This document shows, piece by piece, positions 1-64,000 of a DNA stretch of 64,000 nucleotides (positions are counted from its first letter, which is position 1; every line of letters begins with the position of its first letter). The stretch is taken from positions 369,788 through 433,787 of the forward strand of contig RHPI01003488.1 in assembly GCA_009103225.1 (NCBI GenBank), in the 5' to 3' direction. The notes under the pieces were generated by a model. That model was given only the letters and a program-made list of their open reading frames with translations, did not search any database and was not told the origin of the DNA. Both the position numbers and the translations under genes were made by a program. This stretch comes from Chlorokybus atmophyticus. Lineage: Eukaryota; Plantae; Mesostigma and Chlorokybus algae.

Positions 1-455
1 TACTTTTGAAAGGTTGCAGTCATTTCAAGTTGCCGATAATGCGGTCACAACACGAGAATAGCACTGCCTCTATTCGAATATCACAGTGGTACATAGTACA
101 GCTCATGCCAGTGCTTTAGGGTACCCTCATTTGACACTAGCCATGGCTCTGCTGTGGTACTTTACCAACAGCGCGCAATGTACTTTCAGTGCATGCTGTG
201 GACACGTGCATTTTCCATTGCTCTGCGGCATCGTCCTCTATCACCTCAACGTGCGTATGGGCTTCCGTGATGGCCAACCATGGCAATTACCAATACTCTA
301 GCAAATCCTTTTGGGGAGCATCTGCGGGCAACACGTATCCCTTGATCAGCCTCATTCACAATAAGTGAATGAGGCTGGTCAATACCACCGCATCATCAGC
401 AACCTGTCAGAGCAACTATGCCCAAAGTCTTCCATGCCAAGCATTTGCGGCTGAG

Positions 456-3400
456 TTATTGTTGTTCGTCTAGGCCGTCTACAATGAGCTGTTCATCCAG
501 CGAGGTGAAGTGTCTGAACAACGCCTGCGGGCATCAACCATACACCAACAATCAGTCACACAGGCACACGGTGAATAATGTCATGCATGTCTACAACTAC
601 TGGCAGCATATCCTGTACGCACACATACACTTGCTTGCCAGCACAGCAGCCCACCTTGAAATGGTTCACCGCATGCACCACATCATCTGTGCCGCATATC
701 TCCCTTATGCTGCGGCCAACACCACAAGTAAGATCGGTACCTTATTATCGGCACAAGTCACACGCAGCGTCGCGACACATACAAGGCCCACACACCTGTG
801 CATGGCGAGCTGCGGGACTCCCACATCAACCGTCCTCATGCCAGTGTGGCTGGCAATGATCGGGCCAATGGTCGACCCGCACGCCATGTCGTTCCTCACA
901 ACAAACTCCTGCGCAAACACACATCAACAATCATGCACACATACAGTTCATGTGCGAGAGTGATCACGCGCCTGTGTGGGTAGGTTGTGTCGTCGTGCAA
1001 GCTCGCGGAAGAGGCAGGCTGTGACGGCGTTGGTAGCGTAGCGTTGGTTGGCATTCGTTTTTATGACCAGGCCCTTGTGCAACTGAGGCTGATGCTGCTC
1101 TTCGTGCTGCAAACAGGGAGCCAACATGTGTGCACATGCGTGATGTTTCTTGACATGTGTGATTAGCATAAGAGGCTCTGGACAGGGGGGGTCCACCTTT
1201 TCTGGATAGTTGGGGTGCAGCGCATGCGCCATGTCTGCCGACACACAGTAGCTGCGCCGGAGCGCACGCGCCACCACATTCTGCATGATGGGATCACACT
1301 CTGTTGCATAAATTTCACGCTGCGTGCAGAGAAGACACGCACAACGATACGAGCATGTACTGTACCTCCACGTCGTCGCGCTCAAAACCCGCCATGCTTG
1401 ACGTGACCTGCGCACGCAGTAAGTGACCAGAAGCGAGGACAGACAGAACTGTTGTTATTTGACACGCAGCACGTTACTCACCCTCTTGACCGTTTCCAAC
1501 ATTACGGGGGAGCCGGCGCCATGGGCGGACTCAGACCCAACCTGTGGTCACACAATCACCATACCCAACACGCGTGTTATATTGGATATAGGCTGCATAT
1601 GGCACACGCATGGCAGCAACACATGATCTACTGTACCGTCTATACACGTACCTCCTCGTGGTCAAAAAGCGTCACCATGCGTACCTGGCAGAGAGCTAAG
1701 TGCAATCAGATGCAAGGCGCATAAGCACCAATTCACATACATCCTATGACCAACCCAACATGAGACTGTGACAAGCGTGTACGGGATACGCGCACAGCAC
1801 AGGAAAAGGGCTTACCGACTTTTCATCTGCAAGAGAACCGTCTGTACTTGTCTCCACAAGAGCCTGTTTACAACAACAGTGCTTTCTGTGAGCAACAAGC
1901 ACTTACATGTTGGCCGATCTAACATGCATGTTTGCATACATGCATGCACATGCTTGCAGCACAACTGCACAACGGGCCTTACATTCAGCGAGCAGTACGA
2001 CATGCAGAGGTTGTCGAGCCTGCCGGAGAAGATGAACTCCTCCATGGCGCCAGCAACCACTGTATAAAAACCACATACAACCAGCATCCGCATCAAATAC
2101 TACTGCAACACTGAGACTGTGGAGCAGTTGTTGAGTGTTTACCGCTCGGTTGCGTGTCGCAGCACTGCAGCTCAAAGTCCAGAATCTCAGAGGGAAGGCA
2201 CTTCAGCTCATCAGCGAGGAGCTGCAACGCATGCAATGATAAACAACATGCAGATACGTGCAAGCGTGCAAACATGAAACTTGGCTACCACACCTGCAGC
2301 AACAGCGGGTGGTGCGGGACATCAGGGACATCAGCCTTCTCTCCTGTAGGGGCCGCTTTGGCGCCTTGCTCGACGCCAGTCAGTGCAGCCTAATGAAAAT
2401 GAGGATGCCTTACATGTGTGACTTACAATTGTAGCAGTAGTAGTCTCACCATATAGTCAAGTGAGCTCCTGTACCTTAACGTTGGTTGCCAGGACCGGAA
2501 CAAGATGCGTGTGCGTGTTGGGTTTGAAACCTTCTGTGTTTACCTCCCTGCCACAACCACCCAAGCAGTTGAATGAAGTCACTTACCACACACGCGTATG
2601 TGCACACACATACGCACCTATAAAGATGGATGGCGAGGTTGGGTATCCGCATGATAGGCCTCGATATCTTCACCAGCTCGTGGCTGTACTGCCCCGCTCT
2701 CGACAACAGCACACGCCCCGCCACGCTGAGGTCCCGATCAAACCACGTGTGCCACAAACCCCCACCGTACGTTTGCACCTGCCAAGATGAACGCTTGTAT
2801 GCAATGGCATTCACACAATGAGGCTGGGCTTCTTCTCTTCTAGTTGCCAACGTACCCCAACTGTGAGGTAGCCGCCTTTGGCTCCTTTGGACACGGGTTT
2901 TAGCTTCAAGCACGGGCTGTCGGTGTGAGCGCCTACCACAACCACTCCGTTGCCCGGCTCAAACCTAATCAATTGATTGAAGCCAACATGATGGTGGTCG
3001 CATACAATATGACCAATGTTCCGATGCTGGGTGCACGTGTGAGCTTACTTTGAGCCGACTGCAAAGGCGACGAGCGTGGACATGTTGCGCGTGAAGAAGT
3101 ACTTCCCTCCAGGCTTCAGCGCCCACGCGTCCTTTTCAAGAAGCTGCGAGTAACCCGCAGCAAACAGCATCTTCTTGGCTTCAGCTGCAACACGCAGTCA
3201 ATGCACAAGTCTTCCACACACGCACGTACACAAACTAGACGCGTAATCAAGCGCACCAACGGCGTGGAAGGGAGTCCACGCTTCATTGAGGAAGCTAAGA
3301 AACTCCGTCACAATGGCAGACGAATTCTGCGTGGAAGGGGAAGGGGAAGTTGGAGGCATGACAGTGGTCGGCGTGTTGTTGTTGTTGTGTTCGGCTTCAA

Positions 3401-4294
3401 CTGCTGATGTCGCTGTCGAGCAGGCTTGGCACACGCCCGAACGCATGCCTCTGCTGCTGGAAAGCACACAAGCTTGTCAGAGATAGCAGTTGTTGTCAAT
3501 GGTAGAATACAAGGGAATGAGTATCTGACGATGTACAACCACAAGGCAGGCTGTGTGTCTGCTATGCTGCAGCGCCATGTGCACCTTCATCATCATCCCG
3601 CATGCATTGTGCATGCAACAACCTGCTGTAGACACACATGAACTGCACATATGGCACGCATCACGCGTGTGCAACGCCGTTGTGTACACCTACTGTAAGC
3701 ATGGAGTAAGCTTATCCATGTAAACACGTGGGCTCATGCACACACGCATGTACGCGTGTACACAGAGACCACCCGCATGTTAACACACACACACATGCAC
3801 TGGGGATGTATCTAATGCACATGCATGTGATGATCATTGATGTGTGCATTCTGCTCGCACATGCAAGTTCAAAATCCATAAGTCAAACACTCACGAGCAA
3901 CACACGGGATGCAGCCTGTCGCAGGCGCGAGTGGCATCCATTTTAACAGCTGCATGCAAAGCTTACAATATACTGCACGTCCTGTGCATGCAAGATGATG
4001 ATCTGCATATAAGCTGACGTTCCGTGGTCACAGCAAGCAATAAAAGGCACGCATTGGCTAGAAGGCACAATCAATATCTGATAGTCCTGGCAGGCACCTT
4101 GTCCAGCAGCTCAGCCTCCCGTTGCGTGCAGTGCTGCTGCTGCTGCTGCTGCTGCTGCAAGTGTCCACCACCATCGCCCTGCGCAGTAGGAGCAGCCCAA
4201 TCGCCTGCTGCTGCGCTCCCTCCCGCCGCCCCAACAGGAGGGCCGACCTGCTCGCTGCTGCTGCCAGGGGGCGGGCCGCAGCGGCGGCGGCCAT
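456..4294 (-). CDS. DNPEP: Aspartyl aminopeptidase (peptidase M18), copy 1, multi-exon, with N-terminal transit-peptide-like exon
   Basis: Exons read [16 protein letters not shown] (~3310-3260), [35 protein letters not shown] (~900-790), [18 protein letters not shown], then [22 protein letters not shown] (stop 456-458). The Ala/Ser/Arg-rich exon from ATG 4294 splices in phase 2 to the exon at ~3455. Confidence 0.92.
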
Positions 4295-5190
4295 GGAGCT
4301 CGCTCGGCCTGGCCCGCCTGGGCTGGCAGTGCAGGAGGAGGCGGTGGGCGGGGAAGCGCACGCCGGCACGCTCCGCTGCGCCGTAATCATCGCATGAGAG
4401 AGATGTCACCAGCCTCGTTGTCGCTGCCCTCCTCCTCCTCGCCCACGCCGCCGCTGCGTCCTCCGCCCCGCAGCTACTGTTCAGACCAGACTACTGTAGC
4501 GCATGCTTGTAGTGTCGACAACAAGCTTGATGGTGTGTTGCTGGGGCTCATGCCAAGCGCAGGCGGTAAAGTGAAATAAGGGACATTCACCTCCTAGGCC
4601 TCTTGTGCAATGCCGGCATGCTTGAAACTACTCGCAAAATCATGTCAACTTGTATCAACTCGGCAAGAGAGTTGCGAGGATACTTGTTTAAGGTGTATGG
4701 GAGCTGGTGTCATGTGCGCAGAATGCGAGAAGTTGTTCCGGGCGCCTCTGTTGTAACCAATGCGGAGCCGTTGGTCACACACAAACTCTGCCAAGTTCTG
4801 CATGCTCAACCCTCGGCTACGCGTAATAGCAATGACAGTGTAGACAGCACTGCATTTCTCTTGCCCCATTCTTGGGATACAGTGCATAGCATTTGGAGAG
4901 CTAGTGCTTGCTGGCATGACCTCATGTTGCTGATGTCACAGGAGTTGACAGGCAACCACAACCCGCTGCAGACCAGGAACCATCTGGTGTTCCAGTTCGC
5001 CAACATACATTGCGCACAACCCACTTACAGCACTACGTTGCATGCCACACAAGCCCACTGCTGTGTCATCGCACACGTATTGCCGCCCGCCAATGCATCT
5101 GATGAGCAATGGGAGCCGCAGCACGCTTGAAAGTTTCATTGTATCGGACAGCAATGACAGGCCAGGCGCAAACACATGCTAGAGTATGTG

Positions 5191-8100
5191 CTACACATCG
5201 GTTGGGCCGTCCACAACGAGTTGTTCGTCGAGTGCAGTAAACTCTTCAAACAAGGCCTGCAAATAGCGACATTGACTACTGCAATGTAAATGCACCTGCA
5301 AATGCAATGTCACATGCACACGAGCCCACAGTGGTTCGTGCAACTGTACCTTGAAATGGTTGACAGCATGAAGCAGGTCATCCGTGCCACAGATCTCCCT
5401 TATACTGTTTGCAGGCAAAGTTCATGGCCCAAAGTGTCAGGGGCCAAACACACCAAGAACGCATGAACAATTCAAAAAGGTAGATCAACAGATTCCAAAC
5501 TCACCTGTGCATGGCCAGTTGGGGAATGCCAACATCTACAGTGCGAATGCCAGTGTGGCTGGCAATAATGGGACCAATGGTCGAACCGCAGGGCATGTCA
5601 TTCCGCACAACAAATTCCTGGAATGCAACAAAGAGTAACCACGCCTGTAGCAGTGAACAACCTCAAAAAGAATTGAAACCTACCTGTGTGGGCAAGTTGT
5701 GACGCCTGGCGAGCTCACGGAACAAGCACGCAGTGACAGCGTTGGTTGCATAGCGCTGATTTGCATTGGTCTTGATGACCAGCCCTTTGTGCATCTGTGG
5801 CTGATGGTGCTCTTCGTGCTGCAAGCAATCACACAATGCTCAGCTCCACTGCGATTGACTCAAGGCAGCGCTTAAGTGAAGTCTCACCTTGTCTGGGTAG
5901 TTTGGATGCAGACAGTGTGCCATGTCTGCTGAAACACAGTAGCTTCGGCGGATGGCACGTTCCACTACATTCTGCCGAGAAATGTGGTCAGCTGTTGGCA
6001 TGATTCTTGCAAGCAGCAATGTTAAGCATTGTAGCAGTGCAACGACAGATGTAGAATTAGAAATCAGAGACAAGCTTGAACTCAATGACACGCATACTCT
6101 ACCTCATCGGGCTTGTGACTGGCATCGGAAACGCTTGTGGTGACCTACATACGCGACACAAGTTAGAGACATGAACGGGAAAGGACTTGTGCACCAGCCC
6201 ACTCACCCTTTTAACCGCCTCCATCATGACAGGGGAGCCAGCACCTTGCGCAGAGTCAGAGCCCACCTAATAACCAGACTGAGGTAAGTCTGGGTAAAGT
6301 TACCTCAACACCAGGGTGCAAGCCTTTGCATACCTCCTCATGGTCAAACAGTGCAACCATGCGCACCTGCACACATACACCAGTTTTCAATCTGGTTTGG
6401 ACAAGGCATGGCAAGTGTCGTCTACTGAATGTTAGTCACAGTAGAGTGCTTCACGAAACATAGACACGCAAATCAATATGAATGCATGTGTGGCAGTCAT
6501 AAAACTCAATTACACGCACAGTTGTTCAAGCCACACGCACATTGGCCACTGGCGGATGAATGCACGCAGAGACATACCGACTTTTCATTTGCTAGCGAGG
6601 AGTCCGACGTGCTCTCCAGAAGAGCCTGCAACCTGACTGTGAGTGGCAACCAAAGCATCCTCAGTTCAAGACAAACAAGTAACTACTAGTAACCAGGCAA
6701 GGCCGACAGTGCACATACCTTCAGTGCACAGAATGACATGCCCAGGTTGTCCAGCCTCCCAGAGAAGATAAACTCATCAAGTGCTCCACCGATTGCTGCA
6801 AGAAACCAGGTAGTTAGCTGCCGACTGGATTGTTTGTGCAGCAGTGGTGCCATGCGCTGCTGTGGCGAGGCACACATACCACTTGGTTGTGTATCACAGC
6901 ATTGCAGCTCGAAGTCCAAGATGTCCAATGGCTGACACTGCAACTCGTTGGCTAACAGCTGGAAGAACAGGCAACATGTGATCAGAACTGCAGTAGTGCA
7001 TGAAACAACTGCAAACATTGAAGGCCTATCCCGAGTGCAACAGAAGCTGTTTTGTACTTGTAGAAGTATGGCATGGTGTGGGTTTTCCTTGTCAGCCTTC
7101 TCTCCTTCCTCCGCCTTGTCACCTTTCTCCGTCTTTTTGTCACCTTCTCCATTCAGAGCAGCCTGAGAACAACATTTGACGTGACGACGACTCCGCCAAA
7201 CACTTGGTGGTGTTGGAACGCTACCGGCATGACACAAGGATACCTTGATCTTCGTGGCTAAAACTGGCACAAGATGCGTCTGCGTGTTGGGTTTAAAGCC
7301 TTCCGTGGATAGCTCCCTGCAACCAACCAGCCGGTAAACATTGCTGCCCTCAATAAGCAAATAGGTATACAATCACAGTGGTTGATATAGTGTCACCACC
7401 ATGCTGCAAGCAGCTGTTACATGGACAAGACAAGGCGGAGCGACAAACAGATATGATAAGGAACAAAGACTCCTGAACTTCGTCAAGAATAACAGCTAAC
7501 TGGAAGGAGGAGACAACGGGGCACAACCAGCAAAGGAAGCGGTACATGTCTGACCTGTAAAGGTGAATAGCAAGGTTGGGAATGCGCAAGATGGGCTTTG
7601 AGATCCTGACAAGTTCATGAGAGTATTTCCCGCCTGCTCTTGATAGCAGCACTCTACCAGCGACGCTCAGATCACGATCGAACCAAGTGTGCCACAAGCC
7701 TCCACCATAGGTTTGCACCTGTCAGCCGTCAAGCCAAGTTGCATGACTTGGGACTACCGACACTTCCGGGTCACAATGCTTGCAGCATTCAATGCGCTAT
7801 ATCCTGACATACCCCAACGGTGAGGAAGCCACCCTTCACACCCTTGGACACTGGTTTCAGCTTCAGAGCGGGACTGTCAGTGTGAGCACCAACGACAACA
7901 ACACCATTGCCTTGTTGAAACCTATCGTGGAAGCAGCAATGAACTAGTCAGTCACAGGACGCAAATTATGCGATAGCTGTTCTCACGTTGCGTGTGCTGC
8001 TAACTGGGACACTTACTTTGAGCCCACTGCAAATGCAACGATAGTGGACATGTTGCGCGTGAAGAAGTATTTTCCTCCAGGCTGAAGGTTCCAACCATCC

Positions 8101-8614
8101 TTTTCAAGCAGCTCAGAGTAGCCCGCGGCGCCCAATCTCTTCTTTGCTTCCGCTGCAAAGCGTAGATCACAATTAGGTTTCTTGCTGTCAGAAACAAAGG
8201 CACACCACGCACTTGCGCATGGGTTATGCTCATTGACTATGCAATGCGTACCATACTGTCTGGCTGCGCATGATAGTATGTATACAATTAAACGCTTTTC
8301 ACAACAAACACCACATGCAGTATGGAAAATGTACAACTGTTACAGCTGCGCTGCCATACAGTATGAAGCTGCAACGACAGCAGCGAGTCGGTCAGGTCGA
8401 GACATTATGTAACTATGAAACCAATCTCCACTCAAACCAGCAGTCTGCTCGAAGGCCAGCATGCAATCGTACACAGCAAAGCATACGATCAGAGGAATAT
8501 ACAGATAGACACAACGCTGCTTTGAAACGCACCAACTGCATGGAAAGGCGTCCATGCTTCGTTCAGGAAGGTAACGAACTCCTGAGCTACAGCTGCGACC
8601 TCCTCCGTAGCCAT
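5191..8614 (-). CDS. DNPEP: Aspartyl aminopeptidase (peptidase M18), copy 2, multi-exon, apparently lacking a transit peptide
   Basis: Exons read [27 protein letters not shown] (8614), [109 protein letters not shown] (5191). An in-frame TAA lies 10 codons upstream of the ATG; an additional upstream coding exon is not excluded. Confidence 0.92.
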
Positions 8615-8955
8615 GAGCAAGCTGCGCTCAGCCTCGCCACCTTACACACCGCCGACAAGCAAGGAAACCAACGCAAAGCAGAGCCGTTTGTCTAACGGCA
8701 AACCTGTCACGTTACAGCTCAACATCCACAGCAGCAGTTTGTTACCACGCAGGTTGTGTCGCCTCAATCACTAACGGGTAGTCGGCGCAAGTGTCGCTGT
8801 TTCCCGTTTAGCATAAGTTAAGGTCAAGCTGGCGAGCGGCACTTTGGCGCCCATTGCGTGAGGCGGGGAGGCGGCGGCGGCGACGGAGGAGGACAGGGAG
8901 GAGGTGAACGTCGTGGACGTGGCTGACGGAGGTGGCTAGCCTCAGGCGCCGAGCG

Positions 8956-11900
8956 ATGAGCGCCGCGTACGCTGCCGCCAGGGCGGCGCTGCCGGCGGAG
9001 TCGTCGCTGGGGTCGCTGGGCAGGCCGGAGGGGAAACAGCGCCGGCAGCCGCAGCCGCACGCTCAGAGTCGCGCAGCGTTCGCCGCAGTCGCCTCCCCAT
9101 TAGGCAGGAACAGCAAGCATGTCCCGCCTCCGTCGGCTTCCTCTGTCGACGGGGTGCTGCCTGAGCTTGTTGGTGGCAGCAAGAATCAGGGCAATGCGCC
9201 GCTCGCCCGATTGGTTGCTATTCCGCAACGGGATAATGTTGATGTGACACCCAGCGCATTGGCTGCAGCCCTGCCGAGAGAGGAGGCTGCTCAGTTCGTC
9301 GTGCATGCGCTGTACGGTGTATTGAACGGTGGAGCTGTCAAAGACGTCACTCGCTTGGTGAGAATGTCGCCGCATATAGGCTGTTTTCCAAGTGAAGCGA
9401 TAGTTGCAGTCGTGTGCCCTACCAGTGCGTCCTTGCATGTTGAGTTGTGGGCCGCAACACGTCTTGAGCGCACACGTGAACGCTCTCAGTGAGTGACATG
9501 CACAGCTGCTCGTTGGCCTTTGAGTTGAACTTCAGCACAAGCTTTCATTCTGTGCAAGCTTTCATGAGCATGTCTAGTATTTCCGGTAAACAGGCCGTCC
9601 GCATCCAGCCCATTTTGCTGTCAAACTCTTTTGTGGAATGTTTGCACTTTGCCTGCACTTGGGGCAGCATTGTTTGCCATGCAATGGCAGCTCCAGTTGT
9701 GTGTGTGTGTTGTAGTGATCTTCATGATAAGTCGTAGTGGTGGCAAGCAGTGTCCTTAATGGAATATGGCAGGTGCGAAAGATGGTTTCTGTCAAGGCAG
9801 GTGACCTTCAACTTTATATTCCAGCTCAAGACAAAAACCTTTTGTTCGGCGATCCCGCCTGGTTCCAAAACAAGCAACTGAGAGTGAGCTATCGCTGCAC
9901 GGCTGGGGGCCCCGTCCAGTGTATGCAGGTTTCTGAAAGCGCTGAGATGCGGTTGGGCATGTTGCGCCGGCCCATAGGTTATGCCACCAGCACAAGCACT
10001 GTTGGCAAGTCCAGCAGCAGCTTCCTTGGACAGGGTGTTGCCAGCCGCAAGGTACAGACATACACCTTGCTATTGGCTGCAATTACTCTGTGGTTAGGAA
10101 ACGATGCATGCAGCAACAGCTTCGTGCAGCCTTCGTGTTGCAGCGTTGAATGAAGTCTGACATCAATGACAACTGGCATGCTTGCTGTGTTTTAGTTTTC
10201 AACTGCGGCAACTGGCAATGCATCCAATGGGGGAGACAGTGAACAGCCTCTGCGCGTAAGAGCGCAATCAGCAGCAGGTATGGGTTCATCGTGCTTCTAA
10301 AAGCGTATGTGCACAAGCGCGTAAACAGCTTGAAAATTGTCGCAGAACCTCTGGATCCAGGGCTATCCGTGGATGGGTTACTGGTTGGCCCCGCGGGTGG
10401 GGGTGGTGGCAGTGCAAACAGTTGGAATGCCTCGTCTGCGCATGGCAGTGATGACAGTTCACGGAAAGGCAGGAAACACCGTACACAAGCCGCAGCTACC
10501 AACTCGTCAGCCTTGACTGAGCGCCAGCATTCCTTGATACATCCAACAGCAGATGTGCACCCTGCTGCTGTCCTTGGCGAGGCAAGTCATGCACCAAAAC
10601 CTTCTTAGCAATTATTGTCTCAAGCATAGCGGCTTGTTGCCTTTCCTAAATCTTGCGCACATGCAGGGCGTTGAGATTGGTGCATTTTGCACGGTTGGAA
10701 GGCATGTCAGGTTGGGAGCCGACTGCCGCTTGCATCCCAATAGTCATGTTGCCGGGGAAACAGTGCTGGGAGCCCGCTGCGTAGTGCATACGTGAGTGTG
10801 TCTAGGTATTCGTCAGGTTGCTGCGCTAACATGAGGTCATACATGCAAAATCGTACGACTTGCATCATTAGCTCATTCACGGCGACGTTGCTGTGCGCAG
10901 AGGGGCTGTTGTAGGGGAAGATATTCCAGGAACTACAACCATTGGTGATGACAATCGCATTGGACATCATGCTGTTGTAGGCATCCGCTGCCAGGATTTG
11001 AAGTACAAGGTGCTGGGGCCATTCTTGAGGCTGCATTACACAGTCTTTTGTCCTTTTGCATAGAGCAACATTGCTACACATCCACATGCTGAACACAACG
11101 CTTATGGCAGGAGGGAGATAGGTGCTACCTGGAAATTGGGAACCGCAATGATATACGCGAGTATGCGAGCATCCACAGGTCATCACGCAATGACTTGAAA
11201 ACGGTATGCTTGTTAGCTGTCATGGTTGAGATGGCTGTCAAGAATGTCACCAATTCAGCTCAAAGTGCTTATACTCTGCATGTGCAGATTATCGGAGACA
11301 GAAACCTGATCATGGGGACTTGTCACATTGCACACGATTGCCACCTTGGCAACTTCAACATCATGGCAAATGCAACTTTGCTAGCTGGGCATGTTGTTAT
11401 GGCGGTAAGTCGTGTGCTTGTAGCTGCCGGTACTACTCACGTTGTTGCTTTGCTTGAAACTGACGCACAATACACAGGACCATGCGCACACCGGCGGTGC
11501 AGTTGCCGTTCATCAGTTCAGCCACGTTGGCTCATATGCATTCCTTGCTGGTGGTTCAATGGTAAGCGCACAGCATGCTTGTGATGCGCATCACAAAGTA
11601 GCTTTCCAACACACATCACCGCAATGCAGGTGGATCGCGACGTGCCTGCCTTCATGATGGTGCAAGGCGATCGTGCAGACCTTCGAGGCCTGAATTTGGA
11701 AGGCATGCGGCGGGGTGGCTTTTCAGATGCTGAGGTAAAGAGAGTTTTTTTGGTCATTGTTGCGCTGATATTACAATTGCACACATAGTTGCTGAGCGCT
11801 GCCTCTTGCATTAGGTGCGCCTCATCCGGCGGGCATACGCGAAGCTCTTTATGAGCGCTGGTGCCACAGCTTCTGGCCTGGAGGAGCGCCTGAAGGCTCT

Positions 11901-12110
11901 GGTATTGAATGATACTTGCAAGTATATGCAAGGAGTCTCTGAGATAAGGTACGCTAACATTGTGTCTTTCAGGAAGAGGATGAGGAGTTCAACCAGCCTG
12001 GGACTGCTGCCATGGCAATGATTGAGTCGGTACGGTCTTCATTCCACGGCAATCGCAGAGGCATCTGCAAGTTTAAACACTGGGCATCGACATCAACAGA
12101 GCCAGTCTAG
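8956..12110 (+). CDS. lpxA: UDP-N-acetylglucosamine O-acyltransferase (LpxA) with N-terminal targeting peptide and DUF3395-like domain
   Basis: Hexapeptide-repeat exons: [15 protein letters not shown]|[89 protein letters not shown]; stop at 12108-12110. Upstream exons 8956-9357, 9773-10051, 10196-10277 and 10346-10581 join with compatible phases. Confidence 0.9.
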
Positions 12111-12587
12111 AATTGCACAGGTTTGCATCCTGCCTGTTGGCTGTCAGGCAGCAGTCAATCAGTCCGTTGTTGGTTGCTGGCGCATTGCTGGCAGTTGCCG
12201 TTGTACCCCAGCACCCAAGCCTGCACGCTATCCAGATGACACAAGCATCTCAACCAAGATCAGTAAGATACTCAGGCAGTAGGCATACTTTTGTAATGAA
12301 GGATTTATCCAGTACTTCCATGTAAAGGGCTTGATGCAAACGCAGTGTCGGATGTGCTAGTCAGCTGCGGTCCAGCTGAACCGAGGCACCAAGGGGAGGA
12401 GTGGGGGGATTAGGGTTGTTGCTGTTAGTGAATTCTTCTCCTGTAGCAGAAATATTGTCAAGTGCATATCAATCTATGAGACAGGGTTCCATTCAAACAC
12501 ACTATTGTGTGATTTGCAAACACTTCATAGTCAGTGCGCATTAGACTGTAGCCCAAACTGTGCGCTATGTGTGAGTACAGCAGGGGG

Positions 12588-15500
12588 TCAGCTCTGCAGT
12601 TTGCGCAACCTGGCCTTGGGTATACCTTCCGGCTTGCCATGCTGCACATTGACTTGTTTAATAATAGCAATAATAGCAAAGACACCTCATCGTATAATAT
12701 CTACACTATATCTACACCACCAAGCGTCCTTTCTCGACACAACAACTCTGATGCTGGCGACGACTCCACGCTGGCTGGACACGTCGGCTCATTGAACTCT
12801 GTGGCCCCGCCGGGACACTCTTGTGCGTCGGTACATTGCCGGAAACAATGCTGCTGTCCCGAAGCCCTGACAGATATACACAATTAGTTGATGGCATCAA
12901 ACCAGATGGCACTAGGCAGCTTTGATTAAACAAGGAATGGCCACTACATCCACTACGAGTGATGACAACAACCACTTCAAGAACAGAAGGAGCAACATCG
13001 ACAACTGTAGTATGAATAGCGATAACCACAACAACAACCACAACCACAACCACAACCACAACCACGATAACAATGCAACTCACCTGCAGAAGCCAGGCAT
13101 TGCAATGGGGAGTGGGTTGCTGTTTCCGCACTCGCAGAAGGTGCCGCGCGGGCAGTTGTCGCAGGGAATGCCCGTCTCGTTGAAGCAGCCCGCGACGCAG
13201 GGCTCCCCCAGCGTGATGACGCCGCTGTTGACCAGCTTCGTCAGCACGTCGTGCTCGGCCGCGTAGTCATGAATAGCCTTCTCACCTGCAGTCTTACTCG
13301 GTCACACACAGATACACATACATGAACAAGAATGCACACACATGCGCATACGCATAAGCATGCGCACACACAGACTCGCACACACACACTCACGCACGCA
13401 TGCACACCTGCGCGGATGCGCACGCAGACATGCATGCACATCCACTTTCCCAATTGCCCACCTGTGACAGGCTCCTCGTCGTTGAAATAGTGGTGGCCGA
13501 TGCCGAAGCCCGGCTGGAAATGGAAGCCGTAAAGCCGCACCGACGCGCACCGCTGCAGCGCCAAAAACACCGCGAAGAACCCGCCCGTTGGCAGCGTCCC
13601 GAGGTTTGACGACACATACCTGCAAAGGGAGGCCAATCATGATGTGAGTGCACGCATGCACACACCACAACTCAAATTTCCACACACGTGCACAAACGAC
13701 CGCATGAGTGAAAAACGAACTGCATGCATGCACACACAGACACACGCGCACACACCTTGAGAAATCAAAATCAAAGGCGTAGTGGCGGGCATCAGGGTTC
13801 TGCTGCTTGTACGCAGCATAGAGTCGGATCCCAGCCTGAGACTGCATCTGCTGTATCGTCACTTCCTTCCCTTCCTGCAATGGTTGTTAATGTTTTTACT
13901 CAGTTCCACACAACACAACATCCGGTCTGCCTATTCTTCACAACATTCACCGCCACAACTTTTTCACCTGAAACCCCGCGTGCTGTGTGTTGACCAGCCT
14001 CATGGTGGTCTTCTTCCCAACATGCGTATCGTACCCTAGCGTTGGGGCGGCATTGAACCTGTGTGGTGAAAGTGTTGTTGAGGGTCAACATCTACTGCGA
14101 CTCGTCAAACACACGGACCGCAATAAAAGCAAACACGTACATACACGCGCATGCAGGCACAATACACACCTTATCACACAGTCGTGCGAGTCTATCTCTT
14201 CGCCCATGTCATACTTCAACAGCACTCCTGATGACCCAACAATCGCGCAGCGGTCAAACAGCTGGCCTGAAACAGCCATCAACCACTCAATCAATGAGTG
14301 CATTGAACACAACATTTTGGCGTGCGTTCGCGCGTGCATGCGTGTATGCGCACGTGTATGCGTGCGTGCAAGCATGCCGCTCTTACTGGCAAAGGCATCC
14401 ACGTCGGGTGAGGCATCATAAAGCTCCTGTGAGACTGTCACGTTCACCGCTCGCCTCTTACCACTCACCTGCGAGGATATAAACTCGTGAGAATTGTAAA
14501 ATGTTGTGTTTTTTGTAATGCGTGCTGAGATTGCAGCTTCTAAGCTCTCACCTTGGGATTGGATGTGTACGTATAATTGAGTCCAGAATTGTTGAGGTAG
14601 TCCAGCCGCAGCTTGTTAACAGTGAAGTAGCCGTTGAAGTCAAGATACAACCCATCGTGCGAGGACACATGAGCTTCCTGCACACAGACAGACTGAATCT
14701 CCACACAGCACGCAGCACAGCGCTACACCAAATTGACGCGTGTACACACATGCGAAGGAGCATATATGCATACGCACTCGCATATAAGCGCGTGTACGCA
14801 CACGCACACCCGCACACAGCTCATTCGTGTGCATACAGGCATGTGCCTGCGCATGCACAGAGGCACACACACATGTGCGCTCGTGCGCATACACAAGCCT
14901 GCGCGCGCGTACAGGAACACGCACGCGCACTCACACACCAACACATCTCTCTCTCTCTCTCTTACCTTGCACGTCTCTCCCCTCCACGCCCTTGCGCACA
15001 CGCACTCCCCCTCCCTACAGAACCCGTGCGGCCTGCACTCCCTCTTCCCACACGTCTCATCATCTCTCGCAGCCACGCGGAAGCCCGGTCTCGCGGTCAC
15101 GCCGCGCTCGGGGTCGAAAGGGAGGGATGGGGAGGGGGAGGAGAAGAAGAGGGAGGCGAGGGTGGACCACCACGAGGAGGAGGAGGAGGACGAGGGGGAG
15201 GGGGAGGGGGAGGAGGACGGAGGAGTGCTGACGGAGAGAGGGTTGGTTATGTCATGGTTACATGAAGGTGACTTGCACAAAGCATGGACAGGATGCTTGT
15301 GCAAGTGAGAAAGAAGGACTGCAGACCTCAAGTCATTGCATGCAGCGTGCATGTGTGCATGCGCGTGTATACTGCATATGCAGTATCAGCGTGAAGCTAC
15401 ACTACACGTACTGAACTCGTACTATACGCTGTAATCTATTGCAATACAGAATGACACATGCACTGCATGCTTCATGCACAAGGTAAACCTTTATTCACAG

Positions 15501-16430
15501 CATGCTCTGCACACCACCCTTAGTCGTGCTGCATGAATGAGTTTGCAGTATCAAGTGCTGCTCCTCGCGCATCACCTTTGCACCACACAGCAACAAAACA
15601 ACAAGTGTACACACACATACTACTATCACACCGTACCTGCTTGTGGCGGCTTCACTCAAACCTTGCGCCGCATTCGATGGCGTGTACGCAGCTTCCAACA
15701 CTGAAGGCGCATCGGCCGCTATCCGCAGTGGTGATGCGGATATTGACGGCCACGTTGTTGTTGTCTTGACCTTTTTGGGTTTGGGTTTGTTGTTTAGCTT
15801 GAGCACTTTGACGAAGCGGCCATTCTTCTTGCGGTAGAGCGAGTAGCGCGTGAGGCCGAGGAGGTCACCGCCCGCCCTCGCAAAATAGTACGGCTTCTTG
15901 CTGCTACTACTTGACAATGATGAAGAAGCAGAAGAACTAGAGGCATCCACATTCCCACTCTTGTGCACACGCTTCTTCGCTTTCTTCACCACCGGCACAG
16001 GTGATATCGGCTCCTGTTGCTGTATTTCGCTCTTCTCCTCCACACCAGCGGGCGATATCGCCGGCACAAGCCCAACATCAACACTCTGTTCAACATCATC
16101 ACCAACATCATCACTAACACCCTCCCCACCACCTTCAATCACATCCCCATTTTCACCCACATCCCCAACATTATCATCCTCTACGAGTGTTCGTCTAGAG
16201 TCCACATCAATATCAGCATTTTCCCCCTTGCCCATGACATCAAGGTCCACATGTTGGGTGCCCGTGTCGGTGTTGGGGTCGAGGATTGCGTCGGCGATAT
16301 CAGCGAGCTCACGTCGTAGTTGGATATCTGTCGCAGTGCGCTCGCCCTGGAACAGTCCCCCCACACTCATGCACAGCACAACAACAAGCAGAGAACCAAA
16401 CGCCACCACGCGACGCCTCACGCCCCTCAT
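12588..16430 (-). CDS. GT29 sialyltransferase-like type II membrane glycosyltransferase with EGF-like and Cys-rich segments
   Basis: Sialylmotif L CAIVGSSGVLLKYDMGEEIDSHDCVIR (~14250), motif S PTGGFFAVFLALQRCASVRLYGF, HHYF and IHDY motifs. N-terminal TM segment VVAFGSLLVVVLCMSV after ATG 16430; EGF-like CGKRECRPHGFCREGECVCARAWRGETCK (~15050-14965). The splice link between the 15.6 kb and 15.3 kb exons was not fully resolved. Confidence 0.85.
13023..13070. repeat. (CACAAC)n microsatellite in a GT29 intron
   Basis: Tandem AACCAC/CACAAC units seen directly. Confidence 0.85.
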
Positions 16431-17509
16431 GGTGAGTTTGTTGGGGTGTGGGTGTGGGGAGTGGTATCGCCTTTTGGCATGTGATTGTTTGTTATCACTG
16501 TCTTGTCATTATGTAGAAGAGGAGGAGGAGGTACAGCATGTGCGCGTGTTGTCTCGCCCACGATGGTCCTGCCATGTCCTCTAGCGTCTATGCAACGCGT
16601 CAGTACGCAACGCGATCCTTGTATTGTGTTCTTTGCTCGCCTGAAAAGCAGACCAGACATGCTTTGAGATGCTTATCATACTCATGCAGCCGCGGAACAA
16701 CTTTGCATCTGCAGCATCATGATACACGACAATCTGTACACCCTTGCAAGCAAGTAGGTAAGCACTGGTCAGATGCAGGACGTTGTTTCTGTGTTGGGAA
16801 GTCAATTGAACAAGTACTAATGAAAGAACTAGTAACGTTGTAGCATTCCCGTCGACATGTGTGAAAATGTGCGACATGTGTGACAAGTAATCACCTGCCT
16901 TGGACTTATAACCAGGGCAAGCAGGAGTACACCACAAGATGATGGATGCATGTGTTTGGATGTGACTGTACGTTGCATACAAACAGTACATAGGTTTGAT
17001 TGTACACCACGAGGTTTCACGGCAGCATACGACCGGCGTGTATGGCTGCAAACGGTGACACGTGAGATACATTGTGCAAACTAATGTACAAATGTCCCAT
17101 TCAAGAATACAGAGTGCAGTTTGAATCCCACCCAGTTCACACAACGCACAGAAGCCAAGCGCAACAGCTTGACAACTAACCACCTCACCTGCCTGTGTCA
17201 ATGCAGCTCCACGCTCCTGGCCGCCGTCACCGATCTGCCCGTCATGCATTCGTAGCTCCTGTTTTCCGGGCAATTACTTTGCTATCATGTACACCGTCAC
17301 AGCAAAGACCTTGACCCTTCCGCCGCCGCCGCCGCCGCCGCCGCTGCCGACTCGCCGATGTCGCTGCGTTACGCCGGTTGGCGGGGGTGGCGTAACCGGC
17401 GGCTGTGGTAACGGTAGGCTAGGTGAGTTCAGCGAAGGTAGGCCGATACGGCATAGGCTACAACTTCTCGTACGGCGTGTCTGCCAGTCGGCGTAAGTGA
17501 CGCGCTTGG

Positions 17510-17518
17510 AAACCCTAA
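17510..17518 (+). promoter_or_regulatory. Possible telo-box (AAACCCTAA) upstream of the GT29 gene
   Basis: Exact AAACCCTAA motif in a GC-rich promoter-like stretch; a single short motif could be chance. Confidence 0.3.
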
Positions 17519-18339
17519 CTGGAGTCACGTGCGGCGAGGGGTGCGACGTGCGCCGACCGTCAACGAAACGCATAGAACATGCCTCGACAGGAACCCAGGT
17601 ACCGCCCCCCGCTTTCATCACAGCCAAACATCTCATCCCATGGCTGTCGTAGGCTGCCAACCGCCTGGTTGATGTCATGTCCACAGAGAGAGAGAGATAG
17701 CATCATAGGCTATCAAGTATCGGTTTATGATAAACTTTACATATCTGCAATACTTGACACTTGATAATTGGAATTTTATTATCAGCTATATGATGCATAA
17801 TGAAATTTTTGCTCTCGACATTAAGCTTATGCTCATGGTCTTGCTGTAATTATCCAATCTCAGTAATATCAATGCGACGAAACAAACAAACATTTGCAAT
17901 CAACAAATGAGTGCCCACATGAGTGCGCATATAATATGAATGCACATGCAAGACAAACGCATGTTTCAGCACAATGCAATCGGTAGTCACGTATGACGAC
18001 AATGCATGTTAACTGACGGGCACATGTTTATGATTATTAATATATGCATGCCTTCTTTTAACATGTGTGCAATTACAGCAAAATGATCAATCATTGTAGG
18101 CAACACGAGATTCAAATTCTTGCAATTTTATATGTACCATATTATCTCATGAAACGGTATTTATAGTTTAATCATTCGTGCTTTAGAAAGGGCTCTTTTA
18201 AATTACTGAGATAATCACCCAATTATGCACTGCCCCTGCGGATACAGCTAGGGCTGCCTGCTGTTACTTTTAGTCGACCATGCCTGCCGCCGTGACACTG
18301 CCTGTCACGCCTATACGGCTAGCAAAAGTCATTCCATGT

Positions 18340-19116
18340 CCATTATTTATGTAAGTAAGAAGAGACTAAGTGCGTTTTTCAGGTCATATGCAAGTGTGGT
18401 GCTTGTGGGGTGGCTCACATGGTCTTCTTTTGAGTCTATGCCATCAATGACGGCTAGCATAGAGCTGGTCAATGCTGAAGGCTATGTGAGCCTGCCTCAT
18501 AATTTTCTTGTGAATAAACTTATTTACTAGTATAAAGGAGGCCTAGTGGAGAGCGAGACATAGTTTGCATATTTTCGCATATGTGTGCATATGTAGTGTG
18601 AGGTATGTGTGTGCATATGTTTGCATGCGTGTGCAAATGTACGCATATGCGCGCATGTGAGGTATGTACAACATGTATGCATGTGTATGCATACATGCGC
18701 ATGTGTGCGTGTGTATATGAGTGCATATGCATGCATGTGCTGATGTCACCAGCCAAGGACGTTCACAACGTTCAAGACTAAGGTGTGATCAGCCTAAGGA
18801 CGTTCACAATGTGCGAGACTAATATGTGAAAGCCCCGAGGCAGAGGTTGAGGTTCGAGGCTGATGCCATTGTGTGTGGCAGCTCAGAGGCATGAATGACG
18901 GTCAACGCAGCCATGACAAGGCAAGAAGCCTTGGGTATGGGTGTTCTAGGTCGGCGAGTAGTATGGAGGAGTATATAAGAGTGTCCCAACAACTTGAAGT
19001 GTTGGGGCAAATGTTGAGGTGCATACTCTACTCTTGTGTGGGGTGCCCAGTTTGGTTGTTTAAGGGGCTCTCCCTCTCATCCCATGTGGGGTGTGATGTC
19101 CATGGCAACTCTGCAC

Positions 19117-19179
<63 letters not shown>

Positions 19180-19260
19180 GCTGAATGGAGAGGTGGGGCG
19201 TCCATATTCTTCTTCTGTAATGCGGTGATGTGACTTCCCTACAAGGTGCTGCATTGAAGG
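18340..19260. repeat. Dispersed repeat, copy 1 (unclassified, with ~33 bp internal subrepeats)
   Basis: Shares blocks with 26750-27520 such as GTAAGTAAGAAGA, GGTCAACGCAGCCATGACAAGGCAAG, TTCTAGGTCGG and CTCTCCCTCTCATCCCA. Boundaries approximate. Confidence 0.8.
19119..19176. repeat. (GT)29 microsatellite
   Basis: Uninterrupted GT run. Confidence 0.95.
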
Positions 19261-19857
19261 TCTTGATAGGGCTTCCATATGTAAGTTTTTGAGGTTGTGC
19301 GTAAGTATGCCAAGCTGACCACCAAGTTTGTGGGTGAGATCGTTCCAGTGCATGTCATGCATTGTACATAACAGCATGAGTATAATATAAAATCCCCCCC
19401 CCCCCNNNNNNNNNNNNNNNCCCCCCCCCCCCCCCTTTCTTTGGAGTGTGCTTGATGGATTGAAGTAGTTACATTACATATGTGATTATTTCTTGTAACC
19501 ACTTGTTGTGAAGTGTTGCTGATATTTCAAGCCCCTCTATGTTTGCATATGATGATCGTTTGAACACAAATGAAATCTTGTGTTGAAGCCTTGTGACAAG
19601 CCTGGATAATCGTAAACTACCCAATATAGGATAGATGCTGATGTGCTACTAGGTTGGGCTGCCAAGCAAATGCGTGCATGCAAACCAAGAACTACCGGTT
19701 GGATGGAGGCTGTACTGTCTTGTACCAAGGGTACGTACGGTACGACTGTGTGGATTGTGCCATTTCGCGGCATCCGTCTCGAAGCGGCCATGCGCACATG
19801 TACAAAACAGGCAGTTGGCACGGCAGGGGTTGTTTGTGCAAGCGGTGGGTGTGGGGC

Positions 19858-21884
19858 ATGCGCGGGAAGGCGGCGACGCAGCCCCGGCAGCAGCAGCGGC
19901 AGAGCAGTGGGGCGGTGGTCTGGCTGGGCATCGCCGCCGTCGCCAGCGTCGCTCTCGTCACGCTCTGCTACTCCCTCCTCGCCGCCCGCAGCCCAACCTC
20001 CGCAGCAGGACTCGAGGCGTCCAGCAGCATGGCGGCCGCGGTGCCGGTGCTGCATTCGGGGTTCAACAAGGCGCAGGCGGCGGTCCTTGCCGTCCTTGCA
20101 CAGGTGAGTCTGTGCGGCCCAGACCCTGCCGCCCAGCCCTCATGCCATTGGCCCCACACTTGGCCTCCTGCACACACAAACAGACAAGAAAGCAACATGC
20201 TGCGGCATGGCGTCACCGGTACTACCAGCAGACTGATGACCTGTCCTTCGCCTCGGAATGATCAAGTGCAGCGGGCAGCATGCATGCTTGCATTGTCGCA
20301 TGCCTCGTCCCGTGACAAGACACGCAATGCCTGTACCATCCGCAATGCCATGCAGAGCGTGATGTGGGTGCGTGTTTGGTTGCAGGATGCGTTTGCTCTG
20401 CATTACCACTGGCAGTACGACCCCTCTCAGATCCCCCGACCCATCCCGCCGCACCTGGCAGACCCAACAGTCAAGTACCACGGAGCCAAAAAGGCAGGAG
20501 ACTTTACACACATCGGTGAGAATCACACACGCAGTAACGCACACACATGCGCAGACACTGGTCATCGTCGTCAATGTGTCATTATCATTGTGTGCTGCAC
20601 AGGCGATGCGATTGTTCTGTCTCTGGAGACCATAGCAGAGAAGAAGACCTTTGACCCCGCAGACTTTGCCAAACGCTTCCAAGCCTTGTTCAGCTCAGGG
20701 TAAGAATGCATGCACCCCCTGGTGTCTGCCAAAGCTTTTGTGCCCCCTACTCACGCACACTTGGGTCGGTTCGTCATCGTTGTGGAACGCTGATGCTTCT
20801 GATGACTGTAAAAGGTCAAATGGCTGCAATGTAATTTGCGGATGTTCTCCCGTCAGCAAAGCTTGCCCTTTCCTGATCGTGCACTTATCTGTGCTGTTTG
20901 TGCCTGACAGGTACAGCGGTTGGTTGACAGGCGCCAACAAGGATGTGCTTGCGGGACTCGCCGAGCACAAGCCGTACGATCAGGTGGGGACCGCACTGAC
21001 TGATAAGTGCTTGCATGTTTGCATGTTGCTTGCGCATGCACACATCTGCAGGCGTGCGTCTGTGTCATCTACATTGCAAAAGCAGTTGTGGTGGCAAGAC
21101 CGACTGGTTGTGTGCAGCTTGGTTCCAACCACGACGACACAGAGGGGACGGGCAAGGGTGCGCCGCTGCTGCTGCTGCCATTAAGTAATGAGTCGTCCCT
21201 TCAGGCTGAGACCAAGAAACTCGCCGGCTTTGTCTACCGACAGGTTTGCATCCCTTGGCATGCGTCCCTGGCGTGGCTATAGTGCGCTCACAACTGGGCC
21301 TGTAGCAGCATGTCATGTGCTATGCTGATTGAACACTGCATGCGCAGCCGGATGTGCTTCTTGGCGCTCAGTACTTCACCACGGCAGCGTATCACCTTCT
21401 CCAAGGCAAGGCCTCTTCACCCGTGGACGCGCTCAAGCAGGTATGCTCGCCTCAACAAATAGGCTGTCGTATTCGAACAACGTACCAACCCAGGCACACG
21501 CGAGTGTTGTGATGAACGTGCACTGAATGGCGGTGTGAGCAGGTGCTGAAGGAGGAACCCTTTGCGAGCAATGACTTCTTGCCTGGCGCGGTGGAGCAGG
21601 GGCTGGCATCTGTGGGTGAGGACACGGCGGCATTCGCGAAGCAGGCGGGTCTGTCGTGCTCCGTCAAGATGGGTCTGCCCATAGCGGTGCACGTCATCGC
21701 CAAGTATGAGAACGACCTTACTGCCGCCATCGAGCAGAACACGGGCGCAGGCGGTGACAGCAGCGCGCGCGGGCTTGCTGTGGCGATGCTCCTGGCTGCG
21801 CATCACGGGCCAGCCGCACTGCCGTCCTACACCACTGAGATTAAGGATTACGAGAAGATTGTTGCCCTGCTCAAGCAAATTTGA
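19858..21884 (+). CDS. ADP-ribosylglycohydrolase family protein (HWxYD, crystallin-J1/SelJ-like subgroup) with N-terminal signal anchor
   Basis: Exons join in frame: AVLAVLAQ|DAFALHYHWQYD...KYHGAKKAGDFTHIG|DAIVLSLETI...|...IAKYENDLTAAIEQNTGAGGDSSARGLAVAMLLAAHHG...LLKQI*. Hydrophobic segment AVVWLGIAAVASVALVTLCYSLLAA near the N-terminus. Confidence 0.85.
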
Positions 21885-22758
21885 ACGCTGGGACCAAAGT
21901 AGTCAAGCACTGTCACGTGTGGCGTACTTTTGTCAACTGCCGTGTGTTATAAGGTTGTATGGTTGTGTTGAATGTGGAGGTGTGTGGTCCATTGTCAGGC
22001 GGCAGTGCCTGGCAGAATGTGGCTTTCCATATCGCAGCATAGGAAGGTATAGCCTTACCCTGTCACGATGGTCACCAGCTGCGACTTCAAGTGAATGTCT
22101 CGCATGAGCTTATTTATGTTGACAGGCACGGGGATGAGAAAGCAACAATCTGACACATGTATGCAGCCACATATAGTAGCTATGCGCCGGAATTGACAAA
22201 CCCGTGAAGGTAAGCCTCCATTAGTCGGTCACTGAAAATCAGAGGTACGGGATTCATGACAGGAGTGTTGCAATCAACAATTTGGCCAGAATGACTTCGG
22301 TATAAGTGCAAAGATTGTCAACATTGGTTGGGATTGCTGATTTCAAGATGTTGTATCATAGATGATATGTCAATCACGCAATATATGCAAAATCAAGCAT
22401 GTTGGTACTTTGTTTTGTCACCTTATGTCAATAGGCTAGCACACACTTCATCTATGCCATGCGCCTAGGTGGTCATCCCATGAAAAAGCTGTTGACGATG
22501 TTAAGGCAGAGGATGCTGCGCAGTACGTCATACATGTACGACACGTAGTAGTACTGCACGCCGCCGATTGCTATTGGTTGAGCTATGCATAATGGTAGTG
22601 AGGGGGTGGAGCAAGAGATAGAGGGGGAAGCGGGGGACTGTCACACATGGTTTGCTGTTGTGCTCAACTGTGTGGTTGTGGGACGTTGCGAACGCTGATG
22701 CCCGCACGCTGTGCAAATAATATCATTGCATGTTGGCTTGACGAGGTTAAGGGCAGTA

Positions 22759-22804
22759 AAGGTACATAGGTAGTGCCTAGAGCTAGGCACTACCTATGTA
22801 CCTT
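22759..22804. repeat. Perfect inverted repeat: 22 bp arms, 2 nt spacer
   Basis: AAGGTACATAGGTAGTGCCTAG-AG-CTAGGCACTACCTATGTACCTT. Confidence 0.95.
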
Positions 22805-23039
22805 AGGCACACAGCTCTGTGCGCCCGGTGGTTGAATGGTAAACGACTACAAGTGGTTGCATGATGGCTGCTATTTGTTGCGTGCTCCTGGTTACATGCA
22901 CTGCATTGCATACTTTGTACACGTGTACATCAACACTAAACGTACATAAAGACCTAAATGAGATCATGTTCAAACTTTTGAAAGTTAATTGTTGACAGCA
23001 CTACGGTACGTGCTTGATGACACACACGTACCGAAATGC

Positions 23040-26000
23040 CATATACCTAACAATAACGACCATTATTAATATGGATACATTTGCAACAAGAACCGCAATA
23101 TATTAAATAAGAAGAAGTATATATTGTGGGGTGTCAATTTTTGCAGCACACCAAGAGTGATGCGTTGGTGATGACAATACGAGTACTCCCTCAATACCTT
23201 TACCACAACAAGGCTTTGACGGCAGCGGCGGCAGCGTTAAACTTCACCACCGTGGCTGCCGCCGCCGCTACGATACCCAGTTCCAAAGACCAAACAAACC
23301 GTTTGCCTTATGTATGCGGCACACATAAGGCAGCAAGCAATGGTGATTAAGAGTGTTTATAGCCACAAGTAGGTAAGAGCCATATGCATTACGGTATCCT
23401 ACAATGGTTAGCGATACATGAATATAATGCAAGCTCAACATATCCACCATGTTATGTGCACCAACGAACGGGTTGAAATTACGTAGTTGCATTGCAAACC
23501 TTCAAACAAGGTAGCACAAAGCATGCTTATACCAGCACTCGAATAAAGCCTTCGGTTTGCTTGCGCTTCACTTTCATTAGCATTACCTTAATGCTTCCGG
23601 TTATTAAGCGACCTTGTTAAAGCCTAGAACGGATCGGAGCTTGTAGTGAGGAGTTTGTTGGCTTTATAAGCTTTGCTTGGATGACCATCTTGAAGCACAA
23701 ACTGCTAAGGATTTAGATGCGTAATAACAATCTTACTTAACAATTTAACAATCTTATTTAAGCTAGCCCTTTGGTTAAAGCCATGACATGGTTTAATTAT
23801 AATCTCTTCGCATAGACGCAAGAGCGTTTGACGAGGTCTACAAAGGATACTCGAGGAGGCTTGAAAACCGAAATCAAAATTATGTTTTTTGATTTTGACT
23901 TTTTTTGATTGTTTTTTTATTTTAAAGGATTTTAGGGCTCGCTAGCGAAAGAGCTAAACCTAGCCATCGAGAAGCAAATGGATGCACATGTTCAAGTTGC
24001 ATCCTGGCACCAACAACTCGGAGATGATTTAGAGCGTGTAATTTGAAAGTTTTAAATTGAAACCATAAGATCAAGGACATGTACAACTATAACGTGCTCT
24101 TCTGTGGAAGGTCTTGGCAAATCTGCTCAAGTTGCGCCGGTTGGGAAGCAAACCACCTCGCTAAGACATAGGCCTGGGCTTTGATGCTACGATTAACGTG
24201 AAGGCTTTTATAACCCTTAAGATCATCTCATGGTTATAAACATTGTTTATGTTGATAAACGCGGCTACAACTTGGAGCTCTTGTGAGAATTGGCCCCGTT
24301 TAAAGCCATACTTGCGGTGGCCGTCCGCATGCGCAGCGACTACACAAAACCTATACTCATGAAAGGTGCGCAACATAACGTGTGCGAGCGTCGTCACGAT
24401 TCGGATGGCTTAGATGCTGTGCATTTCAGTAAAATGTGCATGGGTGTCGCCATAAGTGTGGTGGGCTTAATGTAGTTGTACATCATGTCATATGATATTG
24501 TTTAAGACTTGAATCGCATTGTAAACTTTAATCATTGATCATTGATTGCCAACAGTGTTAAGGGGATCGTGGGATCGCTGATTGAACTTGCTTAAAACTT
24601 TGTTCTGCTCATACAGCTGTAGTTGTGTTGATTGACTCTTGATGCAAGATATAGCGCAAAACATACTTATACCCGCACCTGTACAAAGCCTTCGTGGGTG
24701 TGTTTGCCCTTCACTTGTATTGCTCCCATGTAGACTATGGCTATAACTAATTTTAGAAACGACTTTAAACCATGTATGCGTAGTAATAAGAACTTGGCGA
24801 CAATGGATGTCAAATGATCGCACTTGAGACCATGCTTCAAACAACATCCGGGGCATTGCTGCTACATGTCACATTGATGAATATAAATGTACTCTACACA
24901 GGTTGACATTTCAATACTTTGTAGAGTTGATGTAGTGCATAACTATCACAAATGGCGTGAAGTTAATGCTACCAGTCATGTTACGACCGTTGTCAAGGTC
25001 GAGAACGTGTTGGAGTGTAACGGGGGCCCTTTTTCTTACCTCCTTGTAATACACTCGGATGGTAAAGGATCCACTGATTCACCTAAACACTTAGTAGCAA
25101 CTTCGTTCACACTCCGAGTGACTTTACTCGGAGAACCCTAGCTTCGAGCTTTGACAATTCTGCCAATGTCCAATTCCGAATCAATTCGCGGCTTCGCATC
25201 ATCCCCGCCAAGACCTATCTGCGAGTCGGCTTCGATTTGCCCAACCCCAACAATTCACCTAGCGACGACGCCAACTTCTATCCTCACAGCGGTGAACTAT
25301 TCACTTCGGCCAAGGACGGCGCGGTGAGGCACCCAGTAATGGGAGAGAAAAGGAGGAGGAGAACTAGTAGTTCTAAACTACCAGCCAACTTGGCTTGTAG
25401 TTCCCCCCAACTTTACAATAGATTGAACGCACTTAACCTAGTCGCGAGGTGGCGTGTTTTGAGCTGGTCGTCAAACCTGCATGACTTTTCATTTACATAA
25501 TACTGCTTGCGGTAGGAGTCGGCGGCTGCTTTGGCCTACGTGCAAGTAGCAAAATTAGCCACTCACTTACGAATTCTTACGATGTTGTAACTGAGTGCTT
25601 TTTACGTGCGTGCCCAGTGGAAGTTAAAGACTTGTGAGTTTTCACAACTTCGCAAAACTAGCCTTACTCGCAGGCTCTCTCGTATAGCCGCGGACTCATA
25701 TGGCCGCAAGGGGACTTTGTAATTCTAACTACTCGGCCCTTACTTAATTAGCATTGATTAATTTACACTTTGAATCAACATAAATTGGTGTTATTTTGCG
25801 CCCTTGGCTTAATTGTTAGTCCCAAATTCTTAGTGATCCTTCGCTAGCTTCTTGCAATTCCGCACCAAGAAAGCTTGCAACAATCGTGTTGGCCAGCTTG
25901 CACACATGAGCTACTTAGATTAAGGTCCTGAAAAAACCTTCTCTATCTACAATACCCAAATTAATGATGCAATTGCGTGCCCCAGCTTCGCGGAGGGAGA

Positions 26001-26520
26001 GTTTAATTACATCAACCGCAACCGCACTAGGTCCACCTTGGGTTGTCCCCAATTACGAATTGGACAAGGCTTATTCATTATAGGCTAGGACCGCCCGAAA
26101 TGAGCCCACACTCATTTATTCGGTCATATGCCTTTGCACCATTCAATAGCTTTTCCGTTACATGAACATTTACCCATAATATATATTTAGATTCAACCAT
26201 CGCTCTATTAGTAGTTTGCGCTTGGCTGACTACCATATTCATGGGTGACAATTGTAGCAGGTTGGTACCTACTTAGGTTAATTCCGTAGAAAGTGTTTCA
26301 GCCACCATGCGTAAGTTCGCTCACGTGTGGTGTCTCATTCTGCACTCGCGGTCGCGGTCGCAAGTCCCTACTATGGCCAAGCGTTCTTACACGCTTAACT
26401 TTAACCACGTAAATGGTAACTTCATGATTATCAACATTAATCAACCCATTGGTTCATCATCTGTAGTATGCATACAGCTTAAAACTAGCTTCGTGACATG
26501 GAGCTTCTTGTAAAAAAGTT
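23040..26520 (+). mobile_element. Degenerate intronless coding island; possible endogenous polinton-like virus relic (ATPase-like and major-capsid-like remnants)
   Basis: AT-richer than host genes, no clear introns, many TAA/TAG/TGA stops. YNVLFCGRS followed across a frameshift by GKS (~24085-24128). SSFDNSANVQFRINSRLRIIPAKTYLRVGFDLP...QLYNRLNAL from 25141 (about 119 stop-free codons). Resemblance judged by eye only. Confidence 0.33.
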
Positions 26521-26749
26521 CTTGCCTTTGTTAACTTTGCTTGGAATGACCAAAGCATAAACCGCTAAAGATATGCAATAACGAACAAAACCATGAATGT
26601 TGCACTCGCGGATGCGCTACAAGGATCATAACAGGTGGTAGGTTAAAGTGCGCATATGTAAAATTGCATCATGATGATATGTGTGCGCTCGTGCGCATTG
26701 ATGCCTCGTGTTACCCCCAAAAGGCTGGTGAAAGTCACTCTCATGTTCC

Positions 26750-27520
26750 TTACTTATGTGGTAAGTAAGAAGAACTAAGTGAGGATCCCGTATAGTCATG
26801 TTGTGTAGTACTTTGCATATGTGCTCATGAAGTTAGTTCTTGTGCACTTAGTGTGCAAGGGCGTTGTAGCTACACATAGGCACTGTCTACTAGCAAGCAC
26901 AGGGCTGGTCGGTGTCATATGTTCGCATGTATATGCATATGGTTGCATATGCATGCATGTGTCCGCATATGAGTTCATATGTGCGGATATGAGTGATGTA
27001 TGCATGTGTATGCATGTGTCCGCCTATGCATGCATATGTATAAGGTCCTAGACTGATGTGACCAGCCTTGGGCGTTCACAATGTCCGAGGCTGATGTGTG
27101 ATCAGTCTTGGGCGTTGACAAGATGTCCTGGGGCTGATGTGGCAGCTCCTAGGCATGAGTACAGGTCAACGCAGCCATGACAAGGCAAGTAGCCTTGGAC
27201 ATGGTTGTTCTAGGTCGGAGAGCAGTAAAGAGGGGGTATATGAATGGCCTCAACCAGTGTTGAGGCAGCTCAGCATGTGCATACTCGACTCTTGTGTGTG
27301 GGGTGCCTAGTTCAGTTGTTCAAGGGCTCTCCCTCTCATCCCAAGTGGGTTGTAGTGTCCGTAGCAGCCTTGCACGTGAGTGGGGTGTGCTAGAGTGTGT
27401 GTGAGCTGAGTGGAGGGTTTGTTGTGCATCCTCTCCATCCCGTTGCGGTGCTGGTCATTCCTTCAACAAGGTGCCGCACCGTGATATGTTGTGAAGAAGT
27501 TCTTGTGCGTGTGCACAAGT
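26750..27520. repeat. Dispersed repeat, copy 2 (same family as 18340-19260)
   Basis: Same conserved blocks in the same orientation, visibly diverged. Confidence 0.8.
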
Positions 27521-27599
27521 ACATGTATGTGACATACACGAGCAGGTGAGTGTGTGTCTCACGTTACACCTCGCGTGCGTGCGCAATTTAGCATGTGCC

Positions 27600-30500
27600 T
27601 GCACCTATGCACTTGCCAGACATGTACACATGTATTGCATGTTATTCGCATGTCATATGCGTGCATGCGTGTCATGTTGTGTCATCGTTGACATTGATGC
27701 ATGTGAATGTGTCATTGTTGACATTAATGCATGTTAATGTGTCATATTGTACACACACACATATCCGACGTTTGCAAAGCAGCACCCAGTGTTACTCACT
27801 CATCTGGTCTTTCAACCAATGCACGCAACACACACGAACACACACACGCACGCGCACATATGCACGCGCTATCATACACACAGACTTGGATGTGAAATAG
27901 ACTTGGGTGTATTTATAGGCTCATGCTGCAAGTCGTAAAGTGAACAACATCATCATCCTCGCATTGACACCCGCATTGCACATGTATAAGGCAAACCCAC
28001 ATGCACACACGCACAGGCGACCACCCTAGGCATGGTGATATATACGCAACCCGATGCTGCTGCTGCCAGAACTTCTCCGGAGAGAATCTGTTTAAAGATT
28101 ATGGCGACACTCTGCCAATGCGTCACGCACTGCCACCGGCCGAGGTGGACGACTGGAGTCATTGATGTGCCACCAGTGCTGTTGATACGTGTTCGTGCTG
28201 GTGTGACACTGCTGCATTTGCGCATGGGAATCGTGTATGCGGTGTGCAGAATTGTGACTGCACACACGCAACCGTACATGCGTACGCACGCCCATGTGCA
28301 CCGGGGTCAGGACTAGCATTGCGNNNNNNNNNNNNNNNNNNNNNNNNNNNNNNNNNNNNNNNNNNNNNNNNNNNNNNNNNNNNNNNNNNNNNNNNNNNNN
28401 NNNNNNNNNNNNNNNNNNNNNNNNGGGGGGGCGGGGATGACGCTGGTGAACGACCGCAAGCTGGCGTGGCTGGCGCTTATCACGTGGACTCTCATTGATA
28501 GAGAGGCGAGTTGCGCACCTGCTGAGCGAATAGCCACCCACGCAGGATGGCTCTCGTCTAGCACGACAGACACGTACACACATGTGCTGATGATGGGGCG
28601 GAGAGCAATACACAGAGGACCCCCCGCCGCCCACTGAGCAGCAGCAGCAGAGCTTTCAAAACGCCGCCTCGGCCGCCTGCTGCGGTATGCCCGCCGCAGC
28701 CATGCTGTTCAGGCAGTGGCAGCAGTGCTGCCAGTGTGACACCCCATCAGTCCCATCAACAGCATCCCAATGTTGATTGCATGAAAGGGCTGCTGCTGCG
28801 TACAGGAGTCTACGTGGACAATGCTCGCCGCCTTTGCGCTGGCCTGGATGGACACATGCATGCGGCTAGGCAGGAAGGCGGCACTCCTCACTGACCAGGT
28901 AAGCCAGGGTAGGTTGCTTTGCGGCCACCTTGGACTCACCGATGCCCTGTGTGCGCGTCCTCGTGTTCATCTAAGTGTGCGTTCAGGTTGGTTGTACTCT
29001 TGGTTCAGCTCACCCGTCTGCATGCGGCCCAACTCGTGCGCGACGGCGACACGTGGTCGGTTGCATCCACTGCCGCCGCCTCCGACGTTCGTAGTGCTGG
29101 ACCCGGCCAGCCTGGGCCAGCCCCTCCACTTCCACTGCAGGACATGCAACGTAAGTATCCTCAGCTCCACGGAGATGGCATGCCATATCACAGGTAAAGT
29201 ACACATCGCATTGCCTGCCTGCTTGCTTGCCAAGCAGTGCTTTTTTAACAACTCTTGAGAGCTGTTCAAGAAAGCACTGCCTCATCATTATCATGATGCT
29301 CTCCTTGTCTCCTCTTGCTCTTGCCTTATTACAGCAGCTAACTAAACTTGTTTGGCCTTGTCTCTTGCTGCTCTTCTCTTCTCTTCTCTTCGTCAGGCCA
29401 GCCTGACGCTAGCATGGCGGACCGGAGTTCCTTGTGCACAGTGGCGCAGCCGTGCGCACGTGGAGCGAGCGGGTGGGGGCGCGCACAGGGTTAGCAGAAG
29501 GAGAGGACATGCAAAAGCAGCAGCAGTTGCAGCAGCAGCAGCAGCAGACGCAGCGAAGATCACGCACATCCAAGTACCTTGGGGTATGTAGGAGCGGTCA
29601 CCGCTGGAGGGTGCAGCTGCGCGTCAGCAAGAGACCCGTTTATCAGGGCACATACAGGTGAGTGGAGGGTTGTAAGAGAAACGTAGACACAAAGGTAGCA
29701 GTGCGTGGAAAGGAATTCACTTGCTTGCGCATGCATGGCAGGGATGAGAAGGAGGCGGCGCTGGCCTACGACAGGGCTGTGACAACGAGGGGCTTGATGG
29801 ACAAGCGCCTCAACAAAGTAAGCTTCCCCGACGACTTCCCGGGAGAGGCCAAAAACAAGGAAGGTGAGCGCTTACAAGCTCGTCAATCAGCCTGCAGGCC
29901 GATGGCATCGCACTTTATATGCATGTATGCACACAAGGCCCGCACGTCACGCAAAACAAGGACACGCGCATGCGTGTGTTCAGTGCCGACTGTGCTCAGC
30001 AACGCATCGAGAGGACAGCACAGCATGCCAAGCGCCTGAAAGCCGCTACAGAGCTTCGTTCGTGCGACACAGAGACGCCAGTGAAGAGTCTGACTACAGT
30101 CCATCGCGGTGCACCAGGTCAGAAGGCAACAACAAGCAGCTTTTCGCAACAAGAGCTTGCGCAGGTCCCTCTACTGCCTCACCTGCCACGCAGCTGTACC
30201 TTCATGTAGACGAGCAAGCCAATGCAGCTGGTGATGCCCATTCAGCATGCAAAACGGGACAGCGCAACACCCTGCACGATCAACAACTTCTCCCCCNNNN
30301 NNNNNNNNNNNNNNNNNNNNNNNNNNNNNNNNNNNNNNNNNNNNNNNNNNNNNNNNNNNCCCCGCCCTCCCCAACTTCTTTCCTTCGCTCAAAGCACAAA
30401 CCCGTCACCCGCGCCTCCACGGCCAACGGAGGAGAGGCCACATGAGACACGGGAGCATGTCTGGGCTTCCGTGAGCGCACTGCTGCGAGAGAGCCAACAG

Positions 30501-31400
30501 CTTGAGGAGGCCATTGGCGGCTTGGAGAGAGACCTGGCAACAAACCGCCAGCAGATTCCCGAGAGGGCTGGGCTGATTGTCGCGCTTAGACCAGATGGAT
30601 CCTTAAAGCCTTATCAGGCAGCGCTCGAGTCTCGTGGACAGCCGCCATGACCTTAAAGAGACGCTTGCGAGTCAGCGCAAGGCTTTGGGAGACACCTCAC
30701 GGGCCTTGCGAGAAGCCACCCTGCACTTTGCTAGACACTTGGCCTGAGTCTGACCTGCTAGTATCTCACAATGCTCAAGTAGTAACATGTCCATGAGCTG
30801 CAGTACCCGTGTCGCGTCAGCTTTCGATGCATGCACTGCTAACATAGTATATCTGCTGGTGCTTTGTGGGCACATCAACCTACTAGTGCAGGCTCGTCCG
30901 TTGTTGTTGTAATGTCATGTAGATGTGACTGACGTGATGTTGCTGACTGTCAGTGCAGGTATGTGTCATGCACAAGGCGACATGGAGACCCACTCAACAT
31001 ACATAGGGTCACCCACCGAGCACAGGATGTGCAGTGCTATCATGTGTGCACCAACACGAGGAGTGCATTCAAACAAGTTGTTGCAGTGGTCCAGTTGCCA
31101 AGTAGGTGTTACATGTGTTCACACTCAAGGCGCGAGGGAGGGGGAGGGGGAGGGCTGAGGGGAAGGGCAGAGGGGCCCTCGGTGACTTGGCAAGGGTTAC
31201 ACCAGCGGAGCACACAGTGAACGAGAAGTGGAAAAGAGAGGGCGGACAAGGACACGCAGAGCGAGGGAGCGGAGGGAGAGGGAGTCATGCTCGTCATTGC
31301 TTGCACCGCTGCTGACATGCTAGACTACCGCAACTCACAGTTGTTAATGGCCCTGTGGGCAGGTAATTGCAATTGCTAATATGCATGCCTAACGGGGTTT
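27600..31400 (+). repeat. Duplicated zf-AP2 unit A (gene plus conserved flanks)
   Basis: Upstream, intronic and downstream sequence is alignable by eye with 32600-36850 and with the reverse complement of 60090-63450. Contains N gaps at 28324-28423 and 30297-30359. Confidence 0.8.
28781..30650 (+). pseudogene. Zinc-finger/AP2/coiled-coil gene, copy A (frameshifted)
   Basis: FHCRTCNVSILSSTEMACHITG; SKYLGVCRSGHRWRVQLRVSKRPVYQGTY|RDEKEAALAYDRAVTTRGLMDKRLNKVSFP. Frameshifts relative to copy B in exon 2 and near 30590. Confidence 0.75.
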
Positions 31401-32059
31401 CAGGGTAGTGAAGATCAGGAACATACTGAGTAGAGTCGAGTTGTGCAGCCCGGTGGTACAATACAAATGACTGTGACTGCCTGCTGCATGCTGACTACGA
31501 TTGTGAATGCATGTTCGCATGCACCATATTGCATGCTTTGTACACTTCCTGTAAGCTGGCGAAAAGCTAGCATACACGGAGTAGCAGCTAAAGGCCGTTG
31601 ATAAGCAACTCTATGATTTCCATCTATGCAGGTCGGTCATATCAGCAACTCATTGGTAACATCATAGGCAGTAACTGAGGGACTTACGTGCCAATTATGA
31701 TCGCTTTACTTACGAGTTGCACTTGGTTCACTGGTTCGTGGCAAGCGGCCAACGAAATATGGCGTTGAGGTTTGCACACCATGTTTTGCTTTATGTTGAT
31801 GACGTGTTGCATTGCCGGAGTTTACAGCGTGTATGTACTTACGCCACCGGCCCCAAGTAGAGGGAAATGTGTGCATGCTGATACTGACATCAGCGTCAGA
31901 ATGTGCACATGCATGTGCACCCCATGTGTTGCTTTTGTCGATACAAGCAATGCAGGAGGTGAGCATCCCCTTCGCAAACATGATGATCTTCCCGCAGCTT
32001 GCATTACATTGCGCGATCACCAATTTGCAGCAATGGCTTGCAATCTTGGTCCCAATGAT

Positions 32060-32560
32060 CAATTGATCGCGTGCGCTCAAGCGCCGAGACTTTTTACTTT
32101 GGACAATTTGAAACCACCGCCGTGCTTAGCGATTGGGCGTTCAGTGCATGCCAAAAGAACGGTTGTGAAAAGAAACCCGCAATGGCATGAGACTTGCAAT
32201 TACAGCGCAAACAAGACAATTATTGTGATTTACAAGAGCAGACTGCGGTGACAAAGATTCATTCACTAGTTTGCCGACGGGTTCTTTTATGGTGATAAAG
32301 ATTACAATTAACAACAAAGTACAAGAAGTTTGTTTTTACATGTATGAACATTGTGAATAAAAAGAACGACTAGCATCTTAATTGTGTTGAAGATTATGGA
32401 GTATGCAAAAGCAGAAACGAAACGGCTCTTAGATTTGTGAGGCAAGGTTAAAGCAAGGACAACAATAATGTAGGACTTTGAGTGCGCGTAAACAGTGCGC
32501 GCTTTAAGCAAGTTGCCTTTGTATGCAAGTATTACATGTTCATTCATGCGCATGCCATGG
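32060..32560 (+). pseudogene. Possible degenerate RPA70 C-terminal (zinc-binding OB-fold)-like fragment
   Basis: Stop-interrupted frame TFYFGQFETTAVLSDWAFSACQKNGCEKK resembles the RPA1 W-x-Y-x-A-C-x(n)-C-x-K-K motif; by-eye only. Confidence 0.28.
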
Positions 32561-32599
32561 CGATGACCGTGTGTGTTGTCACCTGCCACATAGCAGTGA

Positions 32600-35500
32600 C
32601 GCGGCACAAAGATGCATAAATTGCATGCTCACTCACCTGGTTCTTCATCACTAATGTACACGCAATCACACACGCATACATATGCGCAAATACGCACACC
32701 ATAAATAACGACTTATAGGCATGTGTCCATGCATATGCTTGCAGGTCGACTTTTATTATAAGTACAAGTTATTAATAGATTAGCATCGCTGCATAGACAC
32801 GCACATAATGCATATAACACAAGGCGTATGCATACCCCATATGCACGCGGGCACCGTGCGGCTGAGGCAGCCGCTCTAGGCATAGTGATTTAAAAGCGCC
32901 CCGATGCTATTGAAGATGTTTGAGGTGAGGCTATCGATGATTATTGACACTCTGCCAATGCATGCACGGGTGGCCCAGCTTATGGTGAGAATCATTATCT
33001 TATCAACATGCCACTAGTGTTGGTACTAGCTGTTCGCATTAATGTCTGACTGTTGCATTTGCGCATGAGACTTGTATGTACGCTTGTGAAAGCCATTGCG
33101 CACACGCGCACACAAGGGTCGAATTTACCTTCTGGGGTCGCTGATGAAATGACTGCAAGCTGGCGCTTATCACAAAAGGGAACTCCAAGCTATCAAGAGA
33201 CTATTTGCGCGCCTGCTGAGCGAAGAAGGCAGACATGAAACATACACACATGCTTACGCAATGTGCATGCTCGTGCAATCTCTACTACTGTGCCTGAACA
33301 CAGGTTGAACACAGGTTTACAATGTAAGTAATTCGCTTGTTCCGTTGGCTTGTGTTACACCAGAAAGGTGTTTTGGTTTTGTGTGCACTGTCATCAGTAG
33401 GCTACTTTGCCATGTAGTTGGTGCACATCTTGTCTTGGTTGACTTAGTGAGGTAGCTGATGACGGTGCGGAGTGCAGTGCACAGAGCCCCGGCCGGCGAT
33501 GCTTATAGAGCAACAACAACAATCCGAGGCGAAGAGCCAAGTTTCGTGGCTTTGCTTATGGTGGGTTCTGAGCAGGAGGCGGCGGCGGCGCCTCAGCCTG
33601 CTCCGGTATGCCTCACGCTCACGAGGTCGATGCCAGCCGCAGCCATGCTGTCACAGGCAGCACTGCTGCTGCCAGTGTGACAGCCCATCATCCTCCCCAC
33701 AGCACGGAAGTGTCGATGGGATGAAAAGCCTGCTGCTGCGTACAGGAGTAGTACGTGACGTCGCCCGCCGCTTTGCGCTGGCCTGGATGGCCACATGCAT
33801 GCAGCTGGCAGCGGGGAGGTGGCAGTCATCGCTGATCAGGTAAGCCAGGGTTGCATGCTTTGCGGCCATCTTGGACTCACCAATGCCCTGTATGCGTGGG
33901 TTCACTTGTTCACTTGAGTGTGCTTGTTGTCAGGTTGATCTCTCTCATGGTTCAGCTCACCAGCCTGCATGCGGCCCAGCTTGTGCGTGAGGGCGACACG
34001 TGGTCGGTGGCGCCTAGTGCCGCCCCTCCCGCCAGGACGCCTTCTCATGCCGGGACGTTCGTGGTGCTGCACAGGGCAAGCCTGGGGCCCCGACTCCACT
34101 TCCACTGCAAGACATGCAACGTAAACGTCCTCAGCTCCAGGGAGATGGCATGCCATGTTACAGGTAAGGTGAACACACCGCTTTGCCTGCTTGCTTGCTT
34201 CAACAGCACTCCCGCTCTCATCATGGATGCTCTCGCTCTTGCCTTGTGTCCTCTTGCTTTATCGCAGCAGCTAATTGAACTTGTTTTGCCCTATCTCTTG
34301 CTCTTTCTTGTCGTCGCTTCGGCCAGGCCAGTCTGACGCTAGCATGGCCGACCTCGCCAGCCACTTGACCGTGTGCAGCGGCGACACCGTGCGCACGTGG
34401 AGCAAGCTCGTGGGCGCGCGCAGAGGGCCTGCCGACAAGGAGGACAACCATCATCATCAGCGGCAACGGCCAGGCACACGTCCCACATCCAAGTACTTTG
34501 GGGTCAGTAAGAGCGATGACCGCTGGAGGGTGCAGCTGAGCTTCAACAAGGGTCCGGGACTTAGGTATCAGGCCACACACTGGTGGGTTGAGGTTGGCAA
34601 AAACCTAGTCCTTGATGTGGTAAAAGGAGTTCACTTGCTTGCGCATGCATGGCAGGGATGAGAAGGAGGCGGCGCTGGCCGACGACAGGGCTGTGACAAC
34701 GAGGGGCTTGACGTACAAGCGCCTCAACAACATGAGCTTTCCCGAAGACTTTGCAGAAGAGGTCGAGAATCAGGAAGGTGAGAGCTTACACGCTCGTCAA
34801 CCAGCCTGCCAGCCAATGCATGCATGCATGCACGAAAGGCCTGCACGTCATCACAACAGGAGCATGCGCATGCGTGTGTACAGGCAGTGCCGAATGCGCT
34901 CAGCATGGTGTCGGGAGGACACCACAGCATGCCAAGCGCCTGAAAGCGGCTGCAGAGCTCACAGACGAGGCCAGTGAAGACTCTGACTACAGTCAGCCAT
35001 CTAGGTGCACCAGGTCGGAAGGCAATAAGCAGCTGTGCGCAAGTACAAGAGCTTGCGCGACTTCCTCAACTGCCTCGCCTGCTGAGGCCAACACGCCAGG
35101 CAAGGCCCCCTCTCACACTGCCACGCGGCTGTATCTTTCGGTACACAAGCAAGCCAATGCAGCCCGTTCGACAAGACTGGGACAGCGCAACAACGCCACA
35201 CACGATCAACATCTCCCCTCCTCCGCTCAAAGCACAAATCCGTCACCCGCGCCACCACTGCCAACGGAGGAGAGGCCACGTGAGACACGAGAGCATGTTT
35301 GGGCTTCTGTGAACGCACTGCTGCGAGAGAGCCATCAGCGAGAGGAGGCCGCTCGCGGCTTGGAGAGGGACCTGGCAACAACCCGCCAACGGGTGCCCGA
35401 GGTTGATGGGCGAATTGTCGCGCTCAAAGAACATATGGATGACCTTATCAGGCAGCGCGCGCGTCTCGTGGACAGCTGCCATGGTCTGGAAGAGACGCTT

Positions 35501-36850
35501 GCGAGCCAGCGCAAGGCTGTGGCAGACACCTCACGGGCATTGCGAGAAGCCACGGTGCGCTTCGCTGGACACTTGACCTGAGCCTGACGATTCAAAACGC
35601 CAAAACAGCAACATTCCCAACAGCTACATGACCCGTTAACTGTCTTCAGCTTTTCAGTGTACACGGAGTGTGAAGGGAGATCGTATGCACTGTTGCGGTG
35701 ATTTGTCTGCTTGTGCTCAGTAACCACATCAACCTGCAGTTGCATCCAGGTTCGCCTTGTTCGTTTCACTACCAATGTGAAGATGTGAGTGACATTGCTG
35801 GCCATCACTGCAGATCTGTCAGGCATAAGGCGACATGGACCGACTCACATAGGGTTGAAACCATCATGTGTGCATGGAGAGTGCAAGCGTTGCAGAGAGT
35901 TCCATGAGTCAAGGTCTTAATAGTACTTAGACTGACTTTGCAGCTCAGTTGATATTAAGTGAACATTCAATGGCAGATAGCACTTATGCCGGCATGTATC
36001 AGTCACCTTCAAGAACAAAGCATACATAGATGTGCTTGACAGCATGCATGCTACTGACCTAGCATACTGTCTCTTACAGAGTGGCACTTTAGTCAAGGGC
36101 CCTCAACATAATCAATGACTTTCGATGATCTGCAGATGCATCAAGGTGCACTTTGTTGCCGATTGTGCTCTACCTCGCACAACACATATCCAAGCGCAAT
36201 CGGCCAGAGTTTCACTTTATACCGCGCCACCGAGCACCGCTGCCAACTTCCAACGTCCCGCGCAGTGCGAAGCTTGGCGTGGTAGAGTCACAGTTTATTC
36301 GTTTCACCCGCCTCCTTTGCACTTGTCGCATGCATTTCATACGCAATGACCGAGGAGCTGCTGGCCATGCAAGCGGATGGGCATCCTCTCAAGCCTACTA
36401 ACGACATTGCAAGCGCACATGGTGAAAGACGAAAGGCTGCATCTACTGCACGCCCTCAGCGCTACTATACAAGATGCTGTTTCAGACGCTGCAGCGCCAC
36501 CTGTTGGCAACAATGGCACGGGGAGCAGGTCAGGTCGACTAGTGAAGCAACGTGCCCGTGCAAGGGACATTGTGGCACACATACCACACCACCTACAGCT
36601 GCAACAACATAACTGCAGCACGCATTTACACTGCACAGCGAAGTGCACTGACGTACAGTGCAGTGCGGGGCAGGGTTTGGAATAGCGACCGAAGCGGAGG
36701 GAGAGAGGGGAAGGGACAGTGAGAGCGGGTGGCGGAGACATGGAGAGGAACATGTTGGTCATGCTGTGATTACCGTCATTGCAAACGGACAGCTAACCTA
36801 CAACCCTGTGGGCAGGTAATTGGATGCTAACACGTGTGCATGCATGTCTA
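32600..36850 (+). repeat. Duplicated zf-AP2 unit B (gene plus conserved flanks)
   Basis: Shares upstream, intronic and downstream blocks with units A and C; CCCTGTGGGCAGGTAATTG occurs downstream of both A (~31352) and B (~36805). Confidence 0.8.
33721..35581 (+). CDS. Zinc-finger/AP2-domain/coiled-coil putative transcription factor, copy B (apparently intact)
   Basis: Five exons with compatible phases (2,1,2,1): ...FHCKTCNVNVLSSREMACHVTG|QSDASMADLASHL...SKYFGVSKSDDRWRVQLSFNKG...|DEKEAALADDRAVTTRGL...SFP|...coiled coil LLRESHQREEAARGLERDL...FAGHLT*. Start codon uncertain. Confidence 0.75.
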
Positions 36851-37585
36851 ACTGGGTAGGCGAGCTAGTCGTGTGGTAATGAAGAGTGTAGTGAGTGTAA
36901 ACGCAGTGGTCATACACTGGCAGTGTGTTGATATGCTGAGAGTGTACAGTCGATGCAGAGGACAAGTGTGCTTGGCGAGTGATGTTGCATGCGACCTGCA
37001 CAGCTATGCAATTAATAGTATAGGCAGAACGACAGCATAAACATTTGGTACACTTGCATGTGCTCGACTGCTATGCATCTGTGTATCCATCACCTAGGAG
37101 AGCACTCGCTTGCCCGCCCATCTTCCCCCCTGCTGCATGCTGTCTATATGTTGAGTATACAAGGGTCCTAAGTGCTATAGCACAAGTGCAATTCCATTTC
37201 ACATTGATTGCACACATGCAAGGCAGTACCTCATGTACATGTGTGCCTGGCGTGGCTCCAGCGAACTAATGAAGTACTCTCCATCACAGGAAAACTACAG
37301 TGCAGCAGACAGGTATACATTTAACTGCCACACATCATGTTAACATACATCCAAAAGGGTTCAGATGTATAATGTCTCAAGCGTAGAATAAACTGACCTG
37401 TGCTTCGCTGAGCAAACACACAGGTGGCTCGGAGTCAATGCATCACCGCCAATTGTCTCAACCCAGTGTGCCAGACTCACCAGTCTTACCAACAGCAAAG
37501 CTACCACTACAGCCACACACACTACAAAACTTCGATATTCACAAGGTCGCTAGGCTAGGGGACACATGTAAGGGAGAAGTCAGCC

Positions 37586-40500
37586 TCAGCTCTCTCTTTC
37601 CAGGGCCTTGGCGACAACCGTGTCCTCATGGCGTTTGCTGGTGTCCTCTGCACCCGACTGATAACCAGGGCTCGCGCTGCGCCTGCCGGGAGTGGGAGAT
37701 CGCTCAGCCGCTTTCGCCACAACCATGTCTTCTGACCTAAGCTCCGCAGAGTCATCTACGTCCAACTCCTCATCAATAGCAACAGCTGGTGTCGGGACCC
37801 GCGCGCTAGTGGTTGCTGTGGTGGTTGTCGTCTCCAAGGCAGCCTCCCCATTGGGTGGCGCCTGTTCCAGAACGCCGTCGGCGTCGTCACTGAGTTCAAA
37901 CGTGATCGCGCTGCTGCCGTACTCAAGGAGCTGCGAGATGTTCACGTCTTCTCCGACAAGTGCCGAGATGGCCGCCACGGTGGCCGCGGAGTCTGCTTCG
38001 CTGAACTCTCCTTTGCCCATCTGCGGCGACAGACGCTCCCGAATGGCTTCGTAGCGAAGCATCAACAACTGGCGCCTGTCACGAAACACAGTCAATAATG
38101 TACCTTAACTGCAGCAAACTAACATACTACTTGAGAGGACAAGCAAGTGGCATTACTTGTTGGTGAACTGGCTCGGGAAGAAGCCTGGAAAGTATCTTTG
38201 CAAGAACGAGAAGACAAGCACGTGTCCGACGGGCGTCATTGGAGTAATAAGAATAATTGAGAACGGCACCAGCGTCAGCATGTCACGCACTGTGCGTCGC
38301 AAGGCTCCAACCTGCAGTGGGGACAAGCTCAGTGTAATGTAAGCCTCTGAATGTTAGTATAATCCCAACGCCTAGAATAATAACGATGTAATCAACACAC
38401 CTCCTGTGGACACATCCATGTTGCAGCAGAGACACGAAACACAGCAACCTGTTGTAACAGGCAGGAGCGTACCTCTCGAGGTTTCAATGTTGTTCCTGTC
38501 ACGGCTTGCCAAAACAGCCGCGTGGAGTAGTTGATGTCGCTCGACATCAACTTCAGCCCTCTGCTGTAGAAGTTGACGCCCTCCCTCACCTTCTGCACTG
38601 ATTCCCTAATGGACATTGCAGTCCGTGTCTGGAAGTCCACCGCCGTGGACTCATCCATAATGCCCAACCGGTTCTTGAGATCTACCCAGCACGCAACTCC
38701 ACAACTCAAACACCTGTACTCATCAAAGACTGCAACACCCAAGTCATAGGAAACACAACATACCGGGCACGTCGGATGCCAGAGCAGCGAGAACATCATC
38801 GTCTACCAAGTAGGCTTCTCCTCGCTCGACAATGGCGCTCAGCGTGTCCACTCTCCGTTCAAGGATGCCAAACTCAACGACCACGAGCACTGTCTCCTCC
38901 TCGTCTGTGCGCACGGCATCGCCACCTACCAATACATCACACATAAGCCTCTTGATGAAATGCACCAGTTGCCTAGTTGCAGATGCAACTGAGGCATGCC
39001 TTCAAGCTCCATTGCAAAGCGCATGCAGTGGAGCTTGAGGCAGCGTGGGAACTGATGCAGAATACAAACCACGTGCGAAGGCCTGGACTCACCGGTGACA
39101 TCCAGCAAGTCGCTCTCCAGAAAGCCGTATATCCGCTCCATCTCAAGCTGTAGCGTGCGTACCGCCAACTTGCGCCGCAGTTCACTGACCTGCGTGTGTG
39201 CCAGACATTAAAACCTGTATGCGCCAACAGAGCAAACGACACGCATACCTGATCATCCATCTCTCGTATGTCCGAGGCAAGCCGTGTGCGTGCCAAAGTG
39301 CCGCGCTGTCGCAACCTTGCTTCGCGCGCTTTGCTTGCTGAGTTCAGGCTGTGTTCCAGCTCCTCAGCCTGCGCGGTCATTGAGTAACAAGACACTGCGC
39401 CACGATGAACATAAAGACAGGGCAGCTGTCGGGCAGATCCACACCTCAATGAGGAGCTCACTCTCCTTCAGCTCCCTTATTGCCTTCTGTGAAGGTGGCC
39501 GCGGCAACGGCAATGTCGACACCCCCTCTGTGTCAATACCCTTGTTGCCATTGAGACGCGCCCAGACTTGCCGCAGCGTGCCCGCAAACCCTTGCAGCTT
39601 CTGCAAATGGCGCATGTGTTGTGTTGCAAAGGTCTTACAACTCGCAGGCTTTGTCAGGACAACCACGCCGCATGACACACCTGCCGCGCTGTGTACATGT
39701 CCAGTTGTCGGAGTTGCTGCATCAAGTCATCCACGCTCTTGAAGGCAGGCTGGCCAACAGATGATGTGAGTGGTGATGGCAAGCCCAACCCGCAAGCAGC
39801 AACTCAGCGTGCAGATGAGAGAGTAAGGGAGTGGAGAGGCTCATTCAATGCTGAGTGATGCCAGCTGTGAGCTTACCTCTGCGGCCTCGTCACCCTCTGT
39901 AGTGCGTGGAGGCAAGACCGACAGCAGGGCATCAGATTTTAACCTTAGCTTCTCGGTGGTGTCCGTGGCCTTGTGGCTCACCACATTGACAGCCTCTACA
40001 TCATTCTGCCAACATGTTAATGGAAGTAAGCACTGAATCGTGAACCATGCTGGGTTCCTGCAAGTTGACTTGCGCTATACTCGAGCACACAACACCACAC
40101 AGCAATGTCTTTACTTTATCTAAATCACGGGAGCCGGACATTGCATGCCAATCACAGAGACCACAAATGACAGCATGTTTGGGTGTAGGCATAAGGTGCT
40201 CTGGGCCATACGAGCTCACAACAATGCACAGCACTATGTCACAACCAATATACACCATCAGAACCTTCGCACGCAAACTCACCTCGTAAGCTTGCTCCAG
40301 TGCGCCCGTGCTTTCAAGCTGTCTCAAGTCCCTGCCCAGGCTGGTGGACAGCGCGAGCATGTCCTCGGCGTGCTTTCGCACCTCATCAATGTCGTCCTCT
40401 GACACCGCGCTTTGGCCATTTGCGTTGGAGAAGGGGACGTTCTGCAGCAACTGGTCCGCTCGGATGATGTTGCGGAACAGACGGCGTATCTGCGCAACAT

Positions 40501-41553
40501 TGCAAAACGGCTTGAGCCAATGCCAAAATCAGAGCTGCACAAGACTGCATGCAAACAGCATGCCTGCATAATCCACCAGCAAGTCCATGGCTTCATGACA
40601 GCACCATATGCTGTTTGCACAACGCATGGCCCAGACAACCACGCACCATGAAAAATTGCACAAGAAGTGACAACTCAACTACGGCAGGTAACAAAAATTG
40701 CCTGCGCAAACAACCCAGGTGTCATGTGGCAATGCACAAACAACATAGCATGCACGGTTGCGGTGTACAAGACAAGGTCGCCTCAACTATTTGTGTGAAC
40801 CAACGTAAGCAACAAATGCAATGCTCTTCACCCAGCGGCATGCAGTGCGCCTCAGAGAGTGTCACAGTGAAACCTGTCTCACAATGCGCCAAACTAATTG
40901 GAGCAGAGCGTTGCTTAAGCATGAACCGCACCAGCGGCATTTAGATCAAATCCCGCTACACGTGAATACCAACAAAGACGATATGTATGGATCAACAACA
41001 AGCACACACCCCTGTGCGGGGGCCTGCTCTGCTGCTGAGCACAAGACTATCTACTTGGGGTAACGCAGACTGGTAGAGTCCTCGAATTGAATTACACAGA
41101 CACCAAAGTTTGTGCAAGGACTTCAAACTACCAGACACATGCGACTCAACAAGCATAAATTTGGTATGAGGATTTATTTGATGAGGCCAGCACCTGAACA
41201 AGGATTTCTAGCCTGCGCACGCGCGAGTTTGTGTCGGCTTCGTTAGGTGAAGAGGGGCGGCTCTGAGATTGAGACTGCGACTGCTGCTTGGCTGCCAGCT
41301 TCTGCTGCGCCGCCTTGCTGGCCGCGACCGACGACGCCTGCGCCACCACCTCCGTCCTACGCCTCCGCCTCCTAGACCCGCCTCCAGAGGAAGGCGACAG
41401 CGCCATCAGCACCAAGGGAAGCCCCTGCCTGTGCTGCTGCTGCTTGCGCCTGTGACGAGGCCTCCCCGCCGCCGACCCACGCAGCCACACGCCGCCGCCC
41501 AGCACCAGGACGTCCGTCGTCGCGGCCGACCCATGTGCGCAGCCGGCCGCCAT
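37586..41553 (-). CDS. LETM1-like domain protein (plant type) with transit peptide and long coiled-coil region
   Basis: C-terminal exons: [25 protein letters not shown]|...[46 protein letters not shown]|...RQLLMLRYE. Arg/Ser-rich N-terminus ending [15 protein letters not shown]. Confidence 0.82.
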
Positions 41554-42325
41554 GACGACGATGCCTCCTTACCCTCCCAACCCTCACCCCGTGCCCCGCC
41601 GCCTCCGCCGCCTCCTTCGCCGCCGCCGCCGCCTTCCAGCAAGCCGTGGCGCCACGCTGGTAATTGGCCACGTCAGCAGTCACATTTCATGGCCCAAGTT
41701 ACGCCTCATCCGACGCCGAGATACTTATCGTGTCCCGGACACTCAAGCGCCAGCGCCAAAGGCGTAACGGAGAAGATACGCTTGGTTCGAGCCATCGACC
41801 CACTGCAGTGACTGAGTGAATCAACTGTGTGCGTGCCTGCGGGTAAAGCTGCCAGCTGGCGGGGTTGTGCTCCTGTGCAACGTCCTCGCCGCCACCGCCG
41901 CCGTCGTCGGGGCCGTACATGCTGCGCTTTGGTTGTACAGTAGCCCGCTGATTAGGGCCTACTGGTGGAGGACGACGACAGGCGACGACGGCGGATGTGA
42001 GGGCTGGTGGCTGCGTAGGGTTACTGAGGCTCGCGTTCTGTACTCTCCGTCAGGATGAGAGGACGGCGCTGGTGTGCTGTTTGGTCAATGCACTATTAGG
42101 CCTGGCGACAATGTGTCCATTGGCTTAGTGCTTCAACGTCAACGCAACACAATCATTTTGTCAGACAGCTCTTCACAGAGAGAGATACACACAGTTAGAC
42201 CGTGCTAGAGCGTGCTGCCTGGGAGGAGCTCACAGCGCAATGCGGCTGTGTGGCTATCCATGTAGCACACGCCTTGTTATTAAGTAGCTGAGGAGTTAGG
42301 GCTGTACTCGAAGCTGTCTGTCAGC

Positions 42326-44377
42326 ATGGGGCCGTTCATGCAGCGGCTGTTGAGGCGGCTGGTGCGATGGGTGTGGGTGCTGATGAACATCGTGGTGGTC
42401 ATCGCCTGCGTCTACCTTGCCGTACGCATGCGCGCACTCAGCTATGAATCACACGCCATCGCATGGTTCATATCAGGTCAGTGGTGTTCCACGAACCTAG
42501 TTGATTTGTCAATTGTCACCATGTGATCATCGGACTCACATCCTCAAATGCTGCCGAGCTGTTTGACACGAGCAAACATCGGAGACTTCAGCCCAATAGT
42601 TCGTATGGATATGAGTGTTGCATGCAGCTCAAATACTGGAATAACTACACAGCATTTGTCTGCACCTGGTGAATATAAATTGCAACCATCCATGCGTAAG
42701 TGGAGTTGAAACCGGAACATGCTGTGAAGTGGACGTTTACCTGCCTTGCAGAGTGTTCCCAGTGCAGGATCAGCGCGCATGCTCTTGTGCAGGGTTGTAC
42801 GCATGTGCGCGTGCCCCTTGTGTGAGTTGTATGACAGCGCGGACATTGCCACATTGTGAGCTTAACGTCTTGTCTGCTCAACTGTAGCGCATAGGGCTGC
42901 CATCGCTGTGCACGCATATGGGCGCAAACCCCATTGGTATGACTGCAATGACAGCACAGACTCATTTTCACGGAGTTGAGCTTGTTGTCTGCGTATCGTC
43001 TGCTGCGAGTTTGTGATGTTTAAATAAGCTCGCCATGATTGTGGTATTCATGTTGAGTGCACATACGCATGCTGCACCACTGCGATGTTGGTTCAACATT
43101 GGGTCCTTGATGGAGATGTTGTCAACTTACACAGACATGTTTGTACTGTTTACAGGTGTTTTCGTGCTCCTTTCGTTGCCCATCACCTTTGACACTATCG
43201 CCCAACACTTGTACAACTACAACAAGCCCAAGCAGCAGATTAAGCTGATCAGAGTGATGCTGATGGTGCCGGTCTATGCCGTGGACTCGTGGCTGGCTCT
43301 CGTTTTTAAAGACGCCGCCATCTACTTTGACACTGCCCGCGAGTAAGTGGCAGTACATTGTGAATGGCAGTCGTTGGTCTCATTCATGTGGTGTTTGTTG
43401 TGTTGAGATGGTATGCATGTAAACAGCCTTAAGGTGCAGCGTTGCCTTGGCTACTCAATGAAGCAACTGTTGCGCAGATGCTATGAAGCGTATGTGCTGT
43501 ACAACTTCTTCGAGTACCTATTGGCGTACATGAGTGAGCAGGGTGACCCCGTGCAGATCATTGCGTGTCAGCCGGAGACAGATCACATCTGGCCGCTGCA
43601 TCGCCTGCGCTCCTGGGAGATGGGCCAGGAGTTTCTAGAAAACTGCAGGGCGGGCATCCTCAACTACGTCATCATACGGCCCATCACAACCTTTGTTGCA
43701 CTGTGAGTGTTGGTTGGTTGGCTCAACTAGCTGTAGGGTGTCTTGCTGCTTTGCTCACTTGGTATGTGCGTTCGTGCAGGATGTGCCAGTTCAACGACTC
43801 GTACGGGGAGGGTGAGATCAACTTCCACAAGGCGTACGTGTATGTGATGATTATCAATTCTCTGTCTCAGTCGTGGGCTTTGTACTGCCTGGTGCTGTTC
43901 TACAAGGCGATCCACAAGGAGCTGGCGCCAATTCACCCGCTGGCCAAGTTTGCGTGCGTCAAGTTTGTGGTCTTCTTCTCCTTCTGGCAGAGTGTGCTCA
44001 TCGCCATCCTCGCGCGCATCGGCTTCATCCAAGATCCTGCCGGCATCACCAGCTACGACAAGCATGACGTTGCGCGTGGGCTGCAGGACTTTTTGATCTG
44101 TATTGAGATGTTCTTTGCCGCCGTCGCCCATGGCTTCGCCTTCTCCGCCAAGGAGTATGAGGACCCGCTCACCCATGCGCGCTCACCCGACTGGCGCGTC
44201 ATGTTCGACGTCAATGATGTTGCCACCGACGTCATTGACCACGTCACGTCCGCGCCCAAGAAGGTCGTGCGCAATGTCGTGCGCGCCGTGTCGGGGCCGG
44301 GTGGGCCCTCGGGCAAAAATGGCACAACGCAGGATGAGCGCATGGGACTCATCAGCGAGGAAGAAGGGGTGTCGTGA
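42326..44377 (+). CDS. TMEM184: TMEM184/OST-alpha family (LAZ1-like) multi-pass membrane protein
   Basis: HLYNYNKPKQQIKLIRVMLMVPVYAVDSW; ARE|CYEAYVLYNF; KFACVKFVVFFSFWQ; GLQDFLICIEMFFAAVAHGFAFS; four exons in frame. Confidence 0.95.
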
Positions 44378-44559
44378 GACAGAGCACGCGGCACATGCGT
44401 TGGTGGTTGATACCAATTGCAAGAAGCAAAGCAGGTGTGGTGTTCAGCCCGCACTGTACATGCGTCACCGTTGCGCTCACTGCAGCCTTGCCTCATGTCT
44501 GGGCTCGCCACTGTCACCAGCTCTTCTCCAAGCCAATCTCAAGTCATACAGTGATCTTC

Positions 44560-44760
44560 TGAACTGAACTGCTCAACACATTGCAGTTCACGTAGTCCAC
44601 TTGTACAGCGCATTTGGTGACCCTGAGAATATGCCAGAGAGCATTGTTGTCTCAGCTTGCAGCGATTCTATGAACTGAACTGTTAAACAAATTGCAGTTG
44701 AGAATCCACTTGTACAGCGCATTTGGTCTTCAGAGAAGTCAGGGAGCATAGTTGTCTGAC
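44560..44760. repeat. Two-copy tandem repeat, ~111 bp period, downstream of TMEM184
   Basis: GAACTGAACTG...TTGCAGTT...TCCACTTGTACAGCGCATTTGGT starts at 44561 and again at 44672. Confidence 0.85.
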
Positions 44761-45721
44761 TGAGTTTTGCTGTGCTGCATGTCCTGGCATTGCTGTTCCT
44801 TATACCAAAAGCATTTTGGTGTCATACATGGCAGTCAAGTCAATGGCAAGCATGCATCACGCTGTAAGAGAATCCCGCTGCTGCCATGCGTCGGCACCAA
44901 TGTTGTAGCTAATCGCCAGTCATACCAGTGCGTAGGGTATAGGAATGCATGCTCATACGCGTGGTTACAAACCACCACTGTATGGCAACATGTACAGGTG
45001 TAGTCTGCACTGTGGATAATATGAGTGTGGACAACAATTGACGCATTTTCGACGAATGCAGGTTTTGGTTGGCTGTATACCTCCGGCCATCCTCCCCTCT
45101 TCTGACGCACACAATCTGTACAAGAGGAGCTAGCTAGGAAAAAGCTGGTTAATGCTTACCGTATTCACACATAGGATGCGAGAGCTGCCGCAAGGGTACT
45201 TGCGAGAACGCTTGCAGATTGGTCGCAAAGAAAGCAATACCAGATACTCAATATCCAAATCATAGACGTGAATAGCAGCTCAACAACATAGCTGCAACAT
45301 TGTTGGGGCAAGACCTGCGCAACTTTATTTCGAAAAGGTTTGCCGTATTTGCAGTTGACGAGCCAGCACACTAAACTGCCCGCTACAACCGCTACAACCA
45401 CACCATCGATTGAAAGCTACACTGCATTGCATAGCGTACCTTCCAGGTATTGACTGTACACACTTGAACTAACACATGTATATGTACACTGTACAACGAG
45501 GGACATGTCTCGTCTTTGTCACAGTGCACTCATCGCAAGAGTGCCACGCGAATGCTTTGACATCACTGCCTCATGAAAGGGAGTGCGATCTGCTCCCTGC
45601 ATAACACAACACACAATAGGCCATCAACCGGTGCACTGACGTGCATGCTTGAACAAAAGTTTGGTGTCACATGGTAGCATAACCACACAGCGCACCTGCC
45701 TCGACGATGCCTCTCCCTGCC

Positions 45722-47040
45722 TCACTTCTCCCAGAAAACTGCAACATCGCCTTGAACTGCAGCCAATCACACACACTGAATATAGTATCAACGCATTCGC
45801 ATCGTGCAATCTTTGAGTCAGAGCTGCGCACAAGCACACTGCTACTCACAGCAGGAGCTGCTGCGTGGGGCGCCGCCGATGTCATCGCACTCATCGTTAC
45901 TGTTGGATATCTCTATGACGCCTTTCGCGGCCTTTTTCTGCACAAATGTTGCGTCCCCGTTTGACAGCCGTGCGCCAATGCTTAATTGGACGCAACAACA
46001 ACAACCGTGTCTCTCACCTCTCTTGCCGCCTTGAACTCCATCTCTACGTGGTCCGGGTGCCAGTCTCCTGTGCCGTTATGCGCGGGCTCGTGGGGAGTCA
46101 CGCGCATCGTACGCTCACACAGCGCAAACTGTGTAAACAGGACGGATAGTCAAGGGTTTGTTGTGGAATCAGTGATCAGAACAAACCCTTGAAGTGTCCA
46201 CAAGTCAACAAGTGGGCAATCCCATGATGATGGCTCACCGGTGGCGGTGGCTCTCTGTTGAATACTATGTCCGGGTCGACTGGTGCGGGATACGTGCGTC
46301 GTCCAGCGTCCACACGCGCGTCCATCTTGTTGGCAGCTACAGACGCACACTGTCACTCCCTATGACATGACACAAGCTTGTAAGAGTGTGAAGCCAGCCA
46401 AGACTCTTCAGTCTCACCCCAGCAGTCGGTTCAAAAGGGCATCAAAAAGGCATAGCTGTGTATGATGACGCGTTGTGACATGTGACATGAAGTCAAAACC
46501 GAGCTGGTTGTTAGGGGACGACAAGCTCAGCCTGATGCTGCGCTTATGGTTCTGGATGGTCGTTGTCTCTCACGCACAAGGAGTTCGATCGCATGCAAGT
46601 GGACGGACTTGACCAGCTTGTGTTCTTTGGGATAGTGCTGTGAGAGTTACCAGCTGCGGCAGTCAGCAGCGCAGACCACAGCATGATACTGGCAACAGAG
46701 CATCTGCCATGCATGCATGGAGTGCAGCAGATTAAACCCCCGTTATCTGACGGGTACTGCCGTTATGTATGTCGCAGCTTACATGAGCGAGTGACTTTGT
46801 GAAGTAATGGACCCATCCAGCACGACAGCTCTAATCAACAGCACCAACTTATCAAAACGGTACAAAACTTGTAGATAAGCAAAACGACACTTTTTCTTGC
46901 GAATCAATTACGCGAACAAACGAACAAACAAATATAGGGACGAGCAGTGCACAACAAACGCAGCCAGGCCACACCCGCTTACCGAACCCCATGCACTATC
47001 TTCTATTGCTGCCCTTGGATCTGATCCCACTCGTGCTGAA
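45722..47040 (-). CDS. Unidentified multi-exon gene (5' end unresolved)
   Basis: Series of short GT-AG-bounded open exons: SCRAGWVHYFTKSLAH, HYPKEHKLVKSVHLHAIELL, PAPVDPDIVFNREPPPP, FALCERTMRVTPHEPAHNGTGDWHPDHVEMEFKAARE, KKAAKGVIEISN..., FQGDVAVFWEK*. One junction phase is unresolved. Confidence 0.5.
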
Positions 47041-47866
47041 GACTGACAAAGGAGAGGCGTGATGGTGTACCACACTGGCTGTATCGCTATGACGATGATC
47101 TTTGCCAAAACCCAAGCCAACCCTTTACCGCTAAGGCTCGGAGTGCAGTCGACGTTGTGGTAAAGATGCTGACTTTAACAAAGACGACGACAGCTGCTGT
47201 CGACAACCTCTCTTCTCGTCTCCTCCTCTTTTTAACACCAGCAGCAACACAAGCTGCGACCCCCTCCGCCTGCACACTGACAGCATTGGCTGCTCCACCC
47301 CAAGACAAGAGAGAAAGTCAGCTTCGCCCTGCTGACCTACCACGTGCTGACTACTACAGTAGTGCTGTTGCGGCGGCGGCGGCGGCGGCGGCGGCGGCAG
47401 GCTGAGACACTTGGAGCAAGTTAGTAGAGAAGTAGGAAAAGAGAGGCTTGGCTTTGAGTCGAGCGGCGGACTGCGAGCGGCGCCAACACGACAGTCCACA
47501 GGTTTGGACGCGAGAGCACGATTGTCTCGGTTGCTTTGCTGGGCTGCGTGCTCGCATGCACGCATGGCGTGATGTGGCCTGTGTGCAACCCGCCTTTCGG
47601 CATGTTATGCAACTCGCAAATGCTGCGTGGGGGTAGCTATCAGACTGTCGTTACTATCTGCGTTGCATGGGGCTGCTTGTATTGCTCGTTAGGTGGCATA
47701 CGAATGACCTAACACTACACCCACCCACTTACCCACTCACCACCACCATCACCACCCCACTTCCTTCTCAGAATCACACATGCACGCGCCAAACCAACAA
47801 TCCTAGCTTGTGCACGCGCGCATACGTGCACATACGCATGCACACACACCAATGCACATGTCTTCC

Positions 47867-48036
<170 letters not shown>

Positions 48037-48163
48037 GCTCACTCGCTCACTCGCGCGCATGCTGTATGTGTCGCTGCGCACACATCACATAAGTGCATGC
48101 GCGCAGATTGTGTGACACTCTGACTAGAGGAAGTATGCAGTATGCAGAACTTGCCACATTGGC

Positions 48164-49354
48164 ATGCGTTTATGGGCATATGACAAGCATGTTGAGCACA
48201 TGCAAGATCCGCAGCCGCTAGCTCTGTGGTTCAAGCACATCAGGCGCTGCGTTGCAGGCCAAGCAGGCGACAATAAGCTGCCCGAAGGCAGCGTGTGCTG
48301 CTCAAAGGCTCCCAAAGTCCCGATGCAGGTGAGCCAAACTTTTATGCGCGGATCGATTAAAACAATGTCACCATTTTGCAGCCAGCCCACTCCATCGCAT
48401 GTCACGCCATACACCGCACGAGTATCATCAAGATGTCTGTGCTCACCGTGCGTTGGCATGCTGTCGCACATACCAGGCCAACGACGATGCCAACCAGGAG
48501 CTGACCCCGAAGCAGTTCACTCTGCTGATCGTGTTGCGCGCTGCTGCCACGTCCAGCGACAGCGAGGAGGCCGCGGTGCTGATCGGCGAGAAGAAGCGCG
48601 GGTTCGGCGAGGGCTACTTCAACGGCTTCGGGGGCAAAGTGGAGCCGGGCGAGAGCGTCGAAGAGGCGGCGCAACGCGAGATGAGGGAAGAGGCGGGCGT
48701 CACGGCCGTCGATATGGAGCGGTGCGGCTTGCTGGTGTTCAGGTTTGACGACGTGTTGCGACCCTGGGAGGTACACACATACGCGCACATGGACACGCAG
48801 AGGTGCACGGGCATGCATGCGCACACTCACCCTCAAACTCACTTCCACGCACACGCGCATGCGCGCACACAAATATACGAGCACGCGCACACGCACACGC
48901 AGGCACACACAGACACTCTCGTTCATCCTCCATCTCACGTCCGCAACTGCGCGCATGTGCGCACGTACGCATGTGCGCACGTACCCATGTGCACACGCAC
49001 GCACACTCTGTTTGTGTGCATGCATGCATGCGTGCACACAAACTGTATCGGTGCGTGCACGCGGTCTAAGTGCGTGCGTACACGCGCCAACAACAGCATT
49101 GTCTGTTCGTGAATGCACGTCAGGTGCACGTGTTCCGGGCGCGCGGCTATGATGGCGAGTTGCAAGAGACCGACGAGATGCGTCCCGTCTGGTTCCCCGT
49201 CAGCGCGATACCGTTCGACCGCATGTGGGCCGACGACATCCACTGGTACCCGCTCTTCCTCAAGGGCAGCAAGTTCAAGGGCGAGTTCCACTTCACGCAA
49301 ACAACGCGACTGGTCTGGCACGAACTGCATGAAGTTGAATCCCTACCGGATTGA
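48164..49354 (+). CDS. NUDT1: Nudix hydrolase, MTH1/NUDT1-like 8-oxo-dGTPase
   Basis: KKRGFGEGYFNGFGGKVEPGESVEEAAQREMREEAG (Nudix box) and TDEMRPVWFPVSAIPFDRMWADDIHWYPLFL. Start/first exon uncertain. Confidence 0.92.
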
Positions 49355-49736
49355 TTCGTATACTTAACTGGCATTCATCCATTGCTGCAGACAATACCAA
49401 CTGTTCACGCCGAGCACACAATATTTCTTCTGCATTGTGCTGGTCCAATGCGAGGGCGTGCTTTCGGACGCACCAGAGCACGCCAACAGTAAAAGCAGCT
49501 TTAAGGCAGTTGCTTGCGAGCAGCACACCCCAACATTTATATACACAACTGCTTGGTCATTGCGGATGTTCAGCATCGCCTTACCCGGCTTCAACATACA
49601 TTGATGCATGCTAACACCAGACGCTCCCTAAGCTAACCAGCTCCGGTGCAAAACAACGCAGTCTGTACCCTCTGCAACCCTCAGAGGGTGCAATGTTTGC
49701 CTATTGTACAAGCTATGACCATGGTCATCAGCGCAC

Positions 49737-50620
49737 TTATTGCATGCTGAGGCCGGTAGCGTGCACCTCGCCGTCTTCCTCGACAAACTTCACCCGCTGA
49801 AGGTGGAGCAGAAACCTGATCTGATGTACCAATCCAACGCATGAGACACGTGCGCCGCGCGGTTGTGCATGCTGCAACCACAAGATGGCTCTACCCCATG
49901 TCCTACCTCGTCAAGGGAGAGTTGTGCCACAAACATGTGGAGTGAGTTCATCTCGTGCTGTGGCTGGAACGTCGGGAATGCGGCCGTCAAGTCCGCCAGT
50001 ACCGCGTCCTTGAAACCCACCTCCGTCGCAACCTGACACAAAACACGGGCCCAAACATCAACGGGAAGCAGCGGGCTGCCGCACGGCATGCGTCTGCGGT
50101 TGTTGGTCAGCACGGTTGAGTGAACAGTCTGAAAGTGCAAGGCTGCTGTCATCTACATGCAGGTACAGGTGAGGCACGTGGAAATACTTGTTAGACGACC
50201 ATCATTACAGTGGCAGCAAGCAATGACGCAAAGGCAAACTGGGCTCCAGATTTTGCTGATGTCGAGTCGAGTGTATGAACCGGAGGTGTCCAACGTCTTG
50301 TGGCCAATCACGTGAGAAGCGGCTGGCAGTGCAACGGCAGTATGCATAGAGACTATGCAGCATGTTGACTAGACAATGCCAAGTGAATTCACACCCACGC
50401 CCCCACGTACGATGTATCTTGCGCGGTGGCCCGTCGGCATCACGGCGTCGTGGATTGTGTCGGCGTCGTACTGCACGCCGCTGCGCAGCTGAAGCGTCGG
50501 CTTGGCGGGCACGCCGTGGCCCTGGGCCGCCGTCGCCATCGCGACCACCGCGAGCAGAAGCGCAAGACGCCACAAGCAGCCCCGCCGCCGCCACAACGCT
50601 CCCGGCATCGCCTTCGTCAT
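49737..50620 (-). CDS. Stand-alone secreted peptidase inhibitor I9 (subtilisin-propeptide-like) protein, 139 aa
   Basis: Three phase-0 exons (50620-50411, 50032-49907, 49820-49737): signal peptide LWRLALLLAVVAMATAAQG, then RYI|VATEVGFKDAVLADL...QHEMNSLHMFVAQLSLDE|IRFLLHLQRVKFVEEDGEVHA. This matches the I9 pattern YIV...F.A.LS.EE...V..VEED..V.A. Confidence 0.75.
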
Positions 50621-50749
50621 CCCCGTCACCGTCGCCGTGGGACCTGGCTGCATCGCGGCGCACGTGTGGCCTGTTGAGGAGGGATACGAGCATTCAATAC
50701 AGTAGCAGTCAGTAATTCATCAATCAATCAACCTTGCGTACAATGGGCA

Positions 50750-52597
50750 CATGCATGTTACTCGTATGAATTTGTGCTGAGCACGCACCATGCCCAATCA
50801 ATCCATATACATGTACCGTATTTACCCGTTCACAGTGTCCTTATTACCGTTCTCCCCTTGTATTTTTAGGGCACATTATTAGAATGTATTATGCCCCCTT
50901 GTTACAAGGTTACGCATTAAATACAATAAGTTACACTTTAATTGTTTGTTATCACGTAATTGATCACAATGAATTAAATTGAATACAGTCTATACGGTCA
51001 GCCAGCATAATTTCAATTCAATAATACTATTTCCCAAACAAAGTGCCCCGAATGCAATTATTCTCATGTCAGTTTGAGAGGGCCAATATGGTAGAAGGGA
51101 AGCATTGTGAACGGGTAAATACGATAATACACTACACATCGCGAGTGCATGTTATACACTTAACTATACGGATTTGGCAACCACCAAAGCTAACTTAACT
51201 CGATTAAGCGGCACAATCTTAAGCTACATTCATGGTGTTAATGAACATGCACATATCTGCTCACAAGACTTCACTGTGTGCATGTTGTAACACAGGTGTA
51301 AATGTGCAATGCATGTCCTCGTGTATTACTTAAACGTAATGCTGAAATGTGTGTCTCACATGAGATACACATTTCAGCACACAATGAATTGAATGTTTGA
51401 ATTTTATTTAAATAATTAAGTGTAAATTGTAGATAACGGAATCTTTGTAATCGAGTCTTCATTCCACAATCTATGGTATTTTGTGTTCGTCTTGATAATC
51501 AACACATCATTTCATTATTCAATTGCATCATTAATGTACATTTAATTATTGCTGCCGTGAGCAACAGACACAATACGTTACATGATAATGCGTAATATCT
51601 TATTGTGTTGTTTTATTTGTCATATGCGGAGGTTTAAAGTATTTTTATTCGTATACCGTCAGTCAAGTTTTTATTGTAACAATGGCAATACTGCAATTAT
51701 GCATGCATTGATATTGTCGACATGTAATGGTATAATCTGACGTGTCTGCTCCACATTATCATATTACCGCTAAATATTTTGCGTTGGCTTGATCTATTAT
51801 GGCGCTCCATGATGGCTTGAGAATGTTTCCCGCAATGAGGCAAAGAGCCACAAATCGTAACATGCAAGCCAACACATACGAACAGGTTTTTATAAACCGT
51901 TTTTGGTTTATATTAAAAGAGCAATTAACTATAGGTTAATTACGGATTGAAGCTCACTATAGTTGATGGCTATCAACGGTAATGGCATTAAGTGAGTAAG
52001 CTTATAATGCTGTTTTAAAAGTAATTACCACATTGGCAAAAGCTTGGCCCAATGATAACATATGGGTTCAGATATACAAGTTGTGATCAATTATAAGCTT
52101 AACCCATCAATTGGTTTCAATAGCCCTGGCACAAATGACACGCGACGCGCTTAATCTCAACGCATAGATTAAAACTGTGAGAGTTCAGACTTATGAATTG
52201 ACATCAAACAACTCATTTAGCTATCATGAAGCACTAGGTTAAAGGAGAGCCAGCCACCAGATTCTTTTTATCCCACATGAATTTTTCGAATTAATATGAC
52301 CTTGGTTTATTAATAAGCAACGCTTGCACCCAATAGGTGAGTTTCTCAAGATTATTGCTTGCCGGCAATGGCAATTCGTAAATGGTATGCATGTAGTTGA
52401 CACACGATGGCGGCCGCGGCCGGCTCCCAAAATCTAGCCCATGTTACATTGCACCGCATGAATCAAAAAATAGCAATTGGTGATTCAGTTTTGCTTAGCC
52501 TCGCAATTTAATTTTGTTTGTCTTGAGGGTAGGGTAGGGAACCAATAACTTGCAAAGTAGCAAACTCATTATAAACTACTATTGTTTTTCTTACATA
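50750..52597. other. AT-rich non-genic island, probably a decayed mobile-element relic
   Basis: Visibly lower GC than flanking genes, no long ORF, directly abuts the DNA transposon. Confidence 0.35.
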
Positions 52598-55500
52598 TAG
52601 GGTAAGACCAGTATATTTCGGACACCTAATTAAGGATAGGTTTTGTACTATGTTATACCTATTTGATGGTGTTAGGTGATAGATTATGGGATAGCCCTTG
52701 GCGCGTACTGCTTGACACCGTTGATGGCATATTTTTAGGGTTAGTATTGTGCTGTCAGCGGTCAGTCAAGTAGACAGGTGTCAGCGAGTGGTCTTAAAAC
52801 CCTATTTTCTTAATTTCGGACGGCTGAAAACGGCTGCTTTCAGCCTGCTGTGGTGGTGTGCTGGCGTCTGACAGGCCTTAGCCTGTGCTGACGTGTTGCC
52901 CTTGCCTAGTGGCGCCCGTGACGTACCTTTCAACCTCGCTGCCATCGCCGCAGAGGCTGGTGGCAAGGTTGTTGTTGTTGTTGGTTGTCCGAACCTAGGC
53001 GAGGTGGTTGGCGTCTGCTGCCTGGTGCGCCTTCCTAGTCGTCTTGTGGCGCCGAGACGCTCCGTCCGCCCGTCCGGCCTCCATCATGGTGAGTCCTAGT
53101 CGGCACATGCTTGGTGTTGTAGTTGAAACCCTAGGTGTGCCGTTTGCCTTGCTTGCCTGCACAGCCTTGCATGCACTCTGTGCGTGCGTGATTGTTTTTG
53201 TGTGTGTTGTTGGCTTGGTGTGTGTGCGCGTTGTTCTGTCTTGCTGTGTGGTTGTTAGGTTGGGGGCTTGGGTTGTTGGCATTGCATCCAGGTGTGTGCA
53301 TGTGTGTTTGTATTCTGCATAAGCATTGCATGCTGCATTGCGATTCAGCACTGTGCATGTGTGTGGACATTGCATGCTGGTGCTGTAGTGTTTCATTGGC
53401 ACAGTGTGTTGCACATATGTACATGGCCCTAGCTCTGTGGCCTCTCAAGAATGACTCTATCGAAACCCCATAGCAGCTAGCTTGAGGTTCAGCAATAGGC
53501 GAGCAGGAGTTGCGGTGGGGGCTGCTGCATCCGCAACCATGGTTGCCTGGTGCATCTCAGATCTGGTGGGGGACAGGGACATGTAGCGGGCAGGTTGTGG
53601 ACTTCCTGTGGGGCTTGGTTGTGGTGTCATGTTGTGCAGGGGGTCGTCCAGGTAGGCTGCATCTTGTACCTCCGTGTTCAAGTCGATAAAGCAAGGCCTG
53701 GCTCCTGCAAGTGTGTTTATGTGGGTGGGCCCTGCTCTGGTTATTGCTTGTTGCTGTGCTAACAGCTTGGCCTGCTTGGCAGCCTCCTTCTCAGCCTTGG
53801 CAGCCTCCTTCTCTGCCTTGGCGGCCTCCTTCTCAATCCTGGCTTGCTGCTTCTGCCAGGCCAGGGCCTCCCGCTGTGCAGCCTTCTCCACACGCTGCGC
53901 AGCTGCCAGCGCCTTCTTGCTTGCTGCTTCTGTCCTCTTCCGCGCTGCCTCCTGCTTGCGCGCCTCGCCTGATGCCTTCTTTGCTGCCAGCTCTGCCCTC
54001 TTGGCTTGCAGGGCCTTGATGTACCCTTCAGATGTGAGGCAAAGGGAGCCCTGAATCTGAGGGTTCTTGGCATTCTTCTGTTGCCACGCCGAAGGGCCAG
54101 CCTGCTGCTGCATGACTCTAAAGTTGATGTTGTTGGTGGCACCACCAGCACCTGCAGCCCCTTGAGAAGGTGGGTCATTGTTGACGTTGATGGTAATGGT
54201 GTTGTTGTTGTTGGTGATGTTGACATTGTTGTTGTTGACAATGCTGGGCATCACGGGCTCTGGAGGCTTGTTCTCCTTGTCGCTGCTGCTGTCATCATCT
54301 GTGGCATCAGAGCCGCCCTCCTCATCAAATGGCACAGGTACTCCTTGCCCATCCAACACGGGGCCTCCGAACTCGTGCTGCACTTGTGCATGAGCCAGGT
54401 CTGGGGTGACTTCGTCCGCCGTTGGTTTGGGCAGCTGTGGCAACTTGTCGTCCAATGCATGTACATTAACAGGCCAGATCCCTGTCACAAGGACAAGGTA
54501 TGTTTACCACGCTGTGTCTTCTGCAATTAGGTCAGCAATTAGGCCTAGGCATGCATGGGTGCTGTACCTGTCTTTTTGAACCCGCTCGTGATGTTGGCAG
54601 GTGTCATGGCTAGGTAAAAGCGCTTTGCTGTCAGCTCCACGAACTTCAGCTTGGTGATGGGGCAAGTGGGGTCTTCAACTCTCCACTTTAGGAACTCCTT
54701 CTTGTAGTGCGCCTTCAGCGACTTAAAGCAGCTCACATCCAGCACCTAAGTATGCATGGTATGTGTACATCAGCATTTGCATCTCAGCCAGCATGCATGC
54801 AAACATGCGCATCTCACCTGCATCAGGTGTGTCATATGGGCAGGGAATGTCAGCATAGTGACACCGTTGGCCCGTGCCTTCTCCAGGAGCTCAGGATTCA
54901 TACGAGAGGAATGGCCGTCAAGCAACAGAAGAACAGGCCTGTCCGGGCTGGCGCCACCAGGTATGTGGTTCAAGAACTGCTTGAACTAGTCAGCAAACAG
55001 GTCCAACGTCATGTATGCATTTTCCTGCATGCGCATGAAGGACCCATATGGGGCAGCCTGCACATAGTTCGATGTGAAGCGTGACCCCTTCAGGATGTGC
55101 ATTGGAGGCATAGAGGTGCCAGCAGCGCTGACGCATGCCATTACGCTCATATGTTCTCGGCTGCTAGCTTGGTTGTAGTATGGGTTTTTGTACCCCTTTT
55201 TGCATATCACTTTCACAGTTCCTGTCATTCACAACATTGTTAGCAACTTGCAGATGGCCTCTAACAGCAACTTGTGTGCATGTGTGAGCGCAGGTACATA
55301 CCAACATTGTCTGGCTCAAAGCCAGTCTCGTCCGCATTGAAGATGCGTGTGGGATCGTCGATGCCAAGCTCCTCCAGAGTCTTTGTGTACAGGTCAAAGA
55401 AGCCCTCCACATTCTCCCTGGTACACGCCTGCCACCTCCTCCGATCTAGACCCTCAGCTACTCTTGATGCCAACTGGTGGCGTGTCATGAGCAACCGCAA

Positions 55501-55757
55501 CCACTTGTAGCCAGGCATGCCACTGGCACCAAACCTCTTCAGCCTCATCTTGGGGTCATCCTTCAGCATGCTGACCACCTGCTCACGCAACACCTAGGTG
55601 AGTCCAGCAGCACACTGCACACATCATACACACACAACAGTCATGCACACACAGGCCTATTGTTCACACTTGCACACACAACCTCAACAACCAAGTGACT
55701 TCACCTTCTGTAACAGGGCTGGGCGGGTGACACCAAAGTTGCTGTCCGCACACCGGT

Positions 55758-56297
55758 TGTCACAGCCCACTCGACCACAAAAGACTTGGTGCTTGGTGCT
55801 TTTATGGTCGATTTGTGGTAATTTGAAGTACCTTCCCGTTACATTCCCCCCCACTTAAGAACGCTGACGTCCTCGGCAGCTGCCCGGTCAGCTGGGGAAT
55901 TACCCAAGGGGTTTGTTAGGGTCGGTCACCGGCCCCACCACCCAAGGACCGGCCAATTTAGGCCCATACCGGTAAACGCGCGCATAGCGCTCCGCTGCCG
56001 GCCCCACAGGTCGCGTCGCCGCGATAGGCAGGTCGCGCCCTGCCGCGCCGACTGAACTGGTCAGGTCACTTCGGCGCGACTGCCATTAGGCAAGTCGCGA
56101 CCCATCGATGATGGCACTCATAAAGTGACCATTTACGATTATTGGATCGAGAAACAACGACCGCGGAATTCGTGTGCAAGGCAGGAATCGAACCCGGGAC
56201 TCAAGCTCCGATGACCAATGTCACAGCCCACTCGACCACAAAAGACTTGGTGCTTTTATGGTCGATTTGTGGTAGTTTGAAGTACCTTCCCGTTACA
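55758..56297 (-). mobile_element. Terminal-repeat retrotransposon in miniature (TRIM), 540 bp, non-autonomous
   Basis: LTRs 56297-56219 (79 bp) and 55843-55758 (86 bp), TG...CA ends, differing by a 7 bp duplication and 1 substitution. 5 bp TSD ACCGG (plus strand CCGGT at 55753-55757 and 56298-56302), PBS-like TGGTCATCGGAGC (56217-56205), PPT AGTGGGGGGAA, 375 bp internal region. Confidence 0.93.
56184..56238 (-). promoter_or_regulatory. tRNA-type (type 2) Pol III promoter spanning the TRIM 5' LTR/PBS junction
   Basis: A-box TGGTCGAGTGG (56238-56228) and B-box GGTTCGATTCC (56194-56184) start 44 nt apart, as positions 8 and 52 of a tRNA do. Confidence 0.65.
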
Positions 56298-57399
56298 CCG
56301 GTTGATCCAAGTGACAAGCTCCTTCTCCTCCGCATCGCTCATCACAGGTGGCCTCCCCATAGGCACTGGAAGCTGCAGCTTCTTAGGGCAGTGCACATAG
56401 TCACAAAGGGTGGACTTGGCCACACCATGGGTGGCAGCAGATATCCTAAGGCCCATCCCAGCCTTCACATCATCAACAGCCACTGCCATCTTCAACAAGA
56501 GACCCTGACCCCGTGCCCCCCAGTTGACATATCGCATGCCCTTGCGCCTGGTGGTGCCTAGGCAGCTTCTGAGAGCAGCCTTACTGCGGCCCCTGGCACG
56601 TTTGCCCAAGCGAGGGGCAGAGGGTGTGCTGCATGCTCTCTTGCTACCACACGTAGGAGTGGTCTCCTGTATTGCATAGCAGTCAGAAACATAGCAGCCC
56701 TAGCACACAACAGTAGCGGACTTGTATGACAGTAAGCATGTCAACACCATCTCACCTCATCTTCTTGTGTGCATCCTGTTGTGCATTGACTGGCCTGCCC
56801 CTCTAGTGTGCCTCTCATGTGCACCATGAATGCACCCTCCCTATCGCAACTAACAGACAACGCTTCTCAATACACAACACATCCCCCTCACCAATGCACA
56901 CCGCCACTGCCTCACCACCACACCACCAACACTTGCCCACACCCAACTTCAGACTGCTGCTATCATAGCAGCAGTTGATGATCAACTGACTCACAAAACT
57001 GCCAATTTTCGCACTTGTACATTACCCGCCACAACTTTCAAAAGCCAAAGCTGTTAAGCAAACCCTCTTAGGGGGGTTAACTAGACAGCTCAGGCAGTCT
57101 ACACAGTTATCGAGCACCACCGTTGGCCAAGTACAACTCTATCCTTAAGGGTTCAAAGTCAAGTAAACCATATTTCAACACTTGAAATTAAATACTTGAC
57201 TGAGTGCCTTCGCGCCATTACTCAACCAATGATGGTGAAACCTAGTGGAGGCATTGCATTGGCTCACAGCTACACGCCAGAACAACAACCACCTCATTTA
57301 GCCGCCAAATGCCGCAACTACAGCGTGGCAAATAGCCCTTAGCGCGCCTTGTCCGAAATTATGACACTGTCCGAACTAAGTCGGTCTTACCCTAGTCAA

Positions 57400-59100
57400 C
57401 GGCAGAACTATTGAAGAGAACGACCTGTAAAACGAGGGTACATTCTTAGTACATCCACCTCATTGCAATGATTCAAGTAGTGTGTCATTTCAAACAGCCC
57501 CCGATAAAAAGCCCATTGGTAGCAGTGTTATAGCACTCCGTGTATGCTTGGATTGCGATCGATCATGGCGTGCATTACAACCAATAAAAAGCGATATGGA
57601 CTTTTTGCTCCACCATCTCCCACGTGAACGTATATAGCGAGACACACAACTAGTTGTGAACATTAACAAGTAGACTTGCATAAGTTGCAAGCACATGTGG
57701 AAGACTCACAATTTGTTGTTGTTACTATGTATGCGTTGCGGCTCTGAAAATCCACCCATTGGTAATAGGGCTCCCGCCAACAACCCTTTAGACAAACTAC
57801 TCCGTCCGGTTCATTTGTGGACTCGTTCAACTTGGCTATGGCTATTCGACAAATGTTATCTGCTAAAGGGTTCAACAATGTTACCCTCCCTATGACCATG
57901 GTTGGCTGAGTATGAAGACATCTTCTCGCTTTGCACCATATCTGCACTACGAGTAGTTGAAGGTGTCACTGTAGCATGAGTCATGTTATAGTGTGGCTCT
58001 ATGCATCACAGTGTTCAAGTGATTGTGCATGTCTGTACGTGCAACCATGACCAGGTATATACCGTTTACATGTGTGGTTGCAACTACACGTGTGCGTGTG
58101 CGCGGGCGTGCGTGCGTGTGCGCGGGCGTGTGTGCGCACGCATGCATTTTCTTTTTGCAAACTCTAGTACACTAGAGTTGTTACCTTGAACATGAGCAAC
58201 AGGTCTTCCACAGCATTGCCAAGTTTAGGGTCCAACTTGCAATTGAAAGCTTCAACCGCCGGTGTGCACAACACGTGCACAACACATTCTCCACTCCTAA
58301 TCAGAACATGCATAAACACATACCAATATCCACACACGCACACGCACATGCACACGCGCGCACGCATGCACGTCTGCATATGGTCACATCCAATCTCACA
58401 ACTACCAACACAGACAAACGTGCACACATGCACACCTCATCATCAACTTGATGTACCTCAACTCCGCGTCTTAGTCTCGTCTTGTGACGAAAAGCGTGTC
58501 GACAAAATGTCTTTCAACATATCAGTGATGAACTTCTCCGTTGGTACTTCCACCTCCTGCCGAGAGCCAAATTAAGTTTCAGTATGTTGTCGTTAGCATC
58601 CGCATGCGCACTTGCTTGCATGCATCTGCATGTGCAGGTACGTGATTGGCACTTTGTGCCCATGTGTGCGTTTGTATGTATGCATGTGTGCGTTTGCGTG
58701 TACGTGCGCACACAACATGATCATGACTGCTTGTGTATGCGTGCACATTTCAGTTGCGTGCACATCACTCACGACATTCACACACACTACATTCCCTCTC
58801 ACCTGCAGCTATTGGAACGACAACTCCGTGCTTTTCTCCGCCCACGTTTTACTCACATGAAATCACTTGATCTCCTCGTGTAATATGCAGCGCCACATTT
58901 GCACTCAGCGTCTCTTTGAACCCTTCCACTTGCTTCTCCGCGTCATTTCTGAGCTGTAATATCGACGCAAACATGCGGTATGTGGCTGTAGAGAGGTGGG
59001 ATTGCCTTATGCGCTCGGGTAAGGTGCGAAGAGGGGAGGAGGGAGAGGGAGGAGGAGGGGTTCAACACGCCCAATCCGATCTGCGAGTGGCAAAAGAGTG
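57400..59100 (-). pseudogene. Fragmentary spliced coding remnants of unknown identity
   Basis: Exon-like pieces EVEVPTEKFITDMLKDILSTRF, PAVEAFNCKLDPKLGNAVEDLLLMFK, and a Cys-rich NCESSTCACNLCKSTC segment; internal stops; no family recognised. Confidence 0.3.
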
Positions 59101-59271
59101 TTGATGCACAAGCACACACGTATACATTGCGTCGCATGGTGCGTGCGCGCGTATAGCACATGCACGCACTCCTTCTCAGTTCCACTCACGTGCAAAAGCA
59201 CAAGAGCGCGCATGCGCACGCACGCACATAACGACCCTCCCCGAGTTGACTTACATAGGGTCCCACTCACC

Positions 59272-59920
59272 NNNNNNNNNNNNNNNNNNNNNNNNNNNNN
59301 NNNNNNNNNNNNNNNNNNNNNNNNNNNNNNNNNNNNNNNNNNNNNNNNNNNNNNNNNNNNNNNNNNNNNNNNNNNNNNNNNNNNNNNNNNNNNNNNNNNN
59401 NNNNNNNNNNNNNNNNNNNNNNNNNNNNNNNNNNNNNNNNNNNNNNNNNNNNNNNNNNNNNNNNNNNNNNNNNNNNNNNNNNNNNNNNNNNNNNNNNNNN
59501 NNNNNNNNNNNNNNNNNNNNNNNNNNNNNNNNNNNNNNNNNNNNNNNNNNNNNNNNNNNNNNNNNNNNNNNNNNNNNNNNNNNNNNNNNNNNNNNNNNNN
59601 NNNNNNNNNNNNNNNNNNNNNNNNNNNNNNNNNNNNNNNNNNNNNNNNNNNNNNNNNNNNNNNNNNNNNNNNNNNNNNNNNNNNNNNNNNNNNNNNNNNN
59701 NNNNNNNNNNNNNNNNNNNNNNNNNNNNNNNNNNNNNNNNNNNNNNNNNNNNNNNNNNNNNNNNNNNNNNNNNNNNNNNNNNNNNNNNNNNNNNNNNNNN
59801 NNNNNNNNNNNNNNNNNNNNNNNNNNNNNNNNNNNNNNNNNNNNNNNNNNNNNNNNNNNNNNNNNNNNNNNNNNNNNNNNNNNNNNNNNNNNNNNNNNNN
59901 NNNNNNNNNNNNNNNNNNNN
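59272..59920. other. Assembly gap (N run)
   Basis: Seen directly; smaller gaps near 19406-19420, 28324-28423 and 30297-30359. Confidence 1.
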
Positions 59921-60089
59921 TCCTCTCTCCTCTTGCTAGCGGTTTGCTCAGCCAGCAGTGCGTCTCCGCTGCTCTCCCAGCGCATAGAAGTTGTCCCCCC
60001 TCGGGTGGTCACCTTCCGGAGCTAGTGGCTAAGTCCGCCACCCGCGCCGCTGCGCCCGCTACGTGCTATTGAGATGGTTACTTTGTAAC

Positions 60090-63000
60090 AGGTCAGCAAG
60101 TAAGTGTGCAACTAGTTGAGACCTCTTTGACACAGGACGTCTCCGAAACGCTGGCACTCCTCGTGTACACATGGTGGGTGGGACCCTATGTAAGTCAACT
60201 CGGTCTTCGTGTCGCCATGTGCACGATACATCTACCAGATCTCTTGCAGCGCAACAACGGTCAGCAATGTCACTCACATCTTCAGGACATTAACTTCAAG
60301 ATGTATAAGCATGCAGCTGCAGATCGATGTGCCTACACCAGCAGGCATACTACCACATCAGTACGCCGCATTCTTTGTATACACGCTTGCGCTATGTGCT
60401 GCGGGTACATGTTGGTACAGATATTGGTATACACCCTATACACTGAAAGCTGACGACAGTCCTCGGGTACTGTAGCTGTTGGAACGGATACTGTTTTAGC
60501 GTTTAGGATGCGTCGGGCTCACGTCAGCTGTCTAGAAAATGCAGCGTGGCTTCTCACAATGGCCGCGTGGTGTCTCCCAAAGCCTTGCGCTGACTCGCAA
60601 GCGTCTCTTCAAGGCCACGGCGGCTGTCCACGAGACCCGCGCGCTGCCTAATAAGGTCATCCATCTGTGCTTTAAGCGAGATGATCCGCCCATCCATCTC
60701 TGGCATCCGTTGGCGGTTAGTTGCCAGGTCTCTTTCCGAGCCGCAAACACCCTCCTCAAACTGTTGGCTTTCTCGCAGCAGTGTGTTTACGGAAGCCCAG
60801 GTTTGCTCTCGTGTCTCACGTGGCCTCTCGTCCAATGGCTGTGACGCGGGTGGTGACGGGTGTGTGCTTTGAGCGGAGGAGGGGGCATGCTGATCGTGCG
60901 GGCCGTTGTTGTGCTGTCCCGTCTTGCACGCCGAGTGGGCTGCACGACGCTCAGCTGCATTGGCTGCTCATCTACAGGAAGGTACAGTCGCGTGGTAGTG
61001 CAATGAGAGGCAGACTTGCCTGGCGTGGTGTCGGCCTCAGCCGGCGAGGGGCTCGCGCAAGCTCTCGTGGCCCAAAGCTGTTGTCTTGTTACCTAGTACT
61101 ATAGCCAGAGTCTTCATTTGCCTTGTTTATGTCGCCCAAACATACCTCTGCAAACGCTTTCGGGCGCTTGGAATGCTGAGCACAGTCTGCAGAGTCTGTA
61201 CACATGCACGCGCATTCTTGGTGTGCGTGGTGACATGCGGGCCTCGTGTGCATGCATGTATAGTGCATGCATGTAGAGCCTCTCAATGACTGAGTGCGAT
61301 GCCATTTGCTGAGTGGTTGACGAGCATGTAAGCTCTCACCTTCCTTGTTGTTGGCCTTTTCCGAGAAGTCGTCGGGGAAGCTCGCTCTGTTGAGGCGCTT
61401 GTCCACTAAGCCCCTCATTGTCACAACCCTGTCGTAGGCCAGCGCCGCCTCCTTCTCATTGCTGCCATGCATGCGCAAGCAAATAGATTTTCCTTTCACC
61501 ACGCGCTGCTGCCAACTTAGGGACCACGTTTGTCTTACAGCCTCCACTCACCCGTATGTGCCCTCATACACGGATCTCTTGCGGACGCGCAGCAGCACCC
61601 TCCAACGGGGAGCGCAGTTTGAAGCCGTCATAAAGTCCCCAAAGTACTTGGATGTGCCTGACCTTCGCTGCTGGTTGTCCTCCTTGTCGGCATTCTCACT
61701 GCTGCGCGCCCCCACGAGGTTGCTCCACGTGCGCACGGTGGCGCCGCTGCACACGGTCAAGTGGCTGGCGGGCAGGTCCGCCATGCTAGCGTCAGGCTGG
61801 CCTGCCGCAAAGAAGACAAGAGAAAGGCAAGAGACAAGGCAAAACAAGTTCAACCTGTTTCAGTGACGTTCAATCAGCTGCTGCTAAGGCAAGAGCAAGA
61901 GGAGACAAGGCAAGGGGAAGCGCATCCATGGTAATAACGAGGCGGTGCCCTCTCTCGAGTGCTTTTCAAGCAAGCACTGCTTGTCAAGTAAGCAATCAGG
62001 CAATGCGATGTGTATGTTACCTGTGATATGGCATGCTATCTTCCTAGAGCTGAGGATGTTTACGTTGCATGTCCTGCAGTGGAAGTGGAGGCGGGGCCCT
62101 AGGCTTGCCCTGTGCAGCACCACGGACGTCCCGGCATGAGAAGGCGTCCTGGCGGGAGGGGCAGCACTGGGCGCCACCGACCGCGTGTCGCCCTCGCGCA
62201 CGAGCTGGGCCGCATGCAGGCTGGTGAGCTGAACCATGAGCGCCACCACCAACCTGACAACGCAAACTCACATGAGTGAATGCACACACAGGGCAGGGCG
62301 TTGGTGAGTGCACGATGGTTGCACAGCATACCCTGGCCTAACCTTACCTGGTCAGCGAGGAGTGCTGCCGCCTCCCTGCCCAGCCGCATGCATGTGTCCA
62401 TTCCAGCGCAAAGCGGCGGGCAATGTCCACGTACTCCTCCTGTACGCAGCACCAGTAGCAGCAGGCTTTTCATCCCCCATCAACACCTGGGTGCTGTTGA
62501 TGGGATGTCTGGTGGCAGCATTGGCAGCCGGTCACATTGACAACCTGCTGAGCATGGCTGCTGCGCGCATGCCGGAGCACGCGGCCTGAGGCGGCATTGT
62601 TCAAGTTCTGGTGCTGCTGCTGCTGCTGCTGCGCAGTGGGCCGTCATTAGCTCGTTGGGGTGAGTGGAGCAGCAGCCTACTGAGGATGTGTGTCTCGTCA
62701 TAGACCAGAGCCTACCTGTGGATCTCTAGCCTTCTTCGCGTTGCCGTTGGAGTCCCCCCGGTCGTAATCAGTGCTAGTCGCACATTCTCCTACGTGCGCA
62801 CTGCGCGGAATCAGTCATCTGTCTTGTGCAGATGTATACGCAACATATCATGCGCAAATGCAACAGTCATATGCATACACCAGCGCGAACAGTTATCAAC
62901 AACACTGGTGGAATTGGCTTAGTACTGACTTTTACCATCCGTGTTCTTGGCCGTGGCATGCACTGGCCCAGAGAGTGTGGCGCAACTCTCCTGCAGCCTT

Positions 63001-63450
63001 CCTCGGGAGAAATTCAGCAGCATTGGGGCGCTTACAGATACGATTCACCATGCCTGCGGCGGTTGTGCGTGTGCATGTGGGTATTCCTTGTGTCAAATGT
63101 GCAATGCGCATTGCCTATGATTAAAGGCATATGTCAAGTGGATGTCGTGGTGGATGCGAGGATGCTGATTATGGAACTTGACGATTACGAACACATGCTC
63201 GCAAGTCCAACAATGCGCGTATGCTTGTACGTGCAAGTAGTAAGTATATGTGCGCATATATGAGTGTGAGCGTGCACAATGGTGATGAAGAATAAGTGAA
63301 GCAAACAACACCGCACAAATGCGTTTGTGAAGATGATACATCTTGCATGCACGCAAATGACATGCAAACATAGTTATATGGGCCATAAGATTGTTAACTC
63401 AAGCGCACAAAGTTTGCGTGCATAGTTTGGCGTAAACACATGTGGCGCTC
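60090..63450 (-). repeat. Duplicated zf-AP2 unit C (inverted relative to A and B)
   Basis: Reverse complement aligns by eye with the upstream flank, exons, introns and downstream flank of units A and B. Confidence 0.8.
60524..62473 (-). pseudogene. Zinc-finger/AP2/coiled-coil gene, copy C (nonsense/frameshift lesions)
   Basis: FHCRTCNVNILSSRKIACHITG; SKYFGDFMTASNCAPRWRVLLRVRKRSVYEGTY|GNEKEAALAYDRVVTMRGL. In-frame TAA near 61089 and CGA-to-TGA at 60554. Confidence 0.75.
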
Positions 63451-63957
63451 GCATGCACACATGCGAGCACAAACCGATGCGCATGCGAGCGCACACATAC
63501 ATGCACATTCCACTTAGTCATTGCAGCGCATGTGTGCGCCGTGGTTTTACGTAAACCTTTATATTAATGTGCGCGTGAGCAAGCCCAGACTTGATGAAAT
63601 GAGCTTGCGTTATCCTAAATGACCCTTGTCAAGCGATATCCTGTATAACCTTATGCAATTCGAGCAGGGAAAACATTACAATTGTGATCGTAAGTGTGCC
63701 CCAGGGTAGCATATTGACCTGCCGTAAGAGGGTTCATTACTTCTTTACCAAGTATGCACAATAAACGCCATCAACTTCTGGATTGTAAGTATATCGGATA
63801 AGTTATCATGGATGACGGTGATTGAGTTTATCAAAACCAACACAATGTTAACTACCGTACTCATGCGAAAACAACCCCCTTTTAGAAACAAAAAACCCCT
63901 CCCCCTCCCCCGGCCCCCGTAAAATTAATGGGGGGTGTTGCCTCTCCCCCCCCCCTC

Positions 63958-64000
63958 TGCCAATTTTCGCACTTGTACATTACCCGCCACAACTTTCAAA
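63958..64000 (+). repeat. 43 bp identical to 57000-57042 inside the pogo element; runs off the window edge
   Basis: TGCCAATTTTCGCACTTGTACATTACCCGCCACAACTTTCAAA occurs at both sites. Confidence 0.85.

Follow-up and report, generated by a model that had tools for sequence, protein, structure and literature searches.

The described AP2 domains that best match the proteins considered here are those of Arabidopsis TEM1 (RAV subfamily; 7ET4/7ET5), followed by WRI1 (7WQ5) and AtERF1 (1GCC). An earlier note on this DNA started from the premise that plant AP2 domains are usually paired with a second AP2 domain or a B3 domain. That premise is off because the largest plant AP2/ERF subfamily (ERF/DREB) has a single AP2 domain and nothing else. 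The closest AP2 sequences outside the three proteins of this study are KAK3287254 of Cymbomonas tetramitiformis (1828 aa) and Mv18901 of Mesostigma viride (~1540 aa), with 35 to 45% identity per repeat. These algal proteins have 7 to 14 tandem AP2 repeats, in contrast to the single AP2 domain and coiled coil of the three proteins, and they have nothing that matches the N-terminal/finger half. The pattern TSKYLGV...RW...G(S/T)(Y/F)..E.EAA.AYDRA is common to both groups.

The window analyzed, a stretch of 64,000 nucleotides, comes from scaffold 32 of the streptophyte alga Chlorokybus atmophyticus. Three duplicated units of 3.2 to 3.4 kb each, designated A, B, and C, have five exons, four GT-AG introns, and noncoding flanks in common.

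27775 to 31017, + strand: unit A, whole, with flanks; gene model Chlat1 4999 / Chrsp32S08948 (protein P0003); boundaries from sensitive BLAST, model identity by protein match
32607 to 35981, + strand: unit B, whole, with flanks; gene model Chlat1 5000 / Chrsp32S08949 (protein P0001); boundaries from sensitive BLAST, model match
60058 to 63292, - strand: unit C, whole, inverted, with flanks; gene model Chlat1 5006 / Chrsp32S04979 (protein P0002); boundaries from sensitive BLAST, model match

Core homology blocks (A, 28637 to 30825, + strand; B, 33630 to 35669, + strand; C, 60431 to 62621, - strand) had 70 to 85% nucleotide identity, and the limits of the units, each longer than 3 kb, were drawn from more sensitive BLAST. 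Units A and B are in tandem, ~4.83 to 4.97 kb from start to start. Unit C is inverted relative to them and lies ~25 kb from B, with an assembly gap (59272 to 59920) ~140 bp from its downstream end. BLAST and the alignment of splice sites thus confirmed the earlier description of two tandem units and an inverted one with shared exons, introns, and flanks. The positions of the four introns, with their GT/AG dinucleotides, are the same in A, B, and C; these splice sites are predictions. The alignment of introns and flanks between copies is nearly as good as that of exons. Scans of the entire window for Rfam families and tRNAs gave no hits, indicating that the conserved noncoding blocks are not known RNAs. 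The three copies were already annotated as the JGI gene models Chlat1 4999, 5000, and 5006, and these public models differ in structure among the copies. A literature search found no paper on the three models, and an exact-protein look-up of genomic and transcript contigs found no match for P0001 or the open reading frame of B exon 5. An M18 aspartyl aminopeptidase gene is also tandemly duplicated within the same window, so duplication is common in this region.

We consider it probable that the units are a lineage-specific, three-member AP2 cluster that arose by local duplication and gene conversion and is now partly degenerating. One ancestral gene would have undergone local segmental duplications, one tandem and one inverted, each taking the introns and ~1 kb of flank along, and the copies would then have swapped sequence by gene conversion under relaxed constraint. 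From the N-terminus, the product would comprise a helical region, the remnant of a C2H2-like finger, one AP2/ERF domain interrupted by an intron, a linker of low complexity, and a coiled coil of ~95 residues. The three pairwise distances between A, B, and C are nearly equal, and the pair with the highest similarity changes from one part of the unit to another (chi-square 96, 24 df, p = 1.3e-10). Such mosaic similarity suggests that local duplication, tandem and inverted, was followed by gene conversion, although uncertain alignment of segments rich in indels could account for part of it. Co-duplicated introns and flanks, near-equal distances, mosaic similarity, and unequal decay are all features of local tandem or inverted duplicates with gene conversion, and nothing distinguishes the cluster from ordinary gene-family birth and death. 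We infer the order and the mechanism of the duplications, and likewise which copy, if any, may be functional.

It is improbable that a transposable element (a Helitron, a DNA transposon, or a captured gene fragment), either the unit itself or one that carries it, spread the gene with its flanks. The flanks were copied along with the gene, and copy C is inverted and separated from B by unrelated genes, as such an element might explain. However, when the unit ends were aligned, homology faded gradually at both ends without sharp shared termini, a search around A and B found no inverted repeats at their ends, and there were no terminal direct repeats. Copy C is bracketed by an exact direct repeat of 44 nt (at 56999 and 63957), but its two occurrences are ~0.7 kb and 3 kb away from the C homology, and nothing like it occurs near A or B. 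Open reading frame fragments resembling a pogo/Tigger transposase occur at 53457 to 56609, but within the units there is no transposase, Rep/helicase, or reverse transcriptase frame, and the AP2 gene is the only coherent coding sequence. Spliceosomal introns and codon-level constraint are further features expected of a host gene, and at the protein level the three local copies are the only family members among 1.84 billion representatives. The spread by transposable elements that had been suggested from the sequence therefore found no support: the unit ends are fuzzy, and all known members lie in one window.

The three copies differ in the condition of their reading frames.

28781 to 30747, + strand: copy A exon span; homologues of the B exons at 28781-28898, 28987-29193, 29397-29657, 29742-29863, and 30052-30747, from copy alignment
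33721 to 35581, + strand: copy B coding span, stop included; exons 33721-33839, 33934-34163, 34327-34582, 34656-34777, and 34956-35581, from open reading frame and gene model
60554 to 62473, - strand: copy C exon span; homologues of the B exons at 62473-62348, 62253-62021, 61801-61552, 61461-61340, and 61147-60554, from copy alignment

As was first read from the DNA, copy B is in frame over its five exons; the spliced product has 450 aa. Its annotated model of 468 aa has the exon 3 donor near 34566 and the exon 5 acceptor at 34884, compared with 34582 and 34956 here. Copy A has frameshifts in exons 1, 2, and 3 (net changes of -1, -23, and -7, respectively) and in exon 5, where the coiled-coil region is shifted by a net 4 nt (-2/+6). 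It also holds a run of 63 N at 30297 to 30359 that marks a gap in the assembly; a further gap lies at 28324 to 28424. In copy C, 12 nt are inserted within the AP2 domain, exon 5 has lost single nucleotides at three places in its low-complexity part, and CGA has become TGA at 60554 to 60556, which ends the frame 12 codons early. The earlier note had assigned lesions to both A and C. Both do carry them, but those of C are milder than the note implied because its insertion is in frame and an alternative conserved acceptor (AATGCAG) would join exon 4 to the coiled coil in frame. Because this is a draft assembly with N gaps, single-base indels could be errors, in which case C, and less plausibly A, could be less broken than they appear. 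Copy A is a pseudogene or a truncated gene. Copy C has a disrupted first-strand region of its AP2 domain, and only B retains a complete frame, yet one mutated at nearly invariant residues of the AP2 core.

Between copies, dN/dS was 0.55 to 0.59 in the true frame, compared with 0.89 to 1.14 in shifted frames that served as the control, and changes were in excess at third codon positions. These values show weak purifying selection on the family. dS (0.27 to 0.30) was near the intron distance (0.24 to 0.32). A dN/dS of 0.55 could result either from one functional lineage alongside dead copies or from constraint that is weak throughout. The earlier suggestion of a lineage-specific expansion of transcription factors holds in that there are three local copies, but the family is small, is under relaxed constraint, and includes at least one pseudogene.

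These lesions and ratios also bear on the possibility that all three copies are dead, i.e., that a recently pseudogenized orphan gene retains residual codon signal from a functional ancestor. The frameshifts in A, the early stop in C together with the insertion that removes a conserved GV, the substitutions and insertion in the AP2 domain of B described below, the high dN/dS of the AP2 region, and an exon identity barely above intron identity would all fit this explanation. Nevertheless, we consider it unlikely. The departure from the ratio of ~1.0 in the control indicates that selection acted during part of the divergence, the 450-codon frame of B remains open over five exons with every splice site intact, and the coiled coil and N-terminus have a dN/dS of 0.34 to 0.62. 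The partly degenerating cluster remains our preferred reading.

The AP2 domain, which is split by intron 3, was located in all three copies.

29566 to 29838, + strand: copy A AP2 domain, split by intron 3 into 29566-29655 and 29743-29838, the most canonical of the three; from profile, alignment, and model
34485 to 34752, + strand: copy B AP2 domain, in two parts, 34485-34580 and 34657-34752; from profile and alignment
61365 to 61655, - strand: copy C AP2 domain, in two parts, 61655-61554 and 61460-61365; from profile and alignment

A search of the PDB with a profile of the three copies gave only four matches (maximum E-value of 10), all of them AP2/ERF domains, with E-values of 8.9e-5 for TEM1, 9e-4 for WRI1, and 0.16 for AtERF1. 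The profile was needed because single-sequence phmmer of the 450-aa B protein found nothing in the PDB. An exhaustive HMMER search of 1.84 billion protein representatives returned 2,370 matches at E<=1e-3, all of them at profile positions ~100 to 200, which is the AP2 half; they include Mesostigma Mv18901 and Cymbomonas KAK3287254, the latter named 'AP2/ERF domain-containing protein'. The precomputed Pfam field is empty for P0001 and P0002. Among 41 relatives from a word-indexed search, 29 have precomputed PF00847 and none has an unrelated family. The AlphaFold model of the copy A domain (pLDDT 80) has strands at residues 11 to 14, 17 to 24, and 27 to 34 and a helix at 37 to 51. The top eight Foldseek matches to this model are TEM1, WRI1, and AtERF1 structures (probability 1.00; rmsd 1.4 to 2.1 A). 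These results demonstrate the AP2 identity and fold of the domain, which had been proposed as a divergent AP2. The proteins may bind DNA.

The domain has the same three-strand sheet and helix as the TEM1 AP2 domain, with 37 to 38% identity, and keeps the SKY-GV, RW, GT[YF], and EAAxAYD motifs of plant AP2/ERF proteins. Unlike those proteins, the A, B, and C proteins have a short loop between strands 2 and 3 and no B3 domain, second AP2 domain, EAR motif, or other plant motif, and their N-terminal helices, finger remnant, and coiled coil are without counterpart. Among the relatives are small metagenomic AP2 proteins, of which two carry HNH_3, and for that reason an origin from a giant virus or an HNH-AP2 homing endonuclease was considered. 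It was rejected because the genes have spliceosomal introns and a G+C content like that of their surroundings and because the units contain no HNH.

In an alignment of 44 sequences, G10, E39, A40, and A41 of the AP2 domain are invariant and V11, L42, A43, Y44, and D45 nearly so. Copy A keeps the core residues: the G-V after strand 1, the W of strand 2, the G of the LGT motif, and the EAA-AYD helix. In copy B, the G of the LGT motif is replaced by A, the AYD motif reads ADD (Y to D), and 2 aa are inserted. In copy C, GDFMTA replaces the conserved GV after strand 1, a 4-aa insertion. dN/dS of the AP2 region alone was 0.85 to 1.47, and it exceeded 1 in the B-C (1.47) and A-C (1.29) comparisons, but ratios over only 67 codons are noisy. 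Ratios above 1, and the annotation of A, B, and C all as genes, would be in line with a functional, diversifying family of transcription factors in which positive selection on the AP2 domain favors new DNA specificities. However, the changes strike the core (the LGT G, the AYD Y, and the GV after strand 1), at positions that are invariant or nearly so in the 44 relatives, rather than the surface positions at which a new specificity would be expected to arise, and frameshifts accompany them. Diversification of this kind is therefore very improbable.

Upstream of the AP2 domain, each copy has a finger-like motif.

29124 to 29204, + strand: copy A finger-like motif, LHFHCRTCNVSILSSTEMACHITG/KVH, with the final His past the predicted donor; pattern match
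34094 to 34174, + strand: copy B finger-like motif, LHFHCKTCNVNVLSSREMACHVTG/KVN, with the predicted donor after 34163 and Asn at the position of the fourth ligand; pattern match
62010 to 62090, - strand: copy C finger-like motif, LHFHCRTCNVNILSSRKIACHITG/NIH, with the final His past the predicted donor; pattern match

In genomic DNA, the motif of A and C has the form F-x-C-x2-C-x3-hydrophobic-x5-hydrophobic-x2-H-x3-G-K/N-x-H, like the U1-like, zf-met, or JAZ-type C2H2 fingers (PF12874, PF12171), the consensus of which has this spacing and the 'GK.H' ending. A U1/zf-met-like finger had been proposed, and the spacing is indeed present in the genomic DNA of A and C. However, C-x2-C-x12-H-x5-H is found only when the predicted donor of these two copies is read through. 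In spliced models the motif ends C-C-H, and the last His is absent from every one. A profile of the three read-through fingers gave a best E-value of 0.28 in the PDB, and no match extended beyond CxxC. The full-length AlphaFold model has strands at 96 to 98 and 103 to 105 and a helix at 108 to 116 here, with pLDDT below ~55. Thus, the putative zinc finger is a weak assignment, a match to a pattern only.

A coiled coil lies at the C-terminal end of the protein.

35282 to 35578, + strand: copy B C-terminal coiled coil, ~99 aa; from AlphaFold helix, heptads, and weak SMC and M-protein matches

In the AlphaFold model of the B protein, residues 354 to 449 form a helix of ~95 residues with pLDDT of ~80 to 93. 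One heptad register is continuous for ~90 residues of this helix, and in the best 28-residue window seven of the eight a/d positions are L, I, V, or M, which 0.5% of shuffles reach. Matches in NCBIfam were limited to the coiled coils of SMC and M protein, and these were weak. The confident helix and unbroken heptads of the model support the C-terminal coiled coil that had been proposed, and the proteins may dimerize through it.

No protein other than these three matched the N-terminal and finger half in the exhaustive HMMER search, which covered protein representatives and, as regards further members, the N-terminal/finger-to-AP2 half; unannotated copies may occur elsewhere in the genome. The absence of other members is taken from that search alone because the word-indexed protein search missed P0003 and the self-match of the coiled-coil query, and its negatives count for little. 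The combination of N-terminal/finger region and AP2 domain is, as far as comparison of protein sequences goes, lineage specific and unique to the three proteins among 1.84 billion representatives. The view that the architecture is unusual is therefore upheld, the finger part itself being weak. A far more elaborate alternative is a Chlorokybus-specific fusion of a U1-like RNA- or DNA-binding finger, an AP2 domain, and a long dimerizing coiled coil, in which intron 2 acts as a switch and the copies are subfunctionalizing rather than dying. If so, transcripts that retain intron 2 would encode a short protein in which the finger is complete and the AP2 domain is lacking, and splicing of the intron would yield an AP2 and coiled-coil factor with a crippled finger. 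We consider this highly doubtful.

The cluster is an ordinary, partly degenerating, lineage-specific AP2 mini-family, the genes of which were already annotated. Chlat1 4999, 5000, and 5006, for which the Pfam record is empty (shown for 5000 and 5006), can be labeled as divergent single-AP2, coiled-coil proteins. The locus provides a small example of genes duplicated in tandem and in inverted orientation and then altered by gene conversion, with little import beyond annotation. It also calls for caution in early-diverging streptophyte algae, where lineage-specific decaying paralogues can inflate counts of AP2/ERF genes or escape them.

The repeat scan and BLAST self-comparison placed three homologous cores in the window, designated copies A, B, and C, and more permissive BLAST settings extended each into a flanked unit of 3.2 to 3.4 kb:

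28637-30825, forward strand, core homology of copy A
33630-35669, forward strand, core homology of copy B
60431-62621, reverse strand, core homology of copy C
27775-31017, forward strand, unit A with flanks (possible weak extension to 31398)
32607-35981, forward strand, unit B with flanks
60058-63292, reverse strand, unit C with flanks
28324-28424, N gap in the assembly
30297-30359, N gap in the assembly, inside copy A
59272-59920, N gap in the assembly, about 140 bp past the downstream end of C

A three-way alignment gave a mean column identity of 78%. These three comparisons bore out the earlier note's observation of three copies, and the permissive BLAST lengths its claim that the units, with their flanks, exceed 3 kb. 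Copies A and B are in tandem (start-to-start distance about 4.83 to 4.97 kb). Copy C is inverted and separated from B by about 25 kb of unrelated genes, among them three ordinary host genes:

37586-38095, reverse strand, presumably a LETM1-like exon
43565-44377, forward strand, presumably a TMEM184/DUF300-like membrane protein
48399-49112, forward strand, presumably a NUDIX/MutT-like hydrolase exon (GFGGKVEPGES...EEAGV)

With canonical GT-AG splicing, copy B is predicted to form a single open frame of 450 codons from five exons:

33721-33839, forward strand, exon 1
33934-34163, forward strand, exon 2
34327-34582, forward strand, exon 3
34656-34777, forward strand, exon 4
34956-35581, forward strand, exon 5

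Homologous donors and acceptors for all four introns are also present in A and C. Identity is 66 to 84% in introns and 74 to 92% in exons, and the flanks align nearly as well as the exons. Therefore, the duplications copied genomic DNA rather than cDNA. All three copies are previously annotated genes in the streptophyte alga Chlorokybus atmophyticus (scaffold 32), with splice choices that vary between the models:

P0001, jgi/Chlat1/5000/Chrsp32S08949, 468 aa, near-identical to copy B (protein search)
P0002, jgi/Chlat1/5006/Chrsp32S04979, 348 aa, near-identical to copy C (protein search)
P0003, jgi/Chlat1/4999/Chrsp32S08948 (EukProt "Chlorokybus_atmophyticus"), model of copy A (exhaustive search)

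No Pfam domain is recorded for P0001 or P0002 in the protein database.

The AP2 domain proposed in the earlier note is secure. Searched as a profile, the three putative AP2 regions matched only four PDB sequences, all of them AP2/ERF domains (E-values of 8.9e-5 for TEM1, of the RAV class, 9e-4 for WRI1, and 0.16 for AtERF1). An exhaustive search of 1.84 billion representative proteins with a 200-position profile, spanning the N-terminal/finger-to-AP2 region, returned 2370 matches at E<=1e-3, the majority of them multi-AP2 proteins. In the best 150 of these, all except the three local proteins aligned only to positions of about 100 to 200, the AP2 half. Of 41 relatives that the AP2 profile recovered in a word-indexed search, 29 had a precomputed PF00847, and two of these 29 additionally carried HNH_3. 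With the 41 relatives as the alignment, AlphaFold modeled the copy A domain as three strands and a helix (pLDDT 80), and the best eight Foldseek matches in the PDB were TEM1, WRI1, and AtERF1 structures (probability 1.00, rmsd 1.4 to 2.1 A). Intron 3 divides the domain between strand 3 and the helix. Within the AP2/ERF superfamily, the nearest domain in structure is that of RAV-type TEM1, whereas the nearest in sequence are algal multi-AP2 repeats, such as those of Cymbomonas tetramitiformis KAK3287254 ("AP2/ERF domain-containing protein") and Mesostigma viride Mv18901 (35 to 45% identity per repeat).

The C-terminal 95 to 100 residues form one long helix in the full-length model (pLDDT about 80 to 93), with a continuous heptad register and L/I/V/M at 7/8 a/d positions in the best window, a score matched by 0.5% of shuffles. 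NCBIfam returned weak matches to SMC and M protein coiled coils and nothing else. A coiled coil, and hence predicted dimerization, is a reasonable reading of the model and the heptads, in agreement with the earlier proposal. A word-indexed search returned no relatives of the coiled coil, but it also missed the query's own source protein, and the search of this kind that recovered P0001 and P0002 missed P0003. Thus, negative results from word-indexed searches are unreliable for such a low-complexity, Q/A-rich protein.

The proposed zinc finger fared less well. The genomic reading is LHFHC(R/K)TCNV..LSS..(M/I)ACH(I/V)TG(K/N)(V/I)(H/N). Only when read through the splice donor do A and C fit C-x2-C-x12-H-x5-H; they then have the classical placement of hydrophobic residues and end in GK.H, as do U1-like/zf-met fingers. 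However, because the predicted intron 2 donor, ACAG|GTAA, falls within the Gly codon of the motif, the fourth zinc ligand is absent from every spliced model. The would-be ligand codons lie directly past it:

29194-29204, forward strand, K-V-H in copy A
34164-34174, forward strand, K-V-N in copy B, with Asn at the fourth-ligand position
62010-62020, reverse strand, N-I-H in copy C

If intron 2 were retained, A and C would gain a complete finger, but their frames would meet a stop 16 to 40 codons on. A finger profile had no significant match in the PDB (best E-value, 0.28), and the beta-beta-alpha unit at this position in the full-length model is of low confidence. We therefore regard the motif as the remnant of a finger or as one still unproven. 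Outside the trio, nothing among the best 150 of the 2370 exhaustive-search matches aligned to the N-terminal and finger half. In the databases searched, only this trio of decaying paralogues, from a single alga, combines an AP2 domain, a coiled coil, and a finger-like motif.

Relative to the B frame, exons 1, 2, and 3 of copy A show net changes of -1, -23, and -7 nt, respectively, and deletions of 23 and 7 nt are atypical of sequencing errors. A net 4-nt frameshift (-2/+6) in its coiled coil leaves the rest of the coil in another frame up to the conserved stop. In copy C, an in-frame 12-nt insertion takes the place of the G-V that is conserved behind strand 1 of the AP2 domain (YFGDFMTA), exon 5 has three 1-nt deletions in its low-complexity part, and a CGA-to-TGA change stops translation 12 codons early. 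Despite its intact frame, copy B has LGT changed to QAT, AYD to ADD, and a 2-residue insertion in the AP2 domain, in which Y44 and D45 are nearly invariant in a 44-sequence alignment. Thus, the best AP2 domain (A) is paired with the worst frame and the best frame (B) with a damaged AP2 domain. With such lesions all three copies might be dead, which we regard as unlikely; copy C is not necessarily dead, because splicing to another conserved acceptor, AATGCAG, would keep exon 4 in frame with the coiled coil. The probable state is a local family in partial decay, in which no more than one or two copies still work.

In the B frame, dN/dS (Nei-Gojobori) was 0.55 to 0.59 for all three pairs, compared with 0.89 to 1.14 for the same nucleotides in two shifted frames, and third codon positions changed most. 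These results indicate that the predicted frame did encode protein and that some purifying selection acted on it during divergence. Values of dS (0.27 to 0.30) were similar to intron distances (0.24 to 0.32). Regional dN/dS was 0.33 to 0.62 for the N terminus, finger, and coiled coil. The AP2 region gave 0.85 to 1.47, which indicates relaxed constraint there, although the ratio is from only 67 codons; that the copies diversified adaptively is extremely unlikely.

Pairwise distances among the copies are nearly equal, and the nearest pair switches along the unit (chi-square 96, 24 df, p = 1.3e-10):

33550-33705 (B coordinates), A and C closest
34194-34352 (B coordinates), A and C closest
34353-34527 (B coordinates), B and C closest
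34842-35039 (B coordinates), A and B closest
35239-35388 (B coordinates), A and B closest

As read from the alignment, this mosaic points to the local paralogues having exchanged sequence by gene conversion or recombination. The earlier note had also suggested spread by a transposable element, which could draw on what we take to be pogo/Tigger-type transposase fragments at 53.4 to 56.6 kb, although these had no match among PDB sequences:

56256-56609, reverse strand, HTH-like N terminus
55261-55593, reverse strand, fragment "...IFNADETGF"
53457-54488, reverse strand, fragment "...GIWPVN" followed by a Lys/Ala/Glu-rich tail

Copy C is flanked, at about 3 kb and about 0.7 kb, by a 44-nt direct repeat without mismatches (CTGCCAATTTTCGCACTTGTACATTACCC...; 56999-57042 and 63957-64000, the second copy cut by the window end), probably where a dispersed repeat begins. 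However, homology tapers gradually at the unit edges without a sharp shared terminus, neither A nor B is framed by inverted repeats, no transposition protein lies inside the units, and, among the best 150 of the 2370 matches, all known family members are inside the window. Local tandem duplication is also common in this region, as exemplified by a second duplicated gene (790-3190 and 5499-8158, reverse strand; 68 to 82% identity across matched blocks; period about 4.7 to 5.0 kb) that, by its translated exon, matches aspartyl aminopeptidases of the M18 family (human DNPEP type, E = 1e-12). Therefore, a transposable-element origin is unsupported and very unlikely.

Other features of the window include an 18-nt island, CTGYTGCATTTGCGCATG, that is identical in A, B, and C apart from one C/T difference. 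It lies about 0.4 to 0.7 kb upstream of the start codon, in flank whose identity is otherwise only about 60 to 65%, and could be a cis-regulatory element or part of a 5' exon. The C run may be an assembly artifact or a homopolymer tract.

28209-28226, 33050-33067, and 62849-62866, the 18-nt island in A, B, and C
18673-19145 and 26949-27403, dispersed repeat (72% identity), second copy just upstream of unit A
26916-27141 and 27678-27745, tandem arrays of 20- to 40-bp units just upstream of unit A
47868-48036, run of about 169 C (one N), one frame of which is a long poly-proline

If AP2/ERF proteins are a guide, the ancestor of the trio would most likely have encoded a sequence-specific DNA-binding factor with a single AP2 domain that dimerized via its C-terminal coiled coil. 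The trio represents already annotated additions to the AP2/ERF superfamily.

Follow-up and report, generated by a model that had tools for sequence, protein, structure and literature searches.

The DNA analysed here is a stretch of 64,000 nucleotides from Chlorokybus atmophyticus (contig RHPI01003488.1), which we refer to as the window; all coordinates count from its first nucleotide. On the plus strand it carries a TMEM184/OSTalpha-type transporter gene (42326–44374), whose exons are 100% identical to the JGI Chlat1 protein Chrsp32S04973 and whose next relatives are found in Klebsormidium and Mesostigma. In a protein search with this gene, that annotated protein was the sole identical match, and assembled sequencing runs yielded nothing near-identical. 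There are two pairs of tandem segmental duplications (653–3197 and 5348–8165, and 28168–30754 and 33009–35588), with a period of approximately 4.7–4.9 kb and identities of 70–88%, which are probably tandem gene duplicates; a duplicate copy at 6686–7372 gives a match to Peptidase_M18. A repeat of about 0.8 kb occurs at 18325–19143 and 26731–27403, with approximately 79% identity and 8.3 kb between the copies, and partly encloses DNA of low GC content (43–46% from about 22 kb on). These repeats could represent the two LTRs of a retrotransposon that is old and decayed, and no reverse transcriptase or integrase domains were found in the tested open reading frames lying between them (18.3–27.4 kb). 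Runs of N, which represent assembly gaps, are located at 19406–19420, 28324–28424, 30297–30359, and 59272–59920, and the low GC content seen at 58–60 kb is partly an artefact of the last of these, which is 649 N long. No tRNA gene was found by ARAGORN in the 64-kb window.

The locus discussed in the remainder of this work is an intron-containing gene for a pogo/Tigger-like DDE_1 transposase, on the minus strand at 53457–56609. The conceptual product of this gene matches DDE_1 at 4.6e-24, together with a weak match to HTH_Tnp_Tc5, and the gene has relatives containing PF03184 and PF05225. The best relatives in the protein database are just 30–36% identical, and several of those that are named come from animals (Hydra, insects, Branchiostoma). 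The region encoding the N-terminal DNA-binding part is interrupted by a non-coding element of 540 bp (55758–56297), whose sense strand is the minus strand and which therefore has the same orientation as the host gene. The host gene looks transcribed. The element is flanked by a target site duplication (TSD) of sequence CCGGT, one copy being at 56298–56302, beside the 5′ LTR, and the other at 55753–55757, beside the 3′ LTR. Excision of the element on paper, keeping one CCGGT, opens the host reading frame again, to give ...EEKELVTWINR/CADSNFGVTRPALL..., where the slash marks the junction (LVTWINR/CADSNFGV). The insertion into the transposase gene is probably recent.

The element is a terminal-repeat retrotransposon in miniature (TRIM). 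Its 5′ LTR (56219–56297, minus strand) is 79 bp long and reads TGTAAC...GTGACA. The 3′ LTR (55758–55843, minus strand) is a direct repeat of 86 bp, which is the same sequence except that position 23 of the LTR differs (C/T) and that 7 bp, CACCAAG as read on the element strand, are duplicated in tandem. The two are 90.7% identical over 86 aligned columns, when the indel is counted. Both LTRs start with TG and end with CA whichever strand is read. The primer binding site (PBS), TGGTCATCGGAGC, is at 56205–56217 on the minus strand, 1 nt past the 5′ LTR, and the polypurine tract (PPT), AAGTGGGGGGGAA, is at 55844–55856 on the same strand, directly adjoining the 3′ LTR. The plus strand was rejected as the sense strand: read in that direction, the first LTR is not followed by TGG and the second is not preceded by a purine tract. 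All of these features (the repeats of 79 and 86 bp with their TG and CA ends, the 5-bp TSD, the PBS, and the PPT) are present where an earlier note on this DNA had placed them.

There is no open reading frame of at least 50 amino acids lying wholly within the 540 bp. The element thus has the anatomy expected of a TRIM, namely short TG...CA repeats, a TSD of 4–6 bp, a PBS and a PPT, no coding capacity, and a length below about 1–1.5 kb. It is not a tRNA-derived SINE, because it has LTRs, a PBS, and a PPT, and does not have an A-rich or LINE-like tail. A hammerhead, which is the criterion for a retrozyme, was not found in an Rfam scan at E ≤ 10. The element relies on the proteins of an autonomous element, and the 5-bp TSD together with the type of PBS points to a partner of the Copia type. 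The PBS appears to be of the initiator-Met (iMet) type, on the basis of its likeness to that of Helenus-1_SMo, which is described below. It has one extra base, a C, compared to the expected iMet type, and it may be that this copy of the element is defective for that reason. No second copy was found in the 64-kb window, either by a pattern search allowing 3 mismatches or by blastn with a word size of 7. The canonical PBS TGGTATCGGAGC, with up to 2 mismatches, gave matches in the window at chance level only. Neither metagenome nor viral contigs gave a match to exact 20–22-mers representing the LTR/PBS junction and the hairpin/A-box region. All the observations on boxes and LTRs that follow are from this single copy of the element.

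The element contains two sequences that resemble the internal promoter of a tRNA gene. The first is an A-box-like sequence, TGGTCGAGTGG, within the last 20 nt of the LTR. In the 5′ LTR it is located at 56228–56238 on the minus strand (element positions 60–70). The second is a B-box, GGTTCGATTCC, at 56184–56194 on the minus strand (element positions 104–114), which is a perfect match to GGTTCGANTCC and starts 10 nt past the PBS and 25 nt past the end of the LTR. The starts of the two boxes are 44 nt apart, which is the canonical tRNA spacing, and is as the earlier note had described. The A-box-like sequence is naturally repeated in the 3′ LTR (55767–55777, minus strand; element positions 521–531), and there is no B-box downstream of this second copy. 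The sense strand thus carries the pair at the 5′ end of the transcription unit, with both boxes together at the 5′ LTR only, again in agreement with the earlier description. The internal promoter elements of RNA polymerase III (Pol III) are therefore present in the right order, on the right strand, and with the right spacing, which is the sequence criterion for a TRIM of the TRIMp3 group (see below).

The similarity to a tRNA extends a little beyond the boxes. In tRNA numbering, the A-box-like segment can be read as U8, G9, G10, U11 ... A14, G15, U16, G17, and G18, followed by G19. The second segment contains G46-U47-C48 and leads into a 4-pair T-stem that closes a canonical T-loop. This variable-loop and T-arm-like segment, GAGTC-CCGGG-TTCGATT-CCTGC (56181–56202, minus strand), was analysed as a 34-nt fold and has a stem of 4 pairs with a 7-nt loop, so that the B-box does lie in a short T-arm-like stem, as had been proposed. 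It aligns with the tRNA-like part of Helenus-1_SMo. The tRNA invariants (U8, A14, R15, G18, G19, G46-U47-C48, and the T-loop) are confined to the surroundings of the two boxes, and the 24 nt that separate the two tRNA-like segments consist of the end of the LTR and the PBS.

No tRNA is detected at the boxes by ARAGORN, nor by Rfam at E ≤ 10 in a search of 1.3 kb. The best Rfam match in a search of 101 nt is to tRNA-Sec, on the T-arm; it scores 13.6 bits, where the gathering score is 47. Folding of the box region is no better than that of shuffled sequences (z = +1.07) and does not give a cloverleaf. A real or decayed tRNA gene was therefore rejected as the identity of this region. An origin of the B-box by read-through copying of the primer tRNA was also rejected, because this would have given the antisense of a tRNA, whereas TTCGATT is in the sense orientation. 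Nor can the layout be explained by a simple insertion of a tRNA or SINE, given that the end of the LTR and the PBS sit between the boxes. The boxes have been kept while the stems have been lost, and this fits a promoter that acts at the level of DNA rather than a mimic that acts as RNA. The pattern is that of a SINE-type promoter head. Judged from the sequence, perfect boxes at the correct spacing, with lost stems and unrelated intervening sequence, are what selection on a DNA promoter would be expected to leave.

The element strand contains TTTT at two places only. One is in the 5′ LTR (56240–56243, minus strand; element positions 55–58), where it ends 1 nt before the A-box, and the other is the equivalent position in the 3′ LTR (55779–55782, minus strand; element positions 516–519), where Pol III is proposed to stop. 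Downstream of the element, T4 is next met 1139 nt further on. The earlier note took the T4-free body as an argument for Pol III. Its account of where the T4 runs are is correct, but the argument has no weight, because among 457-nt segments of matched GC content taken from the window, 56% are likewise free of TTTT. The absence of T4 from the body was therefore rejected as uninformative about Pol III.

Each LTR is able to form a 13-bp hairpin, between UCGACCAUAAAAG and CUUUUGUGGUCGA. In the 5′ LTR this is at 56232–56265 (minus strand; z = −3.39), and in the 3′ LTR, where the loop is 7 nt longer, at 55771–55811 (minus strand; z = −3.41). Folds of the whole LTRs have z = −3.4. The 7-bp duplication of the 3′ LTR is located in the loop of the hairpin, and doubles a CAA motif. 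A single pair in the hairpin is not Watson–Crick: it reads G.U when the element strand is folded, and C.A when the opposite strand is. This hints that the hairpin may act in RNA made from the sense strand.

The internal region also folds, and in its minimum-energy structure (z = −2.45) the PBS sequence UUGGUCAUCGG pairs with CCGGUGACCGA, located approximately 310 nt downstream. The pairing is between 56208–56218 and approximately 55900–55912 on the minus strand, and consists of 11 pairs, of which 2 are G.U. If formed, such a pairing could mask the PBS or cyclise the RNA. In Ty1, pairing between CYC5 and CYC3 is said to cyclise the RNA.

The earlier note suggested that this element may represent a different class of Pol III-transcribed LTR element. 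This is not supported, because TRIMs with A and B boxes derived from tRNA have already been published, as the Helenus group (Kojima, 2024; PMC10886601). TRIMs containing a Pol III promoter are there named TRIMp3, and comprise Cassandra, Helenus, and Ajax; the use of Pol III by Helenus is itself stated in that work as unproven (Kojima, 2024; PMC10886601). Helenus elements range in size from 311 to 1263 bp and are found in plants and fungi (PMC10886601). The length of 540 bp found here lies within the range of Cassandra, Helenus, and Ajax. No alga appears in the table of Helenus distribution (Kojima, 2024; PMC10886601).

The resemblance to Helenus is considerable. Both are non-coding TRIMs with sense-strand A and B boxes of the tRNA type, a PBS, a PPT, and a 5-bp TSD. 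The one plant Helenus, Helenus-1_SMo from Selaginella moellendorffii, has LTRs of 120 bp, a body of 85 bp, and a 5-bp TSD, and its PBS is TGGTATCGGAGC (PMC10886601). The Helenus-1_SMo PBS, TGGTATCGGAGCT, is the same as the Chlorokybus PBS, TGGTCATCGGAGCT, minus one C. The Chlorokybus element and Helenus-1_SMo have no homology other than at the boxes and the PBS, and the layouts differ. Each LTR of Helenus contains a complete tRNA-like unit that includes both boxes, whereas in Chlorokybus the LTR contains the A-box alone. The tRNA-like unit of Helenus can often be detected as a tRNA, which is not the case for the Chlorokybus element. T4 comes after the boxes and near the end of the LTR in Helenus-1_SMo, but before the A-box in the Chlorokybus element. 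By the criteria for Helenus itself, the element does not belong to that group: its B-box is outside the LTR, and beyond the boxes its LTR has no similarity to tRNA or to SINE2.

Other known elements are more distant. Cassandra, from vascular plants, has a type 1 promoter derived from 5S rRNA (box A, IE, and box C), all of which is inside LTRs that are longer than those described here; no 5S rRNA match was found in the Chlorokybus element in an Rfam scan at E ≤ 10. SINE2 elements are similar in having a 5′ head in which just the A and B boxes, at the tRNA spacing, have been kept, and in being short, non-coding, and dependent on the reverse transcriptase of another element, but SINEs do not have LTRs, a PBS, or a PPT, and have instead a LINE-related or A-rich tail and target-primed reverse transcription. 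The TRIMs of Katydid type, Wukong, and SMART share with the Chlorokybus element short LTRs, a PBS of iMet type, a PPT, a 5-bp TSD, and insertions that are often in or near genes, but are not reported to carry Pol III boxes. They are classed as TRIMp2 (Kojima, 2024; PMC10886601). A search of full-text literature found no report of a B-box beyond the PBS of an LTR element. It is concluded that the Chlorokybus element is in kind a TRIMp3 in the sense of Kojima (2024), and that what is new is limited to its split layout, in which the A-box belongs to the LTR and the B-box comes after the PBS.

These features lead to a possible mechanism, in which the genomic RNA of the element would be made by Pol III, from an internal promoter of the tRNA-gene type (type 2) that is split at the LTR boundary. 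The A-box would be in the U5 part of the LTR, and the B-box in the leader past the PBS, so that TFIIIC would find a full A+B site solely at the 5′ LTR. In type-2 promoters such as those of tRNA genes, transcription starts approximately 10–19 nt upstream of the A-box. TFIIIB would thus be placed for a start at element positions 41–50, and there is a CAA at positions 49–51, near the predicted start. Pol III would then cross a T4-free body of 457 nt and terminate on reaching the T4 in the 3′ LTR. The order of the RNA would be R (9–18 nt), U5 (approximately 21 nt, containing the A-box), PBS, B-box, body, PPT, U3 (approximately 40–49 nt), and R, and the reverse transcription enzymes of the partner element would rebuild both LTRs.

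As judged from the promoter sequence, transcription of the element by Pol III from a split type-2 promoter is plausible, at a little short of even odds. The fuller reading, to which we assign a probability of roughly 0.4, is of an LTR element that is made by Pol III from a split promoter active at the 5′ LTR only and with an R of about 9–18 nt, and which would combine SINE-like RNA with replication by the LTR pathway. As a TRIMp3 it would be the first from an alga, with a layout unlike that of Cassandra, Helenus, or Ajax. Of the interpretation given in the earlier note, there remain a genuine TRIM and a pair of A and B boxes that far exceeds chance expectation, but not the new class or the argument from T4.

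There are several difficulties with transcription by Pol III. The first concerns the T4 in the 5′ LTR. This run precedes the A-box but follows the predicted start, and indeed any normal type-2 start, which puts it at about +5 to +18 of the transcript. Pol III would have to pass T4 in the 5′ LTR and yet obey the same T4 in the 3′ LTR. A T4 so near to the start of the transcript could end the RNA within the 5′ LTR. If on the other hand the start is placed after the T4, there is no R at all. In several organisms T4 is a weak Pol III terminator. The second concerns the hairpin. The earlier note was right that there is a hairpin of 13 bp in each LTR, and it is more stable than expected (z = −3.4), but the predicted Pol III RNA leaves it without explanation, because it is split at both ends of that RNA and is never intact there. 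The hairpin fits better with a longer R that contains it, as in the RNAs of retroelements made by RNA polymerase II (Pol II). The third is that no TATA-like element is found about 30 nt upstream of the predicted start; there is an ATAAAA at element positions 39–44, which is too near.

The best of the alternatives is an ordinary TRIM that is transcribed either by Pol II from its LTR or by read-through from the surrounding gene, with the hairpin inside R; the boxes would then go back to an ancestor with sequence derived from a tRNA or SINE, and would no longer be a promoter. We consider this somewhat less likely than transcription by Pol III, and several of the observations suit it. Hairpins in the R region are common in retroelements, and a full hairpin with a G.U pair on the sense strand only makes sense only if the RNA spans the hairpin. 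The T4 is awkwardly placed for Pol III, the element lies in the same orientation within a gene that looks transcribed, and Pol II is taken to transcribe most TRIM families. Against this, a decayed relic should not retain a perfect B-box, the invariants of the A-box, and the exact spacing when all of its stems have been lost, and the presence of the LTR end and PBS between the boxes excludes a relic of simple insertion. Moreover, an LTR of 79 bp does not provide a convincing Pol II layout either: the ATAAAA would place the start near positions 65–72, leaving at most approximately 10 nt for R plus U5.

A further alternative is that the tRNA-like segments act in the RNA, as contact sites for the primer tRNA when reverse transcription begins; they might, for instance, pair with its T-arm. 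Such contacts have precedents: Ty1, Ty3, RSV, and HIV use additional contacts with the primer, including extra boxes downstream of the PBS in Ty1 and contacts in U5 in retroviruses. It agrees with this idea that the motifs directly flank the PBS on both sides, and that the B-box region is predicted to form a duplex with an initiator-type T-loop core at −11.4 kcal/mol, with 8 consecutive pairs (UUCGAUUC with GGAUCGAA). However, the T-arm of an elongator-type tRNA pairs equally well, at −12.8 kcal/mol. The pairing is non-specific, because any T-arm is partly self-complementary, and a specific pairing of the B-box with the T-loop of the initiator tRNA was therefore rejected. In addition, the segments have the sense of a tRNA and not its complement, and the A-box-like segment has no evident partner in the initiator tRNA. 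An RNA-level role of this kind is thus quite improbable.

The last alternative is that the two motifs are random matches in an ordinary TRIM. The perfect B-box GGTTCGANNCC occurs once in 128 kb (both strands of the window), and the expectation from first-order Markov simulations is 0.21 per window. The A-box motif T[AG]G[CT]NNAGTGG occurs in the two LTRs only, again across 128 kb on both strands. The number of A/B pairs at 30–60 nt expected per 64-kb window, as estimated from the simulated motif densities, is about 1.5e-3 with a loose A-box and about 1.5e-4 with a strict A-box, and for a pair to fall by chance on the sense strand of a single 540-bp element is several hundred times less likely than this per-window estimate. 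It is true that the motif pair was picked post hoc from a scan of many windows, and that the classical A-box consensus TRGCNNAGTGG is mismatched once, with T for C at tRNA position 11; but with so few pairs expected, with each motif confined to the element within the window, with position 11 being a pyrimidine so that T is permitted, and with the additional tRNA invariants G19 and G46-U47-C48, chance is a very improbable explanation.

If the boxes are not a promoter, then there is no more to the locus than a small TRIM that sits in a dead transposase gene. If the split promoter does work, LTR elements would have a second route to transcription by Pol III, in which the 3′ LTR would be silent because only the A-box is repeated. 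The promoter would travel with the RNA, as it does in SINEs, even though half of it is outside the LTR, and the boundary between SINEs and LTR elements would be blurred. Such elements, with their strong predicted TFIIIC sites and tRNA-like boxes, may escape the annotation of both tRNAs and transposable elements, given that the Chlorokybus element was detected by none of the tRNA finders used here. The element would also be a natural test of the minimum length of R that is needed for strand transfer, and would extend TRIMp3 to the earliest-branching streptophyte algae.
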